64,000 nucleotides of DNA, taken from the NCBI GenBank assembly GCA_020696385.1, contig JAEHCQ010000004.1, positions 1 to 64,000 on the forward strand, written 5' to 3'. The notes beneath the pieces were generated by a model. That model was given only the letters and a program-made list of their open reading frames with translations, ran no database searches and was not told the DNA's origin. How positions within the stretch are numbered: the stretch's first letter is position 1; every line of letters starts with the position of its first letter. Source of the stretch: Methanobacteriota archaeon. GTDB lineage: Archaea > Thermoplasmatota > Thermoplasmata > SG8-5 > JAGLSY01. Of this stretch, positions 1-64,000 are shown piece by piece. Position numbers and translations under genes: made by a program.

Positions 1-303
1 GAGACAAATACTGGCATATATGAGATCATTAAGAATTTCAAGAAGGTGAGGGCATTTGGCGCCGCGTCCCTGGATATTTGCTCTGTTGCTTCTGGCCAGT
101 CCGATGCTTATTATTACAATATTGATAATCCGAATAAAAGGCTGCGAGTGACCGATGTCGCAGCCTCGATCCTGATACTCCGAGAAGCTGGGGGCCAGAT
201 ATACGACATATCTGGCCACCCCCTCTCAATGAGCCTCGATCTTGATGATCGGAATAATATGATAGCCTTGATGGATGATAGCATCATGGAGGTATTCCTA
301 TGA
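1..303 (+). CDS. Inositol monophosphatase / FBPase family, C-terminal part (truncated by window edge)
   Basis: RAFGAASLDICSVASG and DVAASILILREAGG motifs; ATGA overlap with NAD kinase, a common archaeal pairing. Confidence 0.85.
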   Translation, partial: ETNTGIYEIIKNFKKVRAFGAASLDICSVASGQSDAYYYNIDNPNKRLRVTDVAASILILREAGGQIYDISGHPLSMSLDLDDRNNMIALMDDSIMEVFL

Positions 304-1097
304 AATATGGTCTTGTAGCCAATCCAAATGTTAGAGATGTGATCGATATTGCCAAGAGGACCATGGAGATCCTTGGCCCGGACATCAAAGCATCCGGGGA
401 TCTGGCATCCATTCTGGGCATCGAGGGCTACAATATCAAAGACCTTGATGTCGATATCCTGATAACCATAGGCGGGGATGGGACCATATTGAAAGCATTG
501 CAAATGAATGACGCTCCTATCCTCGGCATCAATGCTGGCCTTGTCGGTTTCCTGGCTTCCGTGGACATAGAGGATCTTGATGAAAAACTCCAGAGGGTGA
601 AAAATGGAGATTACACCATCGAGGAAAGGATACGTATGCAGGTGTCCATAAACGATAAAAGACTTCTGGATTGCACGAATGAAGGTGTTATTCACACTTC
701 CCATATCTCGAAGATGAGAGACTTCGAGATTTTGATAGATGGAGATCAGGCCATGTGCATAAGGGCTGATGGGATCATCGTGTCAACATCCACTGGCTCG
801 ACCTGTTATTCCTTGAGTGTCGGAGGTCCGATAATAGATCCAAAGGCCGAGGCTTTCGTCATCGCGCCCATCGCGCCCTTCAGATTATCCGCCCGACCCA
901 TCGTGGTCCCGGCCAAGAGCCAGATCCAAATAAAACCATTAAAGGGCAAGGATTGTGTCCTGGTGCTGGATGGTCAGGAACAGATAGATGTAGGTCCTGA
1001 TGATAAGGTATGTTTCACCATGTCGGAAAAACCTTCCAGATTCGTCCAGTTCGGTAAAAGTTTCTACCAGAAGGTTTGGGAGAATCTGACGGTCTGA
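300..1097 (+). CDS. nadK: NAD(+)/NADH kinase
   Basis: GGDGT, NE and STGSTCYSLSVGGP motifs. Confidence 0.95.
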   Translation: MKYGLVANPNVRDVIDIAKRTMEILGPDIKASGDLASILGIEGYNIKDLDVDILITIGGDGTILKALQMNDAPILGINAGLVGFLASVDIEDLDEKLQRVKNGDYTIEERIRMQVSINDKRLLDCTNEGVIHTSHISKMRDFEILIDGDQAMCIRADGIIVSTSTGSTCYSLSVGGPIIDPKAEAFVIAPIAPFRLSARPIVVPAKSQIQIKPLKGKDCVLVLDGQEQIDVGPDDKVCFTMSEKPSRFVQFGKSFYQKVWENLTV

Positions 1098-1129
1098 TAT
1101 GTTCGAGATAATTCTGGAGTTAATAGACA

Positions 1130-1507
1130 ATGATAAACAAAAAACCATATGCTGTATTGAGATCCGTCATATCCATGATCATGGCATCGGCCAAGGATAG
1201 TCATCCAAAGGAATTCGCATGCGCCATGAGGGGGAAGGATGGCGTAATAACCGAGCTGATACTTGTTCCTGGAACTATATCCGGTGGCAGTAGTGCGATA
1301 TTGCGCCTTCACATGCTGCCCATTGATTTTTCAATAGTGGGCATCGCGCATTCCCATCCCAGCATGCATCCTCAACCATCTGATGCTGACCTCAATCTAT
1401 TTTCAAGATATGGCTCCACTCACATAATCGCTCATTATCCCTACAAAAAGGATTGTTGGAAGGCCTATAGTAGAAGCGGTAATGAGATCAAGTTGGAAGT
1501 TCTTTAG
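1130..1507 (+). CDS. JAMM/MPN+ (Mov34/MPN/PAD-1) metalloprotease
   Basis: Upstream Glu (PKEF) plus intact HSHP-x5-SxxD motif (HSHPSMHPQPSDAD). Confidence 0.85.
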   Translation: MINKKPYAVLRSVISMIMASAKDSHPKEFACAMRGKDGVITELILVPGTISGGSSAILRLHMLPIDFSIVGIAHSHPSMHPQPSDADLNLFSRYGSTHIIAHYPYKKDCWKAYSRSGNEIKLEVL

Positions 1508-1690
1508 AGTTCTTTAGGATATGATAAGCCGATAGCCTATAATCACTCTCAAAACACCTGTGACATTTAGGAAACGATTATATACATCTATACATATCCA
1601 TGATGTAGTTTGTTATCATAGAAGACAAAATGAGAGAGTTTGCGGTTTGCCGCTTTCCATATTCTATCAACATTTTGGGTGAGTGATTAC

Positions 1691-2332
1691 ATGGATAATG
1701 AAAAAAATAATTTACTGAAGGGGACAACAACAGTTGGCCTCACATGCAAGGATGGAGTAGTTATTGCTACTGAACACAGAGCCACCATGGGTACGCTTAT
1801 TGCGCATAAGAAGACACAGAAACTGTTCAAGATCGATGATAATATCGGCCTTACAGTTGCGGGTCTTGTTGGAGATGCCCAGGTATTGGCCAGGTATCTG
1901 AGGGCCGAGGCAGAGCTTTACAATATGAAGCAGAAGAACCCGATGCCCATTGTTGCAGCTGCAACACTGATGTCAAATATCCTCAATGGGCGCAAGTTCG
2001 CTCCCTACTATGTTCAACTCATTGTAGCTGGCATTGACAGGGATGGATATCATGTATATTCATTGGATGCCGCAGGCGGTTCCATACCAGATGACTATGT
2101 GACGACCGGATCAGGTTCTCCTTATGTCTACGGTGTTCTTGAAGACCATTTCAAGGAAGGAATGACCCTTGATGAAGGTGCGGACCTCGCTATTAGAGCA
2201 TTGCACATGGCGATGAAGAGAGATTCCGCCTCAGGTAATGGTGTCAGCGTCGCTTTGATCTCAAGCAAAGGTTTCAAGGAATTGACCAATGAAGAGATCG
2301 ATAAGAAACTGACAAAAATGAAAATATCTTAA
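1691..2332 (+). CDS. psmB: Proteasome subunit beta
   Basis: Short propeptide then G|TTTVG, GSGS and RDSASG motifs; start moved to ATG 1691 after GAGTGA. Confidence 0.97.
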
Positions 2333-2365
2333 TTGAACCATAGATGAAATAGAGTTGTGAATGCC

Positions 2366-4273
2366 ATGTCTGTAGATAAAATTCTGGAAGATGCAGAGAG
2401 GGAGATAAAGAAAATAGTCCCATCCAGTATCAATATCACAAGTATAGATTTCGAGGGCCCTGTCATTGTAATATATACAAAGAACATGGACGAGTTCGCT
2501 GACAATAATGAACTCGTGAGATTACTGGCCCAGGCATTGCGGAGAAGGATCTCCATAAGACCCGATCCTTCTTTGCTAACACACTCTGAAGAATCCGAGA
2601 AAAAAATAAGAGAGATCATCCCGAAAGAAGCGGAAGTCACTGACATCTTCTTCGATGATGATACTGGCGTGGTGACCATCGAGGCTTTATCACCAGGTAT
2701 TGTCATCGGCAAGCATGGAGCCGTGCTCAATGATCTTAAAAAGAAGATCGGCTGGGCTCCCAAGGTCGTTCGTGCTCCTCCAATCCCATCAAAGACAGTG
2801 AATGAAGTACGCAAATATCTGCGCTCGGTCAAGTCCGAGAGGCAGGACTTCCTTCGGAAACATGGTCGTAAGCTTGCCCGGAGCACTAGTTCTGGAGAGA
2901 GCTTTGTTAGAATGACCGCCCTGGGCGGTTACAGGGAAGTTGGACGAAGTGCCAGCCTGCTCATGACGAAGGACAGCAAGATATTGATCGATTGCGGTGT
3001 CATGCCTTCAGGAGATGGCGCACACCCCTTCCTTAATGCTCCCGAAATGCAGCCGTTGGATGCCCTGGATGCGGTTGTCATCACCCACGCTCACCTTGAT
3101 CATTCCGGTCTTCTGCCAGCTCTTTACAAATATGGCTACGAGGGCCCGGTCTACTGCACGGCACCGACCAGAGATCTGATGTCCCTTCTTTTGATAGATT
3201 TCATCAAAGTTTCTTTCGGAGAGGCTAGGAAAGCCCCCTATGACTCCACTCATGTTAGAGAAATGGTCAAACGCTGTATAACCCTGAAATACGGTGAAAC
3301 TACAGATATTTCACCGGATGTCCGCCTCACCTTCCAGAATGCGGGTCACATCCTTGGATCCGCGACCAGTCATTTCCACATAGGGGATGGATTGTATAAT
3401 ATCGCGTTTACCGGCGATATCAAATTCGAGAAATCATGGCTCTTCAATGCGGCCGTGAATCGCTTCCCAAGACTCGAAGCGATAATCATGGAATCCACAT
3501 ATGGAGGATACCACGATCTTCAGCCCAGTCGCCATGACGCATCTAGCCAGCTGAAAGAGGTTCTGAAAAGGACCTTGAAAAGAGAGGGCAAGGTCATAGT
3601 TCCTGTTTTCGCCGTTGGGCGTTCTCAAGAGGTCATGCTGGTTATGGAGGATCTCATGCGTAATGAGCAGATTCCCACCGTCCCGATCTATCTGGATGGT
3701 ATGATATGGGAAGCGACTGCCATTCACACTGCCTATCCGGAATTCCTGAACAGTTCCCTGAGGACTCAGATATTCCAACAGGGCGAGAATCCTTTCCTTT
3801 CACCAATTTTCAAGAGAGTGGATAGCCACGAGATGAGACATCGTATCTGCGATGATCCAGAGCCTTGCATCGTCCTCGCGACCGCGGGTATGATGAATGG
3901 CGGGCCAGTCCTGGAATATTTCAAGGCCTGGGCACCCCACCCCAAGAATACCATTGTATTTGTCGGTTATCAGGCAGAAGGCACTATCGGAAGAAGAATT
4001 CAGAAGGGCTGGAAGCAGATCATGCTCAATGAGAGAGGCGGTGGAATAACTGTCGATGTGAAGCTTAACATCGAAATTATCGATGGTTTCTCCGGTCACT
4101 CGGACAGGATGCAGCTACTGAATTACATCGACGGGCTTGACCCACGACCTGAGAAGATACTTATCGGCCACGGAGAAGAGTACAAGTGCTCGGATCTGGC
4201 TAGCAGTCTTTATAGGAAGTTCGGGTTCGAGACTCGAGCTCCTATGAATCTGGAAACTATAAGGCTGAAGTGA
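2366..4273 (+). CDS. fttA: Beta-CASP ribonuclease aCPSF1 / transcription termination factor FttA
   Basis: N-terminal KH domains (IGKHG), HAHLDH, AGHILGS, FSGHSD; directly downstream of psmB as is conserved in archaea. Confidence 0.96.
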   Translation: MSVDKILEDAEREIKKIVPSSINITSIDFEGPVIVIYTKNMDEFADNNELVRLLAQALRRRISIRPDPSLLTHSEESEKKIREIIPKEAEVTDIFFDDDTGVVTIEALSPGIVIGKHGAVLNDLKKKIGWAPKVVRAPPIPSKTVNEVRKYLRSVKSERQDFLRKHGRKLARSTSSGESFVRMTALGGYREVGRSASLLMTKDSKILIDCGVMPSGDGAHPFLNAPEMQPLDALDAVVITHAHLDHSGLLPALYKYGYEGPVYCTAPTRDLMSLLLIDFIKVSFGEARKAPYDSTHVREMVKRCITLKYGETTDISPDVRLTFQNAGHILGSATSHFHIGDGLYNIAFTGDIKFEKSWLFNAAVNRFPRLEAIIMESTYGGYHDLQPSRHDASSQLKEVLKRTLKREGKVIVPVFAVGRSQEVMLVMEDLMRNEQIPTVPIYLDGMIWEATAIHTAYPEFLNSSLRTQIFQQGENPFLSPIFKRVDSHEMRHRICDDPEPCIVLATAGMMNGGPVLEYFKAWAPHPKNTIVFVGYQAEGTIGRRIQKGWKQIMLNERGGGITVDVKLNIEIIDGFSGHSDRMQLLNYIDGLDPRPEKILIGHGEEYKCSDLASSLYRKFGFETRAPMNLETIRLK

Positions 4274-4290
4274 TTGCTTTATTGATGGTT

Positions 4291-4758
4291 TTAGATTTCG
4301 GTCGAGTTTTCCTCGGATGAGCTTGAGATTAGCTCTATTTTTAGATGAATCCATGATGAAAGGATAAATCCAGATATTGGCAATAAGAAAATAAATATAG
4401 GTAATAAAAATCCAGATGACATAGATCTTAATAAAAACATGATGGAAAAAAATCCGCCAATCGCAAATATTAGAAAGCCTCCAATATATCGTTCAGTGAT
4501 GATTAATAAACTACCCAGTATCAATAAACCACCGGGTAAAATACTGAAAAAAACGAAGTTAATATAATCTAATGAATGGGTAGATGGGAGCCAAGTTGAT
4601 CCATATATAATTATCAATATTGCTCCCAATATGTTAATTAGCTGAATTAATTTCAATCTATTTTTTTCCCTTTCGATTTTTATAATTCTTTTTAATGGAT
4701 TCTTTAATGATTTTGTATCTGGTTCTTCCCCAAGTGTGTTGTTTTCTATGTGTATCAC
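4291..4758 (-). CDS. Hypothetical membrane protein, about 4 TM helices, AT-rich
   Basis: 155-aa ORF with four hydrophobic segments filling the gap between aCPSF1 and priL. Confidence 0.6.
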   Translation of the reverse strand: MIHIENNTLGEEPDTKSLKNPLKRIIKIEREKNRLKLIQLINILGAILIIIYGSTWLPSTHSLDYINFVFFSILPGGLLILGSLLIITERYIGGFLIFAIGGFFSIMFLLRSMSSGFLLPIFIFLLPISGFILSSWIHLKIELISSSSEENSTEI

Positions 4759-4933
4759 CCTTCACTCTCAGTTCCCTAAACACCAAACGCATATATATTT
4801 CTTGATTAAGGTTTGATTATCCCACCCCAAATGTTTGGATATCCCCCCACCCTGCTCCTCCTCTGGGCATACCCGTCCCCCCTATGCCCTGCTCGGAGCA
4901 AGTATTTTATCATCCGAGGGTCTTCATACATGC

Positions 4934-6211
4934 ATGGAGCCCAGGACACTTGCTTTATTCCCATTTTTACCAGAGGTATCAGCATACCTAAAGCAGAGTG
5001 GAGTAACCCTGGATTCAATTATTTCCGAACCCGCATACGAGAGAGCCAGGGATCTGGGTAGCAAGAGGATCATGGAAGCCTTTCTTGACAAGGAGATAAA
5101 GGAAAACCCCATGGTGTCCGAGGTGGACCATCTTTTTGAAATGCTGTCGTACATCGTGGCCAGGATGATCGTGTCCTCCACTGGTGACGAGATGTTGATC
5201 ATCCATTATTCCCAGGCAGAGGCCCTGAGCATGAGCAACCGTTTGCTGGACCAGGACATGGACTTCGTTCATGAGGTCGCCAGTTCTCTGGATATCAATG
5301 TATCGCTAGAATCTGCTGACAATATGAGAATTCATTTCACGGATTATTTGAGATTAAGTTCGCCAATGAGATCGAAGGAATGGGCACTCATCGATCAGGA
5401 ACTGGATGCTGGATTCCTACTGCTGGACAAGAAGAAGATATGCAGGCTGATGCAGCAGGCTTTGAAGGATAAGATAAGTAGTGAATTGCCACTGCCAGTG
5501 AATGACGAGATAATTGAAACCTTCAGGCCGACCATCGAGAATGTGAAGATCGAGATCGAAAAGAAAAAGGAAGAATTCAAGAAGGAAGGCTTTGGAAGGA
5601 TAAGTTTCATCAGACTGCCTCCCTGCATGAAGATCATGCTCAATGCCCTGAAGGATGGGAAGAACCTGCCGCATGTGGGAAGATTCGCACTCACGGCCTT
5701 TCTGAACACCATCGGGATGGACACTGAGGGGATACTGGCCCTGTATGCCACCTCCCCGGATTTCAATGTCAACCTGGCAAGATATCAGGTCGAGCACATC
5801 ACTGGAAGCTCATCGGGTATCGAGTATCTGCCTCAAAGCTGTCACACCATGGTGTCCCAGGGAATATGCTTTGAACCTGACAGCCTGTGCAATAAGGACT
5901 GGATGACACATCCTCTTTCATATTACAAGATAAAAGGCAAGCCCAGGGATAAGGACAAGGATAAGTCCAAAAATACTGGCAATCCCAAGGGTGCTGGCAA
6001 TCCCAAGGGTGCTGGCAATCCCAAGGGTGCTGACAATCCCAAGGGTGCTGACAATCCCAAGGGTGCTGACAATCCCAAGGGTGCTGACAATCCCAAGGGT
6101 GCTGGCAATCCCAAGGGTGCTGACAATCCCAAGGGTGCTGGCAAGGATAAGAAGGATGAAGATGGGGAAAGCCAGCAAGATGAAAAAGATCAGATTTCTG
6201 AGAAGGATTAA
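4934..6211 (+). CDS. priL: DNA primase large subunit with repetitive C-terminal tail
   Basis: LPPCM, NLPHVGRFALTAFL, PDFN..ARYQVEHI and SC..M..GIC..C Fe-S ligands; start moved to ATG 4934. Confidence 0.93.
   Translation: MEPRTLALFPFLPEVSAYLKQSGVTLDSIISEPAYERARDLGSKRIMEAFLDKEIKENPMVSEVDHLFEMLSYIVARMIVSSTGDEMLIIHYSQAEALSMSNRLLDQDMDFVHEVASSLDINVSLESADNMRIHFTDYLRLSSPMRSKEWALIDQELDAGFLLLDKKKICRLMQQALKDKISSELPLPVNDEIIETFRPTIENVKIEIEKKKEEFKKEGFGRISFIRLPPCMKIMLNALKDGKNLPHVGRFALTAFLNTIGMDTEGILALYATSPDFNVNLARYQVEHITGSSSGIEYLPQSCHTMVSQGICFEPDSLCNKDWMTHPLSYYKIKGKPRDKDKDKSKNTGNPKGAGNPKGAGNPKGADNPKGADNPKGADNPKGADNPKGAGNPKGADNPKGAGKDKKDEDGESQQDEKDQISEKD
5978..6139 (+). repeat. Nine tandem 18-bp units G(G/A)CAATCCCAAGGGTGCT encoding (G/D)NPKGA inside priL
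   Basis: Directly visible; only position 2 of the unit varies. Confidence 0.98.
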
Positions 6212-6885
6212 ACGTCCTTCTCAGTCAGACCTTGCCATGTTTTAACCCCTCTCTGGATAGCTGTAAAGTTACCAGCAATACCGAACCATATCATCATTAT
6301 ATCGAACAGTGTGAGGTCTATATTGGAGATCGATACCAGGGTGGGCCCATCGAAGTATTGGATGTGGATGAAGAGTAAAATGGGGAACAGGAATAACATG
6401 GCCAGTCGGTCAGCTCTTCCCAATATGCCTCCATAGTCTCTCTTGACTCCCAGTGCCTGCGCCTGTGTGCCCATGTAGCTGGTCATGAAGACTCCGACGA
6501 GGGCGAACAATCCGATGTAGAAATTCGTGTACCCGGATACGATTATCCCGCCAAGGATGAAGATATCCGCATAGCGATCAAAGACATGATCTATGAAATC
6601 TCCTTTCACGGATGCCTTTCCGGTCATCTTGGCCACCATGCCGTCTATCATGTCGAATAATCCGTTCAGGATTATCAGGAGTGATGTTATCAAAAGAAGA
6701 TAGATCGACCAATCTTCAGAATAGTAGAGGAAATTACCTGGATCGCCCATATAGAGGGTGATAAAACTCAGGATGGCGAAGATGATGGCAATGACACTGA
6801 TGGTATTCGGCTCTATCTTCAAAAATGGTTTTACCAGGGGCTTGACCATGGCAGTTCCCCTGTCTCTCTGTTTATCTAATACCAT
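6208..6885 (-). CDS. CDP-alcohol phosphatidyltransferase (archaetidylinositol phosphate synthase-like)
   Basis: DxxDGxxA...GxxxDxxxDRYAD signature, several TM helices. Confidence 0.9.
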   Translation of the reverse strand: MVLDKQRDRGTAMVKPLVKPFLKIEPNTISVIAIIFAILSFITLYMGDPGNFLYYSEDWSIYLLLITSLLIILNGLFDMIDGMVAKMTGKASVKGDFIDHVFDRYADIFILGGIIVSGYTNFYIGLFALVGVFMTSYMGTQAQALGVKRDYGGILGRADRLAMLFLFPILLFIHIQYFDGPTLVSISNIDLTLFDIMMIWFGIAGNFTAIQRGVKTWQGLTEKDV

Positions 6886-7391
6886 TCCATGATCACCTTA
6901 CTCCAATCAATCTTTCCTGGTTCATATCCCTCGTCCTTACCTGAAATGATGTCAATGATCATCTCAGCCACTCTTTCCGGTGATATGTCAGTATTGTCTA
7001 TCTCATAAACCTTTTCATTGAGCTCGACAGACTCCACCAGGACAAGGTCAATGGCCTCGGCCTCCACATTGTCGCGTATCTTCTGCTCTGGATAATCCCT
7101 CTCCCTCAGCCTTTTTTCCAGAATTATGGGATTGCATCTCAATACGATGCAGATATCTGGATTGAGATAATGTGAAAGATGTCCGTCCAGTATGACAGTC
7201 CTCTCGGTCTTTTCCATCTTGGAGGCAAGTAGATCGACATCCACCTCCCGCAATTCCTTTCCGGAGATCGCCCAATGCTGTGTGGCCAGTTCCTCCACGC
7301 TAACGATCTCATATCCGCGTCCCTGGAAGATGGGTTGAGAAAGCACGCTGGTCTTTCCAGCCCCAGGAGTACCGGTTATCGCGATGATCAT
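6876..7391 (-). CDS. Adenylate kinase, AK6/Fap7 family
   Basis: ITGTPGAGKT, DGHLSH, LRCNP..L..RL..R.Y...KI..N..AE. Confidence 0.9.
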   Translation of the reverse strand: MIIAITGTPGAGKTSVLSQPIFQGRGYEIVSVEELATQHWAISGKELREVDVDLLASKMEKTERTVILDGHLSHYLNPDICIVLRCNPIILEKRLRERDYPEQKIRDNVEAEAIDLVLVESVELNEKVYEIDNTDISPERVAEMIIDIISGKDEGYEPGKIDWSKVIMEWY

Positions 7392-7512
7392 CACCCCCTC
7401 ATGGTTTAGGGGTGATAAAAACATTTCACATGAAATTTGATGCTATTGACAACTAAACTAGTGCTTGTCTAGCAATCAAAAGACTTTTAATATCCAATAC
7501 AATGGGCTATTT

Positions 7513-8658
7513 ATGGCGGACCGGCCAAAACACGTATTGATGTTACTGACAAATCCCTTCAGGCCAGACCCCAGGGTTCACAAAGAAGCTAGGTCCCTGA
7601 TAGAAGCAGGATACAAGGTATCGATCATAGCCTGGGATAGGGATATGACATCCCCGGAGGAAGAGATGGTCGATGGCATTAGTATAAAGAGATTTGGACC
7701 CGAATCTGGCTATGATTCATTCTTTGATCATCTGATAAATCTTCCCAGGTTCTGGAAGAGGGCTAGATCCCATGCCAAGAAAATGAATATCGATATAGTT
7801 CATGCTCATGACCTGGATACCCTGTTGCCAGGGGTCAAGATAAGCCGGCGAAAGAAGATACCACTTGTGTATGATGCCCATGAGAGCTATTCCAGGATGA
7901 TATCTGGCACATCCCCGTCCATGTGGATAATCAAACTTATAGATAGAGTAGAGCGCTGGCTGTCATCCAAGGCAGATATCATCATAACCGTGAATGACAG
8001 ACTGCGGAAGATGTTGGAGCCATCGGGAAAAAAGCCCATTGTCGTCATGAATTGCCCACTCCTTCCAGAGGCTGGTGAAACCAATAGACTGGATATCAGA
8101 AACGAATTGGGTATCGAAGACCAATTCGTCATGATCTATATCGGAGTTCTGGAGAAGGATCGGTTCTTACTGGAATCTATCGAAGCCATGAAAAAGAGCG
8201 AGGACAAGGATATCTTGCTCCTGATAGGAGGCTACGGAACTCTGGAAGATGAAATTAAAAAGAACTCCGAAGGTATGGCCAATGTCAAGTTCCTTGGCCG
8301 CATCCCCTCTGATAAAGTGATGCCATACACGGCGGCATCTGACATGGTTCTGTGCATGTTCAATCCCGGGGATCTTAACAATCAGATAGGCACTCCTAAT
8401 AAATTATTCGAGGCCATGGCCAATGGAAAGCCGATAATTGTCACAAAGGGAATATTGAGTGGTGATATCGCCACTCAAGAGAAGGTCGGCCTCGCAGTTG
8501 GCTATTCTGAAGAAGATTTTTTGAAAGGTGTGGACAGGATATCCAATGACAAAGATATCCTTTCTCAAATGCAGGCCAATGGAAGGCAAGCAGCGGAGAT
8601 AAAGTACAATTGGAAGGAGATGTCGAATAGATTGATCGAAGCCTATTCGAAGCTTTGA
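7513..8658 (+). CDS. Glycosyltransferase family 4
   Basis: DPRV.KEA, HAHDLDTL, YDAHE, PNKLFEAMA.GKP. Confidence 0.92.
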   Translation: MADRPKHVLMLLTNPFRPDPRVHKEARSLIEAGYKVSIIAWDRDMTSPEEEMVDGISIKRFGPESGYDSFFDHLINLPRFWKRARSHAKKMNIDIVHAHDLDTLLPGVKISRRKKIPLVYDAHESYSRMISGTSPSMWIIKLIDRVERWLSSKADIIITVNDRLRKMLEPSGKKPIVVMNCPLLPEAGETNRLDIRNELGIEDQFVMIYIGVLEKDRFLLESIEAMKKSEDKDILLLIGGYGTLEDEIKKNSEGMANVKFLGRIPSDKVMPYTAASDMVLCMFNPGDLNNQIGTPNKLFEAMANGKPIIVTKGILSGDIATQEKVGLAVGYSEEDFLKGVDRISNDKDILSQMQANGRQAAEIKYNWKEMSNRLIEAYSKL

Positions 8659-9908
8659 GCTCCCTTTCCCAGTATCATGATCACAAAACCAGAGTCCGCC
8701 CACTTATCATGATCGAGACAATTTCTGGTATCCAGCACCTTCTTCTTCTTCATGCTCACTCCGATTGTAGAAGGATCCAGATCCTTGAAGACAGTATGGT
8801 CTGTGGCTATGATGATACATTCGGAATCCCTGACGGCATCCTCCAGGTTCTGGCCGGGGTATTTATCCCCAACTATCGGATCGTACACGGCCACATCATA
8901 TCCAGCCTTACCAGCCAGGTCGATGATCTCTAAAGAAGGACTTTCCCGCGCATCCTCGATATCGTTTTTGTAAGCGACTCCGAAGATGGTGATCTTAGTA
9001 TTGTCTGCTGGACCCACTAGGTTCCTGATAAGGCTCACGACATGCTCTGGCATCCGATTGTTTATGGTCCTGGATGCTTCGATCATCTCGGTGCCGTTCC
9101 CTCCGTCCTGGATCAGGAAATAAGGATCCACAGCGATGCAGTGGCCACCGACCCCTGGCCCTGGATTCAATATATTGACACGAGGATGTTTATTGGCCAA
9201 TTCGATGGCTTCCCATACATTGATCCCCCATCGTTCAGCCAGTACGGCTAGCTGATTGGCAAGGGCAATGTTCGTATCTCTGAATGTATTCTCTATGAGC
9301 TTCACGAACTCGGCTGTCGTGGCATCGGTGATGAATAATGTACCAGTACAGAATGAAGCATAGATCTCCTTGGCAGCCAGGCCTGAAGCCTTATCTATGC
9401 CTCCGATGATCCTGTCATTTTCAACCAGTTCTTTGACGATCTTACCAGGCATCACCCTCTCTGGGCAGAAGGCGACCAATATGTCTTCACCGATTGCGAA
9501 TCCAGCATCCTTTATTGCCCCGCAAACGACCTCCCGGGTGGTTGCTGGGGGAGAAGTGGATTCAAGAATTACCAGATCACCCTTTTTCAAATGTGGCACA
9601 AGGCTGGCGCAGGCATTTTCAATATAGCTAAGATCTGCCTTCTTATCAGCTTTGAAGGGAGTGGGGACGCAGATGATGAAAACATCTGCTGGCACTGGGG
9701 TTTCGGAGACACTCAATCTGCCACTGCTTCTGGCCTTCTCCAACAGGTCCTGAAGTTTTGGCTCTTCAGAATAAGGGTTTCCTTCTATCAAATTCCTTCT
9801 GGCATTTTCATTGATATCCATGCCAATGATCTCATGACCGCTTGTCGCCAAGATTGCGGCAGTTGGCAATCCGATGTAGCCCAGTCCGATTATGCATATC
9901 TTCTTCAT
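8643..9908 (-). CDS. wecC: Nucleotide-sugar dehydrogenase (UDP-ManNAc dehydrogenase-like)
   Basis: GLGYIGLP, CVPTP, PERVMPG, PGPGVGGHCIAVDPYF; divergent from wecB; start moved to ATG 9908. Confidence 0.85.
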   Translation of the reverse strand: MKKICIIGLGYIGLPTAAILATSGHEIIGMDINENARRNLIEGNPYSEEPKLQDLLEKARSSGRLSVSETPVPADVFIICVPTPFKADKKADLSYIENACASLVPHLKKGDLVILESTSPPATTREVVCGAIKDAGFAIGEDILVAFCPERVMPGKIVKELVENDRIIGGIDKASGLAAKEIYASFCTGTLFITDATTAEFVKLIENTFRDTNIALANQLAVLAERWGINVWEAIELANKHPRVNILNPGPGVGGHCIAVDPYFLIQDGGNGTEMIEASRTINNRMPEHVVSLIRNLVGPADNTKITIFGVAYKNDIEDARESPSLEIIDLAGKAGYDVAVYDPIVGDKYPGQNLEDAVRDSECIIIATDHTVFKDLDPSTIGVSMKKKKVLDTRNCLDHDKWADSGFVIMILGKGAQSFE

Positions 9909-9999
9909 GGTGAATGCAGAAAACAGGAAGCCATATATAACTTTGATTGAGCACTTGAAGATAAAAAAGATTATGTATGCAGTTATGTTACGATGACCA

Positions 10000-11079
10000 A
10001 TGAAAACCTCAATAGTTCTTGGTACCAGGCCTGAGATCATAAAGATGGCTCCTATTATTCTGGAATTGCAGAAAAGGAGCATGGATTTTGAGGTGATCCA
10101 TACAGATCAGCACTATGACAAGAATATGTCCAATATATTCTTTGAAGAGCTGGAATTACCCAAGCCGGATATAAATTTGAAGATCGGATCTGGCACCCAG
10201 GCTGAACAGGTTGCAGGAACAATGCTTGGACTTGAAAAACATTTTTTGGACAATATGCCTGATGTGGTTCTGGTCCAGGGTGATACCAATGCGGTTCTTG
10301 GAGGGGCATTGGCAGCCGTGAAGATGGGAATCAAGGTCGGCCATGTCGAAGCTGGCCTGAGAAGTCATGACAATCGAATGCCAGAGGAACATAATAGACG
10401 GTTGACCGATCACATATCCACTCTACTTTTTGCCCCGACACAGAACTCGGCGGACATTCTGAAGAATGAAAATGTATGGGGGGACATCCACATCACAGGA
10501 AATACAGTGATCGATTCATTGATCCGGTATCTTCCAAAGGCAAAAACAGATATCAAGGAAAGATTGGATATCGATAGTTTCATCCTGATGACCGCTCATA
10601 GAGCGGAAAATGTGGATGATCCAATATCATTGGCAGGTCTTGTCACTATCATGGAAAAATGCCCTATGCCAGTTGTTTATCCCATTCATCCCCGAACAAG
10701 GAAGAACCTGGAAAATACCGGGCTTATGAGTCGTATTGACAGCTCGAATAATATTCATTTGATAGAACCAGTAGGATATTTCGAATTCCTTGGAATGGAA
10801 AAGGAATGCTCACTGGTCATATCTGATTCCGGAGGTATACAAGAAGAGGTCACAGCTCCAGGAATAAGAAAACCGATAGTGGTCATCAGAGATTCCACAG
10901 AAAGACCAGAGGCTGTTGATTCTGGATTCGCACAGGTTGTTGGATTAAGCCCCAAAGAGGTACTGGCGGCAGTTGACAAAGCCTTCGCCACTATAGATGA
11001 TCTAGCTGATAGGTCACCGTATGGTGACGGCACAGCTGGAAAACAGATAGTGGATATACTGGCGTCAATCGACATATGA
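10000..11079 (+). CDS. wecB: UDP-N-acetylglucosamine 2-epimerase (non-hydrolysing)
   Basis: GTRPEIIK, VQGDT, HVEAGLRS, PEEHNR, DSGGIQEE, TERPE. Confidence 0.96.
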   Translation: MKTSIVLGTRPEIIKMAPIILELQKRSMDFEVIHTDQHYDKNMSNIFFEELELPKPDINLKIGSGTQAEQVAGTMLGLEKHFLDNMPDVVLVQGDTNAVLGGALAAVKMGIKVGHVEAGLRSHDNRMPEEHNRRLTDHISTLLFAPTQNSADILKNENVWGDIHITGNTVIDSLIRYLPKAKTDIKERLDIDSFILMTAHRAENVDDPISLAGLVTIMEKCPMPVVYPIHPRTRKNLENTGLMSRIDSSNNIHLIEPVGYFEFLGMEKECSLVISDSGGIQEEVTAPGIRKPIVVIRDSTERPEAVDSGFAQVVGLSPKEVLAAVDKAFATIDDLADRSPYGDGTAGKQIVDILASIDI

Positions 11080-11136
11080 ACACGGCAACAGAATTATTAC
11101 AATACATTTATAATATATTAGAAGTTGCATATAAAC

Positions 11137-12264
11137 ATGAGAGTACTAATGCTCCTCTCTAATCCATTCACCCATGACCCCAGGGTCTACAATGAGGCTA
11201 TATCGCTTCACAAGGCAGGTCATGATGTCACAGTTATAGGATGGGATCGAGGTTCACAGCATCCTGAAAAGGAAATAATAGACAATATCCAGGTAGTAAG
11301 AACAAGAAATACTGGCTACATGAGAATATTGCCCTATGACATATTCAGGCTGAGACCATGGTGGCGACAATTATACAAAACAGGTAAGCTACTACATGAA
11401 AAAAATCCCTTCGATGCAGTTCACTGTCATGATCTGGACACGCTCCCAGCAGGTGTCCAACTAAAGAATAAATTGGGCATCGATCTGGTATATGATGCCC
11501 ATGAAATATGGGGCTACATGGTTGCCAGGGACATTCCTCAATGGTGGGCCAATCATTTTCTGAGAAAGGAAAGTAAGCTGGCTCCCCGGGCAGATCATAT
11601 TATCACTGTCGCAGAGCCACATCAGTCCTATTTCAAGAAAATGGGATGTGGCAAGGTCACCCTGGTGCGGAACAGCAAGCCACTGGCCAGTATGGAATAT
11701 CAGCCCCCATCAAATAAAGTGACCACATTGATCTACATAGGCGGTTTGAACAATAGCCGTTTTCTTCTGGAGGCTATTGACATATGCAAAGACCTCGATA
11801 ATATCCATTTCACCATAGCTGGATTTGGCTCTATAGAGTCAGATATCAAGGAATTGGCCAGCAAGATCTCCAATGTGAATTTTCTGGGCAAGATATCCAT
11901 GTCCGAGGTCCTTCCCCTGACACTGAAGGCCGATATCATCCACTGCGTGTTCAACCCATCAAACAAGAATAATCAGATCGGTCCACCCAATAAAGTATTT
12001 GAGGCAATGGCAACAGGCAGGCCAGTATTGGCCACAAAGGATATTTACAGCGGTGATCTGGTTGACAAATATCAAATGGGACAAACTGTTAAATTTGATC
12101 ATGAGGATTATACCAAAGCACTGATAAAGCTCCGTGATGATCCCCAGCTTCGTGAAAAACTTGGAAAGAATGCTTTGGAGGCTGCCAAGGGAGAATTTAA
12201 TTGGGAAGTTCAGGAAGCCAGGCTACTTGACACCTATAATGATCTGGGGGTGAAGAATGGATAA
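11137..12264 (+). CDS. Glycosyltransferase family 4 (paralogue of 7513-8658)
   Basis: DPRVYNEA, HCHDLDTL, YDAHE, PNKVFEAMA.GRP. Confidence 0.92.
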   Translation: MRVLMLLSNPFTHDPRVYNEAISLHKAGHDVTVIGWDRGSQHPEKEIIDNIQVVRTRNTGYMRILPYDIFRLRPWWRQLYKTGKLLHEKNPFDAVHCHDLDTLPAGVQLKNKLGIDLVYDAHEIWGYMVARDIPQWWANHFLRKESKLAPRADHIITVAEPHQSYFKKMGCGKVTLVRNSKPLASMEYQPPSNKVTTLIYIGGLNNSRFLLEAIDICKDLDNIHFTIAGFGSIESDIKELASKISNVNFLGKISMSEVLPLTLKADIIHCVFNPSNKNNQIGPPNKVFEAMATGRPVLATKDIYSGDLVDKYQMGQTVKFDHEDYTKALIKLRDDPQLREKLGKNALEAAKGEFNWEVQEARLLDTYNDLGVKNG

Positions 12265-13417
12265 AGCTCTTGAAAAACTGGATTCCTGGATAAGGCAAAA
12301 TGGCTGGGCTGGCTACGATCCCTATGACATAAAAGGACAACAACCTTTTCTGCTTTTCTCCAAATCAAAGTATTTGGGCTTTGCCAGTGAGAAGATGCTT
12401 GGCAGATTTCCTATGGGAATGCGCAAGCTATTTCGTGTAAAAAAGGAAATCAATGCAAAGGCAATGGCTCTTATGGCCAGGGCTTATTTGCGAATGTTTA
12501 AAAATTCCGGAGATATACTCTACAAAAAATTGGCTGTAGAATGCCTGGATTGGCTTGATAAAAATAGCTCACCAGGCCACTCTGGAAAATGCTGGGGATA
12601 TCCATTTGATTGGCAGTCCAGGGTGTTCATTCCTAAATACACACCATCAATAGTTGTTTCATCCATCGGGGCACATGCGTTTTTAGATGCCTACGAGATA
12701 CTCGGAGACAAGGATTATCTTGACATCGCTCGAAGCACATGTGACTTCATAATGAATGACCTGAACAGGGATGAAGATGATAATTCATTATGTTTCAGTT
12801 ACACTCCGGCGGACGATTTTCATGTACATAATGCCAATTTGTTCGGCGCATCTGTCCTTGCCAGAGTATATGCAATTACTCAGGAAAATGCATTGAAAAC
12901 TCTGGCGATCAAGAGCATTAACTTCACAATGAGCCTTCAGAACAATGATGGTTCATTCTATTACTGGGCACCACCCGACAAGCTTTTCAAACTTGTTGAT
13001 AATTACCATACTGGCTTTGTTCTTGAATGTCTGAATGTTTGTAGGAGAGCATTAGGTTCAGATTTTAATTATAATATGGAGCTAAAAAAAGGTCTGGATT
13101 TCTATGCCAAGAAGCTTTTTACAGATTCTGGCGAGGCTGTAATATCTACTGAAAATAAATATCCGATCAATATTCACAGTTGCGCCCAGGGTATTATCAC
13201 ATTCATCGAACTAGCTGATTTTGATGCAACTAATAAGGAAATATCTTCAAAGGTTGCAAAATGGACAGTGAAGAATATGCAGGATGAATCCGGGTACTTC
13301 TATCACCTGATAAATGGAAAAGGTTATGTAGATAGAATGCCGTATATCAGATGGGGTCAGGCCTGGATGTTATTGGCATTATCCTATATCACTGTGAATC
13401 AGGAGGCAGAAAAATGA
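12257..13417 (+). CDS. Polysaccharide-locus protein, probable (alpha/alpha)6 barrel
   Basis: GYDPYD, WGYPFDWQSR, FSYTP..VHNAN, DNYHTGF, Y.RW.QAW motifs of an uncharacterised family seen in capsule loci. Confidence 0.6.
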   Translation: MDKALEKLDSWIRQNGWAGYDPYDIKGQQPFLLFSKSKYLGFASEKMLGRFPMGMRKLFRVKKEINAKAMALMARAYLRMFKNSGDILYKKLAVECLDWLDKNSSPGHSGKCWGYPFDWQSRVFIPKYTPSIVVSSIGAHAFLDAYEILGDKDYLDIARSTCDFIMNDLNRDEDDNSLCFSYTPADDFHVHNANLFGASVLARVYAITQENALKTLAIKSINFTMSLQNNDGSFYYWAPPDKLFKLVDNYHTGFVLECLNVCRRALGSDFNYNMELKKGLDFYAKKLFTDSGEAVISTENKYPINIHSCAQGIITFIELADFDATNKEISSKVAKWTVKNMQDESGYFYHLINGKGYVDRMPYIRWGQAWMLLALSYITVNQEAEK

Positions 13418-15549
13418 AGCAGGTTTTCAACATAAGTGGAGATGTCATCATAGATGAGGTTCCTGCACCCACAGTCAGACCAGGCAGAATTATTGTAGCT
13501 AATCTTTTTTCAGTCATAAGTCTAGGTACAGAATCTCAGAATCTGAAAAATGTATCTGGCAGTGTTATTTCCAAGGCCCTGAATAACCCGGAACTTATAA
13601 GAACGGCAATTGACAAGGTTAAAGAGGATGGCCTGAAAAAGACAATTGACATAGTCAAGGACGAGGGCAAGAAGCTTCTTCCAATGGGCTATTCCAGTTC
13701 TGGAATCATCATAGCCAAAGGGGAAAATGTCCATGGCTTTGAAGTAGGAGATCTGGTGGCATGTGCGGGAGATGCTTATCACGCTGAAATTGTAAGTATC
13801 CCTGTCAATATGGCTGTTAAGATTCCAGAGAATGTTTTACCAGAATATGCCGCTTTCATGACATTAGGTTCAATAGCTCTTCAGGGAGTTCGGCGTTCGG
13901 AAGCTCATTTGGGAAGTGTTGTAGCTGTCATTGGCTTGGGTCTTATCGGACAACTATCTGTGCAGATCTTGAAATCCGCCGGATGCCAGGTTATTGCAGT
14001 GGATATTGATGATTCCCGTGTGCAATTGGCTAAAGATACTGGTGCACATCTAGCCCTCAAGGTCGAAGAGGGCTATGTTGACAAGATCAAGCATTTCTCA
14101 GATGGTCATGGAGTTGATGCTGTCCTGATATGTGCGGCAACCAGCAGCCAGGCACCTGTGGACGATGCCTTGAAAATGACTCGCCGAAAAGGGAAAATCG
14201 TTGTTGTTGGGGCGGTTCCAATGAATATAGACAGAAAATTGTTCTACCAGAAAGAATTAGATTTCCTTATTTCCACTTCATACGGCCCTGGCAGGTACGA
14301 CCCCTCATACGAGGAAAATGGTCTTGATTATCCAATTGGCTATGTCAGATGGACACAGAATCGTAACATGGCAGAATTCCTACGACTGATTTCACATGGC
14401 CAGGTAAATTTAAAAACATTAATTTCAAAGATCTTTCCAGTAGAGAAGGCATCAGATGCCTATGCCTATGCAAGAGATCCTGTAGAAAAGGCAATGGGCA
14501 TTCTTTTCAGGTATCAGAATGCTGAGAAACTGAAGCCTGTTTCTGAGATCGTGAAAATAACTGGCTCAGGGAAAAAAAAGGGCCTGAATGTTGGCCTTCT
14601 GGGAGCTGGAAACTTCGCCAGATCATACCACTTACCTAATCTGGCTTCAATGCCAGATGTCTATATCAGGGCAATAGCTAGCAATAAAGGTTTTAACTCA
14701 AAGCAACTGGGGCAGAAGTATGGCGCGGCATATTGTACAACTGATTATGACAAACTAATTGCAGACAAGGATATTGACATGATCGTAATTGCCACTCGAC
14801 ATGATCTTCATGCACCATTTGCCGTCAAGGCCATTCAATCAGGTAAAGCAGTTTTCACAGAAAAACCAATGGCCATGAACCAGGAAGAATGTGATTCAAT
14901 AACTAAAGCACTGGCATCAAAAAAAGTTCCATTTGCTGTTGGATTCAATCGTCGATTTTCACCTCTTTCAGTGAAAATGAAGGAACATCTGGCTAAGGGA
15001 AAACCAATCACGATCAACTACACAGTGAATGCAGGAAAACTACCAAAGGATCACTGGGTCCACGACCCAGTCCAGGGTGGTGGAAGGCTCATAGGTGAAG
15101 CTTGCCATTTCTTTGATTTTTTCTGTTGGCTTACAGGAAGCAAGCCAGTATCTGTTTTTACCCATTCTGTTTCCGGTGGCCCAGATGAACCTTCAGATAA
15201 CAATTTTGTTTCAACTGTCAAGTTCCAGGACGGATCTGTCGGAAATTTAACATACTCAAGCGAGGGCCATTCTTCCCATCCAAAGGAAATCATCACTGTT
15301 TTCAGCGGTGGTAAAGTACTGGTGCTCAAGGATTTCATATCCCTTGATGTTTCTGGCCCCAAGTCCGAGAACCACAAGCTCAAGAAAATGGACAAGGGAT
15401 TTCATGCCTGCCTTGAGGATTTTATTCTATCGGTGAATGGAAAGAAATCACCTTCTAGTTATGAATCTTACTTGTGGCCGACCATGTGTTCGTTCAAAGC
15501 GATCGAGAGTATGAGAACTGGCAACCTGGTTGAATTTGATGAGTTATAG
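13414..15549 (+). CDS. Bi-domain oxidoreductase (MDR dehydrogenase + Gfo/Idh/MocA)
   Basis: S.GTE, GLGLIG, SYGPGRYD..YE..G.DYP.GYVRWT..RN, then GAGNFA, EKP, GFNRRF, GEACHF. Confidence 0.88.
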   Translation: MKQVFNISGDVIIDEVPAPTVRPGRIIVANLFSVISLGTESQNLKNVSGSVISKALNNPELIRTAIDKVKEDGLKKTIDIVKDEGKKLLPMGYSSSGIIIAKGENVHGFEVGDLVACAGDAYHAEIVSIPVNMAVKIPENVLPEYAAFMTLGSIALQGVRRSEAHLGSVVAVIGLGLIGQLSVQILKSAGCQVIAVDIDDSRVQLAKDTGAHLALKVEEGYVDKIKHFSDGHGVDAVLICAATSSQAPVDDALKMTRRKGKIVVVGAVPMNIDRKLFYQKELDFLISTSYGPGRYDPSYEENGLDYPIGYVRWTQNRNMAEFLRLISHGQVNLKTLISKIFPVEKASDAYAYARDPVEKAMGILFRYQNAEKLKPVSEIVKITGSGKKKGLNVGLLGAGNFARSYHLPNLASMPDVYIRAIASNKGFNSKQLGQKYGAAYCTTDYDKLIADKDIDMIVIATRHDLHAPFAVKAIQSGKAVFTEKPMAMNQEECDSITKALASKKVPFAVGFNRRFSPLSVKMKEHLAKGKPITINYTVNAGKLPKDHWVHDPVQGGGRLIGEACHFFDFFCWLTGSKPVSVFTHSVSGGPDEPSDNNFVSTVKFQDGSVGNLTYSSEGHSSHPKEIITVFSGGKVLVLKDFISLDVSGPKSENHKLKKMDKGFHACLEDFILSVNGKKSPSSYESYLWPTMCSFKAIESMRTGNLVEFDEL

Positions 15550-15674
15550 TTTATGGTAAATGAAGAGTTTCAATGTATCGGGTCGTAATTTAATTTGTGT
15601 TTTATTCCAAAAGTTAAATGTATTGTTGATGGATTTGGGTCAGTTCAATAAACAGAGAAATTAGGAGCATTAGA

Positions 15675-16793
15675 ATGAAAATATGCTATATTGGCAATGG
15701 AAGATCAATTCATACAATCAGATGGGTAAAGTGGTTTAAGGAACAGGGACATGACGTGCATTTGATCACACGTAAATGTGAATCGATCGAGGGAATATCG
15801 ATACATATTATCCAAATTGACAAGGGATTTTATATACCTCGTTTGAGATTAATCAGAGCAGTAAAGAAAATTATAAAGGATATCGAACCAGACATATTGC
15901 ATGCCCATCAAGCATTGGGATATGCAACGTATGGTGCATTATCTGGATTTCACCCATTTGTTGTAAGTGTTTGGGGAGGAGAAGTATTGAGAAAGACTCA
16001 AGGTTTTTTCATTAAGAAATTAATAACAAAATTCATATTTAAGAAGGCCGACATGATAACAACCACTGCCAAATTTTTGGGCAAGTATTTGGAAAAGGAA
16101 TATGGATTGCCAAAAGATAAAATTAAAAGGATTCCATGGGGAATAGACTTAGAGATTTTTCATTCTAAATACAGAGAAGAAGCAAAGAAACTTAGAGAAA
16201 ATTTGAAAATAAGAGACGATTCTTTAGTCATTATAAGCAATAGGCAATTGCGTCCTGAATATGAAATTCAAACCACAGTGGAGGCAATTCCATATGTTAC
16301 TGAAAAATACCCAGATTCAATATTTATATTCATAAAAAGTTTAAAAGGTTATGAAGACCTTGATTTTGAGAAATCAATGAAATCAAGAGTTAATGAATTG
16401 GGCGTGGCCAAGAACACCATATTTCTGACAAATGATATTTCGTCAGACGAAATGGCTATTTTTCTAAACATGTCTGATATATTTATTTCAATACCAAAAA
16501 CAGACCAGTTCAGTGCTAGTGTGATGGAAGGAATGGCATGCGGCCCTGCTCCAATTGTAAGTGATATAGATGTATATAAACAGTACTTGAAAGATTATTC
16601 CAATGCTTTGTTCGTTAATCCAGATAGCCCGAAAGAATTAGCAGATAAAATATTTTATTACGCAGAGAATGAACAACTAAAAGAGAATTATCATAAAATA
16701 AATAAAAAAATAATAGAGGAAAAAGAAAGTTGGGATATAAATGCAAAAAAGATGGAAAACTTGTATATAGATATTATAGGAGATATAACATGA
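15675..16793 (+). CDS. Glycosyltransferase family 4
   Basis: SIHTIRW, PDILHAH, SVMEGMACG. Confidence 0.88.
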   Translation: MKICYIGNGRSIHTIRWVKWFKEQGHDVHLITRKCESIEGISIHIIQIDKGFYIPRLRLIRAVKKIIKDIEPDILHAHQALGYATYGALSGFHPFVVSVWGGEVLRKTQGFFIKKLITKFIFKKADMITTTAKFLGKYLEKEYGLPKDKIKRIPWGIDLEIFHSKYREEAKKLRENLKIRDDSLVIISNRQLRPEYEIQTTVEAIPYVTEKYPDSIFIFIKSLKGYEDLDFEKSMKSRVNELGVAKNTIFLTNDISSDEMAIFLNMSDIFISIPKTDQFSASVMEGMACGPAPIVSDIDVYKQYLKDYSNALFVNPDSPKELADKIFYYAENEQLKENYHKINKKIIEEKESWDINAKKMENLYIDIIGDIT

Positions 16794-17932
16794 AATGGAA
16801 TATACCATTGTTTAAGATATTTTCAGATGAACAGGACTATGATCTAATTCATCAAGTTATCAAGAGAGGTTCATATTGGACTACCGGTCCAGAGGTTGAA
16901 AAGTTCGAGCAAGAGGTTGCAAAATATGTCGGTCTGAAATATGCTGTCTCATTCACTAATGGAACCGCAGCCCTACATGCAGCCATGTTGGCTTATGGAA
17001 TTGGAAAGGATGATGAAGTCATTGTTCCTTCGTTCACATTTATAAGTACAGCAAATGTCCCACTGTTTGTGGGCGCTAAGCCGGTTTTTGCAGAAATTGA
17101 TACTGAAACATATGGGCTAGACCCAGAGGATGTAGAAAAACGCATAACTTCCAAGACAAAAGCAATAATGCCAGTCCATGTTGGGGGAGCCCCATGTTTA
17201 ATAGAGGAATTGAAAGAAATTGCTGAAAAACATGATTTATTATTAATAGAAGATGCAGCTGAAGCATTTGGTGCGAAGGTTCATGGAAAAATGGTAGGTA
17301 CCCACGGAGACATCGCAATGTACAGTTTCTGTCAGAACAAAATAATCACAACTGGGGAAGGAGGCATGCTAGTCACAGATGACAAGGACATATACAATCA
17401 ACTTAAACTCCTCCGCTCACATGGGCGTGCAGATGATGCGGATTATTTTTCTAAATCAGAGACAAATGACTATATTTCGCTGGGCTACAATTTTAGAATG
17501 TCAAGTATAACCGCAGCACTTGGCCTTGCACAAATGAGCAAGGTTGATAAAATCATAGAAATGCGAAGGAATGTCGCTCAACAATACAACAAAAATCTGG
17601 GTGGCATTTCCCAAATAACATTACCAATTGAAAGGCCAGGTTGTTTCAATGTATATCAATTATACACCATAATGTTAGAAAGTCAAGAGATTAGAGATAA
17701 ATTAAAGTCAGCATTGACCAAAGATAAAATAATGACAAAGGTGTATTTTGATCCCATCCATCTCATGAAACACTATCAAAACATGGGATATACAATTGGT
17801 GAACTACCTCAAACAGAAGATATTGCAAAACGTGTTCTCACTCTTCCCTTGTATCCTGAAATGAATGAAGAAGAAGTATCATATGTAACTAAAAGTATCC
17901 GGAATCCCATAAACAAAATAAGTGAGGGTTAA
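16790..17932 (+). CDS. DegT/DnrJ/EryC1/StrS sugar aminotransferase
   Basis: NGTAALH, EDAAEA.G, SF..NKIITTGEGGM, GYNFRM. Confidence 0.95.
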   Translation: MKWNIPLFKIFSDEQDYDLIHQVIKRGSYWTTGPEVEKFEQEVAKYVGLKYAVSFTNGTAALHAAMLAYGIGKDDEVIVPSFTFISTANVPLFVGAKPVFAEIDTETYGLDPEDVEKRITSKTKAIMPVHVGGAPCLIEELKEIAEKHDLLLIEDAAEAFGAKVHGKMVGTHGDIAMYSFCQNKIITTGEGGMLVTDDKDIYNQLKLLRSHGRADDADYFSKSETNDYISLGYNFRMSSITAALGLAQMSKVDKIIEMRRNVAQQYNKNLGGISQITLPIERPGCFNVYQLYTIMLESQEIRDKLKSALTKDKIMTKVYFDPIHLMKHYQNMGYTIGELPQTEDIAKRVLTLPLYPEMNEEEVSYVTKSIRNPINKISEG

Positions 17933-17934
17933 AA

Positions 17935-18963
17935 ATGACTTCAATTATTGGAAAAAATGTATTGGTGACTGGCGGAACTGGCTCAATAGGCGGAGCCATA
18001 GTTCGTAATGCTTTGGCAAATGGTGCCAATAAGGTAATAATGTTCAGTAGAGATGAAATAAAGCAATTTCTTACTAAGCAACGCATTTCAGACCCAAAGC
18101 TGATTTCTTTTGTCGGGGACATAAGAGATTTGGAAAGCATAAGAAAGGTATTCGAGGAACACCATATAGATATTGTATTTCATGCCGCTGCAATGAAACA
18201 TTTAGTTGTATGTGAAGATGAGCCAGCTGAATGTGTTAAAACCAATCTCATAGGAACTGATAACCTTATACGTTTATGTAAGCAATACAAGGTGGAGCAT
18301 GTTATTGGAATAAGCACAGATAAAGCGTCTTCACCAGCAAATGTTATGGGCGCTTCCAAATACATAGCAGAAAGAATGATTCTAAATGCAGTAAAAACAG
18401 GAGATGGAATTTATTCATGTGTCAGATTTGGCAATGTAGCTAATTCACGAGGTTCTGTAATCCCATTAATGGTCAGGCGAATACTTGATGGAAAGTATAT
18501 TTGGGTATCAGATCCAAATGTAACCAGGTTCATTATGCGGATAGATGATGCTGTGGAACTTGTAATGAAAACCCTGGAAATTGCACATGGTGGAGAGCTA
18601 TACATCCTGAAGATGAAGGCTTTCAAGCTGGGAGATCTTGGAGAAGTGATGAAAGAACGTATCGGACCAAAAATGGTTAAAAAACCAGTTGAACTAAAAT
18701 ATACTGAATTGGTTCGTGGAGAAAAACTCCATGAAGAACTTCTTAATGAGATGGATTGCATAAATCTATATGAAAACGAGGAAATGTATCTTATAGCTCC
18801 TAATACAAAAAGCATGAAAGATGTAATTCAAGATTATCCTAGCTTTAAAAAATCAGCAACAGAAACATACACATCTGAAAATACAGAAATGATGTCAAAA
18901 GATCAATTAGAAACCATAGCTCTTGAGTATCTAAAGGACGAATTTGGATTTATTGGAGAATAA
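17935..18963 (+). CDS. UDP-GlcNAc 4,6-dehydratase-like SDR (CapD/PglF/CapE type, soluble)
   Basis: GGTGSIG, HAAAMKH, STDKA, MGASK, RFGNV..SRGSV, GEKLHEEL. Confidence 0.9.
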   Translation: MTSIIGKNVLVTGGTGSIGGAIVRNALANGANKVIMFSRDEIKQFLTKQRISDPKLISFVGDIRDLESIRKVFEEHHIDIVFHAAAMKHLVVCEDEPAECVKTNLIGTDNLIRLCKQYKVEHVIGISTDKASSPANVMGASKYIAERMILNAVKTGDGIYSCVRFGNVANSRGSVIPLMVRRILDGKYIWVSDPNVTRFIMRIDDAVELVMKTLEIAHGGELYILKMKAFKLGDLGEVMKERIGPKMVKKPVELKYTELVRGEKLHEELLNEMDCINLYENEEMYLIAPNTKSMKDVIQDYPSFKKSATETYTSENTEMMSKDQLETIALEYLKDEFGFIGE

Positions 18964-18976
18964 AAATGGCAGTTAG

Positions 18977-19045
18977 ATGAGGAAAAATCGTTACAGTAGG
19001 TGTAGATGCCTTGGACCAGAAGTTCTAGGAACATTCAAAAACGAC
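18977..19045 (+). pseudogene. Possible frameshifted 5' remnant of an alkaline-phosphatase-superfamily gene
   Basis: Across two frameshifts reads MRK/IVTVGVDALD/PEVLGTFKND, like the KVxVIGxDALDP N-terminus of that family. Confidence 0.3.
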
Positions 19046-19071
19046 AATAAATTGATAATGACTTTCCACAC

Positions 19072-19881
19072 TCATATAGAATTTTCATACTCTTTTATTT
19101 CTTCTTCAGTAAGGTTCCGTATAACTCTGGCGGGGCTGCCGTAAGCAAGGGAATGTTTCGGGATGTTCTTGGTCACTACAGAGGCCGCTCCAATTAAAGA
19201 ATACTTGCCGACAGTGACATCTGGCAAGATCATACTGTTGATACCAACTCTTACAAAATCTTCAATAGTAGGTCCCGATAAGTCATCTTTCACATTGCGA
19301 TTCATATTTTTGTTATCTGATAATATACTATGAGCTCCTAAGAACACACCATTGCCTATTCTCGATGCTTGACCAATATCACAATTTTGATGTATCTGCG
19401 AATTTTTTCCAACAATGCAGTATCCGTCAATAACAGCACCAGTTCCTATTAAGCAATTATCTCCCAAAGTAGTATGCTCTCTTATCAATACATGATGGCC
19501 AGTGATCAATCTCCCAGCGATCACATTGGAATATATTATAGAATGAGATCTAACTATCGATCCCTTTCCTATAATTGTTTTAGGTTCGTGAACAATGAAT
19601 TTCTCTATTCTGCTTGAATTGTATGAATCATCTCCACCCAAGGTCAATTTGGTCGCATGACCCAGTGTTACATACGAGCCTATTCTCGCATTCTCCATAA
19701 TGACCACGCCTGGTAAGATAGTGGTGTAATCCTGAATAACCACATCATTACCTATTTTTGTTTCCTGATTCTCTGTACCATGGATCAGGCAGTAATTTCC
19801 TATTGTGACATTGTTCGATATGGTAACATTGCCCTTTATAATTGTTCCTTCACCTATTTCAGCATTTATTTCTTGGTTCAT
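19072..19881 (-). CDS. Hexapeptide-repeat (left-handed beta-helix) N-acetyltransferase
   Basis: Extended I-G-x-x-x-x repeats, IGAASVVTKNIP...YGSPA. Confidence 0.88.
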   Translation of the reverse strand: MNQEINAEIGEGTIIKGNVTISNNVTIGNYCLIHGTENQETKIGNDVVIQDYTTILPGVVIMENARIGSYVTLGHATKLTLGGDDSYNSSRIEKFIVHEPKTIIGKGSIVRSHSIIYSNVIAGRLITGHHVLIREHTTLGDNCLIGTGAVIDGYCIVGKNSQIHQNCDIGQASRIGNGVFLGAHSILSDNKNMNRNVKDDLSGPTIEDFVRVGINSMILPDVTVGKYSLIGAASVVTKNIPKHSLAYGSPARVIRNLTEEEIKEYENSI

Positions 19882-20120
19882 AATATTCTCTCTCCTCTCC
19901 AATAGTATATAATTATATTAATGCTTTCGGACTCCTCAGGTGTTCTGAATCTGTCATGTCTAAAAGGAAACATTTAAAATCCAGGTATATATCCAAAGGG
20001 ATGATGCCGGTCAAGGGAGATCAAGTGGATATTGTAGAGTCAGTACAGGTTGATTCAAAGGCTGATATTAATGCTTCGCACACTATACTGGATCATTTTA
20101 GGAAATTGGAGAGATAACAT

Positions 20121-20771
20121 ATGGCAATCTTATTTAAATCAATGAATCTTTTTGTAAAAGCTTATTTGTTTTTGAAAAGGAAAATGTTAATGTCAAATAT
20201 AAAAAAGGTAGGTGAAAATTTTTTATTCGACCCTAGATCTGATATTATAACTCCGCAGCATTTAGAAATTGGCGATAATGTATTTATTGGAAATAATGCT
20301 TATATTTCAGCTGAAGTATCTATTGGTAACAATGTCATAACAGGTCCGTCATTAACAATTATAGGTGGCAATCATTATTTTGCCGTGAAAGGGAAATATC
20401 ATAGGTTTCTACACCCTAAGGATAGAGAAAATGCAAAGAAAATCAATATAGAAGATGATGTTTGGCTCGGGGCAAATGTAACACTGCTCAATGGTGTTAC
20501 CGTTGGTGTAGGAAGTGTGATCGGAGCCTGTTCTGTTGTTGTAAAATCATTACCGCCATTTACCGTTTGTGTAGGGAATATATGCAAGCCAATAAAAAAA
20601 ATATTCTCAGATGAAGATCTTAAAGAACATTTACAAATATTAGGATTTAAACGGGATCACATTGATAAGCTTATTGACAGAAGAAACTTGGAGTTAACAA
20701 CTTGGGGCATTCAAAATATAAAGAGTGTGAATTACACAAATAATTATTGGGAAACTCTAGAAGAGAAATGA
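20121..20771 (+). CDS. Hexapeptide-repeat O-acyltransferase
   Basis: IGDNVFIG, GGNH, IEDDVWLGANV..GV.VG.GSVIGA.SVV. Confidence 0.88.
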   Translation: MAILFKSMNLFVKAYLFLKRKMLMSNIKKVGENFLFDPRSDIITPQHLEIGDNVFIGNNAYISAEVSIGNNVITGPSLTIIGGNHYFAVKGKYHRFLHPKDRENAKKINIEDDVWLGANVTLLNGVTVGVGSVIGACSVVVKSLPPFTVCVGNICKPIKKIFSDEDLKEHLQILGFKRDHIDKLIDRRNLELTTWGIQNIKSVNYTNNYWETLEEK

Positions 20772-20833
20772 ATTTGTCACTATCGTTCTTAGCTTAGCAA
20801 TACCACCTTATATGTTATTACAAAAACCATATC

Positions 20834-22432
20834 TCACTCAGTTGAAAATATATTTATAGCCTCTAGGATCATCATAATGTCCTTTCTTTTCAATTCTTTC
20901 AATATCCATAATATTCCGGAATAGATACCAATACCGACAAAAGCAAAGATTATCAGATGGTACCATCTTGTGGCAAAATCCTGCGTGTTGATAAAATGAA
21001 GAACCAATCCCATCAAAGTAGCCGATATGATATGTATTATCATTCGTGGTTGGATTATTCTATTTTTTATTATTTTTTTGGATGCTGCCCTGAGCATGAG
21101 ATACATGACCAAAACCGAGATTAGCCCAGCCAAAGCCGCACCATTATGCCCCACTATATTATAGTTGCTCAGGAGTCCGTTTTTTGGAATCAGAAGAATG
21201 TTCAATCCAATATTTACCAGAGCACCAATAACCATAAATTTCGCATAGTGTTTTGGCCGATTCATGCCAACAATTACAGAGGTATAAGGTATATTTAAAG
21301 AACTGATAAAAGCAAACACTGTAAGAATTCGCAAGGTATTTGTTGCAGGTTCAAAGGAATTACTTAGGACAATTACGATTATTTCATGGCTGAAAACAAT
21401 AATATAAGCAACCAAAGGAAGCAGGAAAAGAGACAGGTATCGGTCTGCTTTTCTTGTTATACGTCCTATCTCTTTCAGGTTCTTTTTTATATGCAATGAT
21501 GAAATGGTGGGAAATAAAAGCACACCTACTGCAGTTGAGAACATTAGTAGACTGGTGGATATTCTTTGTACCGCGAAATAATACCCCACTTCTCTGGCAG
21601 CCCAGAAAAATCCCAACATTAGTTTATCAATATTCCATGTTATTAATGCAAAAGCAGAAACGACCATCATTGGTAATGCAAAGACAAGATAGCTTTTTGC
21701 ATATTCTTTACTTGGTCTTTTTATTGGATATTTTCTGAACATTATCAATGCTAAAATGAAAGCAATTGAAGTTCCCAATAAATATGTGGTGGCCAGTGCG
21801 CCTATTGCATGATTGGCCAGGAATGTTTGAAATGGCAGGAGAAACTCGGGCCAGGGATATTTAGGAGATATGAATACCCCGCTGTCAAGACTGTTGATGC
21901 CCACATACGCACCGGAAACACCGGCAAGTGCCACACCGATCATTAATAAGACACGGGTTATTGTTTCCGTGAGGGAGGATATCTGGCTCTTTACAATGTC
22001 CTTTTTTGCATTGAAGGTATAAATGGGAATTTGGGAAAGGCTTAGAACCACATAAAATGCCAAGAATATGTAAATAACACTTTCCTTGGTAGAATCATAA
22101 AATCCATTATGCAGTACATATTTCCATATGAAAATACTACCAACTACGACTAACACTAATATCCCAGTAAGGATCAATTTTATAGTCAAATAGGTCCCGA
22201 TACAAGTGCCCAGGTCTTTTCCCTCTGATACTTTCTTTATGTGTGCGTTTCCAAAACCCAGATCGGAAATGAAAGAGAATGTGCCCACAAAGGCCATGCT
22301 GAAGCTGATCACTCCAAGTGCCTCGGTTGCGAAGTCCCCCCATAGTCTTGCTATGATAAAAAGCACTAATAAACCCATAATTGAGCATATTCCATTTGAT
22401 GCCATGATTATAAATGATTTTTTGGCAATCAT
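20834..22432 (-). CDS. Oligosaccharide flippase (Wzx/AglR-like, MOP superfamily)
   Basis: 12-14 TM helices, DLGF..AH.K, IDKLMLG, VGYY.A.QRI, N.LLIP, GAALA; ends the glycan locus. Confidence 0.88.
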   Translation of the reverse strand: MIAKKSFIIMASNGICSIMGLLVLFIIARLWGDFATEALGVISFSMAFVGTFSFISDLGFGNAHIKKVSEGKDLGTCIGTYLTIKLILTGILVLVVVGSIFIWKYVLHNGFYDSTKESVIYIFLAFYVVLSLSQIPIYTFNAKKDIVKSQISSLTETITRVLLMIGVALAGVSGAYVGINSLDSGVFISPKYPWPEFLLPFQTFLANHAIGALATTYLLGTSIAFILALIMFRKYPIKRPSKEYAKSYLVFALPMMVVSAFALITWNIDKLMLGFFWAAREVGYYFAVQRISTSLLMFSTAVGVLLFPTISSLHIKKNLKEIGRITRKADRYLSLFLLPLVAYIIVFSHEIIVIVLSNSFEPATNTLRILTVFAFISSLNIPYTSVIVGMNRPKHYAKFMVIGALVNIGLNILLIPKNGLLSNYNIVGHNGAALAGLISVLVMYLMLRAASKKIIKNRIIQPRMIIHIISATLMGLVLHFINTQDFATRWYHLIIFAFVGIGIYSGILWILKELKRKDIMMILEAINIFSTE

Positions 22433-22482
22433 GATAGTTTCTCCATCTGCAAGTAAAAATACCTATGGTATATATAGACTAC

Positions 22483-23067
22483 TTATACTGTTTTATTGAA
22501 TCTGTAAACCGATAATCTTTCAAAGAACAATTCTTTATTGAGCATATGTTCCATTTCATAAATACCTCTGGCATACTCCAATATATTATTTTCAGACTGG
22601 GATGATGTCAGAAGAAATATATCCCCTCCCTCGCAAAGAAGATCATGCACCTCATCCAGGAATCTGATCGAGATCTCATGCCCCCCGCTACCACCGACCA
22701 ATTGTTCCTTCTCCCGTTTGGTCAATACATCACCATCCTCTCCTGTGATGTATGGTGGATTGAACAGGATGATATCGAATTTGCCAGAAATTCCGGAAGC
22801 CAGATCGGTCTGTACAATATCGATCTGTAAGCTGTTTCGCTTTGCATTGGAGCGGGCAGTTTCAACAGCCACGGGACTGATATCCGTGGCAGTTACCAAT
22901 ACTCCGGCCTTGGCACAATGGAGGGCGATGAAGCCAGAGCCAGTACCGACCTCGAGTATCCTGATTCCAGGTCTTATATCGATGGATCTCAGCAGAAGGA
23001 AGGAATCCTCTGCTGGCTCATACACGCCATCAAGCACCTGGATGTCAATGTCCGGATCGAATTCCAT
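22483..23067 (-). CDS. HemK2/MTQ2-family release-factor glutamine methyltransferase
   Basis: VYEPAEDSFLL, LEVGTGSG, FNPPY. Confidence 0.9.
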   Translation of the reverse strand: MEFDPDIDIQVLDGVYEPAEDSFLLLRSIDIRPGIRILEVGTGSGFIALHCAKAGVLVTATDISPVAVETARSNAKRNSLQIDIVQTDLASGISGKFDIILFNPPYITGEDGDVLTKREKEQLVGGSGGHEISIRFLDEVHDLLCEGGDIFLLTSSQSENNILEYARGIYEMEHMLNKELFFERLSVYRFNKTV

Positions 23068-23121
23068 GGTCTGAACATTGCTCATTGATATAAAGATTTG
23101 ATGTCGGAATCTGCTCCGATT

Positions 23122-23183
23122 TGCATATATGCACATACATACAAATGTTTAAATATTCTCATAAATATATGCATGTATATGCA
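23122..23183 (+). promoter_or_regulatory. Palindromic operator-like sites upstream of the MATE gene
   Basis: Perfect palindrome TGCATATATGCA at 23122-23133 and related TGCATGTATATGCA at 23170-23183 bracketing AT-rich TATA-like sequence. Confidence 0.4.
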
Positions 23184-23217
23184 GTTGTTGTTTGAGATGG
23201 GTCAGGGAGGTGTCTGA

Positions 23218-24654
23218 ATGAGCAAGACGGCTGAAACCTCCAAGAAAATGCAGGATATGATACTTGATGGTCCCATTGCGAAGACCCTTTTCGTATTGGG
23301 CTGGCCCATGATGCTTACGCAATTCTTCCAGATGGCATACAATCTCATTGACACCTATTGGCTTGGCAAGACAGGAAGCTTGGGTCTTAATCCTGTAGAG
23401 GCGGTAGCAGCGCCTTCATTGGCCTGGCCAATTGTATTTCTATTTATTTCACTGGCATCAGGACTTTCAGTTGCTGGTGTGGCTTTGGTATCTCAATACA
23501 CGGGAGCGAAGGATGAAGAGGAAGTGAAAAAGTCCGCGGGGCAGGTCATGGGATTACTCACTTTGCTGTCGATCGCGATATGCTTTGTGGGAATACTGGC
23601 AACGGACTTTGTGCTGGATTTCATGGGTGCCGAACCTGCCCTGGTAGAGCTGGCTTCCCCCTATATCAAGGTGATATTCGTCAGCATGCCCTTCATGTTC
23701 ATGATGATGACCTATGCCGCCATACTTCGAGGCTGGGGTGATATGAAGACCCCGATGTACATCATGGCCTTCAGCGTTATGTTGAACATCATCCTTGATC
23801 CGATCTTGATATTTGGTTGGGGAGGAATTCCAGCCTTAGGGGTCACTGGTGCTGCTTATGCCACCCTCATATCCAGGGTGATCGCAGCTATCATAGGTAT
23901 CTATCTCCTCTTCAGAGGCAATAGTCTGACCATATCTATGGGACATTTGAAACTGGAGAAGGAAAGAGTGATCCAGATATTCAAGATAGGCATCCCGGCC
24001 TCGGTCGGTCAGGCCATGGTGGCCTTTGGTTTTGTGATCCTCATGGGGCTGGTGGCCCAGACCAGCACTGTCGTTCTGGCTGCTTATGGCATCGGGAACA
24101 GGGTGATCAATATGGTCTTTGTCATAACTGGTGGATTGACGGGAGCCTCGATCACCATGATAGGCCAGAATCTCGGAGCCAAGAATATTAAAAGGGCGGG
24201 CAAGGTGCTCAATACCACGATGGCCATTACCGCTTTCTTGCTTTTCCTCTGTTCTGTTGTCTTCTACATATTCAGAAAGCCCATATTCGAGATATTCATT
24301 GATGATCCAGAGGTGATCGAGGAGGGTGGTAGATTCCTGATGTTCTTTGGATCGACCATATTGTTCTTCGGTGTCTTTGGAAGTGTGCAATCCGCATTCC
24401 AAGCCTCTGGCCACACAATACCCAGCATGGTGCTTGGAATAATACGTCTATGGTGTTTGAGAGTGCCTTTGGTATATCTGTTAGCCTTCACTCTTGATGG
24501 TGGCTCAACTGGTATCTGGGTCGGCATGATGCTTAGCAATGTCATAAGTGCGATAATAGCGATAGCCTGGGCGGCAAAGGGCACGTGGAAGACCCCGATA
24601 ATCGAAAAGCGGGGTCCAAAAATGTCACTGGGTGGAGCCAATTCTCATGGCTGA
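23218..24654 (+). CDS. MATE family efflux transporter
   Basis: YNLIDT.W.G, SQY.GA, LRG.GD..TPM, NIILDPILIFG, GQNLGA. Confidence 0.95.
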   Translation: MSKTAETSKKMQDMILDGPIAKTLFVLGWPMMLTQFFQMAYNLIDTYWLGKTGSLGLNPVEAVAAPSLAWPIVFLFISLASGLSVAGVALVSQYTGAKDEEEVKKSAGQVMGLLTLLSIAICFVGILATDFVLDFMGAEPALVELASPYIKVIFVSMPFMFMMMTYAAILRGWGDMKTPMYIMAFSVMLNIILDPILIFGWGGIPALGVTGAAYATLISRVIAAIIGIYLLFRGNSLTISMGHLKLEKERVIQIFKIGIPASVGQAMVAFGFVILMGLVAQTSTVVLAAYGIGNRVINMVFVITGGLTGASITMIGQNLGAKNIKRAGKVLNTTMAITAFLLFLCSVVFYIFRKPIFEIFIDDPEVIEEGGRFLMFFGSTILFFGVFGSVQSAFQASGHTIPSMVLGIIRLWCLRVPLVYLLAFTLDGGSTGIWVGMMLSNVISAIIAIAWAAKGTWKTPIIEKRGPKMSLGGANSHG

Positions 24655-24708
24655 TCCCTTGTGAATTTAAGGTATCATCCATTGATTCAATTATATGAAT
24701 GGCGAATT

Positions 24709-25422
24709 TCACTCCAACACATAGGTAATTCTAACACGTTCCTTGCCCTTATTATCCTTCTTTATTATGTTAACCTTACCCAGTTCTTTGGTATTCCTCA
24801 CATGGGTGCCAGCACATGGGCATATATCGAATCCTTTTACATCCACCACCCGCAATACCTTGATGCTCTCGGGTATCAGATCGAGATTGCTTCTCTCCAC
24901 ATCCACGCTGGATAGTAGAATGTCGCGAGTCTCGGTGTATATGCTCACTTCCAATTCCTGTGAGATGATGTCATTGGCCATTCTCTCTATCTTTTTAATA
25001 TCATCATCATCGAACTTCACCGGATGAAGATCCACCCTGGCCCTGTCATGATAAAGCTGATTTCCCACGGTCCTGGCTCCATATTCATCGAACACCACCC
25101 CTGAAACAATATGCTGGGCTGTATGCATCCGCATATGGCCGTATCTTTTCTCCCAATCCAATTCACCATGCACTTCAGTGCCCGATGGAGGGAGGTCTCC
25201 CTCCAGATGGTGTTTTATGATACCTTTTTTGGTAACCTCTTTCACCCTTGCTTCCCCTCCATTCCAGCGGAGAAGGCCAGTGTCCGAAGGCTGCCCCCCT
25301 CCCAGCGGGTAGAAAGCGGTCTTGTCCAGTACCACATAATTATCCTTGGCCTTGATGACATTTGCATCGAATTCCTTGATATAATTCGAATCACCATCTT
25401 TCATGTACAATACTTCGGTCAT
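24709..25422 (-). CDS. alaX: Alanyl-tRNA editing protein AlaX (AlaX-M size)
   Basis: TAFYP.GGGQP.D.G, RMHTAQH, CPCAGTHV. Confidence 0.93.
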   Translation of the reverse strand: MTEVLYMKDGDSNYIKEFDANVIKAKDNYVVLDKTAFYPLGGGQPSDTGLLRWNGGEARVKEVTKKGIIKHHLEGDLPPSGTEVHGELDWEKRYGHMRMHTAQHIVSGVVFDEYGARTVGNQLYHDRARVDLHPVKFDDDDIKKIERMANDIISQELEVSIYTETRDILLSSVDVERSNLDLIPESIKVLRVVDVKGFDICPCAGTHVRNTKELGKVNIIKKDNKGKERVRITYVLE

Positions 25423-25563
25423 CTTATCACGATCCAAGTCATGTAAATAAGAGATAAAAGGATTTTGGAGGGAATTGTCCGGAGTGATGTCCAGAATGAT
25501 TTAACTATTCTCAAACTCTAATTTATTATACCATTAATCTTTACCCCGGAATGAGTGTTTGAG

Positions 25564-26724
25564 ATGGAAGGAAAGCGCATATACATGGACCACGCATCGT
25601 CGACCCCGGTCGATAAGCAAGTGCTAGATGAGATGATACCATATTTTTGTGAGATATACGGCAATGCATCCAATATCCATACCTTTGGTAGAGAATCCCG
25701 TGAGGGCATAGAGAAGGCGAGGAAACAGGTCGCGGACCTCATTGGAGCCGCACCAGAGGAGATCATATTCACATCTGGTGGAACAGAATCTGATAATATG
25801 GGTATCAAGGGCTATCTGAATGGCTCGAGAAAGGATGGCACACATATCATGACCTCCTCGATAGAACACCCTGCGGTACTGAGAACGTTCCAGCACCTGG
25901 AAAAAGCTGGCTTCGAGGTAACCTATGTCCCTGTGGATGAGGAAGGCATGATCAAGATCGATGAATATACCAATTCCTTCAGGGAGAACACATCATTTGT
26001 CTCCATCATATTCGGCAATAATGAGATCGGCGTTGTCCAGGACATTAAGGAACTGGCCCGCATCGCTCATGAAAAGGGAGCTGTTTTTCATACAGATGCT
26101 GTCCAGGCATATGGCAAGCTTCCCATTGATGTGAAGGAAATGGGTATAGACCTGCTATCTCTCTCCGGGCACAAAATATACGCTCCAAAGGGAATAGGCG
26201 CGCTATACATCCGTAAGGGCCTACGTATCTCCAGGATCAATCATGGCGGAAGCCATGAAAGAGGTCTACGCTCTGGAACAGAAAATGTTCCGGCCATAGT
26301 TGGCCTTGGCAAGGCTGCGGAACTATGTGGCCAGAGGATGGAAGAGGACACTGTCAGAGAAATGAAGATGCGCGATCACCTGATCGACGAGATACTGGCC
26401 AAGATACCCGAGACCTACCTGAATGGTCACAGGACCAACCGCCTGCCCAATAATGTCAATGTTCGTTTCTCCCATGTGGAGGGAGAAGCTATACTTCTCA
26501 ATCTGGATTATTATGGCATAGCTGTCACCACTGGATCTGCCTGCTCTTCAGCATCTTTGGATCCTTCACACGTCATGCTGGCTATCGGTCTTAAAGCCGA
26601 GCAAGCTCATGGCTCCATGAGGCTCACACTGGGTCGCCAGACCACTGACGCTGATATTGAAAAGGTGCTTGAGGTATTACCAGGGGTCATCGAGAAGCTC
26701 AGGATGATGTCGCCGCTGGGATAG
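25564..26724 (+). CDS. iscS: Cysteine desulfurase, IscS/NifS type
   Basis: FTSGGTES.N, HTDAVQ, SGHKIYAPKG, RSGTEN, GSACSS. Confidence 0.93.
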   Translation: MEGKRIYMDHASSTPVDKQVLDEMIPYFCEIYGNASNIHTFGRESREGIEKARKQVADLIGAAPEEIIFTSGGTESDNMGIKGYLNGSRKDGTHIMTSSIEHPAVLRTFQHLEKAGFEVTYVPVDEEGMIKIDEYTNSFRENTSFVSIIFGNNEIGVVQDIKELARIAHEKGAVFHTDAVQAYGKLPIDVKEMGIDLLSLSGHKIYAPKGIGALYIRKGLRISRINHGGSHERGLRSGTENVPAIVGLGKAAELCGQRMEEDTVREMKMRDHLIDEILAKIPETYLNGHRTNRLPNNVNVRFSHVEGEAILLNLDYYGIAVTTGSACSSASLDPSHVMLAIGLKAEQAHGSMRLTLGRQTTDADIEKVLEVLPGVIEKLRMMSPLG

Positions 26725-26727
26725 TTA

Positions 26728-26850
26728 TATTCATTATTGACCAAGTTAAAGCCTTATTCGTTTATTCATTATTGACCAAGTTAAAGCCCTCAGTATCTAT
26801 TCATTGTTAACCAAGTCAAAGCCTTATTCGTTTATTCATTATTGACCAAA
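26728..26850. repeat. 35-bp tandem repeat (3 full units plus a partial one) overlapping the flippase stop codon
   Basis: Units start at 26728, 26763, 26798, 26833; core TATTCATT(A/G)TT(G/A)ACCAAGT(T/C)AAAGCC. Confidence 0.92.
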
Positions 26851-28349
26851 TCTCTGAACCTGTAGAAATCATGCTTCAGCATCTCCCCACCCAGATAGAG
26901 TAGGAAAAAGTATACGATGGCTGCGAAGATGGCGAACATGAATATGTGCTTTGCTTCGATATCTATCTCCCATAGCCAGATCATGAACTTCATGGTCACG
27001 AAAAGTATGCCCGCTCCCAGGAAATGAAAGGCGATCCTTGGATGGGGCTTGAAATCTATTTCCGCCATCACCTTCAATCTGTATCCGAAAAAGGCAAGTG
27101 CATTGGCAGCCAACAGAGCCAGTGCGGCTCCATTTATTCCATGTATCCACTCTATATCCGGGGCAATTCCCTTTGAGGGTATGAGCATGATACCAAGGGA
27201 GATATTAATTCCCAATGCCAGTGCGGCTATGGTTCCAAGATATTTGTAAGATCGATTCTGAAGAAGATAAAGCAATGACGGGGTTGTCAAGGCCATGAAA
27301 AGCCCGGACACTGCCAGGATGATGACCGCGTGTTCGGCCGCGGCAAAGTTGGGTCCGAGGAATTGAGTCAGTAGATGATATGAAAAAGCAATGTAGAAGG
27401 CGGTCACAGGAACTGCGAGCAAGGTGATGTATCTCTCAGTCAGTCTCAAAGACTCTGCCAGAACTTTGCGATCGTTCTGGAACTTAACCACGGCCCCTCC
27501 TAGGATCATCCCGATCGCGGCCGATGATGCCCCTATGAAGATAACTATCCTCTGGGCTCCGAAGTACAGACCAAGGTCAGCCAGATCCCACCACCACCAG
27601 ATCAGGATCTTATCCAGGTTCAGCACCAGGGAAGTGAAGAAAAGGTACGGGAGTATTTTCTTGGATACATCGACAAAAAATCTGTCTATGTCCTTGTCCA
27701 GATCTCCTTTCTTCAATCTTCTGGAATTATTCATCAATGCCAATAGCCCGCCTACGGATGCCAGCAGGTAAATGAAGGAAAGAACGAATACGCCCTCCTC
27801 ATTATTCTCGAGGAGGCCGATCTTAATGACACCGATTATAAGAGCGAGCTTGATGAAAGCGTCCACGCCTTCATAAACCTTCTCCGCCTCTTTCTTGCCT
27901 TTAATATTGGAGCCAGTGATCCATATTTGAGCCAGACCATTGGATGCGAAATAACACAATATGGGTATCATCGCGGCCGCATGAAGGTACTTGACATCAA
28001 CTGGTTGAAAATATTGACTGTATATCAGGATCATCCCACCCGATATCAGGGTGAGCCAGAGTGTGAGATTGACCTTACTTTTTCTAAATCTGGAATAACA
28101 TTTGGAAAAGGGATATCCATCACTCACAGCCGCTTGGAAAGCGAAGGCATTTCCAAGATCCCCCACGATGGCGAAGAGACCGACGAAGGAAAGTAAGAAG
28201 GCCAGTGCCCCCAACATCTCGGTGCCGAGATTCCTCGCGATGTACAGTAAGGCAATGGTATTGGCAATAGCTACAAGGAATGAACTGGCAATGATCGCGA
28301 TCTTCTTGCCATTCTTTTTCTTATCACTGTTCTTGGCCTTCTCCTTCAT
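26832..28349 (-). CDS. Second oligosaccharide flippase-family protein
   Basis: IARNLG...LG, GDLG, LDKILI, LGLY..AQRI, MLIP, GINGAALA; many TM helices. Confidence 0.8.
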   Translation of the reverse strand: MKEKAKNSDKKKNGKKIAIIASSFLVAIANTIALLYIARNLGTEMLGALAFLLSFVGLFAIVGDLGNAFAFQAAVSDGYPFSKCYSRFRKSKVNLTLWLTLISGGMILIYSQYFQPVDVKYLHAAAMIPILCYFASNGLAQIWITGSNIKGKKEAEKVYEGVDAFIKLALIIGVIKIGLLENNEEGVFVLSFIYLLASVGGLLALMNNSRRLKKGDLDKDIDRFFVDVSKKILPYLFFTSLVLNLDKILIWWWWDLADLGLYFGAQRIVIFIGASSAAIGMILGGAVVKFQNDRKVLAESLRLTERYITLLAVPVTAFYIAFSYHLLTQFLGPNFAAAEHAVIILAVSGLFMALTTPSLLYLLQNRSYKYLGTIAALALGINISLGIMLIPSKGIAPDIEWIHGINGAALALLAANALAFFGYRLKVMAEIDFKPHPRIAFHFLGAGILFVTMKFMIWLWEIDIEAKHIFMFAIFAAIVYFFLLYLGGEMLKHDFYRFRDLVNNE

Positions 28350-28430
28350 GGTGAGTCATACCCATATATCCAAACGTGATAAAATAATCTTGGGCAATCG
28401 AATAATTCATATCATATCACATTGTGATCA

Positions 28431-30017
28431 TTAATCCAGTGCTTCTTTCACTCTGGATTCGACGAATTCCCTATCTTGCGAGGCCAGCAGGAATCCCAAT
28501 TTGGGCCCGCGGCTTTTGCCAAGGAATATCTTGTACAGGACTTTGAAACACGCTCCTGCTTTTAATTCACAGGTCTGTGATGTTTCGTAGATCGTATCAT
28601 GGATCTGGCTGGCTTCCCATTCTATATCGCTGATGGCACTGGAAAGGGCAGTGAGGAATCTCTTATCATCCTCGCTAAGCTCGACCTCTGGCATATCCTT
28701 CTGGATGGAGAATTTCACATTCTCTGGAGCGTGGCCATCAAGCCATTTTAGAGCAACTTCACCTGTTGTTTTGGTTTTTAGGTCAAATATTGTATATTCC
28801 CCAGTTATTCGGTACAATGAGTTTTTAATACCATCCCAATCGATCTCTCCATTTGGATTCAGATTGGTTTGAACTAATGATGTCAAATGAGAGTAAGATA
28901 CCTGAGATGCATATTCTGGCACCCCATTTATCTGGGATATTTCATAGCTCCGCTTGATATCATCAATTTCCTTCTCCGGAACATTGCTGGTATCCCCGAA
29001 GAACACACGCTCGCTGTTCTCATAATCTTCAGCTAGCTTTGGAATTGCGAACTCAAAATCGATCTCCTTATGGCTGGCTGGCTGTGAACGGAAGAAGAAG
29101 TATTTGGTTATCTCGGGGGTCACAATATCTATCATGTCCCCGATGGTCAATATTCTGCCAACGGATTTACCCAGTCTTTTACCTCCTATGACTATCCACT
29201 CATAGGGTACTGGCATGGGAGCCTGGCTATTGAATATCTTCTCACATATGATCTTGCTGCTCTCATATGTTCCACCTGCGGCTGCCAGGTCCTTGCCCAT
29301 TGGCTCGCATGTGACTCCCAGGTGGCTCCATCTAGCTGCCCATTCCACTCTCCAGGGCAGTTTTCCATCTCTTATTCCGACCTCGCCTTCATGACCGCAG
29401 CCAGGGAATTTGGTCTTTCCCGCGACTCCGCCACTGCACCTGTATTGAACTTTATCATTCTCATAAGCATAAGCCTGGGTCGTTAGGACCTTTCCGCATT
29501 GTTCGCAAACTGGAAAAAAAGGAAGCCAGTCATCGGCTTTCTTGCTTCCAGAGACCTCGTACAATATGGTCTTGATCTCCTCGGCTTTTTCAAGGGCAGT
29601 TCTGATGACTTCGTCATATTTCCCGTCTTTGTACATACCAGCGACTGATATCGCTTCTGGTCTGACGTCTATTCTTTCAAGATTCTTGAGAAATGGTCTT
29701 GTGAAATGCTCGACAAAGGAACCACAGCATCCATCCGGGCATGGCAGATCTGCTGCTGGAAGGCCCAGATACTGTTTGAAATCCTTTGGCACTTGCCCAG
29801 GGACCTTTCTGAATCCATCCATATCGTCCATTATCCAGATGGCTTTGGACTTTCCACCCTGTTCGATGATGGCTTTGTGGATCCCATCAGCGTATATGAT
29901 GTCACTGGCACTGCCAAGATGTGGCTGGCCAGATATTCCGGTTCCACTTTGTACCAGATGGCTATCACTCAATTTAAGAAGCTTCTCAGCGTATACATCG
30001 ACCCAGTGCATGCCCAT
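28431..30017 (-). CDS. lysS: Lysine--tRNA ligase, class I
   Basis: MHWVD, SG.PHLG, GKLPWRVEWAARW, EPMGKD, GPKLG. Confidence 0.95.
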   Translation of the reverse strand: MGMHWVDVYAEKLLKLSDSHLVQSGTGISGQPHLGSASDIIYADGIHKAIIEQGGKSKAIWIMDDMDGFRKVPGQVPKDFKQYLGLPAADLPCPDGCCGSFVEHFTRPFLKNLERIDVRPEAISVAGMYKDGKYDEVIRTALEKAEEIKTILYEVSGSKKADDWLPFFPVCEQCGKVLTTQAYAYENDKVQYRCSGGVAGKTKFPGCGHEGEVGIRDGKLPWRVEWAARWSHLGVTCEPMGKDLAAAGGTYESSKIICEKIFNSQAPMPVPYEWIVIGGKRLGKSVGRILTIGDMIDIVTPEITKYFFFRSQPASHKEIDFEFAIPKLAEDYENSERVFFGDTSNVPEKEIDDIKRSYEISQINGVPEYASQVSYSHLTSLVQTNLNPNGEIDWDGIKNSLYRITGEYTIFDLKTKTTGEVALKWLDGHAPENVKFSIQKDMPEVELSEDDKRFLTALSSAISDIEWEASQIHDTIYETSQTCELKAGACFKVLYKIFLGKSRGPKLGFLLASQDREFVESRVKEALD

Positions 30018-30021
30018 TCCT

Positions 30022-30624
30022 CTATTCTTCTATTCCAATGGATCTGGCTCTGATAAGTGACCTGACAGGCACTCCCTGGATCTCGGTCTTATCTGTTTTA
30101 TTGACAATAGTGAGAATAAGTGCTGGTTTCGCACCGTGTTCTTTGAGATTGGTTACAGCACTTCTCATGGTCTCTCCGCTGCCGATGAAATCGTCCACGA
30201 TAACGATGGATTTTCCATCCACATCTGCAAAGTTCGAGCTTAGAGCTCCCTTCCCACTTTCTTCCTGGGGAGGTCTGTAGATGCTCAGTTCCAATTCCAA
30301 TTCTTCTGAAATGTAAGATGCCAGAGGAATACCATTGATGGCGAGACCCACAATGGTGTCCACCTCCATCTTCCTGTTCATGCATTCTTCCAGTATGATA
30401 TCTGATAATATTGTGGATAGGTAAGAGATACGATGTCCATATACACCGATGGACCTCCATCCGATCTTAACATCCGTTGGTGGGCTCTCTACCTTGACGT
30501 CCCTGGTCAAAAGCCAGACCACTGTTCCAACCGATAGGTGGAGCTCTCTGGCTATTTCCTTGTCATTCATACCACTTGCTTTCAATTCCCTGGACTTCTT
30601 GACCAGTAGATCAATTCCTTTCAT
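30022..30624 (-). CDS. gfcR: GfcR / orotate phosphoribosyltransferase-like transcriptional regulator
   Basis: N-terminal HTH (EIARELHLS..T..WLL), P.DV.I.W.SIG, SSNFA, VVDD...SG.T PRT loop. Confidence 0.85.
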   Translation of the reverse strand: MKGIDLLVKKSRELKASGMNDKEIARELHLSVGTVVWLLTRDVKVESPPTDVKIGWRSIGVYGHRISYLSTILSDIILEECMNRKMEVDTIVGLAINGIPLASYISEELELELSIYRPPQEESGKGALSSNFADVDGKSIVIVDDFIGSGETMRSAVTNLKEHGAKPALILTIVNKTDKTEIQGVPVRSLIRARSIGIEE

Positions 30625-30758
30625 AGTTTCTCCTCTCATCCTGTATTATATAGTATGTTATATAAATGTAGTTATAGTGGATGTGAATAGTCGATAACCA
30701 GAATAATATAGCTGGCTGGCCTATTGAATATTTGGCTTTGGAAGGCCGATAGTTCACA

Positions 30759-31718
30759 TTAATTCTGCCACGTTTCCAATTCCCTCTCGATCATCTTCAG
30801 GTCCTTCTCATCAAGTGTCAAAGGACTTAGAGGAACTATCAGGATAGAATCCCTGATAGCGATCTGCTCATTGAGAAGTTGAACGAATTTCAGAACGGAC
30901 TGGTAGGAGTTATGGGATATCAGATATTCCATTCCAGAGAGAATTATGATGCCGTTCTCGCTCTTCTTCAGGAAATTCTCTATCTGGTAGAAAAGTGCAG
31001 ATAGATTCTGTGGAGCCACCGTGTTCTCGGTATCCGATGTCGATAGCCAGATGATCGGCGTCTTCTGAAGATCGAACTTCTTTCTTACTTTCGCGGGGAA
31101 GTCCCTGGTTATGCACAATCCTTGATGGCCGTGCGTGACATAATCCTTGAATATCTTGTATGAAATATCAGGAGCTTCTTCCTTTACCAGGTAGCTTGTC
31201 GCGGTCTCCAGCTCGTATTCCAGGTCCGATTGCTCCACGCTCTCAGCCTCTGGCTTGATATCCTGGCTGCTCAATGTGAGCTTGTGCGTGCAAAGTTCAT
31301 CACCCTTGCATATGCATGTTTCCTCCACGCATTCGTAGATCTTATTGAAAAGGGTTGAAACAACACCTGCAAGATAACCTCTGGTGAAATTACAACTGGG
31401 TACATCCCCCTTGCCCATTGCATTAGCCTCTACAGAATCTTCAAATTCTATAATGATCTGGTCTCCAATCAATTTAAGTGATCTTGTTCTCCCCAGGCCA
31501 GTCTCGATCATTATTCCAGGCATCGTCTCCTGGAATTCATCGAGATCCTCACATTCGAATCCAATGCTGCGGACAAGTCCTTCTCCGCATCTGAATCCGT
31601 ACCTTTCCATTGTTTCTTTGGATGGATCCTCACCAAGGATTATCTGAAGCTCATCGCTCAGACTCTTCAAAGCATCTCCAGGAATGACGAAGAAGCTGAC
31701 AGTTCCATCATCATCCAT
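30759..31718 (-). CDS. V4R domain + DUF835 (inactive KaiC-like) protein
   Basis: CNFTRGYLAG and VEETCICKGDELC V4R motifs; C-terminal GLCITR.FP, IWLS, G.EYLISHN. Confidence 0.85.
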   Translation of the reverse strand: MDDDGTVSFFVIPGDALKSLSDELQIILGEDPSKETMERYGFRCGEGLVRSIGFECEDLDEFQETMPGIMIETGLGRTRSLKLIGDQIIIEFEDSVEANAMGKGDVPSCNFTRGYLAGVVSTLFNKIYECVEETCICKGDELCTHKLTLSSQDIKPEAESVEQSDLEYELETATSYLVKEEAPDISYKIFKDYVTHGHQGLCITRDFPAKVRKKFDLQKTPIIWLSTSDTENTVAPQNLSALFYQIENFLKKSENGIIILSGMEYLISHNSYQSVLKFVQLLNEQIAIRDSILIVPLSPLTLDEKDLKMIERELETWQN

Positions 31719-32258
31719 TCAAGCACCTCCTTTCAGGAAGGAAGTTATGACCTCATTTCCAAGCTCGAGGAAGGATTCCTCCACATCTGCACCTGTTTTC
31801 GCACTGGTCAGATGATATGATAAATTGAATTTGTCAGCCACTGCCTTGATCTGCGCATCGGCTGGCCCCTTGTCATCCAGGAGATCGGATTTATTTCCAA
31901 GGAGTACGATCGGGGCGGCGTCATTAACACCTCTGAAAACACTGATCCAGTCTTCGAGCTTGTCCATTGTTTCCTTTCTGGTGACATCGCAGACTATGAA
32001 GGCCGCCGCAGCGCCCTTATAATACGTCGAATGAAGGTTATTGTGAACTCTCTGGCCAAGTATATCCCAGATAAGGAATGTGAGAAAGAACTCATCCTCT
32101 GGCCTATTGATGACGACCTGTTTTTTGGATACTTTTGTACCGAATGTCTTTATGTATTTATCATCGAATGAGTCATCCACGAATTTCTTGATCAAACTGG
32201 TTTTACCGACGGCTCCGTCGCCTAATAAACATATCTTCTTCATCAACTTCTTAGCCAT
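31719..32258 (-). CDS. Rab-like small GTPase (Ras superfamily), stand-alone
   Basis: G1 GDGAVGKT, G2 YIKTFG, G3 WDILGQ, G4 NKSD, G5 SAK; start ATG 32258 after GGGTGA. Confidence 0.9.
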   Translation of the reverse strand: MAKKLMKKICLLGDGAVGKTSLIKKFVDDSFDDKYIKTFGTKVSKKQVVINRPEDEFFLTFLIWDILGQRVHNNLHSTYYKGAAAAFIVCDVTRKETMDKLEDWISVFRGVNDAAPIVLLGNKSDLLDDKGPADAQIKAVADKFNLSYHLTSAKTGADVEESFLELGNEVITSFLKGGA

Positions 32259-32263
32259 TACAA

Positions 32264-33085
32264 TCACCCATATTGTTCGATCATTCTCTTCCTCTTGGCC
32301 AAATGTGATTTGACCGTGAACTCGTCCTTGAAGCCCATTTCCACCTGAGCCAGATTTTCCACTGCCTGGATCAGGTTCTCCTTTACAGGGCCTTTTACAT
32401 CCAGTCCCGCCCTTGAGAATTGTTGCCTCACCATGGCCATCGCGGTGTCCCTGTCCCCGAATGATTCGCAGAACTCATTGATTATCACATCAGTGACATC
32501 CACAAGGTTCTTGATCTCCTTCTTTGTCACTGTTTGTGATTGTGAGCTTTCCATGGCCTGGTCTGAGATTATGGATATGCCGAGGGCCTCGAACATCTCC
32601 TCGACATTCTCTCCGGTCTTCGCACTGCTGAGGAAATATTTGGTATCATATTTGTCAGCCAGCTCTTGAAGATCATCATTCGTGATCTGCCTCTGATCTA
32701 CCAGATCGGCCTTGTTCCCGACAAAGGTCAAAGGTATGTCCTCGCGCACCTTCCTAACCTCCGGTATCCAATAATCTTCCAGGCTGGCAAGGGTCTCTTT
32801 CCTTGTGAGGTCGCATACCATCAGAGCACCTTCTCCACCTTTGTAGCTGGTGGATTGGATGGATGTGTAACCCTTCTGCCCAAGGATATCCCATATCATG
32901 AGTGTGAGGTCGACCTTTTCATCACCATGTTCGAGGCTGAGAACCTTCTTCGTGACCTTTGTTCCAATGGTGGTGATGTACTTGTCATCGAACTTATCCA
33001 TCACGTATTTGTGGATAAGACTGGTCTTACCGACAGCCCCATCTCCAAGCATGAGTACTTTTCTCTTTACACGACGAACATCCAT
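32264..33085 (-). CDS. Rab-like small GTPase with about 90-aa C-terminal helical extension
   Basis: G1 GDGAVGKT, YITTIG, WDILGQ, NKAD, SAKTGENV. Confidence 0.9.
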   Translation of the reverse strand: MDVRRVKRKVLMLGDGAVGKTSLIHKYVMDKFDDKYITTIGTKVTKKVLSLEHGDEKVDLTLMIWDILGQKGYTSIQSTSYKGGEGALMVCDLTRKETLASLEDYWIPEVRKVREDIPLTFVGNKADLVDQRQITNDDLQELADKYDTKYFLSSAKTGENVEEMFEALGISIISDQAMESSQSQTVTKKEIKNLVDVTDVIINEFCESFGDRDTAMAMVRQQFSRAGLDVKGPVKENLIQAVENLAQVEMGFKDEFTVKSHLAKRKRMIEQYG

Positions 33086-33241
33086 ACTATTTCCTCAACC
33101 AATTGAGGGATTCACAAGACAAAAGCCTTGGAAGCCCTTATTGAATTCAATCCAAGCCAAGCTTGGAGATAATCCAATAATGAAACTACATGGCACTTAC
33201 CATAGATATAGATTACTAATAATTTTAAATCAATTTGAAAA

Positions 33242-34084
33242 TCATTTCAACTCAGCAATATACTCTTCCAATCCAGTTCCTGATCTTTTAAGGATCTTCT
33301 TCAATTCCTTCGACACCCCTGTCCCGTACTGCATGGCCTTCTTCGGCCTTTGCGCTATCGGGGAGGGAACTCCAATATCCTCTGCCAGATGCCTCAGCAC
33401 TTTCTTGTTCTGATCCTCATCTATCTTATGAATGAAAGGTATGGTCTTGCCATATTCGATGATCGCTGGATCAAGGTACGGAAGAATCAGCTTCTTGCCA
33501 AAATACCCTGCCATCTTGTGGTAAAAGGAAGCCTCGCTCTCGATTATTTCCATGATGTCCCGATCCATCATGGCCTGTGCTTCCTTCTCATCAACTTCCC
33601 TGTATTTCCTGTATCCGCCAAAGACCTCGTCAGCTCCCTGGCCCAATATCAGGGTTCTTTCCTCCACCTGGCTAAGTATGAGATAAAAAGGAATGAAGAC
33701 AGCCATCCATTTTGGATTGTCCATTCCGATATCATGGACAATGTGCTTGATCGCCATTTCAACATCTTCCACATCGATCTTCACTTGCTCTATATACAGC
33801 CCCATAAGGTCTGCAGCTTCTTTCGACCAGTTGAGATCGTTCGATCCCTTGAACCCGATGGAATATAATTTCGGGGTGAAGAATTCCTTCGATACAATAT
33901 GAGCCAGCAAAGCGCTATCCAGACCACCGGAGAAAAGAACAGCGGTCTTCTTTTGGTGGTCCTGATCATGATGATTATAGCGACGATCATCGCCCAGCTC
34001 TTTTTCAAGATGACCCAGAATAAGTCGATGTGTGTCATCAATATTCTTCTGAAGATCTGGATCTTTTGTCAAGGTATCAACCAA
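33242..34084 (-). CDS. Asparagine synthase C-terminal (synthetase)-domain protein lacking the glutaminase domain
   Basis: FSGGLDS, GQGADEVFGGY, RPKKAMQYGTG; start uncertain (TTG 34084 overlapping glyS stop). Confidence 0.8.
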   Translation of the reverse strand: MVDTLTKDPDLQKNIDDTHRLILGHLEKELGDDRRYNHHDQDHQKKTAVLFSGGLDSALLAHIVSKEFFTPKLYSIGFKGSNDLNWSKEAADLMGLYIEQVKIDVEDVEMAIKHIVHDIGMDNPKWMAVFIPFYLILSQVEERTLILGQGADEVFGGYRKYREVDEKEAQAMMDRDIMEIIESEASFYHKMAGYFGKKLILPYLDPAIIEYGKTIPFIHKIDEDQNKKVLRHLAEDIGVPSPIAQRPKKAMQYGTGVSKELKKILKRSGTGLEEYIAELK

Positions 34085-35768
34085 TGGCTTCGAAGGCCAG
34101 TGAGGAATCCGCAAGAGATATGGCTATCCTCTCCAGGTCATCCATCTTCACCCTTTTCTGGTCTTTCGTATCCCTGTCTCTGATCGTGACGCAGCCATCT
34201 TCCTTTGTCTCATAATCCACGGTTATGCAGAACGGTGTTCCAGCCTCGTCCATTCTGGCATACCTTCTGCCAATGGTTCCGCTGCCGTCATAGTAGGTCA
34301 ATAATCCTTTCTGCCTCAGTTTCTTGTCGATATCAGAGGCCATGTCATCCAGGCCATCTTTCGACATGAGCGGGAACACACCGAATTTGATCGGTGCTAT
34401 GGTGACTGGCAGACCAAGTGTCACGTACTCTCCATCTTCCTTGTAATTGTGATCCATCACGGTGTAGAAGATACGATCCAGTCCGTATGAAGGCTCGATG
34501 ACATGGGGTACGATCCTCTTGCCGCTGACCTTCTTCTTCTCCTGTGATATGGTGAAACATTCTGGAGGTATGGATACTTCTTCCCCATCCATGTCCAGAA
34601 CAATCGGTATGGCGGTATCGAGGCCATCACAAGGCATCTCACTAAGCTTTGTGGCTATGGCTCCTGCCTTGCCCTTGAACAATGGGCCAAGGGCGCTCAG
34701 ATTGGGCACTATGATCGTGGCCTCCATCTCTATGGGCTCAGGGAATCTGATGAATGCTGTCAGCTCCGCGCCAGATTCATCAATGTGGCTCTGAAGGTCA
34801 TAACAACCTCGATCAGCTATGCCGACCAACTCCAGCCAACCATAGCCAGTCATTGCCTCGCAATCCCAGCAATCCTCGGCATAATGCGCCATCTCGGTCT
34901 TCAGATGCTGTCTGAATCTCAGCTTCTTCGAGTCCAGACCTGCAGAGGTAAGAATATGCTGAGTAAGGTGCATGAAGTAGGCCAGTGGTTCATTGGCAAT
35001 GATGCCTTTGTCCACTGCATCTCTCAGGGTGATGTCTTGTTCATCGGCACCGTCGGGCAATAATCTGAGTGTCTTGCTAGACACTTCGTCAAAGCCAGGC
35101 CAGACCTTGTTGCTGGGGTCGAAGAAGACCTCGGCCTCCATCATATTGAATTCTCTGACTCTTGTGATGCTCTGCCTCGGAGAGATCTCATTCCTGAAAC
35201 CTTTACCAAGTTGAACTATTCCAAAAGGTAGTTTTTCACGGTTGAATTTGTAAAGCAAATGGAAATTGAAGAACATGGCTTGCGCGGTCTCCGGCCTCAT
35301 GTAACCGTCCCTTCCGCCAATGGGTCCGACCATTGTCTTGAACATAAGATTGACAGATACTGGCTCTGATAATCCGCCTTTGCAGGATGGACATTTGATC
35401 CCATGCTTCACCATGGCCTCTTGAAGTTCATCCTGGCTCATTGCATCTGGATTATCCTCCACCTCCTCTAGAAGATGATCCGCCCTGAAGGCCTGATTGC
35501 ATTTCTGGCATTGGACTGAGAAATCCGTGAATTCTGAGAGGTGGCCGCTTGCCCTGAACACATCCTCAGGTGAGATAATGGGTGAGAATATTTCGGACAT
35601 TCCTTCTCTCATAACATAATTATTTCGCCATAGACTTTCAATATTGGTCTTCATGGTCGATCCCAGAGGGCCGTAATCGTACAGTCCGGCCATACCGCCG
35701 TATATCTCGAAGGATGGGAAGAAGAAACCTCGCCTCTTTGCAAGCCCAAGAATGATGTTTGGATCCAT
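34077..35768 (-). CDS. glyS: Glycine--tRNA ligase (archaeal/eukaryotic type)
   Basis: RRGF, YDYGPLG, RPETAQ, FRNEISPRQ, EMAHYA, PHVIEPS.G.DR, IGRRYAR.DE.GTP. Confidence 0.97.
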   Translation of the reverse strand: MDPNIILGLAKRRGFFFPSFEIYGGMAGLYDYGPLGSTMKTNIESLWRNNYVMREGMSEIFSPIISPEDVFRASGHLSEFTDFSVQCQKCNQAFRADHLLEEVEDNPDAMSQDELQEAMVKHGIKCPSCKGGLSEPVSVNLMFKTMVGPIGGRDGYMRPETAQAMFFNFHLLYKFNREKLPFGIVQLGKGFRNEISPRQSITRVREFNMMEAEVFFDPSNKVWPGFDEVSSKTLRLLPDGADEQDITLRDAVDKGIIANEPLAYFMHLTQHILTSAGLDSKKLRFRQHLKTEMAHYAEDCWDCEAMTGYGWLELVGIADRGCYDLQSHIDESGAELTAFIRFPEPIEMEATIIVPNLSALGPLFKGKAGAIATKLSEMPCDGLDTAIPIVLDMDGEEVSIPPECFTISQEKKKVSGKRIVPHVIEPSYGLDRIFYTVMDHNYKEDGEYVTLGLPVTIAPIKFGVFPLMSKDGLDDMASDIDKKLRQKGLLTYYDGSGTIGRRYARMDEAGTPFCITVDYETKEDGCVTIRDRDTKDQKRVKMDDLERIAISLADSSLAFEAIG

Positions 35769-35772
35769 GGTA

Positions 35773-36615
35773 TCACGGTAGCATGGCTTCAAGGAGATCG
35801 AGCTCGTATATCATCGCGATGAGCTTGTCCTTGGAATCCCTTATTGGCAATTGTCCATAATCGTACTTCTTCATGATCCTGGCAGCTTCGCTGACCGATG
35901 TTTTCCTGAATACGGTTCGCGGTTCCTTGATCATGACATCTTTTACAGGGATGTTAGGTAATTCTATCCTTCTCACATCGAAGTACAATTTCATGACGTT
36001 CCTGAGACCTTCCCAGCTCCATTCATCCTCGTCCTCTCCGAGTCCAAGGGCTGACATGGCCGCGCTGACATTGATGGTCGATAGGTTGAACATATCCCTG
36101 TCGGTCACAAGACCGCTCAGTTTGCCATGCTCATCAAGAACGGGAGCGGCTACAAGGCCAGCAACCCTGAATACCGCATCCACGGTAGGCAGTGGTGACC
36201 CTTCATAGACTGGAACACATGGTGTTCTGACGTATTTATCCACCTGGGTCTTAATATCCATATCCTCTATTATCTGTAGAAAGTCAGCAGGGGTGATGAT
36301 GCCCACCAGCTTGTCATTCTTGACTATTGGAAGATGGTGCAGATCATGGGTGAGTAGCAATTCCGCTGCCTCAATTATATCATCAGATGGTCCAAGTGTG
36401 GGGTAGTCCTTGTTAATTATCAGAGCCAGTTGCTCCTCTTCTGGTTTTTTTGTGATATCCTGCCTTGTCACGAACCCTATCAGAGTTCCTTCCTTTGCCT
36501 TTATAACTGGAACTCCAGTCTTGTTCTCATTGACTAGCAGTCTCAATAGATCTGTTCTATTTCCAGGCAATTCTGCAACGATCGGATTCGTCGTCATTAG
36601 CTCTTTTATTTTCAA
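35773..36615 (-). CDS. CBS domain protein (two CBS pairs)
   Basis: Four CBS repeats; TTG start after GGAGGTGA; upstream of glyS. Confidence 0.9.
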   Translation of the reverse strand: MKIKELMTTNPIVAELPGNRTDLLRLLVNENKTGVPVIKAKEGTLIGFVTRQDITKKPEEEQLALIINKDYPTLGPSDDIIEAAELLLTHDLHHLPIVKNDKLVGIITPADFLQIIEDMDIKTQVDKYVRTPCVPVYEGSPLPTVDAVFRVAGLVAAPVLDEHGKLSGLVTDRDMFNLSTINVSAAMSALGLGEDEDEWSWEGLRNVMKLYFDVRRIELPNIPVKDVMIKEPRTVFRKTSVSEAARIMKKYDYGQLPIRDSKDKLIAMIYELDLLEAMLP

Positions 36616-36655
36616 TCTCTCACCTCCAATTGGTATGAATTTTGATATGCTTTTT

Positions 36656-37738
36656 CTAACCCTGTGATCTCCACTTGAAGCGTATATCTTTCGGGGTAGA
36701 ACCGATTACTTGGCTTGCTGGCTTCCCAGCAGACCAATCCAGTACAATGAATCCATCCTGCCCCCAGGGTTTGACACCTATATCTGGATTCGATTTTAAT
36801 ACTTTTCTACTATTGTCTATCATGATATTTAATAACTTCTCATCGTCCATGATATTATCTGACACCAAGTTTCCCACCATATCTTTGAGAACTCTCATCT
36901 CTTTGAACATATCCGGTTCTGCCAACATCACATTGTCAGACCCCAGGCATATATCGACACCTGCTTCCAGCATCCTTTTGACCGGGGGAATCATATCGAA
37001 GAAAGCATTGGAACTGGGGCATATGACAATGGGAATTCCTTTATCCGCACACAGAGCCAGATCATCATCGCTTGCATGTATCATATGAACGAGAAACTTT
37101 GGTTTTAGATCAAGTATGAGATCGATATCTTCCCTCGATCTCTCGCTCGCGTGCAAAGCCAGAGCCCTTCCTTTGCCAGCCAGATATTCCCCTATAGCCT
37201 TTAGTTCATCATGGTCCCAGTCAGAAACAGAGCTGATCCCCAGGCCAGTTGATATCTCCAGTAAACCATCTATCTCATCCTGATCAAAAGCATTGCTTCC
37301 TGGCCGGGCATAGATATCGCATCTGATCCTTCCATCCAGAGGTGGCTTAATTTCATTTTTCATGGCCTCGGAAAGCTGTCTGGCTCCCATTATTCCCTCT
37401 TCTCTGAAATCAATGAATCTACCAATACCGTTGCTCTCCATCGTCCTGATGCTTTTCCCCATACCTCTGACAATATCTTCTTCCGAGGTCTGTTTCAGCA
37501 TCCGGTGCTTGTAGCCATCCGGTGGTCCCACGATCTCCTCAACTGTGCCTTTTAGAGGTCTTGGTATCGCGGAATCCCCAATATGTGTGTGGCAGTTGAT
37601 GAGCTTTGGAATTATGATACCATTATGATCAGCTCCTTCCAGGATGCCTGGCCTCATCTCATATCCATTATCCGAGATAACAATGTGCCCCTCTTCGAAC
37701 TTTCTATCTTTATAGATCATGCCAGATATCGTGATCAT
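36656..37738 (-). CDS. Amidohydrolase family (nucleoside deaminase-like)
   Basis: NCHTHIGD, DFREEG, HASE, LVHM.H, CP.SN, LGSDN. Confidence 0.88.
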   Translation of the reverse strand: MITISGMIYKDRKFEEGHIVISDNGYEMRPGILEGADHNGIIIPKLINCHTHIGDSAIPRPLKGTVEEIVGPPDGYKHRMLKQTSEEDIVRGMGKSIRTMESNGIGRFIDFREEGIMGARQLSEAMKNEIKPPLDGRIRCDIYARPGSNAFDQDEIDGLLEISTGLGISSVSDWDHDELKAIGEYLAGKGRALALHASERSREDIDLILDLKPKFLVHMIHASDDDLALCADKGIPIVICPSSNAFFDMIPPVKRMLEAGVDICLGSDNVMLAEPDMFKEMRVLKDMVGNLVSDNIMDDEKLLNIMIDNSRKVLKSNPDIGVKPWGQDGFIVLDWSAGKPASQVIGSTPKDIRFKWRSQG

Positions 37739-37876
37739 CCCGACTACATAAGGAATGGTAAATTAAAAACATTGCATGTGAACTATCAGGCCCTAAAGGA
37801 TCTGAAAGTTCCCAGAAATAGGCCATAGTCCCAATAACGCAGCGGTATTATCGCTGCGACCAATTACTGAGAAAAC

Positions 37877-37935
37877 GATGGGATTTCTAATCGCCTTAGT
37901 TCTCTATCCCACTAGAGATTAGAAGAGTTAATACG
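37877..37935. repeat. Dispersed palindromic intergenic element, copy 1
   Basis: GATGGG..TTTCTAATCGCCT...CACTAGAGATTAGAAGAGTTAATACG; homologous to 58417-58495. Confidence 0.7.
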
Positions 37936-38079
37936 ATCTCATTTTAATCCTATCTGGGTATTTACTCCATGGCTACCGTTTACTCTTCAAATACTTCCAC
38001 ATATTCATTGAATATAACTTGTGAGCCCTAAATAATTCAATAATAGGCTGTGAAGTCTTTAATTTCAACAATGGTCCTA

Positions 38080-38388
38080 TTACCTGTAAAAACTGTAGTG
38101 ATTGAGTATGCGCCCCAATCTCTTGACCTGGTCAGCTGTCAGAAGCCCTTCCTTCTCTTTCTCCAGAATGAAGTCCGATGCGGCGATTATATCGATCTTA
38201 TCCGCTTTCGCGATTATCGAGCCCTTTATTGTCCCCTCGAGATTCGGAGCCAGTCCCTGCAGGACATCGTTCATCTCGAATTTGAACTCCTCGATCTTCC
38301 TAAGATTGAGCCTTTTCTTCTTCGGGACATAGGTCTTCTTCTTTGGGCGGGCATCTCTCCTATTGCCTTTGTATCTAGTGCTGGCTAA
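38080..38388 (-). CDS. Small basic hypothetical protein; start uncertain (ATG 38274 or non-canonical TTA 38388)
   Basis: Frame is open well upstream of ATG 38274 (ASTRYKGNRRDARPKKTYVPKKKRLNLRKIEEFKFE); GGGGG lies 7 nt before TTA. Confidence 0.6.
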   Translation of the reverse strand, partial: LASTRYKGNRRDARPKKKTYVPKKKRLNLRKIEEFKFEMNDVLQGLAPNLEGTIKGSIIAKADKIDIIAASDFILEKEKEGLLTADQVKRLGRILNHYSFYR

Positions 38389-38767
38389 GGTGATTCCCCC
38401 TTCTTTTGCCTTCTTCTTCCTCAGATCCTGTTCCTATCGTGGAGCTCATGGCCATGTTCCTGTCCCTGGACATTCTCATCAGGACATGTTCCTCATCCTT
38501 GTATTTGACGTACTCCTCGAAGGAAATATTCGGAGCAATGTCTCGAAAAATCTCAAAGGCCACCAGTTCGGAATTATTGGAGTGCATGTACCTTCCATCT
38601 CCGATCTCGTACACCATCTCGCCCCCGACCATCTTCTTCAGATCATCCTGGAGCTCGTCTTCTCCGAGCATGATCTTTTCAGAGAGGGTTTGCACGGAAA
38701 TAACTCTATCCGTGTTCTTTCTGAAGTGGGTCAAGAGCCTGTCTATATTGCTTATTGTCTGAGCCAT
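38375..38767 (-). CDS. Hypothetical protein with winged-helix-like N-terminus
   Basis: 130-aa ORF; helix-turn-helix and wing-like pattern (VQTLSEKIMLGEDELQDDLKKM..VYEIGDGRY). Confidence 0.65.
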   Translation of the reverse strand: MAQTISNIDRLLTHFRKNTDRVISVQTLSEKIMLGEDELQDDLKKMVGGEMVYEIGDGRYMHSNNSELVAFEIFRDIAPNISFEEYVKYKDEEHVLMRMSRDRNMAMSSTIGTGSEEEEGKRRGNHLSQH

Positions 38768-38890
38768 TAAGCCGCCCAATACACTCAAGTGAATTAAAGG
38801 TTTTGCAGTTTTGTTGGCTTTGATTAGTCAGGCGGAGGTGTGAGATAATGGGCTTAAAGGGCTGAGAAAGAAAGATCATCAATACACGTC

Positions 38891-39016
38891 TTGCCAGTTA
38901 ATTTAACAAAACTAAAGTTTTCCCAAACCTTTATTAACAATACTTCAAATAACCTATAATAACATATTAATACTTTAATATTTTTGAAATATTAGGTAAT
39001 TATAAGCAACTGGCAA
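38891..39016. promoter_or_regulatory. AT-rich divergent promoter region with inverted repeats
   Basis: TAATATTT-TTG-AAATATTA at 38976-38994; TTGCCAGTT (38891-38899) and AACTGGCAA (39008-39016) flank the AT-rich core. Confidence 0.45.
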
Positions 39017-39036
39017 CTGAAAAAGAAGGGGACGAT

Positions 39037-39741
39037 ATGAACAAGAAGGAACTTCAAACAAGCCTCTCCATAATGGGCAGGGAGAGGTCGCTGGACATTA
39101 TTTCGTTTGCTGTTGACCATGGCTGGTCAACAGCAACCGAGATATCTCATGGTCTGGACATGCACGTGGCAACCGCAGTTAAGCATTTGCAGGACCTGGA
39201 ATCGATCGATGTGCTGGAGTCCAGAACAAGAAAGGGAAAGACGAGAAGCGCCCTGGAATACAATATAAAAAATTCCAGGATATTCTACGATATCGACATC
39301 ATGTCTTTGGGTAGCCAGGGTGAGATGGAGAAGGACAATGATCTCCATCTTTCCATGGTCTTCTTGTGTGAATTCTCCCAGCGTCTTATGAGGTTCACTG
39401 GTAACACGACAGGGTCGCTCCTTGAGTCCTGGAAGAAGGATCTGGGTTTGGATGATGCCGTGTTGGGTCATCTGAGAACGTGCATTGATTCTTATGAACC
39501 AGATGATGAGAATAGATCATCTGGTTTGGCTGATAAGATGGATGGTTTGGACCATTTGCAGATAATTGACTCGATCCTCGAATTCGAAGAGCGAACAATG
39601 GGCAGGTCTTCATTGATCTCTCTTGTCAATATTTCACTGGCCCGGGCTTTCAAAGATATGAAAATGGAGGAGGAGGGATCCAACTCCTCACTTTACAAAT
39701 TGATCAATAAAAAATATTCGACAAGAGAGGTGGAAAAATGA
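39037..39741 (+). CDS. ArsR-like winged-helix regulator with C-terminal helical domain
   Basis: STATEISHGLDMHVATAVKHLQDL...VLESR.R.GKTRSALEY. Confidence 0.8.
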   Translation: MNKKELQTSLSIMGRERSLDIISFAVDHGWSTATEISHGLDMHVATAVKHLQDLESIDVLESRTRKGKTRSALEYNIKNSRIFYDIDIMSLGSQGEMEKDNDLHLSMVFLCEFSQRLMRFTGNTTGSLLESWKKDLGLDDAVLGHLRTCIDSYEPDDENRSSGLADKMDGLDHLQIIDSILEFEERTMGRSSLISLVNISLARAFKDMKMEEEGSNSSLYKLINKKYSTREVEK

Positions 39742-40454
39742 CAATAAGTACTGGAATAAGCGGCTTGAACGAACTTGCTGGCGGGGGATTTCCCGAGCGG
39801 ACCATCAATCTAATATCCGGGCCTGCTGGGAGTGCCAAGACATTGTTCGGAATGCAGTTCATATTCAAGGGATTTACAGAGTATGGAGAAAAAGGGTTAT
39901 TCATCACCCTGGAAGAGAGCAGGGAGAATCTTCTTCGCGCCTCCAAGGCCTTTGGAATGGACTTTGACAAATTTAATGGAACAGATGATATCCAGCTCGT
40001 GGATTTTGGCGAGATGAGGAAGGATCTGGACCTGGAGGAGGATGTGGACCTTGGAATAGTCAGCCTCAGGAACTTGCTGGACTTTATAATCAAGACAGTG
40101 AAAGAGACTGGAGCAACCAGGCTACTCATCGACTCCATCTCCGCCATGGGATTGTATTACAATGATGTCGATGAGTTCAGAAGGGAGTTGTTCAGATTCT
40201 GCCGTATACTGAAGGATCACGACCTGACGACCGTGCTGATAACCGAGGCCAATAAGAGCGGGGAAACAAGATTCGGCATCGAGCAGTTCATTTCCGATTC
40301 CATAATAGTTCTGGATTATGAGAATGTCGAGGGCGAGTACAGGCGTACGATAACGATCTACAAGATGAGATTCGCCCGTCATGATCCCTACAAACATCCC
40401 TTCCTTATCATGAGCGATGGGATCGAGATAGACAGCCAGGAGACAATATATTGA
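39738..40454 (+). CDS. KaiC-like / RAD55 family ATPase (single domain)
   Basis: STGISGL, GPAGSAKT, TLEES, LLIDS, IYKMR. Confidence 0.92.
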   Translation: MTISTGISGLNELAGGGFPERTINLISGPAGSAKTLFGMQFIFKGFTEYGEKGLFITLEESRENLLRASKAFGMDFDKFNGTDDIQLVDFGEMRKDLDLEEDVDLGIVSLRNLLDFIIKTVKETGATRLLIDSISAMGLYYNDVDEFRRELFRFCRILKDHDLTTVLITEANKSGETRFGIEQFISDSIIVLDYENVEGEYRRTITIYKMRFARHDPYKHPFLIMSDGIEIDSQETIY

Positions 40455-40529
40455 CGATCTGTAGATCATAATTGATTGTCTTAAAATCATAATTTGTTAA
40501 TCTAAATATCATATTTAACTGGAGAAATA

Positions 40530-43500
40530 ATGCCTGAAGAAAAAACCGGATCATATGCCGTGATGGCTCTGGAGGAACAAACCTACCTGTCGATGGCCCA
40601 CCTTATTCAGAAATATGTGAATGAGGATAAGACCATCATCACGCTCGTTGCCACTTCTTCTGGAAAGGAATTGATCGAGGTCCTGGAGGGCATGGGCCCG
40701 GAAATGCAGGGTCTTGGAGAGAAGAACCAGCTCATTGTGATAGACTGGTTCTCATATCAGATATCCCAGGTCATCGGTGTTGAGGAGGAAGATAACTTAC
40801 TCCTATGTGCCAGGGCTCTTTTGAATGTGAACATGGCCGTGAACAAGGCCATCAAGATGCTGGAAGGATCTGAGAATATCGTATTTATAACCGATATTCT
40901 CCAACAATCTGTGGATATCTTCGGACCAGATGCCGCGATGGACTTCATGAGAAAGAACATGAGCAAGATGCATGATAAGAATATCACATCCGTCCATGTC
41001 ATATCCCCCAGCTTCGTGGAGCATGATATAGTTAATCGAATGCATGTCCAGTTAGGTCAGCCAGTCGATGTTGGATCGATCGTCGGAACCAGGATCGAGA
41101 CCTCGGACCTGATACTGGATGATAAGGGCACGATCGAGAACATAATCAATTTCCTTGGACTTTCTGTCGGTGAGGATTCTACCGATATTCAATTCTACTT
41201 GTGCGGGAACTGTGGGGCATTCCTGAACGAGCGCAGTGTGTTCTGCCCAATATGCCACTTCGCGGTGGAGGAAGACGCGGTAACTGACGAGATCCTGTCC
41301 CGCTGTTCGAGTTGCGGGGCATTGATAAGTTCCATCTCCCAGGATTGTGGAGTATGTGGGGAGATGTTCAGCCAGGACCTGGCAGCAGAAGCATTGGGTA
41401 AGGAGCTGGCGGAGGAGCATGATGATCTCCTTGAAACGATACCGGAGATCGATTTCCAAATGTGCAGTTCCTGTGGGACCTTTGTGGAAGGGGATATGGA
41501 AATATGCCCAAAGTGCGGGGAGATGATATCCACCGAGGTCTATGATGACATATTGGATATGGACCTGGAGGAAAAGCCAGATATGGATAGGCTGGAGACA
41601 GCTCCTGACCTCGATATCGGCATATGCGATTCCTGTGGCGCATTCCTGGGCAAGGGATCCCAGAGTTGTCCGAATTGCGATGAGATCCTAGACATGAAGG
41701 AATTCAGACTGGATGATGACCTCATCAATTCTTTGGGAGACCTGGAGGACGAGATGGGGGATATCGGCCCCTTGTCGAAAGAATTGACTGGTGTTCTATC
41801 CAGGGATCTGAATATTCCAGATGAGGATCCGGAGGAAGAAATCGACCTTCTCGAAACGGTTCCTACCATTGGTTTCACGGTCTGTGATTCCTGTGGAACT
41901 TTCGTTATGGGCGATTCCCGTTCATGCCCAAATTGTAAACAAATGGCGGTCGAAGAGAAGGATATACTGAAGGACGAAGTTCTCAGATCGCATATGGAGG
42001 ATCTCGAGGACGAGATGTTCTCCCTGGATCTATTGGAGTTGAAGGATGAGGATCTGGAAGAGGTCGATATTGTCGAACATGATACAGAAAGCGTATCCGT
42101 TGAGCATGATCCTGATGCGGCATTCGAAGAGGACTGGCTGCTATTGGAATTGGATGGACTGGATGACCTGGAGGAGGCATTGGCCGATACGGGTCCCGAT
42201 GCATTGGAAGAGGCATTATTGGCTGATTTATCATCGGCAGATGCGACAGAAAATATTGCATCTACCGATGATTATGAACTTGACCTGGATGACCTCGATC
42301 TGGATCTGGTAGATGATCCAGAATATGAACCTGAGCCAATCCTCGAGGAAGAGCCAGATGAGAACGTGGATGAACTCCTCGATTCTCTTGTCTTTGATTT
42401 TGATGAAGCTGATGAGCCAGATGCTCCACCGACCCCCATTGTCTTTGGTATCGATGGAGAAATAATTGAAGATCCAATAAAATTGGGTCATACGGATATG
42501 GAGGAAGTCGAGTCAGATGAAGAGATCCAGGATCTTCTCAATTCTCTTGAATTCACCATGGATGATGAAGTTGATGATGATGATGATCAGGAATATGAGA
42601 TCATCGATCTTGATGAAAGCCAGCATCATGATGACTACACCGAGGAAGAGTTGGAGGATGTATTGGATTCCCTGGTGTACGATGTGTCTGCTGAGAAGAT
42701 ATCACATTCCAGTGACCTCGAACTCTCTGAAAAGATGAGAAGGGAATTTGGCCATGCACATGGATTGACCAACGGTCAGGGACGTACTAATGGCCTGACC
42801 AATGGCCAAGGTGTTGCCCATGGTTTGACCAATGGAATAGGTCGAACGAACGGTATGACCAATGGTGTTGGCAGGACTAATGGTCTTACGAATGGCCAAG
42901 GCCGCACCAATGGCCTTACAAACGGTATGGGTAGAACCAATGGGATCACCAATGGCATGGGCAGGACGAACGGCCTTACAAATGGCCTGACCAATGGTTT
43001 GGTCAATGGCTCTGGCCTCGTGAACGGTGATGGCTTCTTAAATGGTGATTCTCTCGCTGAAAGAAAGCTGGATATATCCATATTGAGAAAAAATCGACAG
43101 AGAGCGCGTAGATGGAAAATTGGCCTTTTATCCATGATCATCGTGATATCCCTGATCATGTATGTTCCGATATTCACCGATAATATGAGCGAGATCGACA
43201 GAAGGGACATCTCGATAGATGGATCTTTCAATGACTGGAACAAGTTCCACACTCATATGGACAGAGTGTCGGATGTCATTAATCAGGATATAGATCTGGT
43301 GGATACGAAATTCTCTTTTGATGATCCCTATCTTGATATATTCCTTCAGGTGGATGGAACCATCCTGGGGGGCGATGGTGCGAATGGTACTGGCGTGGAT
43401 TCCATCTACGTTCTAATGGATGCAGATAGAAATCCCGATACTGGCTATTCCATCGACCACATGGGCATGGATGTTTTGATCGATATCCAGGGCTATGGAA

Positions 43501-45926
43501 ATCATGTAGCAGGGTCCGAGATGCTTAGATTCAATGATGCCAATGATAATGATGACTGGAATGGTTTCAGGTTTGAAAGACCCGTATCCAGTAAGATCAA
43601 TGAAAATATGATCGAGCTGAGGGTGGCGATGAATAGCATAATGGATCCCGAACACCCGTCCATCCTTGTCATCACCAGGGATTCGGAAGGTAATTCGGAT
43701 ATATCTGATGGAATCATGGTGCCGGATATGGCATCCCTTTCCATCCGATCGGATGCTGGCAATTCGAATGACATATTATTCTCAAATGAGATCCTTTCAT
43801 CTTCCTTCGAGTTCGTGTCTTATGGGGATGATATCGAGCTTGATTCATTGGATATTCGATTATTGGGAACAGCCAGCCCGAATATTCTTTCACAATTATC
43901 AGTTTACAAGGATATGAATTTCAATGGAATAGTGGAGCCAGTGATCGACGAGTTGATCGCTCTGCAAACCACCACGATAGATCGCTCACTCCATCTGGAA
44001 TTCGCAGATCCTATCACCCTATCACCATCTGAGAGGACGGTGCTCATTCTTTCATCCACTTTGATAGGAGCGGAGAATGGCCAGACCATTGGTTTCCAGC
44101 CTCTGGATGCTGGAATCGGAAATGAGATCATATTGGATATTGACACTGATATATCATTTATTCATCATTTTGGCACGCCATCTGATACAAAAATAGATGG
44201 CGCTTTCGGTGATTGGCAGTCCATATCACCGAATGTCGATGCTGCCAATGACCAGGCGATTCCCGGTCAGGATATCAGCCAGATGAAATTCGTGAACAGG
44301 AATGTGGATATCAGGGATTATCGAATAAGTATGGATGATGAGCTGAATATCTACGCGTCCGTGGCCGGGATCGCGATGGGAGGTTCGACAATACCAGTGC
44401 TCAGATATCGTACAATTCCATCCACCTCTAATATAACACCTCCGCCCGTGGTTCCAGTGGACTCGGACAATGATGGTGTTCCGGATATCGTGGATGGCCC
44501 TGGCGGCTCTCTTGCCAATGATTTCAATAATGATGGAATTGATGATGCATCCTCCAGCGGGGATCGTGATGGTGACAATATTATCGACTATAGCTCTGGA
44601 GGTGCGGATCACTGGCTCAATACCACCATCCCACAGAGCTTTGACAGCAATTATTCTGGCAGGTCTATAAGCCGTTATATTGGCCCTGTCAAGCACATTG
44701 AGAAAAAGGGCATGGACCATCTGCAGATATTCATAGATGCGGATGATGATATCGAAACAGGCCATTATGTAGATGGCTTGCTGGGTGCGGATCATCTAGT
44801 TCTTCTTACTGGCAAATCGAATACGATAATCTCCAGTGAGGTATATTTCTATGATGAAACATCGAATGGGATACCATGGACCTATTCCGGCAAAGCATCC
44901 GGGGCCAATGACCTATCCCGGATGGAGATCGGCATCCCTATCGAACTTGTCGGTGTGTCAAGACAATCCGATATCTCCATCGCTCTGGAAATGTCCGATT
45001 GGAGAAATACAGTGGATACCACGAACAGCATCAGACACATTGCCGAGGCTGTCAGATCATCCAGATCGATAGGCCCCGAGGAACCTGTTTCAGATCCAAT
45101 CGATCCAATGGCTCCCAAGCTACCCAATATGTCCATATCCAAAACAGCCAATGTGACTACCGCCCAGCCAGGTGACCTGATAACCTATGAAATATGGTAC
45201 AACAATACTGGTGCTGGGAAGGCCTGGGATGTTCAGATCGATGATGTACTTCCAGCGAATATTGATTATGTTATTGCCAATCCACTGCCCGCGACGATAG
45301 TTGGCCAGGATCTTGGCTGGACATTCAATCAGGTTGCCAGGCAGACCTCGAACCTTATAACTATCGAGGTGCAGGTGAATGCCAATGCGACCGATCTGGA
45401 ATCGCTGTCCAATTCCGTTATCCTGACCCATTCCTTGGGGGCAGATGCATCATGGGCCAATGTCACCTGCCAGCGACCTGTTATCGATATTCAGAAGGTC
45501 GCCAATGTCACATCGGCCTATGCCAATGATTCCATCATGTACACCATATTCTACAATAATACTGGATCCAACAATGCGGGCAATGTATGGATAAATGACA
45601 CATTGCCTTCTGGTATTATCTTCGATAGTGCGGTTCCAGCTCCTGCGACGATCGTCGGCCAGGATCTTGGCTGGTACTTCACGGATGTCGCGCCTGGCTC
45701 ACATGCGATCTTCATCAATGTGAGTGTCAATTCCACTCCACTTGCTGGTTCTATCGATAACTGGGCTCTTTTGAACTACACGGCCTCCAATGGCTACATG
45801 CTTTTGCCAGACAATGATGTGGCATCTATCAATATAATCGTAATTGATGAGTTCAGTAATATCTTATCAATTATCTTAATAACAATCGCAGGCATCTTCA
45901 TCATGCAGATCAGGCAGAGGCCTTAG
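40530..45926 (+). CDS. 1798-aa membrane protein: degenerate KaiC-fold N-terminus, 5 zinc ribbons, acidic linker, GRTNGLTNG repeats, TM helix, large extracellular region with two DUF11-like repeats, C-terminal PEF-CTERM-like anchor
   Basis: VIDWFSY...NMAVNKA...FITDIL matches the window's KaiC domains; CxxCG-x9-CxxC x5; basic patch plus TM; IDGxFxDW x2; K.ANVT...Y.I.YNNTG...D.LP x2; DEF + TM + basic tail. Confidence 0.85.
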   Translation: MPEEKTGSYAVMALEEQTYLSMAHLIQKYVNEDKTIITLVATSSGKELIEVLEGMGPEMQGLGEKNQLIVIDWFSYQISQVIGVEEEDNLLLCARALLNVNMAVNKAIKMLEGSENIVFITDILQQSVDIFGPDAAMDFMRKNMSKMHDKNITSVHVISPSFVEHDIVNRMHVQLGQPVDVGSIVGTRIETSDLILDDKGTIENIINFLGLSVGEDSTDIQFYLCGNCGAFLNERSVFCPICHFAVEEDAVTDEILSRCSSCGALISSISQDCGVCGEMFSQDLAAEALGKELAEEHDDLLETIPEIDFQMCSSCGTFVEGDMEICPKCGEMISTEVYDDILDMDLEEKPDMDRLETAPDLDIGICDSCGAFLGKGSQSCPNCDEILDMKEFRLDDDLINSLGDLEDEMGDIGPLSKELTGVLSRDLNIPDEDPEEEIDLLETVPTIGFTVCDSCGTFVMGDSRSCPNCKQMAVEEKDILKDEVLRSHMEDLEDEMFSLDLLELKDEDLEEVDIVEHDTESVSVEHDPDAAFEEDWLLLELDGLDDLEEALADTGPDALEEALLADLSSADATENIASTDDYELDLDDLDLDLVDDPEYEPEPILEEEPDENVDELLDSLVFDFDEADEPDAPPTPIVFGIDGEIIEDPIKLGHTDMEEVESDEEIQDLLNSLEFTMDDEVDDDDDQEYEIIDLDESQHHDDYTEEELEDVLDSLVYDVSAEKISHSSDLELSEKMRREFGHAHGLTNGQGRTNGLTNGQGVAHGLTNGIGRTNGMTNGVGRTNGLTNGQGRTNGLTNGMGRTNGITNGMGRTNGLTNGLTNGLVNGSGLVNGDGFLNGDSLAERKLDISILRKNRQRARRWKIGLLSMIIVISLIMYVPIFTDNMSEIDRRDISIDGSFNDWNKFHTHMDRVSDVINQDIDLVDTKFSFDDPYLDIFLQVDGTILGGDGANGTGVDSIYVLMDADRNPDTGYSIDHMGMDVLIDIQGYGNHVAGSEMLRFNDANDNDDWNGFRFERPVSSKINENMIELRVAMNSIMDPEHPSILVITRDSEGNSDISDGIMVPDMASLSIRSDAGNSNDILFSNEILSSSFEFVSYGDDIELDSLDIRLLGTASPNILSQLSVYKDMNFNGIVEPVIDELIALQTTTIDRSLHLEFADPITLSPSERTVLILSSTLIGAENGQTIGFQPLDAGIGNEIILDIDTDISFIHHFGTPSDTKIDGAFGDWQSISPNVDAANDQAIPGQDISQMKFVNRNVDIRDYRISMDDELNIYASVAGIAMGGSTIPVLRYRTIPSTSNITPPPVVPVDSDNDGVPDIVDGPGGSLANDFNNDGIDDASSSGDRDGDNIIDYSSGGADHWLNTTIPQSFDSNYSGRSISRYIGPVKHIEKKGMDHLQIFIDADDDIETGHYVDGLLGADHLVLLTGKSNTIISSEVYFYDETSNGIPWTYSGKASGANDLSRMEIGIPIELVGVSRQSDISIALEMSDWRNTVDTTNSIRHIAEAVRSSRSIGPEEPVSDPIDPMAPKLPNMSISKTANVTTAQPGDLITYEIWYNNTGAGKAWDVQIDDVLPANIDYVIANPLPATIVGQDLGWTFNQVARQTSNLITIEVQVNANATDLESLSNSVILTHSLGADASWANVTCQRPVIDIQKVANVTSAYANDSIMYTIFYNNTGSNNAGNVWINDTLPSGIIFDSAVPAPATIVGQDLGWYFTDVAPGSHAIFINVSVNSTPLAGSIDNWALLNYTASNGYMLLPDNDVASINIIVIDEFSNILSIILITIAGIFIMQIRQRP
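42759..43045 (+). repeat. Peptide-level decamer repeat xGRTNG(L/M/I)TNG (about 7 copies plus degenerate GLVNG units)
   Basis: Seen in translation; synonymous codons differ between units. Confidence 0.95.
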
Positions 45927-48900
45927 CACTAGCACCTGCACTAACACCTTGCTGGTCCGACTTCTTTTTCCCGATCATCGACACGCATTTGAGTGCCTCG
46001 TCCTGCTTTCCCATCTTCATAAGTACATAGCCCTTATTGATCCAGGCATCCTTATAATTCGGATCAAGCTTGATCGCCCTATTGTAGTTCTTCAGGGCCT
46101 CGATATAATTCTCCTTTCTGGCAAATGCATTTCCTCTATTGTTCCAGGCGATTATGTACCTGGGATTGGCGATCAATGCATTATTGTATGATTCCAGGGC
46201 ACTGTCCATGTTCCCAAGTTTGGAATATGCATTTCCCTTGCTCACCCAAGCGACCTCGTTATTGGGATTGATGGAAAGGGCCATGTCCAGGCATTCGATC
46301 CCTTCCTTCAATTTTCCCATTAATATCAGGGTCGCACCTTTGCTATACCAGGGGACATCGTATTCCCTCGGATCACTGACTTTCGATACGGTTGTATCAT
46401 TGCTTTTCTCAAGTGCGCGATCATAGGATCTCAATGCCTTTTTGTAATCTTTATTGAGATAGTCCAAGTCTCCTCGAACGATCTCTGTCTCTATCGATGT
46501 ATGCAGATTTCTCTCATAGGCAAGGAGTATGGCACTGGCCACAATGAGGAATATGCCTATCCCGGCTATTATCGCTCCCGGGGGCTGGATGGGGGAATAC
46601 GCCCACTGCTCGAAATAATAAAGCTCTCCGATGGCGAATAGGAATAAGAATATGGTTCCAGATAACCACAGATGGATATAGCGAACCTTGCTCCTTATCC
46701 AGATTATGCCAATGCCGATCATGATTATACCAGTGGACAGGAGCATTTTATCCACCAGAGGGTCCTCGATCATCATACCCGCGAACCAGTGTAGGAGAAT
46801 GAAGGATATTATCAGCCCCCCGATCATGAATACGGATCCTCTATACAGATCGCCTTTCATGAATATGGATCTTGATGTGACCAGCATGATGATGGCGAAT
46901 ATCAGGATAATACCGAATATTATGGCCAGTGAAATTGGATTCACTGGTATGTAAGATGCAAGTGCGACATAGAATATGGATGTCAAAAGGGAAGCGATGA
47001 CCCCGTATTCCCATCCAGAGTGACCGAGATACTGTGGCCCTCCAGTGGTCTCCACCATGGCATGGGATCTGAAGGGAACGTGGACATCGTCATGAGTATC
47101 ATCGAGCATATCCTCTCCAGCATCGATGTCTATCTGGCTTGTGGGAATGGTCGTGGTCGGATCTTCCTCAGTTTCGTCCTCATAAACTTCGACCTCTTCA
47201 TACTCGATGTCGTCGTCAACCTCAACTTCCTCATACTCTATTCCATCATCAATTTCTACCTCTTCGTATTCGATCTCATCCCCATCTGAATTTACATAGA
47301 CCTCGACATCTTCATACTCGGTATCGTCATCAGTCTCAACTTTCTCAGATTCGATCTCACCATCCACTTCGGAATCATCGTATTCGATTATTTCCTCATA
47401 GTCACCGTGGTGGACACCCTCTTTAATATCTTCTTCAGAGAGGGATAGAGTATCATATTCCACATCTCTATCTTGATGGATATCATCATCATCCAGATAT
47501 CCATCCACTTTTATTTCATCTTTATCTATGTGCAGATCTACCAGGTCCAAACCTTCCAATTCATCTTCTTCGGACGGCACAACTATTGATTCGGCCATCG
47601 TCTCGTCAATGTCTATCAAAAGCTCATCCAGATCGTCTTCTATCTCATTCATTTCCTGAACAAGGCCATAGAATTTGGCCTTGTTAATTATGTAATTGGC
47701 CTTGGTTAGTTGCCCTTCTTCATAGGCCTTTTCTATCCTGGCCAGTTTTTCCTCATTTGACAGTTCCGGGCTCTTTTTCTGACCCGGTGATTCAGGCTCT
47801 TTCTTTTCAAGGATGAGATCATCCATATCATCTTCCATCTCATTAAGATGATCAATGGCACTTTCCCTTGTCAGATCGGGAATACCCAATTCGATGATAT
47901 CCGATATGTCCACCCTGTCATCATAGGACATCTCCTCTTCAATATCTACTTCATTATCGAGGAATGTGAAGCCACATACTTCACAATCTCCAGCCCCCAC
48001 CCCGAACTTCGATCCGCAGTTGGGACAAACACTGTCTGAAAGAATGACAGAGTCATCCTCCAGATCCATCACGATGCCATCATCCAGGCTCTGGCCACGC
48101 GATAAGTCTGAATCGCAGACCGAGCAAGCTGCGGCATTCGCTGAAACAAATGCTCCACAATCCGGGCAGAGTTCCAGTTCGCCACCGATCCTTTCCTCGG
48201 GAGATGTATCTCGTAATTCCAGCACTCCCAGTGCTTTTTTCAGGATATCCATTGGGTCATCCGCGTCCTTGCCCATCTCCAGGACATCATCTGCTTGGAT
48301 GGATTGCAGTAGGTTTACATCGACATCGGCTCCGCACACATTGCATGAATCTGAATCTGCTCTGATGAAAGCCCCACACTCGCCACAGATGGACATTTCA
48401 TCATGCCCATCAGTGGGCAGTTCCGTGTATATGATATCTGGAAGGTCTTGTTTTTCTGTCTGGCACACGGGACATTTTTGCTCATCCTGTGGAATGAAAG
48501 CCCCACATTTCTGACATATTCCGATATCATCAATATGTTCGGCCATTGGGTCCGGATCCAGTATGACATCATCCAGTATTCCGAGTATGGATCTCAAAGC
48601 GGTCTCCGTGTTCTTTCCATCATCCTCAATGGCCACAATCTCATCATCTTTCTCAATACCCAGATATCCACCGGATCTTATGTCATTTCCACAAACATTG
48701 CATTCTTTTGAGGATGGGGAAACAAATGCTCCACATTCGCCACATAGCATGATCTCATCGCCACCATCTCCTTCTATGGATATATCTCTGGACACTCTTT
48801 CGCTTATGGATTCCACGATCCTGGTCTTCTCTATTTCTTCACTGATATTGATGTGAAGTATGTCGGCATCATCAGCATGGTCACCTTCATGTTCGTCACC

Positions 48901-49485
48901 TGCCAGGCCTGGCCTGATATCGAGCACGATATCAGGATCTTCATCGAATAGATCCACGTCCTCAATATCCGGTATTTTGTCAATGACCGAGATCAGATCA
49001 TCTGGATCATCTATATTATCCAGTTCCAGAATAAGCTCATCCTCTTCCTGCACATCATTCTCGATGAGAAGGTTCAGCAGGTCACTATCATATTCCATCC
49101 CATCCGTATCTTCTCCATCCTCTTCGTCGAGGGGTATTCCACAATTGGGACACTCATTGGAATCCGAGCTGATGAAGGCTCCACACCCGGAGCAAAGGAA
49201 CAGGGTGACGGCTTCCTTTTCCCCCTCTGGTGAGATATTGTCATTCTCTTCGATCTTCATATCACAATTGGAGCATTCCCGTGCTCCTTTTTCCAATGAT
49301 CCTCCACACCTTGGGCAAGCAATCCCTAAGGTATCTAAGTCTTCATCTATCAGATCATTCAGACCCTTATCGAACTCCTCATCCACTTCCTCTTCCAATG
49401 GCTTGTTACAATTGGGACAAATAGAGGCCTCCTCGTTTATGAAGGCGCCACAAAATGGGCATAGATAAAGTGCGGAATCGCTCAA
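45910..49485 (-). CDS. 1191-aa protein: 8 zinc ribbons, SHOCT-like segment, acidic EYEEVEV repeats, about 6 TM helices, C-terminal TPRs
   Basis: CxxCG-x9-CxxC x8; EKLARIEKAYEEGQLT; W..KG/RG..L....EA...Y..A...NP TPR units; TTG start after AGGAGA. Confidence 0.85.
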   Translation of the reverse strand: MSDSALYLCPFCGAFINEEASICPNCNKPLEEEVDEEFDKGLNDLIDEDLDTLGIACPRCGGSLEKGARECSNCDMKIEENDNISPEGEKEAVTLFLCSGCGAFISSDSNECPNCGIPLDEEDGEDTDGMEYDSDLLNLLIENDVQEEDELILELDNIDDPDDLISVIDKIPDIEDVDLFDEDPDIVLDIRPGLAGDEHEGDHADDADILHINISEEIEKTRIVESISERVSRDISIEGDGGDEIMLCGECGAFVSPSSKECNVCGNDIRSGGYLGIEKDDEIVAIEDDGKNTETALRSILGILDDVILDPDPMAEHIDDIGICQKCGAFIPQDEQKCPVCQTEKQDLPDIIYTELPTDGHDEMSICGECGAFIRADSDSCNVCGADVDVNLLQSIQADDVLEMGKDADDPMDILKKALGVLELRDTSPEERIGGELELCPDCGAFVSANAAACSVCDSDLSRGQSLDDGIVMDLEDDSVILSDSVCPNCGSKFGVGAGDCEVCGFTFLDNEVDIEEEMSYDDRVDISDIIELGIPDLTRESAIDHLNEMEDDMDDLILEKKEPESPGQKKSPELSNEEKLARIEKAYEEGQLTKANYIINKAKFYGLVQEMNEIEDDLDELLIDIDETMAESIVVPSEEDELEGLDLVDLHIDKDEIKVDGYLDDDDIHQDRDVEYDTLSLSEEDIKEGVHHGDYEEIIEYDDSEVDGEIESEKVETDDDTEYEDVEVYVNSDGDEIEYEEVEIDDGIEYEEVEVDDDIEYEEVEVYEDETEEDPTTTIPTSQIDIDAGEDMLDDTHDDVHVPFRSHAMVETTGGPQYLGHSGWEYGVIASLLTSIFYVALASYIPVNPISLAIIFGIILIFAIIMLVTSRSIFMKGDLYRGSVFMIGGLIISFILLHWFAGMMIEDPLVDKMLLSTGIIMIGIGIIWIRSKVRYIHLWLSGTIFLFLFAIGELYYFEQWAYSPIQPPGAIIAGIGIFLIVASAILLAYERNLHTSIETEIVRGDLDYLNKDYKKALRSYDRALEKSNDTTVSKVSDPREYDVPWYSKGATLILMGKLKEGIECLDMALSINPNNEVAWVSKGNAYSKLGNMDSALESYNNALIANPRYIIAWNNRGNAFARKENYIEALKNYNRAIKLDPNYKDAWINKGYVLMKMGKQDEALKCVSMIGKKKSDQQGVSAGASAKASA

Positions 49486-49627
49486 AGTGATAGTCTCCTG
49501 TTTGATGTTACGGACAGTTTTTTATATATCTGTTAAGACTTATAAATAGATTTGCAGAATAATTATAAATTAATCCATCTTATGCAAATGATTAAAATAT
49601 GGTTAGCTATATTGGAGAACGGAAATC

Positions 49628-50380
49628 ATGCCCTCAGAAAATATTATTGAAAGAGAACGTTGCGTTACAGGAATAGATGGTTTGGATAATATTCTGAATG
49701 GAGGGATACCCAGAGGAAATACCATTTTGTTCACAGGCAGTTGCGGTACTGGAAAGACCACACTGTCCCTTGAATTTTTAGTGCATGGAGCTCTGGCCGA
49801 TGAGAATTCCCTTTTCGTATCTGTCACAGAGTCATCAGATAAATTGACAACCAATGTCATTCCTTACGACTTCTTCGAGGAATCCCTGATCAAGACAGGA
49901 AAATTGGCCTTTGTCGATATGCCAGTCATCTACGAGAGACTTGGCTTGACAAATGTGGAGTTCAGTCTGGAGGATGTGGATACCCTGGTACGAGCATTGG
50001 GGAATCTTGTGGACGAGCTTTCTGTGAAACGACTCGTCATTGACTCCATAACCTCTGTTTGCTATAGATTGAAAACAGAGGAAAAAATAAGGGAATTCAT
50101 ATTGAAGATAGGAAAGGCTCTTTCTAATAGGGGATGCACCAGTCTCTTGATATCCGAAATATCACCATCCGCAGATAGATATTCTCTATACGGGGTTGAG
50201 GAAGCCATAGCAGATGGGATCGTCCTAATGGGGAACTATGAACGCAGGGGAGATCTTTTGAGAACATTGCAGGTGGTCAAGATGAGGGGGACAACACATT
50301 CCAGAGCCAAATATGTCCTGGACCTGACACCTGCGGGTGTGCTTCTTGTTCCATTGCTCAAGGGCGGTGGAGGTATATGA
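49628..50380 (+). CDS. KaiC-like / RAD55 family ATPase
   Basis: TGIDGLD.IL.GGIP, GSCGTGKT, LVIDS, GVEEAIADG, VVKMRGT.H. Confidence 0.93.
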   Translation: MPSENIIERERCVTGIDGLDNILNGGIPRGNTILFTGSCGTGKTTLSLEFLVHGALADENSLFVSVTESSDKLTTNVIPYDFFEESLIKTGKLAFVDMPVIYERLGLTNVEFSLEDVDTLVRALGNLVDELSVKRLVIDSITSVCYRLKTEEKIREFILKIGKALSNRGCTSLLISEISPSADRYSLYGVEEAIADGIVLMGNYERRGDLLRTLQVVKMRGTTHSRAKYVLDLTPAGVLLVPLLKGGGGI

Positions 50381-50958
50381 TCAAATCACCTGGTGATCTG
50401 GCGAATGAGCTTCATGAGCTCCCTCCTTCTTCTGCAATTAATCTCAAGATAGTCAGTGACAGTTATTTCGATGCCATAAGGGGAATAGTGGATATCTTCG
50501 CCAATAAGAAGAATTTAAATGTGATCTATATCACCGTGGCTATTCCATCACATTCGATAATCGATGTCCTCAAGATACTGGAGATCGACCTCACCAATAT
50601 CTACTTCGTGGATTGTGTTTCCCATATCATGATAGGTGGAGCCAAGAAATACAAGAACGTGCTCTATGTGGAGAGCCCCACGATGTTGGAGAATATCATG
50701 CTGAAAGTGGAATACCTCATAAGGAAGTCCGAGGGCAAGAACAATGTGATAGTTCTTGACGCGATCAATGCTCTGGGTATTCACAATAATATGAAGATAC
50801 TATCTGAATTCTTGCATATTTTTATAAACAATCTGAGGGCGAAGGATGCTTATTCCATGGTCTTCACGATGGAAGAGTTCAGCACTGATGAGATATCCAA
50901 TATGATGAAGCTGGTTTGCGATACCACAATAACCATCGGAGGTGGTGGAGATGGCTGA
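50377..50958 (+). CDS. Inactivated KaiC/RecA-fold protein
   Basis: VIYIT..P, YFVDCVS, VESPT.L, IVLDAI..L..N; no Walker A; coupled between two ATPase genes. Confidence 0.7.
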   Translation: MIKSPGDLANELHELPPSSAINLKIVSDSYFDAIRGIVDIFANKKNLNVIYITVAIPSHSIIDVLKILEIDLTNIYFVDCVSHIMIGGAKKYKNVLYVESPTMLENIMLKVEYLIRKSEGKNNVIVLDAINALGIHNNMKILSEFLHIFINNLRAKDAYSMVFTMEEFSTDEISNMMKLVCDTTITIGGGGDG

Positions 50959-51697
50959 AACTACCAGTATAGGTGTTGCGGAATTGGACAAATCCCTAAT
51001 GAATGGAGTTCCAAGAGGATACACTATTCTGGTCACTGGCACTCCCGGAACTGGCGTCGAGCTCTTTGCCAAACAGTTCGCAGCAGCTGGCATTGGAAAG
51101 GAGAATGTCACATACTTCTCCACCACTGAAAGTGACGAAGCTGTGAAGAATGCCATGAAGGAGTTCGGATGGAAGCAGGATATAAGGGTCGTGAACATTG
51201 GCAAGATGTACTATGAAAAAGTTCTGGCCAAGAATCTCGAGGTCAGCAAGTATCGCCAGGAAGGATTGAAGATGCGTGATATCAAGCAATTCAATGCCAG
51301 CCAGGCCGAGCAAAGCCAGGATGTCAATTTCCTTACTACTCTGACTTATGGTATATCGAAGCTCAAGCCTCCTTTTAGAATTGTTCTGGATTCTCTGGAT
51401 TTCTTTCTTGAATATTATGATGAACCCGATGTGCTCTCCGCTATCAGGACCATCAAGGCACATACTCATCTCAATAATGGCATAGCTCTTGTCACCATGC
51501 TGAAAGGTGTCTTTGACAATCGGGTGGAAAGCGGTGTCCAGGATATTGTGGATATCACGATAGAGATCGAAAGACTGAGAGAGGGATCGGAATTCAAGAG
51601 GAACATATTGATCAGAAAAGTAAGGAATCATCCAGAGAAAACAAAGATCCTTTCATGTCACATCGATGAAAAGGGTATATCTGCGAAAACCCTATGA
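50951..51697 (+). CDS. RAD55/KaiC-like protein with degenerate Walker A
   Basis: G.AELD..L.NGVP.G, GTPGTGVE (no Lys), IVLDSL, IRKVRN. Confidence 0.88.
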   Translation: MAETTSIGVAELDKSLMNGVPRGYTILVTGTPGTGVELFAKQFAAAGIGKENVTYFSTTESDEAVKNAMKEFGWKQDIRVVNIGKMYYEKVLAKNLEVSKYRQEGLKMRDIKQFNASQAEQSQDVNFLTTLTYGISKLKPPFRIVLDSLDFFLEYYDEPDVLSAIRTIKAHTHLNNGIALVTMLKGVFDNRVESGVQDIVDITIEIERLREGSEFKRNILIRKVRNHPEKTKILSCHIDEKGISAKTL

Positions 51698-51711
51698 CGC
51701 CTGTAACTCGT

Positions 51712-51770
51712 CAATAGACGTATATGCATACGGCAATAGACGAAATATTTTAAGAAAAGTATAAATATAT
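51712..51770 (+). promoter_or_regulatory. Pilin promoter: direct repeat CAATAGACG x2 followed by BRE/TATA
   Basis: CAATAGACG at 51712 and 51734; AAGAAAAG-TATAAATA at 51752-51767. Confidence 0.5.
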
Positions 51771-51833
51771 TGAACTTGTAATCCAATATCACGTAAATCT
51801 TAACTCAGGTTTTGATTTACAGGAGGACGAAAC

Positions 51834-52349
51834 ATGAAAAACACATGGAATATAAGAAAGAAGGAAGACGCAGTGTCTCCAGTTATCGCTACCATTTTGA
51901 TGGTCGCAATAACTGTGGTATTGGCTGCTGTGCTCTATGTTATGGTCATAGGGTTCGGCGGTGACGGTAGCTCCACCCCAGCAGGGTCATGGAATGCAGC
52001 CGCTGCAGACTCTCAGACTGAAGGAACATTGACCTTTGGTGCCTTTACAACAGATGTTGCACCATTGGACTTGAAAATATTCGTTAAAGCTAACGGAACA
52101 GCACTAGGTGAGATATCATTCACACAAAACACACTATCACCTCAGCCGCTCACATGGGTAGCTGGTGCACCTGCAACTGCAGTATACACAGATTATAATG
52201 CAGCTAACGGTGAGGTAAACTCTGGTGATTACATAACATTCACCGGTCTCAGTGCAGGAACCACTTACTCATTTGAAGTGTTCCACATTCCGTCTGATGC
52301 AACAGTCTCCATGACTGGTACAAACGGCCAGTTCCAGACACCAGCATAG
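51834..52349 (+). CDS. Archaeal type IV pilin (class III signal peptide)
   Basis: RKKEDA|VSPVIATILMVAITVVLAAVLYVMV; strong GGAGG RBS. Confidence 0.93.
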   Translation: MKNTWNIRKKEDAVSPVIATILMVAITVVLAAVLYVMVIGFGGDGSSTPAGSWNAAAADSQTEGTLTFGAFTTDVAPLDLKIFVKANGTALGEISFTQNTLSPQPLTWVAGAPATAVYTDYNAANGEVNSGDYITFTGLSAGTTYSFEVFHIPSDATVSMTGTNGQFQTPA

Positions 52350-52376
52350 ATAATCTAAGCTAGACGATTTGGACAA

Positions 52377-52417
52377 TGTGAGCCTTAACCGGCTCACACT
52401 CTTTTCCTTTTTCTTTT
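52377..52417 (+). terminator. Hairpin plus pyrimidine/T tract after pilin 1
   Basis: TGTGAGCC-TTAACC-GGCTCACA then CTCTTTTCCTTTTTCTTTT. Confidence 0.7.
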
Positions 52418-52459
52418 AAAATTCTCTCTTCTTAGAGGGTGTTATGTATTTTAGAAAGA

Positions 52460-52730
52460 TTGACCTCCCCGCCATTCTAACGGGGTTTCGAATATAGAAC
52501 TGTCACTCGTCGAGATATAGAACATAGTACCCCGCCCCTGTATTTTTCGGGATTGCTCCGCCTGGCGCATATTACTGAACGGCTTCGCAACCTTCGAAAT
52601 TCGGGATATTTCGTCGAATATATGACGAATTTCTTCAGGCGGGGCATGTTCGCATACAAATGCCTTGCATGGACATCGCCTTGCATTCTGATGCCTCGCT
52701 TACACATTGCCACAGATTGCCAGCCTATTA
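52460..52730 (-). mobile_element. Candidate non-autonomous IS200/IS605-derived element or structured RNA
   Basis: Minus strand ends GAAACCCCG-N9-CGGGGAGGTCAA; long stem 52520-52540 / 52636-52651; no credible ORF. Confidence 0.35.
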
Positions 52731-52810
52731 GTAATAAAAATGTGTTTTAATATCGAAACGGTTTTATATAACTAACACATCTGTAGTATGTGGCACAGGG
52801 AAGTGTAAAT

Positions 52811-53332
52811 ATGAGATATAATCAATTCATTAGAGAGAAGGCAGGAGTTTCTCCTATCATAGCGACGATATTGATGGTAGCTGTCACGGTCGTTCTAGCC
52901 AGTGTTCTTTATGTCATGATAGTCGGTATGGGAAGTGGCTCTGCCGATCTTGCACCTCTAGGAATATGGTCATCCTCGGATATCACAGGGAATACCACAG
53001 CTACATACACTTTTGGCAGCTTCAGTTATGATGTCATACCAATAGATATCAAGATCATTGTGCAGGAAGGCGATAATCAGACCTTCACCGAGTTCACAGG
53101 GAGATTGCAGAACAAAACAACCCCTATGTTCTTGACAGGCAATAATACGGATACAATGAGCATCACTTATCAGGATAATAACTGGGGGGCCAATACTATA
53201 GGTGGTGGTGATAAACTATTCATCAGTGGTCTACAGCCAGATACTGTCTACACTGTCAGGGTATTTCACAAACCATCTGATCAGATCATACAGATGACCG
53301 GCGATAGCAGTTCTATCCAGACCCTTCCATAA
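52811..53332 (+). CDS. Archaeal type IV pilin, paralogue 2
   Basis: REKAG|VSPIIATILMVAVTVVLASVLYVMI; globular part alignable to pilin 1 (TFG.F..DV.P.D.KI, GD, VFH.PSD, MTG, QT). Confidence 0.92.
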   Translation: MRYNQFIREKAGVSPIIATILMVAVTVVLASVLYVMIVGMGSGSADLAPLGIWSSSDITGNTTATYTFGSFSYDVIPIDIKIIVQEGDNQTFTEFTGRLQNKTTPMFLTGNNTDTMSITYQDNNWGANTIGGGDKLFISGLQPDTVYTVRVFHKPSDQIIQMTGDSSSIQTLP

Positions 53333-53472
53333 TGTCTACTGTGAGCCATTATATTTGATATATGCTTAGTGAGAGTATTTTCAAGTTCAAATATCTCACA
53401 ATATTGAATTTACAGCCACAATCATTAAATATCAATCCATCCTATTTTGGATAATACAGAAAAGTGATCTAT

Positions 53473-53868
53473 ATGAAAGTAAGAAGCGGCCACATAAAAT
53501 TTGACAAGGGTGTTCAATACAAGGATTTCATACCCATATTCTCGGAGATGTACCTCAAGTTCCTGGAAGACACTGACCAGACTCCCGAAGAGGAAGAGGT
53601 AGTGCACATGATGATCAAGGAGAATCTCATCGACCTGGAGAGGAACAAGAAGCCAGAGGGCTACAATCGCCAGGGGCGCATGAGAATGATATTCCCTATC
53701 CAGGAAGAGAAAGAGGAACTGGAAGTTTACATCTACGGTCATTACCACTCAGCCAAATCACTGGAAGTGGCCAGGGTCACTGAATCCATGAGTAGATTTC
53801 TGAAAAGCAAGGGCTTTGAGAATGATGTGGACTGGGACAAGATGTTGATCCACAAATATAAGAAGTGA
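53473..53868 (+). CDS. Hypothetical protein
   Basis: 131-aa soluble ORF with host-like codon usage; GTGA RBS before ATG. Confidence 0.75.
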   Translation: MKVRSGHIKFDKGVQYKDFIPIFSEMYLKFLEDTDQTPEEEEVVHMMIKENLIDLERNKKPEGYNRQGRMRMIFPIQEEKEELEVYIYGHYHSAKSLEVARVTESMSRFLKSKGFENDVDWDKMLIHKYKK

Positions 53869-53902
53869 TGATCTGTATATTCCTGCTGACCGTACACATC
53901 CA

Positions 53903-54460
53903 TCATAGCTCAACAGTTACAACATCCGAGTAGACCGGACCTTTTGGTGTAAGCTCGGACTTCTTCAAAATGATCTTCTCGACCTTAAGTGTGGTGAACT
54001 CAGAGCTCTCGAACCTTTTGACGGTTTCCGGCAAGCCGATCGTATCGAGTGTGTTCCCCACCCTCGCGATAGTGATATGAGGTGAGAACTTCCTTCTTTC
54101 CTGACGGAAGCCCATCATGGTCAAGCCGTCGTCCAGCTTCTCCGCGATATTGGACAAGATCTCTGTGTTCTCAAGGCCAGCCCATACCACCGATATCCTT
54201 TCGTAATTGGGAAACACACCAGTACCTTTCAGGTCCATTTCAAAGGGCTCATGTCCTTCGACAGCCTTCCTCATAAAGCTCTCGATCTCCGGGACCAATT
54301 CCTCGTCGATATCACCCAGGAACTTCAAGGTGATGTGAAGGCTGTCCAGCTTTACGAACTTAAGATCTGAATCTATCTCTCTCAAAGCCTTAACGAACTT
54401 CAAGAGCTCAGGAACGCGGCCTATATCGATAGCAATAAAACTCCTTATTTTATCATTCAT
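53903..54460 (-). CDS. thpR: RNA 2',3'-cyclic phosphodiesterase (2H family, LigT)
   Basis: RSFIAI, HITLKFLG, PHITIAR, S.L.P.GP.Y. Confidence 0.95.
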   Translation of the reverse strand: MNDKIRSFIAIDIGRVPELLKFVKALREIDSDLKFVKLDSLHITLKFLGDIDEELVPEIESFMRKAVEGHEPFEMDLKGTGVFPNYERISVVWAGLENTEILSNIAEKLDDGLTMMGFRQERRKFSPHITIARVGNTLDTIGLPETVKRFESSEFTTLKVEKIILKKSELTPKGPVYSDVVTVEL

Positions 54461-54474
54461 ATCTCAAACCTCCA

Positions 54475-55158
54475 TCAATCAGATACAATCGTGCCGTGGA
54501 AATCATTTCCAAGTATGGCTTTCTCCAGTTCCACCAGCTCACGGCCGTGCACTATCCGGGTCTCTATACCAGATCGTGCAATTATCTTCGCGCCCAGTGG
54601 ATCGAAAACAACATTTGGCCCCGCGCCACCTTCCACCTGGAGGCAGATACGCACCAGCTCGGAAAAGCTCACGGTTGGAAGCCTCTTTGCATCCGGATCC
54701 TTCTTCGGATCGGATGTATAAACGCCATCCACAGAAGTAGCATTGATCAATCTGACAGCTCCAACACGCTCACCCAGCATGGCGGAGACCGCATCCGTCG
54801 TGTGGCCCGGATGCGTACCGCCCATTATCACGATGTCGTGGTTCTTAGCAGCCATGATGGCCTCGTCAAAACTAACAGCTGGAACATGATAAGCGCTGTC
54901 CCCAAGTGCGGTTATCAGCATCCTGGCATTGAGCCTCGTGACAGCAATTCCCACATCATCCAGATAGGATTCATCAGCTCCAAGGTCCCGCCCCAGTCTG
55001 ATATAATATCTGGCTATTCGACCACCACCAACGACGATGAATAATTTCGCATCCTTCTTGATCCTCAGAAGCATGTCTGCCAGTTCCTTTATGTAAGAGG
55101 TATCATGGTCATCGGGGACCAGTATCGAGCCGCCTATTGAGATAACTACATTTTCCAT
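54475..55158 (-). CDS. pyrH: UMP kinase
   Basis: VISIGGS, VGGG..AR.YI, GGT.PGHTTDAV, VDGVY..DPK; true start ATG 55158. Confidence 0.96.
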   Translation of the reverse strand: MENVVISIGGSILVPDDHDTSYIKELADMLLRIKKDAKLFIVVGGGRIARYYIRLGRDLGADESYLDDVGIAVTRLNARMLITALGDSAYHVPAVSFDEAIMAAKNHDIVIMGGTHPGHTTDAVSAMLGERVGAVRLINATSVDGVYTSDPKKDPDAKRLPTVSFSELVRICLQVEGGAGPNVVFDPLGAKIIARSGIETRIVHGRELVELEKAILGNDFHGTIVSD

Positions 55159-55291
55159 ATTATCGCATGAACAATTCGCCATCAATATTTCATACTTGCT
55201 ATTGAAAATGAGTAAGAGAGTGCTCAAACTCAAACATATAAAATATATAAAGGTGGATACCTTGTGCCCGATATAACACCGAGGACGATAC

Positions 55292-56515
55292 ATGGCGAAG
55301 CCAGATGCATTAGCGAGATACGAGTTCAAGCGACAGATCAGAGAGATCCAGAGCATCAAGGGTAGAGCGACCGAGCTGATATCCCTCCATATCCCGCAGA
55401 AGAAGATGGTGCACGATGTCGTATCATACCTCAGGAACGAGGCCTCCCAGTCATCCAATATCAAGTCCAGAACAACAAAGAAGAACGTGTCCTGGGCCAT
55501 CGAGTCCATAATGGGACGATTGAAGAATTTTAAACAGGTGCCTGAAAACGGCCTGGCTTTCTTCGTCGGGCACAAGGCCGCAGGCGGGGATCAGACAGTT
55601 GCTGTTAGTTTTATCATCGAGCCGCCGGAGCCAATCACCACTTTTCTTTACAGATGCGATTCGTATTTTTACCTGGACGCTCTGGAAGACATGCTTATTG
55701 AAAAGGAAACCCTGGGCCTCATAGTGATCGACAGGAGCGAGGCAACCATCGGTATCCTGAATGGCAAAAGACTCCAGGTGGTCAAGAACATCCAATCCCG
55801 AATTATGGGCAAGCACCGGCAAGGTGGCCAGTCCGCCCAGAGGTTCGAAAGATTGATCGAAATATCAGCCCATGAGTATTACAAGAAGGTTGCTGGCATC
55901 GCGGATGACGCTTTCCTGGAGATCGAAGGCCTGAAAGGCATTATCCTTGGTGGACCAGGAAGTACCAAGAATTTCTTCGCGGATAAGAATTATCTCAATC
56001 ACTCATTAAACAGTAAAATATTGAACACTTTCGACACTGGCTATACTGACGAATACGGTCTGAAGGAGCTCTTGGAAAATGCCACATTGACCCTGAAGGA
56101 CATGGACATATCGAAGGAAAAGGAGCTGATGCGAAGGTTCATGGACGAGCTTCGCAAGCCAGACGGTGGCCTTGCGGCTTATGGAGAGGTCGAGGTATAT
56201 GACGCTCTGAATGCCGGGGCGGTGGACGTCCTGATGGTATCTGAAGGAGTGGCTAGATACCGGGTGAAATACACCTGCAAGGATTGCGGCGTATCCGGTC
56301 AGGTAATGATCAATGACCCCAATCAGATAAAATGCAAAAAATGCTCTGGGGATGTGGCCATAGATGAGGAAGCGGATGTCATAGAGGGGCTTTATGTCAA
56401 TGCCGAAGGCTATGGCTCGACAGTGGAATTAATTTCAATGGATTCGGAAGAAGGAGAGATGCTCATGAAGGCCTTCAATGGGCTGGCAGCAATTCTCCGA
56501 TACAAGGTGGGATAG
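55292..56515 (+). CDS. prf1: Peptide chain release factor aRF1
   Basis: TELISL, NIKS, YRCD, GGQS..RFERL; CxxC..CxxC insert. Confidence 0.97.
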   Translation: MAKPDALARYEFKRQIREIQSIKGRATELISLHIPQKKMVHDVVSYLRNEASQSSNIKSRTTKKNVSWAIESIMGRLKNFKQVPENGLAFFVGHKAAGGDQTVAVSFIIEPPEPITTFLYRCDSYFYLDALEDMLIEKETLGLIVIDRSEATIGILNGKRLQVVKNIQSRIMGKHRQGGQSAQRFERLIEISAHEYYKKVAGIADDAFLEIEGLKGIILGGPGSTKNFFADKNYLNHSLNSKILNTFDTGYTDEYGLKELLENATLTLKDMDISKEKELMRRFMDELRKPDGGLAAYGEVEVYDALNAGAVDVLMVSEGVARYRVKYTCKDCGVSGQVMINDPNQIKCKKCSGDVAIDEEADVIEGLYVNAEGYGSTVELISMDSEEGEMLMKAFNGLAAILRYKVG

Positions 56516-56517
56516 AT

Positions 56518-58308
56518 ATGGGAACGTGGCCTGAGTTCTATAAATATATGGCAAAATTCGATCCATTATATATATTCGAGAAAGAAGCTAAAGATCAGAT
56601 GAGAATGGTTTTGAATTCCTTAGGTGCAGAAGAAGATTTACTCTTACCTGGATTGAAGCTTCACCAGCACAGTGATTATGCCTTCGTTTGCTTCGCAACA
56701 GCTGGACCACTGGGTATGAAGCCGCAGGAGCTGGCCGAGAAATTGGTGGCTGGCATTGGTGACAATCCTCTATTTGAAAAGATCGAGAATGTGGGCCCTT
56801 ACGTTAATTTTTACATAGATAGGAAAGAACTGGCATTAAGAACAATGGAAATGGTGACCAGGACTAAGGACAGATACGGTTCCTTCGATATGGAAGGACA
56901 GCCACCGAAGGTCATCCTGGAGCATACCAGCGCGAATCCAACTGGCCCGCTTCATGTCGGCCGGGCCAGGAATCCGATAATCGGAGACACGATGGCGCGT
57001 ATCCTCCGGAAAAGAGGATACGATCTGGATGTTCAATTCTATGTCGATGATATGGGTAAACAGCTTGTTATCCTCACCTGGGGACATGAGAATATCACTG
57101 GGTTGGATGTCGAATCCGACAGGGCGGATCACAAGTTCGTCAAGTACTACCAGGAAGCCAATCGGCTCATGGAAGAGGATACCAGCATCAATGAGGAGAT
57201 CAATAAGCTCATCTCCATCTATGAGGAAGATGGAGATGCCGAAATATCCAAAAAGGTCAGGAAGAACTGCGAGGATATTCTGGATGGAATGCTAGCCCCG
57301 ATGAGACGACTGGATGTTCATTACGATTCTTTCGCATGGGAATCCAAGTACGTGAGGGATGGAAGTGTCAAGCAGGTCATCGACAAGCTTCGCGCCAGTG
57401 AATTCACTGGCGAGGATGAAGGAGCTTTATTCCTGGACCTTTCCCATGAGCAGCTTAACAAGGCTGGCAGGGAGAATAAACTGTTCCTGACAAGAAGCGA
57501 TGGAACTTCACTTTACACAACTCGAGACATAGGCTATCATCTTGAGAAGCTGGCGAACTCGAATATCGCCATCAATGTACTCGGCGAGGACCACAAGCTC
57601 AAGGCCTGGGCTGTCAATGCCTGCCTACAGATCCTTGAGAAGGGATCTGTAGATATCAGTTCCTGTGATTCAGACCCAGTCGAGATATTATTCTACGCCT
57701 TTGTCTCACTTCCAGAGGGCAAGATGTCCACCCGGAAGGGCCACGTGGTCTACATGGACGACCTTATCGAGGAGGCCGTGTCCCGGGCACTGGATGAAGT
57801 GGAGAAGAAAAGGCCGGAGCTTCCGGATGAGATCAAACACGGCATCGCGGAGATCGTGGGTGTCGGTGCCATACGCTACAATATAATCCGGGTGCAGGCG
57901 GAAAAGCAGATGACCTTCAAATGGGAGGAGGCCATGAATTTTGAAGGGAACAGTGCGCCCTTCATTCAATATTCCCATGCCAGGGCGAGCAGTATTCTGA
58001 GAAAGACAACACCGCCTGAGAATTTCGATCCCGGACTTTTGGTACATGATTCCGAGCTCGATCTGATCAAAACACTGGCCAAATTCCCTTCCCTTATATT
58101 CAAATGCGCGGATGACAGAACACCGCATATCATAGCTTCATACGCTTATGAGCTGGCATCCCTCTTCAATCAATTTTACAGGGATTGTCCCGTGCTTAGC
58201 GCGGAAGAAGATATCATGGGATCGAGGCTTAATTTGGTAAAATGCTCGAAGATGGTACTTCAGAACGCGCTGAACACATTGGGAATTGTGGCCCCTGAGG
58301 AAATGTAA
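56518..58308 (+). CDS. argS: Arginine--tRNA ligase
   Basis: EHTSANPTGPLHVGR, KMSTRKG, APFIQYSHARASSIL, LGI.APE.M. Confidence 0.97.
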   Translation: MGTWPEFYKYMAKFDPLYIFEKEAKDQMRMVLNSLGAEEDLLLPGLKLHQHSDYAFVCFATAGPLGMKPQELAEKLVAGIGDNPLFEKIENVGPYVNFYIDRKELALRTMEMVTRTKDRYGSFDMEGQPPKVILEHTSANPTGPLHVGRARNPIIGDTMARILRKRGYDLDVQFYVDDMGKQLVILTWGHENITGLDVESDRADHKFVKYYQEANRLMEEDTSINEEINKLISIYEEDGDAEISKKVRKNCEDILDGMLAPMRRLDVHYDSFAWESKYVRDGSVKQVIDKLRASEFTGEDEGALFLDLSHEQLNKAGRENKLFLTRSDGTSLYTTRDIGYHLEKLANSNIAINVLGEDHKLKAWAVNACLQILEKGSVDISSCDSDPVEILFYAFVSLPEGKMSTRKGHVVYMDDLIEEAVSRALDEVEKKRPELPDEIKHGIAEIVGVGAIRYNIIRVQAEKQMTFKWEEAMNFEGNSAPFIQYSHARASSILRKTTPPENFDPGLLVHDSELDLIKTLAKFPSLIFKCADDRTPHIIASYAYELASLFNQFYRDCPVLSAEEDIMGSRLNLVKCSKMVLQNALNTLGIVAPEEM

Positions 58309-58416
58309 GCTGGCTTTAGGCTAGTATGTTCTATTATCACCTATTCCTCCCACCAGGCTCCGCCCCCACCTCGAATCATAATTGAATACACCCACCCACG
58401 AGTTTTGAATGATATT

Positions 58417-58495
58417 GATGGGGTTTTCTAATCGCCTAGATTCTTTCTAATCGCCTATAATATGTATATCACTAGCGATTAGAAAAACTAATACG
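58417..58495. repeat. Dispersed palindromic intergenic element, copy 2 (left arm duplicated)
   Basis: TTTCTAATCGCCTA twice then GCGATTAGAAA (11-bp perfect inverted repeat), ending TAATACG. Confidence 0.7.
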
Positions 58496-58526
58496 CATAT
58501 ATTTATTATATTTTCAGAGTATTTGT

Positions 58527-59471
58527 TTATATTTGTAATCCATCACGGGATATGCCAGCGATCATCGCTACATGTCCCTTTTCTCTGATCATGCTGGCCA
58601 GTTCTTCCGGCTCATTGGTCAATGCCGCTACATAAGCATGACTTTCCGATACGCACAGCCTCACTCCGTATGCCCGGGACCTGCAAGTCTTGGCCAGAAC
58701 TTTTAGTTCTGGCGTGTACATGCCCATTATCTTCGTCAACTTGTCAGTCTCATTCATGGCATGCCCCACACCTGCCATGTCCCCGCGCTTCAAAGCCTCC
58801 AGACCTTGCTTCGCAAGCTTTGCAGAATCCTTGTACATGTCCTTAATGAATCCACCCTGACGTCTGGCAATACTATCGATCTTTCCAGACATATTCCTGC
58901 TTGCTACATTTTCATTGAGGAATCCAAGGACAAAGGTCATATCCGGCACATCCAGATGATGGATATGAACCGCCTTCTTCCCCTCTCCGATGCTCCATAG
59001 ATGGCCTTCCCCGATATCATTGGACGATACCGTGCCATATCCATTAATGGCAGTGGACAATTCCAGTATTCCCGCCCTGCTCTTGTTCTCTTTCAATACA
59101 GCATGGCCTTTCAGAACAATATCCTCGAACATGAGATTGTCATTCATGATCGAAAGGGAACCCAGAGCTGAAGCGATGTGCGCGGACCTATACCCACTTA
59201 CATTGCCCGGCACTTCTATATCATCGATCTCAAATGCGACTGGAGTATCGATATCACTCCAGCCATTCAGTAGAGCCGCCCTCACATAGGGAAATCTATT
59301 CCTATCATAGATATCACCATTTACCATGAAGCTGTCAGATATCTGTGTCTCGCATCTTATTCGCTTATCCAGTGCGACCCCGACGGACGTACCTCCATGC
59401 TCATGAAGATCATATCCCAATATCGTAAGATTGCAGGGCGCTGAGGCGGAAGCTCTTTTGCTCGAGCTCAT
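58527..59471 (-). CDS. GHMP-fold mevalonate kinase homologue with degenerate catalytic motifs
   Basis: ASAP..L.ILG, AL..GD...VG..MN, G..TPEL..L, A.G pattern of MVK, but GLGSS and GAGGGG motifs are absent. Confidence 0.7.
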   Translation of the reverse strand: MSSSKRASASAPCNLTILGYDLHEHGGTSVGVALDKRIRCETQISDSFMVNGDIYDRNRFPYVRAALLNGWSDIDTPVAFEIDDIEVPGNVSGYRSAHIASALGSLSIMNDNLMFEDIVLKGHAVLKENKSRAGILELSTAINGYGTVSSNDIGEGHLWSIGEGKKAVHIHHLDVPDMTFVLGFLNENVASRNMSGKIDSIARRQGGFIKDMYKDSAKLAKQGLEALKRGDMAGVGHAMNETDKLTKIMGMYTPELKVLAKTCRSRAYGVRLCVSESHAYVAALTNEPEELASMIREKGHVAMIAGISRDGLQI

Positions 59472-61144
59472 ACCTGATCCCTCTGGCTCTTCCTTTCTTC
59501 TATGGTGAAGCTTATTCCGCATTCTGGACATTCAATGTTTTCTTCCTTAATGCTGAATCCACATACTGGACAGCCCCACCCAGTTTCCTGTATCTCACTT
59601 TTATCGAACCATTCCTTTGCCAGTGAGGGATCTATCTCCACAGCCTTGTCAAAGCATTTTCTGGAATCGTCCGTATTACCTTCAGTGAAGAGAAGTCTGG
59701 ACATCTCGAACCACGCGCTCGAGTTCTTTGGATGTATCTCTATCGCCCTCTGGAAACTTTGCATCCCCTTGTCGATCTCTCTCTTGCCAATGAATTCCAA
59801 TCCCTTACTTACCCAATTCTGGCTCTTTCTCTCGACTATTTTTTTAGAATATTCAACAGAATGAACATATTCATAGATCTTGGCAGATACATTATTATCG
59901 ACCCCTGGCACACTTTCCAGCTCCGCCTTCTCCGCCTTCTCAAGCTTTTCCATATTGCTGAAGCCGAACTCGACAAGCTTTTCAGCGATCTTCTTGTCAA
60001 TTGCAGGAATATCCTGAAGGTCCTTGAGAATGGTGCTCGCACCCCTGGTTCCGGAAACAATCTCCAGTCCTTTCTTCGTTACCTTGACACGATGAACATT
60101 CTGGTCGAATTTCATACCAGAGAATGCCTCCACCTGGAGTGTGAGTTCGCCTTTGCCACTCTTTTTAATGACCACTACACCATCTGAAAGATGCTTCAGG
60201 GTGGACAATGTCCTTTCATCATGTGCCCCACTCTCAACCACCAAGAGTGTGGTGAATCCCTTCGCTTTCAGCATGTTCTTCTCTTTCTGAATGAACTCGA
60301 TCACCGTGGATTGGTCATATATATTGAGTGCGGGTGAGATCACATCAAGCATCGCTCTCTTTGTAGGGGCGAAAGATAGCTTATTGATGGCCGTTCCTAT
60401 TGCGATATCGAGATTGGTGATATCCTTGGATACCTTGGATACGTTTCCATCATCTTCGATACCCACCAGATTCTCTTTTTTATACGAATACCAATCAATG
60501 GTCTTCAGTAAGCCACGGCTTTCGAATGTGGATGGTTTGATCTTCAATTTTGAAAGGTTATTCTTCATTCCTTTATGATCGGTGACAGATGTGCTGACAA
60601 GGCATGCTGCCCCATCCCTCAATCCCTGAATGATGTATTGATACGCAAATATGTATTTTTCACTTCCTGGCGGTCCCAATAACAATATGGTATTGCCCTT
60701 TGGCACTCCGCCTCCCAGAACCTTATCCAATCCACCAATCCCTGAATCCAGGTTATTTCTCAGGCCGCCTTTTAGAATATGCCTCTCAATATCCAGTGAG
60801 ATGAATTGTGATTTGAATTGATTCCTCACTCTCATTACGGAATCATAGGCCTCCTGGTAAGCCTTCTGATCACCTTTGGTGATAGCAGAAACAGCGATCA
60901 AGGAATCGAAGACCTTGCTCATGGTCATTACAATATCCTCTATGGTCCATTCTCTGAGATCCATGGATGTCTGGCCATCATCGTTTATATTGACACCTTT
61001 CAGTATGCTGAGTGTTTCAGCCATCTTCTGGATCTTCTTCACATGAAGAAGAATACTTCCATCCTTGGAGAGGCTCTGAAGATAGTCTGAGAAAAGACGC
61101 TCAAAGACTATCGAAGCCTCGGCGGACGGGTTTGCTGGTGTTAT
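59468..61144 (-). CDS. Multidomain KaiC-like protein: helical N-terminus, degenerate RAD55 ATPase, helix-hairpin-helix pair, TPR, C-terminal zinc ribbon
   Basis: SGIGGLDKVLGGGVP, GPPGSEKY, IDWYSY, LESVPGV, AWFEMS..DKAVEIDP, CPVCG-x9-CPECG; frame open to ATA 61144 behind GGGAGG (track start 61042). Confidence 0.85.
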   Translation of the reverse strand: MTPANPSAEASIVFERLFSDYLQSLSKDGSILLHVKKIQKMAETLSILKGVNINDDGQTSMDLREWTIEDIVMTMSKVFDSLIAVSAITKGDQKAYQEAYDSVMRVRNQFKSQFISLDIERHILKGGLRNNLDSGIGGLDKVLGGGVPKGNTILLLGPPGSEKYIFAYQYIIQGLRDGAACLVSTSVTDHKGMKNNLSKLKIKPSTFESRGLLKTIDWYSYKKENLVGIEDDGNVSKVSKDITNLDIAIGTAINKLSFAPTKRAMLDVISPALNIYDQSTVIEFIQKEKNMLKAKGFTTLLVVESGAHDERTLSTLKHLSDGVVVIKKSGKGELTLQVEAFSGMKFDQNVHRVKVTKKGLEIVSGTRGASTILKDLQDIPAIDKKIAEKLVEFGFSNMEKLEKAEKAELESVPGVDNNVSAKIYEYVHSVEYSKKIVERKSQNWVSKGLEFIGKREIDKGMQSFQRAIEIHPKNSSAWFEMSRLLFTEGNTDDSRKCFDKAVEIDPSLAKEWFDKSEIQETGWGCPVCGFSIKEENIECPECGISFTIEERKSQRDQV

Positions 61145-61337
61145 CTAATAGCCTCCCGTTGCGCTGTTTATACAATCAATAATGGACTAACTGATAATAA
61201 AGATTACCTTAACAATATTCAGCTAATTTTTAGTTAGTTAATTATAAGGATTCAATCGTATATCCTGTATAGGATCGAGTGGAGATCATCTGTAATTCTA
61301 ATTTCCATGACGATTCCAAATCAAAAGAGGGTTCATC

Positions 61338-62048
61338 ATGCTATTGGAGGAAATGACCACTGAAGAGATAAGAGAAAGAGTGAATGAGAGCTCGATAGCT
61401 CTATTGCCTTTAGGAGCAATAGAGGAGCATGGGCCACACCTGCCGCTATCAACCGATTGTCTGCAACCCCAGTATGTTGCAGAGGTCGTATCTGAACGAT
61501 TGGGAGCTTATCTCCTTCCAATTCTGAAATACGGGCAGTGTTCGAGCACCAAGAACTTTCCAGGCACTATAACACTCAGATTCGAGACTTTGAGGATGAT
61601 AATGGAAGACATCCTGTCCGAGCTTATCAGGATGGGCTTCAGGAATATTGTCGTACTCTCAGGACATGCTGGACGAACCCATATGACCGCGCTCAAGCTT
61701 GCAGGTGAAACAGTTCTGGAAGCTCACGAAGAAGATGTCAATCTCATGGTACTTTCTGATTATGACATCGCGTACACGATGAACGAGATCGAGATCCCGG
61801 TCAATGACGGACACGCGGGTATGATCGAGACTTCGAGGGTCATGGCCATACGCCCAGATCTGGTAAAGGGAACTGCCGAGTCCAATCATCCAAATTTTCC
61901 GCCTTTTATGATATTGAAGCACCCTGAGAAATACTTCCCAACTGGTGTCATGGGCGATCCCCAGCTCGCCTCGAAGGAGTTCGGAGAGAGGGCCAATGAG
62001 GTCATTATTGGTAGACTGGTTGAGATGATACAAAATATGGTAAAATAA
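61338..62048 (+). CDS. Creatininase / creatinine amidohydrolase family
   Basis: PLGAIEEHGPHLPL.TD, SGHAG, GHAGMIETS, GVMGDP..AS.E.G. Confidence 0.92.
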   Translation: MLLEEMTTEEIRERVNESSIALLPLGAIEEHGPHLPLSTDCLQPQYVAEVVSERLGAYLLPILKYGQCSSTKNFPGTITLRFETLRMIMEDILSELIRMGFRNIVVLSGHAGRTHMTALKLAGETVLEAHEEDVNLMVLSDYDIAYTMNEIEIPVNDGHAGMIETSRVMAIRPDLVKGTAESNHPNFPPFMILKHPEKYFPTGVMGDPQLASKEFGERANEVIIGRLVEMIQNMVK

Positions 62049-62425
62049 GGTGCGAGGGACCGGATTCAAACGGAAGCCTTTTCTTTTACGCTCACTGCGC
62101 TGGGTCACCCTCCAAAAGAACAAGTATTCCATTGCAAAAGAAAACTCGGGTGACCCTGCTCGTTCGCTTCATACCTTTGCTGTATATGTGTGAAATACAG
62201 TTTGCTCTATCAAAAAATAAAGATAAGGTGCGAGGGACCGGATTCAGAACGTAAGTCTTTTTTTATTCTCACTGCGCTGGCTCTGGCTCATAGAATCAAA
62301 TCCATTATATGTTTTTGATAAAATAGATGCGCAAAATCGCGCATCTAAAAAAAAGAATTACATTAGAAAAAACTCGCCAGAGCATGCTCGCTCGAAGATA
62401 GTATGAAGGTGCGAGGGACCGGATT
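62047..62425 (-). repeat. tRNA-Leu 3'-end tandem array (units of 178 and 181 bp)
   Basis: AAGGTGCGAGGGACCGGATT at 62047, 62225 and 62406 (the last is the tRNA end). Confidence 0.92.
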
Positions 62426-62542
62426 TGAACCGGCGAACCACTAAGGAATAGATCTTGAGTCTATCGCCGTTAGCCTTGATTGCAAACGCTGTTGATTCGT
62501 CAGTGGTTGCAGGTCAATTTGACCATGCTTAGCTACCCTCGC
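62410..62542 (-). tRNA. tRNA-Leu(CAA) with a 49-nt intron at the D-loop 3' side (about 62470-62518)
   Basis: GCGAGGG/TCCTCGC-type acceptor stem, ATAGA-CTCAAGA-TCTAT anticodon arm, long variable arm, GGTTCAAATCC; bulge-helix-bulge-like junction GGTC-AAA / GGCT-AAC. Confidence 0.9.
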
Positions 62543-62654
62543 ATATTTTTATCGTGGATGTTAAGGTGATATCCATCATCATTTTAAAGGTTTTGACAAA
62601 AAACATATCAAACCACATAAATAAATACCACTTCATCAATCCCCAAAATACCGC

Positions 62655-62796
62655 GGGCCGGTGGTCTAGGGGTTATGGAATGGCAAGTTCGCTTCCATCC
62701 CACTCCATCTGACGTCGCCCTTACATTTGCATGTCAGATATTTCTGGCATGCAATCAGCAAGGCGAAGATCGGCGGTTCAAATCCGCCTCGGCCCA
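62655..62796 (+). tRNA. tRNA-Val(TAC) with two introns: D-arm (34 nt, about 62675-62710) and canonical 37/38 (62726-62760)
   Basis: GGGCCGG/TCGGCCC acceptor stem, TCGCC-CTTACAA-GGCGA arm after splicing, GGTTCAAATCC; both inserts form hairpins. Confidence 0.88.
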
Positions 62797-62874
62797 CTAA
62801 TAATTTTTTGTTTATGTATCATTTTATGTCATAAAAGGTAAAACTTTATATCTATTGTATCTTAGGTGCTCGCG

Positions 62875-63870
62875 ATGACTAGCTTTGAAGGTAAGATAAG
62901 TGTAGGAGTTATAGGCGTTGGCTCAATGGGCCGAAACCATGCTCGTGTATATTCCGATATTGGTGTTCTGGATGCTATATCTGATGTGGATTTCAAGACA
63001 GTCAGTGAGCTCGCGGAGAAATTCGGGGCAAAGGCATACGAGGACTATCATGAACTTCTCGCCTCGGATATCGAAGCCGTATCCATAGCGACTCCGACTC
63101 TCACTCATTTTCAGATCGCGATGGATGCCATCAAGGCCGGGAAGCATGTGCTCATAGAGAAGCCAATATGCTCGACCATTGAGGAATCCCAGACACTGAT
63201 AAATGCAGCCAAAGAAGCGGATCTGACTCTAGCGGTCGGTCTTATCGAGAGGCACAATCCCGTCGTGAAATTTGGAAAAGAAGCCATCCAGTCAAAGAAG
63301 TTTGGCGATGTCGTGACCATAACCGCCAGGCGTGTCAGTTCTTTCCCTGCAAGGATACGGGATGTGGGAGTGGTCATGGATCTTGGTGTCCATGATATCG
63401 ATGCTCTTCGTTATCTCATAGGTAGTCCGATCAAGAGTGTTTATGCTCTTGGTGGAAAGCATGCCAATGATGTTTTCGAGGACCATGCGAATATACTTCT
63501 TGACTTCGAGGATGGCACTACTGGATTTATCGAAATAAACTGGCTGACACCCATGAAAGTGAGAAAACTTTCTCTAACTTGCACGAAGAACTTCGTCGAG
63601 CTTGATTATATTACTCAGAGTGCGAGGATATCATCCTCCCAGGTACGAGCATTTGACAATTCAGATATGTCGCACATCCCACTTGAATTCGATATACGTG
63701 ATATCTCACTTAGAAAGAAAGAACCTCTCATGAACGAGCTGGTGGATTTCCTGGAAGCGATTCGGGACAAAAGGGAACCGCTCGTATCTGGTGAGGACGG
63801 TCTGGAGACCATCAAGGTGTGCCAGGCCGCGATAGAATCTGTCAAGTCAGGACGAAAAATAGATCTATAG
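62875..63870 (+). CDS. Gfo/Idh/MocA oxidoreductase (UDP-GlcNAc(A) 3-dehydrogenase-like)
   Basis: GVGSMG.NHAR, EKP, IERHNP, DVGVV.DLGVHDID, WLTP.K.R, EPL..EL. Confidence 0.88.
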   Translation: MTSFEGKISVGVIGVGSMGRNHARVYSDIGVLDAISDVDFKTVSELAEKFGAKAYEDYHELLASDIEAVSIATPTLTHFQIAMDAIKAGKHVLIEKPICSTIEESQTLINAAKEADLTLAVGLIERHNPVVKFGKEAIQSKKFGDVVTITARRVSSFPARIRDVGVVMDLGVHDIDALRYLIGSPIKSVYALGGKHANDVFEDHANILLDFEDGTTGFIEINWLTPMKVRKLSLTCTKNFVELDYITQSARISSSQVRAFDNSDMSHIPLEFDIRDISLRKKEPLMNELVDFLEAIRDKREPLVSGEDGLETIKVCQAAIESVKSGRKIDL

Positions 63871-63886
63871 ATTTGGAGTGATTGAC

Positions 63887-64000
63887 ATGGGAAGGATACT
63901 TGGAGATACCAAATTAGGAAATGGAACCTATGTGGCCGAGACTGCTGTCGTCGGTCATCCTGGAAAGCATGACAAGGAACTTATGATATCTGGTCGCGAG
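63887..64000 (+). CDS. Probable hexapeptide acetyltransferase, N-terminus only (truncated by window edge)
   Basis: MGRILGDTKLGNGTYVAETAVVGHPG after GGAGTGA RBS; follows a sugar dehydrogenase. Confidence 0.6.
   Translation, partial: MGRILGDTKLGNGTYVAETAVVGHPGKHDKELMISGRE

Follow-up and report, generated by a model that had tools for sequence, protein, structure and literature searches.

Eukaryotic membrane traffic is built on pairs of a small GTPase and its cognate regulator, and the origin of this basic logic is usually discussed for Asgard archaea only. Tran et al. 2024 describe the GTPase genes of the Asgard strain MK-D1 as generally lying outside operons with roadblock, longin and TRAPPC3 genes, so that the genome does not reveal their partners. 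A gene cluster in a metagenome-assembled genome of the Thermoplasmata, a non-Asgard host as a sequence-only reading of this DNA had held, raises the question whether the partner of a Rab-like GTPase can be read from archaeal gene order, and whether it could be a V4R protein of Bet3 fold.

The window, i.e. the whole stretch of 64,000 nucleotides that was analysed, holds in its list of open reading frames three abutting minus-strand genes at 30759..33085 (-), coding for a long GTPase (GA), a short GTPase (GB) and a V4R-DUF835 protein (Table 1). All three frames exist where the sequence-only reading had placed a compact module of two Rab-like GTPases and a V4R-DUF835 protein, and their Pfam scores exceed the cut-offs. 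That reading had spoken of a three-gene operon; the genes are real and their linkage is conserved, but the three-gene form proved to be one variant of a wider cassette family. As read from the sequence, the stop codon of GA overlaps the GTG start of GB; an ATG at 32258 offers an alternative GB start, the one found in most orthologues, and the GA stop then lies 5 nt before it. The ATG of the V4R-DUF835 gene directly abuts the TGA of GB, with GGAGGTG just upstream. The spacer in front of the cluster is likely to be the promoter region of the cassette. The syntenic block continues upstream with genes for an Asn-synthase-like protein and a Gly-tRNA ligase, and downstream with genes for a PRTase-like regulator and a Lys-tRNA ligase.

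Table 1. Features of the GTPase-V4R cassette and their positions in the window
Feature	Coordinates	Strand	Basis
GA, long Rab-like small GTPase, 273 aa	32264..33085	-	ORF; Pfam Ras 2.2e-40
GA G domain, residues 1-177, G1-G5 motifs, catalytic Gln70	32555..33085	-	structure model and alignment
GA C-terminal four-helix domain, residues 194-272	32270..32506	-	structure model; without Pfam family
GB, short Rab-like small GTPase, 182 aa	31719..32267	-	ORF; Pfam Ras 5.3e-35
V4R-DUF835 protein, 319 aa	30759..31718	-	ORF; Pfam; model m2eff93ad1ba3, pLDDT 86.5
V4R/Bet3-fold sensor domain, ~residues 11-150	31269..31688	-	Foldseek; Cys109-Glu132-Cys135-Cys143 site
DUF835 domain, residues 184-314	30777..31169	-	Pfam; KaiC/RecA-like fold without P-loop
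Upstream spacer, 156 nt (likely promoter region)	33086..33241	-	A/T-rich TATA-like stretch, read from sequence

Both GTPases carry complete G1-G5 motifs, as had been claimed (GDGAVGKT, T-I/F-G, WDILGQ, NKxD and SAKTG, read directly), and belong to the Ras superfamily by these five motifs and by score (Pfam PF00071; 138 bits for GA and 121 bits for GB vs a 21.6-bit cut-off). The key motif residues, among them the Gln of DxxGQ, do not vary across 34 aligned rows of the GA family and 25 of GB; in the G domain of the GA family the invariant columns include G14, K20, T21, D66, G69, Q70, N124, K125, D127, S154 and A155. Neither protein has a C-terminal prenylation cysteine, GA ending in ...KRMIEQYG and GB in ...SFLKGGA, again in agreement with the earlier claim. 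In sequence searches, the best solved relative of GA is the Thorarchaeota Rab 7ezb (3.5e-32), followed by Rabs, and those of GB are Rab22A (4.4e-28) and Thor Rab. The best 60 of 760 solved relatives of GA are Rabs, Ypt/Sec4, Thor Rab and RalA, and the best 60 of 351 for GB are Rabs, Ypt/Sec4 and Thor Rab; the top Foldseek matches of GA are Thor Rab, Ypt7, Rab27B and Rab8. "Rab-like" is therefore used here strictly as a best-match label. The RabF motifs (e.g. YYRGA) were reportedly defined by Pereira-Leal and Seabra in 2000; at the RabF4 position, Y-[YF]-x-G is present in GB and in all 21 GTPases scored as V4R-linked, GA reads SYKGG, and the other RabF motifs match only partly. Within this genome the same switch II signature is carried by GB and one further paralogue, C50, and is absent from 8 of the 10 paralogues. 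A tree restricted to 22 Thermoplasmatota G domains, with weak deep support, places the V4R-linked GTPases on one side (SH-aLRT 88, unstarred branch), together with C50, which is itself unlinked to V4R.

The sequence-only reading had named placement within MglA or Roc as an outcome that would speak against it, and membership of both is excluded because motifs and architecture differ. MglA is defined by a G3 motif of TVPGQ or GTPGQ in PMC4316618, and both GTPases read WDILGQ. The bacterial and archaeal polarity or signalling switch MglA-MglB, as described in the same source, resembles the present locus in that two neighbouring genes code for a small GTPase of the Ras superfamily and a small alpha/beta regulator, in that case a Roadblock-fold GAP, but here G3 is of the DxxGQ type and the partner has a V4R/Bet3 fold instead of Roadblock. 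No Roadblock/MglB gene adjoins the cassette, as had been noted: the genome has 2 Robl_LC7 matches, both of them unlinked (contig C11, 18.5 kb and 371 kb), and the GTPase gene nearest to them, at 50.9 kb on C11, is ~32 kb away. With respect to Roc, no COR match was obtained, Roc scores (93-103 bits) fall below Ras scores (121-138 bits), the C-terminus of GA is a four-helix domain of ~85 aa, and GB is a bare G domain. GB agrees with the description of Rup (single domain, <=240 aa, eukaryote-like G motifs, no MglB coupling), and GA exceeds the 240-aa limit of that definition. Archaeal Rab-like/Rup proteins and the Thorarchaeota Rab 7ezb are likewise single-domain proteins with eukaryote-like G1-G5 and no lipidation site. 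The published surveys (Surkont & Pereira-Leal 2016; Wuichet & Sogaard-Andersen 2014) list one Rab-like protein each in a Thermoplasmatales archaeon and in Aciduliprofundum, and name no partner that is conserved with archaeal Rup. Proteins of >240 aa are described as excluded from the earlier Rup/Rab-like surveys, and GA-type proteins were hence missed. In contrast to these earlier cases, the genome studied here has 10 copies, the GTPase has a partner that is conserved, and there is a long form that carries a new domain at its C-terminus.

This C-terminal domain of GA, conserved and unannotated, had been omitted from the sequence-only reading. Its four helices span residues 194-209, 212-225, 235-249 and 255-272 (model mc21171051e13, pLDDT mostly 84-97), and D199, F205 and P233 are invariant in the 34-row alignment. 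Pfam searched down to E=10 gave chance-level matches only (best E-value 0.012), and the ESM Atlas gave no usable match. Four ORFs of the same genome match the domain, every one a long GTPase, and 96 representatives match in a 50% representative library, most of them at or near the protein C-terminus with a few repeat-type outliers.

The V4R domain of the third protein is identified by its Pfam score (PF02830; 1.9e-11, residues 89-147, 44.3 bits vs a 31-bit cut-off), its Bet3/PoxR-like fold and its Cys-rich site, and the DUF835 domain scores 121 bits vs a 33.1-bit cut-off (PF05763; 3.7e-35). The family comprises 149 clusters at E<=1e-20, and most of the 120 listed clusters carry both domains. 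By Foldseek, the V4R part matches the sensor domains of DmpR/PoxR/MopR (5e-8 to 2.6e-7) and Bet3/TRAPPC3 (from 1.3e-6, TMt 0.62-0.72), and MJ1460 V4R and Thor TRAPPC3 are also among the matches. The Cys/Glu site that had been pointed out is present as Cys109, Glu132, Cys135 and Cys143 in 28 of 29 GTPase-linked V4R rows. The sole row without it is a mis-called ORF. In the alignment to MopR 136-190, query residues 109/132/135/143 pair with MopR 155/178/181/189, which we take to bind Zn. The sensor fold and the Cys-Glu-Cys-Cys spacing are thus the same as in PoxR, MopR and DmpR, described as phenol sensors, and in MsvR, whose V4R-domain cysteines are described as mediating redox-dependent behaviour; the difference is that the present protein has no AAA+ or HTH output domain. 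An identity as MsvR was rejected, as the NCBIfam MsvR match (2.9e-10) covers the V4R part only, at 40.2 bits vs a 220-bit cut-off, and there is no HTH domain. That DUF835 is an inactivated KaiC-like domain, as had been suggested, agrees with the lack of GK[ST] anywhere in the protein and with the match of its AlphaFold model to the KaiC-like FlaH 4yds (Foldseek, 6.5e-5), and Galperin 2018 lists DUF835 as iKaiC.

A neighbourhood survey confirmed that the linkage of V4R and GTPase genes is conserved. The V4R-DUF835 protein led to 29 non-self loci in 60 relatives, and a Rab-like GTPase gene lies directly upstream in 27 of these loci (2 of them cut by contig ends); the exceptions are L051, without upstream GTPase, and L060, which is not a V4R protein. 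Throughout the phylum, this place next to a V4R gene, on its upstream side, is held by GB orthologues. The idea that V4R is the partner of the GTPase gained unexpected support from standalone V4R genes (n=20, 144-189 aa, no DUF835 within 1.5 kb), 16 of which have a Rab-like GTPase gene directly upstream on the same strand; the set includes two or three paralogous GTPase-V4R pairs per genome. In other classes of the phylum the pairing is kept in 19 of 20 distinct regions, in the forms G-V4R.DUF835, G-V4R.DUF835-V4R, G-V4R.DUF835-G-V4R and V4R.DUF835-G. An adjacent GTPase is missing at 4 of the 20 loci with a standalone V4R and at one locus with V4R-DUF835 (L051/L069, G037), and none lies beside any of 6 further V4R matches in the window's own genome. 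Related genomes are non-independent samples, and the whole region is syntenic within the order to which the window belongs. The repeated adjacency is far above chance, because the 2.28-Mb genome holds only 10 such GTPase genes.

Order-level conservation inside a larger syntenic block would also be seen if the genes merely shared an operon and were needed under the same condition, their proteins neither touching nor signalling to each other. We hold such simple co-regulation to be very unlikely, since the pairing persists where the flanking genes have been replaced completely (by genes for an ABC transporter, an AIR-synthase-like protein, a transketolase, a Hef helicase or a PKD surface protein in different lineages), was duplicated as a unit several times within a genome, recurs in 20 family-level groups, and is accompanied by Ras+DUF835 domain fusions. 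From its recurrence and its variants, therefore, the conserved core is a short Rab-like GTPase with a Zn-site V4R protein; the DUF835 domain is a lineage add-on to this core, and so is GA, which stands outside it. This GTPase-V4R module is real and conserved. It is also probably new: no description of it was found in the literature searched, although such neighbourhoods may be listed in the gene-neighbourhood table that accompanies Wuichet 2014 or among the sequences listed by Surkont 2016.

For the function of the module, we give about even weight to the view that it belongs, as one variant, to an archaeal signalling system found throughout the phylum, in which V4R would be the ligand-gated regulator of GB and DUF835 would relay to KaiC hubs. 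The V4R domain would sense either redox state or a hydrophobic ligand of small size and, by binding GB physically, would set or read its nucleotide state as a cognate regulator, much as MglB does for MglA, or platforms of the longin/Bet3 type for GTPases of eukaryotes. The catalytically dead KaiC-like DUF835 fused to it might then pass this state to KaiC-type hubs, which would determine the cellular output, and GA, a paralogous GTPase with a four-helix C-terminal domain, may be a second switch recruited in some lineages. The direction, with V4R upstream of the GTPase, is suggested by domain-order logic. A complex prediction of GB, GTP, Mg and V4R-DUF835, run without controls, scored 0.02 vs a mark of 0.32 and bears neither way.

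The relation to KaiC had first been drawn from the fold of DUF835, which stands, and two independent routes can be added. Firstly, Ras and DUF835 occur together in 8 of 48 long relatives of GB in the search table, and both domains were above cut-off in 3 such fusions that were re-scanned; a search for full-length fusions in 301 phylum genomes (P0250) returned G-domain matches only. A different fusion, of Ras with an ATC-hydrolase-like part (P0275), belongs to the Promethearchaeota. Secondly, the order to which the window belongs has a second cassette that runs KaiC-like gene, short GTPase, long GTPase; of 17 loci examined at order level, 16 have at least 1 GTPase gene behind the KaiC gene. Makarova (mBio, 2017) reportedly proposed that archaea have signalling hubs of KaiC type. 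The Ras+DUF835 fusions place the G domain N-terminally, the usual input-to-output order, and together with the KaiC-like gene adjoining a GTPase pair they suit an effector role, in which an unlinked cue switches the GTPase and GB-GTP binds DUF835 or V4R downstream, gating the KaiC hub or ligand binding without any effect of V4R(-DUF835) on the nucleotide cycle. In Galperin 2018, DUF835 is moreover listed as an output domain of archaeal response regulators (REC-DUF835). We regard the effector role as unlikely, as the form that is both simplest and most widespread is a GTPase with a standalone V4R, devoid of any KaiC-like domain, and V4R domains are described as ligand-sensing input domains. The REC-DUF835 regulators, reported from Methanomicrobia and Thermoplasmata (PMC5847659), also carry their input domain N-terminal to DUF835; in the present case, by contrast, V4R takes the place of the input domain, and small GTPase genes are coupled to the gene. 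The conserved pairing ties small GTPases in a concrete way to the KaiC hubs that have been proposed for archaea.

Rab and TRAPP offer a second comparison, in that the GTPases match Rabs best by sequence and fold and V4R matches Bet3/TRAPPC3. Bet3 is one part of the multi-subunit exchange factor TRAPP, and we know of no precedent for a V4R protein acting alone as GEF. In contrast to the eukaryotic pair, the GTPases here have no prenylation cysteine, and other TRAPP subunit folds were not identified near the cassette. Homology of V4R and Bet3 was proposed by Podar 2008; the modelled V4R domain is slightly closer to bacterial phenol-sensor domains than to Bet3 and keeps their metal site. Its relation to Bet3/TRAPPC3 is given here as a predicted fold likeness. 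It is doubtful, and on balance clearly unlikely, that the partnership of Rab-type GTPases with Bet3-fold proteins predates eukaryotes and extends beyond Asgard archaea, the V4R dimer throughout the Thermoplasmatota being a ligand-gated exchange platform and a minimal ancestor or analogue of TRAPP-Rab1 that is wired to KaiC hubs instead of membranes.

The GTPase family is strongly expanded, its copy number per genome ranging from 1 to 22 or more across relatives, and is often fused to TPR repeats, which together with V4R and KaiC-like partners could point to a sensor in conflict with viruses or mobile elements; a 2026 preprint proposes that in predicted immune systems it is V4R domains that sense the ligand. 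A role in defence is nonetheless highly improbable, since V4R-DUF835, GB and the KaiC-like protein match no PADLOC family and GA has one weak CARF-type match (1.9e-4), no effector (nuclease, TIR, pore) is adjacent, and the cassette has housekeeping genes as neighbours, together with which it is inherited.

In the Thermoplasmatota, then, the GTPase partner is readable from the genome, through a pairing that spans 20 family-level groups. The module gives a first functional handle on a large, unstudied expansion of GTPases in this phylum, and a small soluble pair with which one can ask whether a Bet3-fold protein is able to regulate a Rab-like switch. As a minor observation, one family keeps a small gene behind the cassette (L063:6072-6533), which gave a weak match to the zinc-ribbon family DUF5817 and neither a longin nor a roadblock signal.

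The conserved linkage of a Rab-like GTPase to a V4R gene is the main result of this analysis. In the window, three co-directional minus-strand genes are tightly packed, as the sequence-only reading had described, and encode a long Rab-like GTPase (GA), a short one (GB) and a V4R-DUF835 protein. The GA stop codon overlaps the GTG start of GB; with the alternative ATG at 32258, used by most orthologues, the GA stop lies 5 nt before the start. The ATG of the V4R-DUF835 gene directly follows the GB stop and is preceded by GGAGGTG. A 156-nt A/T-rich spacer lies 5' of GA, and the gene 3' of the cassette has a TATA-like stretch of its own. The flanks are housekeeping genes, with an Asn-synthase-like protein and Gly-tRNA ligase upstream, and a PRTase-like GfcR/PyrE-type protein and class I Lys-tRNA ligase downstream. 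The host is a non-Asgard archaeon, since the nearest public records are Thermoplasmata/Methanobacteriota MAGs and "Candidatus Proteinoplasmatales archaeon SG8-5" is among the GA relatives (60% identity).

Coordinates of the cassette, related loci of the same genome and other features
Feature	Sequence	Position	Strand	Content
GA	window	32264-33085	-	ORF, 273 aa
GB	window	31719-32267	-	ORF, 182 aa
V4R-DUF835 protein	window	30759-31718	-	ORF, 319 aa
Asn-synthase-like / DUF7411 gene	window	33242-34114	-	adjoins cassette upstream
Low-GC region	window	15675-22432		glycan-biosynthesis cluster
Second cassette (L021)	C11	48190-52300		TPR/zinc-ribbon protein, 611 aa; KaiC-like protein, 240 aa; short GTPase, 178 aa; long GTPase, 270 aa
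GTPase paralogue locus (L022)	C49	34179-36003
GTPase paralogue locus (L025)	C33	166608-170088
GTPase paralogue locus (L023)	C50	8749-10046
Asn-synthase-like / DUF7411 gene	L062	4619-5413		distant family (G027)

The neighbourhood survey proposed in the sequence-only reading found the linkage conserved across the phylum. With the V4R-DUF835 protein as query, 60 relatives gave 29 non-self loci, and a Rab-like GTPase lies directly upstream in 27 of them (two of the 27 are cut by contig ends). One locus lacks a GTPase, also when a longer flank is taken (L051, L069), and another (L060) encodes a DUF835 protein only. The full three-gene cassette is maintained within the window's order; more distant families retain GB and V4R-DUF835, with stop and start overlapping or abutting, among unrelated neighbours. 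In other families, unexpectedly, the gene after the GTPase is a standalone V4R gene, complete at 144-189 aa and lacking DUF835. A GTPase is directly upstream in 16 of 20 such loci and absent in 4, and several genomes carry two or three such pairs. The pairing is also kept in 19 of 20 distinct regions from other classes of the same phylum, the last being uninformative as it begins at a contig start; the layouts there, where G is the GTPase, are G-V4R.DUF835, G-V4R.DUF835-V4R, G-V4R.DUF835-G-V4R and V4R.DUF835-G. Family-level groups with the pairing number 20 in all.

Of 151 genomes sampled from the class, 106 encode Rab-like GTPases; none turned up in the small-genome families f9 (0/16), f20 (0/12) and f21 (0/2). 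Since genomes carry from 1 to at least 22 copies (10 in the genome studied here, at least 22 in the 3-5 Mb genomes of family f6), a GTPase neighbour would be expected by chance in well under 1% of genes. A functional partnership of the cassette proteins is likely, and co-regulation of proteins that make no contact is improbable. A role as a defence system is more doubtful still: of four proteins compared with PADLOC, three matched no family and GA had one weak match.

Both GTPases have intact G1-G5 motifs and no C-terminal cysteine for prenylation, in agreement with the sequence-only reading. Ras is the top-scoring Pfam family (138 bits for GA, 121 bits for GB), with Roc below it and Arf far below, and the catalytic Gln does not vary across 34 alignment rows of the GA family and 25 of the GB family. 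MglA membership is ruled out because G3 reads WDILGQ, as against TVPGQ or GTPGQ in MglA (PMC4316618), and Roc membership because the COR domain is absent. No Roadblock/MglB partner is adjacent, the genome's two Roadblock genes being unlinked to the cassette. Sequence matches to solved structures number 760 for GA, the best 60 being Rabs, Ypt/Sec4, the Thorarchaeota Rab 7ezb and RalA, and 351 for GB, the best 60 being Rabs, Ypt/Sec4 and 7ezb. The AlphaFold model of GA (pLDDT 84) first matches Thor Rab, Ypt7, Rab27B and Rab8. "Rab-like" thus describes best hits and not clade membership; trees of such GTPases with eukaryotic and Asgard references are described as inconclusive by Surkont & Pereira-Leal.

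A tree built from 22 G domains, with weak deep support, places V4R-linked short GTPases and long GA-type GTPases on opposite sides of an unstarred branch (SH-aLRT 88). The short side also includes the paralogue on C50, which is not V4R-linked. Switch II carries Y-[YF]-x-G, where Rabs have the motif YYRGA, in each of the 21 GTPases scored as directly linked to V4R. Only GB and the C50 paralogue, which no V4R gene adjoins, have it among the 10 paralogues of this genome. The paralogues at L022, L025 and L023 include a tandem pair of 300-aa GTPases with a different C-terminal extension, preceded by three genes without a Pfam family, one GTPase adjoining two TPR proteins and one adjoining an HTH/MarR-like protein.

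GA ends in a new domain. Following a linker modelled as disordered (residues 178-188), residues 194-272 form a confidently modelled four-helix domain that has no Pfam family, with D199, F205 and P233 invariant and a basic final helix. It matches four ORFs of the same genome, every one a long GTPase, and 96 representatives in a library at 50% identity, mostly at or near the protein C-terminus; a few are repeat-type outliers.

Pfam finds both V4R and DUF835 in the third protein (model pLDDT 86.5). The N-terminal half is structurally closest to the phenol-sensor domains of DmpR, PoxR and MopR (5e-8 to 2.6e-7), followed by Bet3/TRAPPC3 (from 1.3e-6, TMt 0.62-0.72), the V4R protein of M. jannaschii and Thor TRAPPC3. 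Cys109, Glu132, Cys135 and Cys143 align to MopR residues 155, 178, 181 and 189, presumably its Zn ligands; this proposed Cys/Glu site is retained in 28 of the 29 alignment rows for V4R proteins linked to GTPases. Structurally, the C-terminal half resembles the KaiC-like FlaH, and GK[ST] is absent from the whole protein, which fits an inactivated KaiC-like domain and the label "iKaiC" of Galperin et al. 2018.

Ras and DUF835 share one chain in 8 of 48 long GB relatives in the search table, with the G domain N-terminal; in three fusions re-scanned, both domains scored above cut-off. The KaiC-like protein of the second cassette has an unusual P-loop, GEPGTMKS. This cassette type is conserved in the window's order: in 16 of 17 loci at order level, the KaiC gene is followed by at least one GTPase. 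The 12 more remote KaiC matches, probably paralogues, have no GTPase there. Ras is fused to TPR, in proteins of about 335-350 aa, in about 17 of the 48 long GB relatives (P0241-P0263), one labelled as from an Omnitrophica bacterium, and TPR genes flank two GTPase paralogues of this genome. In an Asgard protein of 324 aa (P0275, MAG: Promethearchaeota archaeon), a Ras domain at residues 7-168 precedes an ATC-hydrolase-like domain (26.7 bits, slightly below the 28.1 cut-off), a fold related to V4R according to Galperin 2018; the protein may correspond to the GTPase-V4R pair in fused form.

The simplest wiring for all cassettes would run from V4R as sensor through the GTPase as switch to the KaiC-like domain as output. 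Elsewhere, V4R is an input domain binding small hydrophobic ligands (Podar 2008) or, in MsvR, responding to redox via its cysteines, and DUF835 follows REC or PAS as an output domain (Galperin 2018); in the fusions the G domain is N-terminal to DUF835. In the window, sensor and output would share one chain and GA would be a second switch. We infer this direction of signalling, and likewise the role of V4R as GEF, GAP or effector; a model with V4R as effector only is rather unlikely. The observation of the sequence-only reading stands, and its sensor/switch/KaiC interpretation is supported in part and sharpened.

No description of a GTPase-V4R operon, and no functional one of the module, was found in the literature searched, though supplements and the KaiC-hub work of Makarova 2017 might list such a neighbourhood; the work consulted that treats V4R, GTPases and archaea together did not connect V4R with GTPases in Thermoplasmatota. 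In MK-D1, GTPase genes as a rule do not share operons with roadblock, longin or TRAPPC3 genes (Tran et al. 2024). For archaeal Rup, conserved neighbours were not found in a survey that left out proteins over 240 aa (Wuichet 2014), and single Rab-like proteins were noted in a Thermoplasmatales archaeon and Aciduliprofundum (Surkont 2016). The module is probably a new form of a known theme, that of a small GTPase with its cognate partner, the partner role being predicted.

The Asn-synthase-like / DUF7411 gene is again the upstream neighbour at L062, where GA is absent. ARAGORN found no tRNA genes across the window (1-64000). The low-GC region (0.35-0.37 vs about 0.45) encodes a GT4 glycosyltransferase, a DegT aminotransferase, a Polysacc_synt_2 dehydratase/epimerase, two hexapeptide acyltransferases and a flippase.

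Follow-up and report, generated by a model that had tools for sequence, protein, structure and literature searches.

Does a 14-kb locus of an uncultured Thermoplasmata archaeon, in which a sensor-like cassette adjoins a separately conserved KaiC-type trio, encode one signaling pathway or several units? The window is the whole 64,000-nucleotide stretch of DNA that was analyzed. A preliminary description had read the locus as a single pathway from an extracellular receptor through a three-KaiC operon to pilin control; its genes, domains, and counts were all found, with the open reading frames where it had placed them. Conservation backs a receptor-KaiC-regulator unit and a KaiC-pilus link, each on its own, but not the pathway joining them, and the units are separate in other genomes. 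The best explanation of the whole, held with slightly better than even confidence, is that the 14 kb comprises three separately inherited units (A, B, and C) of a KaiC-centered regulatory network, lying side by side in a Thermoplasmata family. What the analysis establishes is the composition of domains, the topology as predicted, how the genes are ordered and how far that order is conserved, and the loss of catalytic motifs, and the locus offers testable units for the proposed archaeal KaiC signaling network.

Table 1. Positions of genes, domains, and other features in the window.
Feature	Coordinates	Strand	Basis
Unit A: wHTH, KaiC1, 1798-aa membrane protein	39037-45926		
Perfect inverted repeat AATATTT-N3-AAATATT, 44-60 nt 5′ of wHTH start	38977..38993	.	
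wHTH regulator, 234 aa; winged helix aa 3-77, all-helical C-terminal domain aa 96-227	39037..39741	+	
KaiC1, single-domain KaiC-like ATPase, 238 aa	39738..40454	+	PF06745 4e-64
1798-aa receptor-like protein, DZR/zinc-ribbon and DUF11 matches	40530-45926	+	Pfam
N-terminal putative pseudo-KaiC (iKaiC) domain without Walker A	40530..41189	+	
Five zinc ribbons CxxCG-x9-CxxC, acidic linkers between, predicted cytoplasmic	41202..41936	+	regex; DZR, Zn_ribbon_3
~19 tandem pentapeptides [GR]-x-[TV]-N-G ('LTNG/RTNG')	42762..43046	+	
First TM helix, aa 864-882	43119..43175	+	Kyte-Doolittle scan
Conserved ectodomain: CBM9/DOMON-like beta-sandwich, Ig/cohesin-like sandwich, second copy	43176..45119	+	
Two DUF11 repeats (cell-surface repeat)	45129..45809	+	PF01345 2.6e-20; TIGR01451 2e-17
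C-terminal TM anchor, aa 1776-1794, then RQRP	45855..45911	+	Kyte-Doolittle scan
Unit B: 1191-aa zinc-ribbon/6-TM/TPR protein	45910-49485		
1191-aa membrane protein, 3′ 17-nt convergent overlap with receptor gene	45910..49485	-	
TPR repeats	45946-46455	-	
Six predicted TM segments	46519-47004	-	
Eight zinc ribbons, acidic linkers	47974-49461	-	regex, Pfam
Unit C: KaiC trio and two pilin genes	49628-53332		
KaiC2, canonical single-domain KaiC ATPase, Walker A GSCGTGKT	49628..50380	+	PF06745 6e-55
Pseudo-KaiC, 193 aa, without P-loop	50377..50958	+	PF06745 23.3 bits; DUF7090
KaiC4, pseudo-ATPase, dead Walker A GTPGTGVE	50942..51697	+	PF06745 9e-25
Type IV pilin 1	51834..52349	+	Pilin_N 1e-11
Terminator-like hairpin after pilin 1	52377-52398		
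Type IV pilin 2	52790..53332	+	Pilin_N 1e-7
524-aa protein: KaiC-like domain (Walker A GPPGSEKY), HhH, TPR, one zinc ribbon	59468..61042	-	

The wHTH regulator and KaiC1

The 234-aa protein had no Pfam match at E≤0.01, and its AF2 model (pLDDT 81) consists of a winged helix and a helical domain. Foldseek searches with the model returned Phr (2p4w, E 2e-4) as well as CzrA, NolR, and CadC (rmsd ~2 Å over 76-82 columns), and the protein is predicted to be an ArsR/Phr-like regulator. Its family is rare, with eight proteins found among 5.8 billion in a word-based search. The inverted repeat upstream of the gene is a candidate autoregulation operator; when up to two mismatches were allowed, the window held two matches to the palindrome, of which the copy at the wHTH promoter is the sole exact one, a count that is not significant alone (≥2 matches in 22 of 100 shuffles). 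Orthologous wHTH promoters of another family carry ATATTTCAC...GTGAAAT repeats in the equivalent position.

In alignments, KaiC1 retains the paired Glu residues (EE) and the Asp of Walker B, together with its Walker A motif, GPAGSAKT, and the pattern GPxGS[AG]K[TS] is kept in all ten full-length orthologs. The wHTH stop codon overlaps the KaiC1 start as ATGA, and a 4-nt overlap or abutment occurs in nine of ten complete wHTH-KaiC1 pairs checked, the spacing in the tenth (L027) varying with the chosen start codon. Prediction of a KaiC1-wHTH complex scored 0.33 (runs 0.33, 0.19, and 0.37; best of three controls 0.01), with at least 84% of contacts shared among runs and partner pLDDT of at least 77. 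Of 80 solved complexes, 58 attained the mark applied, as did 2 of 110 mismatched pairs; with scores of 0.60 or lower, just 7 of the 80 and both mismatches did so. The prediction lends weak support to KaiC1 binding the wHTH protein; a pass of this kind, in the terms of the prediction tool, is wrong in most cases where the pairing was not already likely.

The receptor-like protein

The third gene of unit A encodes a giant adhesin-like membrane protein, with CBM9-like and Ig-like sandwiches and DUF11 repeats outside. A positive-inside reading of RKNRQRARRWK before the first TM helix predicts a cytoplasmic N-terminus. The N-terminal domain is probably a pseudo-KaiC, on modest scores: alone it matched PF06745 at E 0.015 (15.1 bits), a profile of ten orthologs aligned with the KaiC1 profile over 150 columns (hhalign probability 25%, E 7.8e-4), and the same profile had KaiC 8zn5_B as its top match among PDB sequences (E 9e-4). 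Single-sequence comparisons failed (probability 0.4%). The orthologous domains in L016 and L032 exceed the Pfam KaiC cut-off. Zinc ribbons number 0 to 12 per homologous receptor. The pentapeptide array stops 24 residues short of the first TM helix, and an xxNG array, reading 'LING' or 'RVNG' in some, precedes the first TM in 13 of 13 receptors examined.

The ectodomain had no match among PDB sequences. It contains internal repeats and Asp-rich segments, and its second copy opens with an IDGAFGDW motif. In an AF2 model of aa 883-1330 (pLDDT 72), VIA-align matched model residues 9-186 to the CBM9 structure 1i82 (Z 10.8, rmsd 3.9, 148 aligned) and to 7uwu (Z 11.3), and residues 190-333 to 6mnj (Z 11.3). 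Among 31 ectodomain homologs in the database, some carry KaiC/DUF7504 and others HhH, zinc ribbon, and TPR.

Conservation of unit A

Fifteen unit A loci were collected with the wHTH alignment. A KaiC1 ortholog lies directly 3′ of wHTH in 10, one further locus ending inside KaiC1, and a homologous receptor follows in 12, which bears out the receptor-like protein, KaiC, and wHTH as a recurring three-gene unit conserved across relatives. KaiC is not obligatory in it, because the receptor directly follows wHTH without KaiC at three loci (L030, L031, and L033) and neither partner is present at two. At one extra locus (L016) the genes follow one another as in the window, and the pseudo-KaiC is encoded by a gene of its own. 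These and the following conservation counts overstate independence because the genomes compared are kin.

Two further triads, ordered KaiC, wHTH, giant receptor, occur in the same genome on contigs C11 and C22, and represent an independent repeat of the unit A architecture. Their wHTH proteins are unrelated to that of the window (BLASTP E 0.22), and their receptors have the ectodomain and xxNG array in common with the window receptor, with HhH, zinc ribbon, and TPR inside. Across 24 loci of relatives, this second type of triad always has KaiC adjoining wHTH, and at 20 of them the receptor N-terminus as well.

The KaiC trio and type IV pilins

The three-gene KaiC operon is present, though not in the order active, dead, degenerate first given for it: the true order is active, degenerate, and dead P-loop. 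KaiC2 retains G[ST]xG[TS]GKT in all 24 matching loci (25 searched). The middle gene falls under the PF06745 cut-off of 26.6 bits; it is well conserved and mostly single-copy, is present in 38 of the 41 relatives from the class and, phylum-wide, in 63 of 151 genomes (E≤1e-10), and has 815 database matches, named 'hypothetical', 'FlaH', or 'KaiC/GvpD/RAD55'. KaiC4 has lost both the Walker Lys and the next Ser/Thr in 20 of 20 matched orthologs (25 loci searched). All three genes are in place at 11 of 12 class loci, and six of the nine loci scanned at phylum level show the trio, which appears to be an ancient operon encoding an active KaiC together with two pseudo-KaiCs.

Pilin 1 matches archaeal pilins of known structure (8fj5, E 2e-6; 8gi2, E 3e-6) and has its own TATA-like box. 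Pilin 2, whose true start is likely the ATG at 52811, matches 8fj5 over residues 6-104 (E 7e-7); in the sister species G002, both pilin queries match one place only, and pilin 2 is not matched on its own. The association of the trio with type IV pilin genes recurs across loci: two Pilin_N genes lie directly 3′ of the trio in 7 of 12 class loci, no pilin adjoins it in the other five, and among the nine phylum-level loci a pilin adjoins it in three and Arc_PepC_II (prepilin-peptidase-like) in two. Pili in general can do without unit C: Pilin_N was found in 127 of 151 phylum genomes, the pseudo-KaiC in only 63. Further against a need for unit C, the pilin genes have their own promoters, as read from the sequence.

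Pilus machinery is encoded at a single locus of the genome, away from the 14 kb, with two T2SSE and two T2SSF matches at C11:555-560 kb. Pilin_N has five matches genome-wide, two of them at unit C; no archaellin match was found in the genome. In passages of PMC12448462, the Cuniculiplasma CdiP pilus is described as having paired pilin genes at remote positions, a platform that is split, and, apparently, a second ATPase.

Unit B and the separation of the units

Full-length orthologs of the 1191-aa protein (~1000-1290 aa) occur in many relatives across the class. They adjoin unit A or C only in the source family and two other lineages, and lie away from both in eight of eight loci of other families. 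A, B, and C are not one conserved block. A joint pathway from unit A to unit C is also unsupported: the trio and pilins occur without a match to the window wHTH query (G007 and G012) or without wHTH, KaiC1, and receptor (sister genus G004, which has the trio, pilins, and 1191-aa gene), other families encode the 1191-aa protein elsewhere, and the sole perfect copy of the candidate operator palindrome in the window sits at the wHTH promoter and not at the pilin promoters. The three units are not fully independent, since L032 and L016, the very loci whose receptor is without ribbons, have a ribbon-array protein like that of unit B in the unit A operon. Unit B is proposed to belong to the same domain network as A and C.

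Proposed mechanism

With three such units, the binding steps, direction of signal flow, ligand, and regulon that we infer are as follows. The outside part of the receptor would meet a glycan or surface, upon which its inside part would change and hold or release the active ATPase KaiC1. KaiC1, through the nucleotide it carries or its phosphorylation state, may then decide whether the translationally coupled wHTH protein is free for DNA, and the freed regulator would bind DNA, its own promoter first. KaiC2 and the two pseudo-KaiCs might form a mixed ring controlling the one type IV pilus system that the cell has, either at the assembly ATPase, as ArlH acts on ArlI, or at pilin expression, as CirA acts on arl genes.

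KaiC domains across the window and genome

The 2.28-Mb genome contains 30 PF06745 matches, five of them inside the window, versus ~0.8 expected by post-hoc arithmetic. Three receiver matches exceed the cut-off genome-wide, against the 30 for KaiC, and KaiB had none; a Pfam search of the locus likewise found no histidine kinase, receiver domain, or KaiB, in agreement with the preliminary description. All seven KaiC-fold domains that it claimed are accounted for: four exceed the Pfam cut-off, one falls just under, the sixth is the N-domain of the 1798-aa protein, with profile support only, and the seventh is a DUF835 protein at 30759-31718, DUF835 being listed as iKaiC in a table of PMC5847659.

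The ribbon counts of 5, 8, and 1 given in the preliminary description were reproduced by regex: in a scan of 28 window proteins, CxxCG-x9-CxxC matched these three alone. Homologous receptors show swaps or fusions of zinc ribbon, TPR, HhH, and KaiC or pseudo-KaiC domains, which is consistent with modules of one network. The single ribbon lies at about 59.52-59.57 kb, outside the 14-kb locus, in the 524-aa KaiC-like/HhH/TPR protein; in L048 and L054, homologs of this protein are found ~5 kb away from the KaiC trio.

Composition of the locus

The locus lies in contig C44 (window, positions 1-64000) of a genome of 2.28 Mb in 50 contigs, rated 94% complete, and all features of the preliminary description were located there, at the coordinates collected in the table below. 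Three units are distinguished: unit A, a winged-helix (wHTH) protein, KaiC1 and a giant receptor; unit B, a protein with zinc ribbons, six TM helices and TPR; and unit C, a trio of KaiC2, a 193-aa pseudo-KaiC and KaiC4, followed by two pilin genes. The relatives matched by sequence are MAGs named "Thermoplasmata archaeon" or "Methanomassiliicoccales archaeon". A regular expression for CxxCG-x9-CxxC ribbons gave the same counts as before, 5, 8 and 1, in three of the 28 window proteins and none in the others. No Rfam family reached its gathering score over positions 37500-54500.

Features of the locus, of the remainder of the window and of related cassettes in the same genome
Feature	Contig	Coordinates	Strand	Size
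Glycan/polysaccharide biosynthesis cluster	C44	7465-28349
V4R+DUF835 protein and two small GTPases	C44	30759-33085	-	GTPases 182 and 273 aa
DUF835 domain	C44	30759-31718
Inverted repeat, candidate operator	C44	38977-38993		7-3-7
wHTH (unit A)	C44	39037-39741	+	234 aa
KaiC1 (unit A)	C44	39738-40454	+
Receptor (unit A)	C44	40530-45926	+	1798 aa
Zinc-ribbon/6-TM/TPR protein (unit B)	C44	45910-49485	-	1191 aa
KaiC2 (unit C)	C44	49628-50380	+
Pseudo-KaiC (unit C)	C44	50377-50958	+	193 aa
KaiC4 (unit C)	C44	50942-51697	+
Pilin 1	C44	51834-52349	+
Pilin spacer	C44	52350-52789		440 nt
Pilin 2	C44	52790-53332	+
ORF after the pilins	C44	53464-53868		134 aa
Amino-acid-kinase ORF	C44	54475-55575	-
eRF1 gene	C44	55292-56515	+
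KaiC-like/HhH/TPR/ribbon protein	C44	59468-61042	-	524 aa
C11 triad (L079)	C11	189.6-198.3 kb		KaiC 293, wHTH 236, receptor 2285 aa
Receiver, HATPase_c and double-domain KaiC	C11	219.4-222.6 kb		KaiC frame 490 aa
Pilus machinery	C11	555-560 kb
C22 triad (L080)	C22	112.6-123 kb		KaiC 307, wHTH 235, receptor 2884 aa

The KaiC family model PF06745 (cut-off 26.6 bits) matches 30 times in the genome, with five of these matches in the window; KaiC1 scores 216.5, KaiC2 186.6, KaiC4 87.9 and the 524-aa protein 97.5 bits. The cut-off is missed by the 193-aa protein (23.3 bits) and by the N-terminal domain of the receptor (15.1 bits), and PF06745 is carried by many orthologues of the former and by two of the latter. 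The seventh KaiC-fold domain that had been claimed is a DUF835, a domain labelled iKaiC in a table of PMC5847659. KaiC2 has an intact Walker A (GSCGTGKT) and the whole active-ATPase motif set (GxxxxGK[ST], catalytic Glu, Walker B Asp); KaiC1 has the P-loop variant GPAGSAKT, which is conserved in its orthologues, and keeps Lys-Thr, EE and Asp. The set is absent from KaiC4 (GTPGTGVE), the 193-aa protein, the receptor N-domain and the 524-aa protein (GPPGSEKY). The trio had been described as active, dead and degenerate; this make-up stands, but gene 1 has the canonical P-loop, gene 2 has none and gene 3 has the altered one, so the order should read active, degenerate, dead.

None of the nine proteins of the locus has a histidine kinase or receiver domain, as had been noted, and the locus is no two-component system. 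Elsewhere in the genome there are three REC matches over cut-off and four HATPase_c matches, and at one place on contig C11 a receiver and a HATPase_c neighbour a double-domain KaiC (a single frame with two PF06745 matches), where two-component and KaiC signalling may meet.

The KaiC trio and the pilin genes

The 193-aa pseudo-KaiC occurs in 38 of 41 relatives within the class, mostly as one copy, and in 63 of 151 genomes of the phylum (E<=1e-10). Among 12 class loci picked by this gene, where 76 of 139 called ORFs were scanned, KaiC2 is present in all and KaiC4 in 11; two Pilin_N genes lie directly downstream of the trio in seven, and the rest of the flanks varies by family. At the phylum level, nine of 12 loci were scanned (55 of 93 ORFs), with the trio found in six and with a pilin (three loci), a prepilin-peptidase-like protein (two) or an LTD protein (four) beside it. 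The P-loop of KaiC2 is kept in 24 of 24 matching loci, 25 having been searched, and both the Walker Lys and the following Ser/Thr of KaiC4 are lost in all 20 matched. The constancy of these two states across loci indicates that the split into one live and two dead subunits is old.

The pilins of the window score 45.8 and 33.2 bits against Pilin_N (cut-off 25.2) and 47.3 and 35.3 bits against TIGR02537 (cut-off 20), and their best PDB sequence matches are solved archaeal pilins. Each has one TM-like helix (aa 21-39 and 27-45), a class III signal peptide with a putative cleavage site, and its own TATA-like box. A terminator-like hairpin follows pilin 1; it was taken from the terminator table of a sigma-70 promoter scan, whose promoter calls are meaningless for an archaeon and were left unused. 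The genome holds five Pilin_N matches and no match to archaellin, and its single pilus machinery, on C11, comprises two T2SSE and two T2SSF matches.

It is conceivable, although unlikely, that unit C serves the Thermoplasmatota as a general housekeeping regulator or timer and that the adjacent pilins reflect inherited gene order with no functional link. The near-universal middle gene, the five of 12 class loci in which the trio has no adjacent pilin, and the separate promoters and terminator of the pilins are in keeping with such a role, as is the far wider distribution of pili, Pilin_N being present in 127 of the 151 phylum genomes. However, the pilin pair stays directly downstream across families f1, f2, f3, f4, f7 and f18 while the flanks vary, the neighbour in distant lineages is a pilin or a prepilin-peptidase-like protein in five of nine loci, and among the 20 listed genomes without a Pilin_N match the pseudo-KaiC occurs in one only.

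Several smaller observations concern the same region. The spacer between the pilins has a GC-rich stretch and several hairpins. The sister species, G002, gives a single match to the pilins at this place; pilin 2 may therefore have been gained recently or be a copy that diverges fast. The ORF that comes right after the pilins has no family match and keeps its place in G002 (92% identity) and in the sister genus, G004 (82%). In four loci from ~2-Mb genomes of families f26 and f44 (L061, L063, L064 and L069), a lamin-tail-domain protein of 360-380 aa always precedes the trio, and in L064 a prepilin-peptidase-like protein lies on its other side. A DUF835 protein is encoded just upstream of the trio in L056.

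The receptor, KaiC1 and the winged-helix protein

The wHTH protein has no Pfam match at E<=0.01. Its AlphaFold model (pLDDT 81, exceeding 90 over aa 11-60) shows a winged helix at aa 3-77 and then a helical domain. By Foldseek, the whole protein is nearest to the Pyrococcus heat-shock regulator Phr (2p4w, E 2e-4), and its N-domain superposes on CzrA, NolR, CadC and SmtB with an rmsd of 1.8-2.5 A over 76-82 columns. Despite the winged-helix fold, ArsR-type sequence models remain under their cut-offs (NF033788, 16 versus 55 bits; HTH_20, 14.9 versus 27 bits), and the protein is therefore placed in a small family of its own.

The stop codon of the wHTH gene and the start codon of KaiC1 overlap in ATGA. 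The two genes overlap by 4 nt or abut in nine of ten complete pairs, the tenth (L027) depending on the start codon chosen, and the P-loop GPxGS[AG]K[TS] is common to all ten full-length KaiC1 orthologues. A predicted complex of KaiC1 with the wHTH protein scored 0.33, versus 0.01 for the best of three controls, and was graded "weak support", a mark that 58 of 80 solved complexes attained, as did 2 of 110 mismatched pairs; at scores of 0.60 or less, it was attained by only 7 of the 80 and by both of the mismatches. At least 84% of contacts agreed among runs, with a partner pLDDT of at least 77. A perfect inverted repeat 44-60 nt upstream of the wHTH start is a candidate operator, and orthologous wHTH promoters bear comparable repeats. 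Allowing two mismatches, it was found in the window only at its own site and at an unrelated position, 10123, which is not above chance; the pilin and KaiC2 promoters lack it.

The receptor begins with ~200 aa whose orthologue profile aligns with the KaiC1 profile (hhalign E 7.8e-4, probability 25%, 150 columns). The two stay in register over the stretch between the P-loop region and Walker B, with Walker A lost, and the best PDB sequence match of the domain is a KaiC (E 9e-4), which makes a modest case for a pseudo-KaiC. Single-sequence comparisons with the KaiC1 profile gave probabilities of 0.4% (this domain), 0.2% (DUF835 protein) and 7% (193-aa protein), and are uninformative rather than counter-evidence. 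Five zinc ribbons in acidic linkers come next, followed by ~19 pentapeptide repeats of LTNG/RTNG type (the xxNG array) and a TM helix with an Arg/Lys run just before it. The ~650 aa beyond this helix match nothing in Pfam or among PDB sequences, and the C-terminal end has two DUF11 repeats and a TM anchor.

An ectodomain model of aa 883-1330 (pLDDT 72, from a 10-sequence alignment) contains a first sandwich that is CBM9/DOMON-like (1i82, Z 10.8; 7uwu, Z 11.3; 2ivf_C, Z 10.8) and a second that is Ig/cohesin-like (6mnj, Z 11.3), after which the whole unit repeats. The fold likeness to CBM9, Sas6, the glucodextranase C-domain and the gamma subunit of ethylbenzene dehydrogenase (Z 10.3-11.3) comes with no Pfam match, and Foldseek returned generic multi-domain beta-sandwiches only, with TM scores of 0.15-0.23 (integrin legs, MSCRAMM adhesins, scFv). 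This order of domains points to a protein with its N-terminus inside and an adhesin-like, possibly glycan-binding portion outside, for which "receptor-like" is a fair label.

Conservation of unit A and related triads

The wHTH protein was detected in 16 of 41 class relatives (E<=0.001), nine of these matches being strong. In 15 loci found with the wHTH alignment, where the Pfam scan covered 77 of 136 called ORFs, a KaiC1 orthologue lies directly downstream in 10 and a homologous receptor is present in 12; one locus ends inside KaiC1, three pass from the wHTH gene to a ribbon-TM-ectodomain protein with no KaiC, and two have neither. In L016 and L032 the receptor has no ribbons and a unit-B-like ribbon-array protein shares its operon, and in G035 the unit A locus with the ribbon-array protein also holds the best match of that genome to the C-terminal part of unit B.

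A triad was defined as a KaiC, a wHTH protein of ~235 aa and a giant membrane protein with an xxNG array and the shared ectodomain, adjacent and on one strand. The window cassette is a triad, as are two further cassettes on contigs C11 and C22 of the same genome (16 of 30 ORFs scanned for domains); a KaiC adjoins the wHTH gene in 10 of 15 and 24 of 24 loci of the two types. The C11 receptor has HhH, ten ribbons, TPR, an xxNG array, the same ectodomain (34% identity) and DUF11, and the C22 receptor has TPR, HhH, one ribbon, 27 TNG repeats, the ectodomain and FG-GAP. The wHTH proteins of these two cassettes are unrelated to that of the window (E 0.22) and the gene order differs, so the three-part design was assembled at least twice. 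The second type of wHTH protein was matched in 36 of 41 relatives, and in the 24 loci fetched, a KaiC adjoins it in all and a receptor N-terminus in 20, with one of the other four at a contig edge. Of the arguments that receptor, KaiC and wHTH protein may work together, this recurrence is the strongest. Database homologues of the ectodomain have either KaiC/DUF7504 or HhH, ribbons and TPR at the N-terminus, and on this comparison the cytoplasmic modules of the receptors are exchangeable.

A different function for unit A, which is considered quite unlikely, would be the biogenesis or expression of a giant adhesin rather than sensing, with KaiC1 and the pseudo-KaiC domain acting as an assembly or quality-control ATPase (insertion or clustering) and the wHTH protein setting the level of expression. 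RecA-fold rings are able to do mechanical work, the outside part is stalk-like (tandem beta-sandwiches and DUF11, with FG-GAP, LTD or CBM in homologues), and it is the promoter of the cassette itself that holds the candidate operator. Against this, the ATPase is translationally coupled to the DNA-binding protein and not to the membrane protein, the second type of triad runs in the order KaiC, wHTH, receptor with KaiC-wHTH gaps of 113 and 10 nt, three loci keep the wHTH protein and receptor with no KaiC, and no secretion or insertion component is conserved nearby.

Two other proposals for the cassette were set aside. For unit A as a mobile insertion, no integrase, tRNA or composition shift was found; the genus has the unit, and G004 lacks it at the corresponding position. 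A radical-SAM/HhH gene as a fourth component was dropped, being absent from the window. Radical-SAM proteins of 527-534 aa are nevertheless encoded convergent to receptors at L079:3804-5387, L024:9192-10796 and L028:12493-14094, the C11 copy (L079) having an HhH tail and sharing 52-53% identity with the other two, and may be a recurrent fourth partner.

Relationship of the three units and proposed mechanism

The preliminary description had proposed one 14-kb pathway from surface sensing to pilin control. In that scheme, the receptor would act through ribbon-docked hetero-oligomers of all the KaiCs on the two pilin genes. All parts are collinear in G002, the contig pieces of G001 and G003 agree with that order, and unit B is divergent from unit C both here and in G004. 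Ribbons, TPR and KaiC domains are fused in varied combinations on kindred proteins, including the 524-aa protein at 59.5 kb, and the shared operons of L016 and L032 unite a unit-B-like protein with unit A. The units nevertheless separate in other genomes. G004 has units B and C and two pilins within the same flanks and no unit A; G007 and G012 have unit C with pilins and a blank wHTH search; and G010, G016, G018, G020 and G035 have A and C on different contigs. Full-length unit B orthologues occur in many relatives, and in other families their neighbours are unrelated housekeeping genes in eight of eight loci, away from A and C; one of these eight has an unrelated wHTH-domain neighbour and one a separate ribbon protein. 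Given this separate placement elsewhere, A, B and C occur together in this genus only, among the genomes searched, and the candidate operator is missing where pilin control would call for it. Locus and genome counts throughout were drawn from related genomes and are not independent. A single pathway is accordingly very unlikely, and the evidence supports less than was proposed; the locus does offer, instead, two well-defined, conserved and testable units.

That the KaiC-like proteins act on DNA, as archaeal RadA paralogues do, while zinc-ribbon/HhH/SAP membrane proteins tether DNA or take it up, is scarcely credible: HhH domains occur in the C11, C22 and C33 receptors, the 524-aa protein and a 655-aa protein of L016, SAP occurs in the L027 receptor, PF06745 presumably takes in RadC-type proteins, and the RadA paralogue SSO2452 is among weak PDB matches (E 0.3, not significant), but the cassettes show no conserved gene for a nuclease, a helicase or recombination, the partner that stays constant is a wHTH regulator, and the ATPase motifs of KaiC4 and the 193-aa protein are lost.

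The data show composition, predicted topology, conservation and translational coupling, and the steps of the mechanism are inferred. In the reading preferred here, units A and C would be separate signalling modules. The outside part of the unit A receptor would bind a glycan or a surface, and the resulting change would be relayed by the TM helix and the xxNG array, reaching the ribbons and pseudo-KaiC domain, which would recruit or release KaiC1. The state of KaiC1 would then set whether the wHTH protein is free to act, at least at its own promoter. In unit C, the genes overlap and one live subunit is combined with two dead ones, which suggests that KaiC2, the 193-aa protein and KaiC4 form a mixed ring. 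Such a ring may exert its control on the pilus ATPase (as in ArlH-ArlI) or on transcription (as in CirA).

Extended to the Thermoplasmata, this would mean that most two-component systems are replaced by a family of transmembrane systems, each made of a giant adhesin-like receptor, a single-domain KaiC ATPase and a winged-helix regulator, with surface or glycan contact altering the nucleotide or phosphorylation state of KaiC and thereby transcription. The receptors would combine CBM9-like ectodomains and a juxtamembrane xxNG array with swappable zinc-ribbon, TPR, HhH and pseudo-KaiC modules inside, and in this genus one such system would adjoin a phylum-wide, pilus-governing trio, coupling adhesion sensing to pilus production. 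As a joint claim this is tentative, possible rather than probable.

Comparison with known systems

In 2017, Makarova, Galperin and Koonin reportedly tied single-domain KaiC and iKaiC/DUF835/MEDS to input and output domains by fusion or neighborhood, and are said to have found the KaiC family greatly expanded where two-component systems are few. The present genome resembles that proposal in its 30 KaiC matches against three receiver matches over cut-off. KaiC hubs with linked input and output domains, and the association of KaiC with type IV pili, are already in print, in PMC4858521 and PMC5847659. In full-text literature searches, neither the pairing of KaiC with ribbon-array receptors nor a Thermoplasmatota KaiC trio beside pilins was found described, although the arCOG tables of the 2017 paper and of PMC4858521 may list such neighborhoods. 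The KaiABC clock uses a double-domain KaiC (CI+CII, ~500 aa), whereas the KaiCs of the locus are all single-domain proteins of 193-251 aa, and KaiB (PF07689) gave no match in this 94%-complete genome; the locus is thus not a KaiABC clock.

ArlH (FlaH) is similarly a single-domain KaiC fold encoded with type IV filament genes, and JGI labels several 193-aa orthologues "FlaH". However, unit C comprises three paralogues, two of them catalytically dead, beside pilin genes and not in an arl cluster, and the locus proteins score 36-50 bits against the ArlH NCBIfam equivalog (cut-off 215), the best being KaiC4 at 49.9. None of them is classed as ArlH. By analogy, ArlH-ArlI is a plausible model for action of unit C on a pilus ATPase. 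CirA of Haloferax volcanii, as described in PMC10983859, is KaiC-like, has its gene next to filament genes, reduces arlA1, arlI and arlJ transcription and is genetically linked to pilins. In contrast to the unit C trio, CirA is one protein, encoded within a haloarchaeal arl cluster.

GvpD of haloarchaeal gas vesicles is a KaiC-fold P-loop protein that controls the transcription activator GvpE by direct contact. KaiC1 and KaiC4 score 24.3 and 25.5 bits against the GvpD_P-loop model (cut-off 24), but the GvpD-GvpE system has no membrane receptor and its regulated partner is a bZIP-like activator, not a winged helix. RsgI/SigI of Clostridium thermocellum and the integrins provide a functional analogy only, in which an outside carbohydrate-binding or adhesive module of a single-pass protein governs a cytoplasmic regulator. 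The CBM3-like module of RsgI is among the fold matches of the ectodomain (4b9c, Z 7.2, where the tool calls a Z of 7-8 common), integrin legs are among its Foldseek and VIA matches, and FG-GAP repeats occur in homologous receptors. There is no sequence relation, and KaiC and a wHTH protein stand inside the cell in place of an anti-sigma domain or talin and kinases.

The CdiP pili of Cuniculiplasma have a close pilin pair far from the machinery, a split platform and apparently two ATPases, as described in PMC12448462. The present genome resembles these pili, and the Aap pili of Sulfolobus, in having its paired T2SSE and T2SSF matches in one remote locus. In family f9, guessed to be the one with Thermoplasmatales such as Cuniculiplasma, the pseudo-KaiC was found in 0 of 15 genomes and Pilin_N in 1 of 15.

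Significance

The KaiC-hub idea for archaea has so far come mostly from genome context, with few defined input-to-output units to test. Two such units are available here: a receptor-KaiC-regulator triad that has arisen at least twice with unrelated regulators and has been kept across a class, and an operon of one active and two dead KaiCs whose tie to pilin genes extends across a phylum. Either unit is small enough for expression and reconstitution. If the triads signal, they would constitute a third general prokaryotic design for transmembrane signalling, beside histidine kinases and Ser/Thr kinases, and would tie gene regulation directly to surface adhesins in archaea that are abundant in sediments, guts and the sea.

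Other features of the window

Upstream of the locus is a glycan/polysaccharide biosynthesis cluster encoding GT4 glycosyltransferases, a UDP-sugar dehydrogenase and epimerase, a DegT aminotransferase, hexapeptide acetyltransferases and flippases. Its core at 16-22 kb has a low GC content (0.35-0.37, against ~0.45 elsewhere), and the cluster may be an acquired surface-glycosylation island. The V4R+DUF835 (iKaiC) protein is encoded directly downstream of two Ras/Roc-like small GTPases on one strand, and a Ras-like GTPase is also encoded ~5 kb upstream of the wHTH gene in L027. Downstream of the pilins, the amino-acid-kinase ORF, with a TTG start, overlaps the eRF1 gene by 284 nt; its true start is probably further in, as aa 143 is where the Pfam domain begins and the match in G004 sets in at aa 139.
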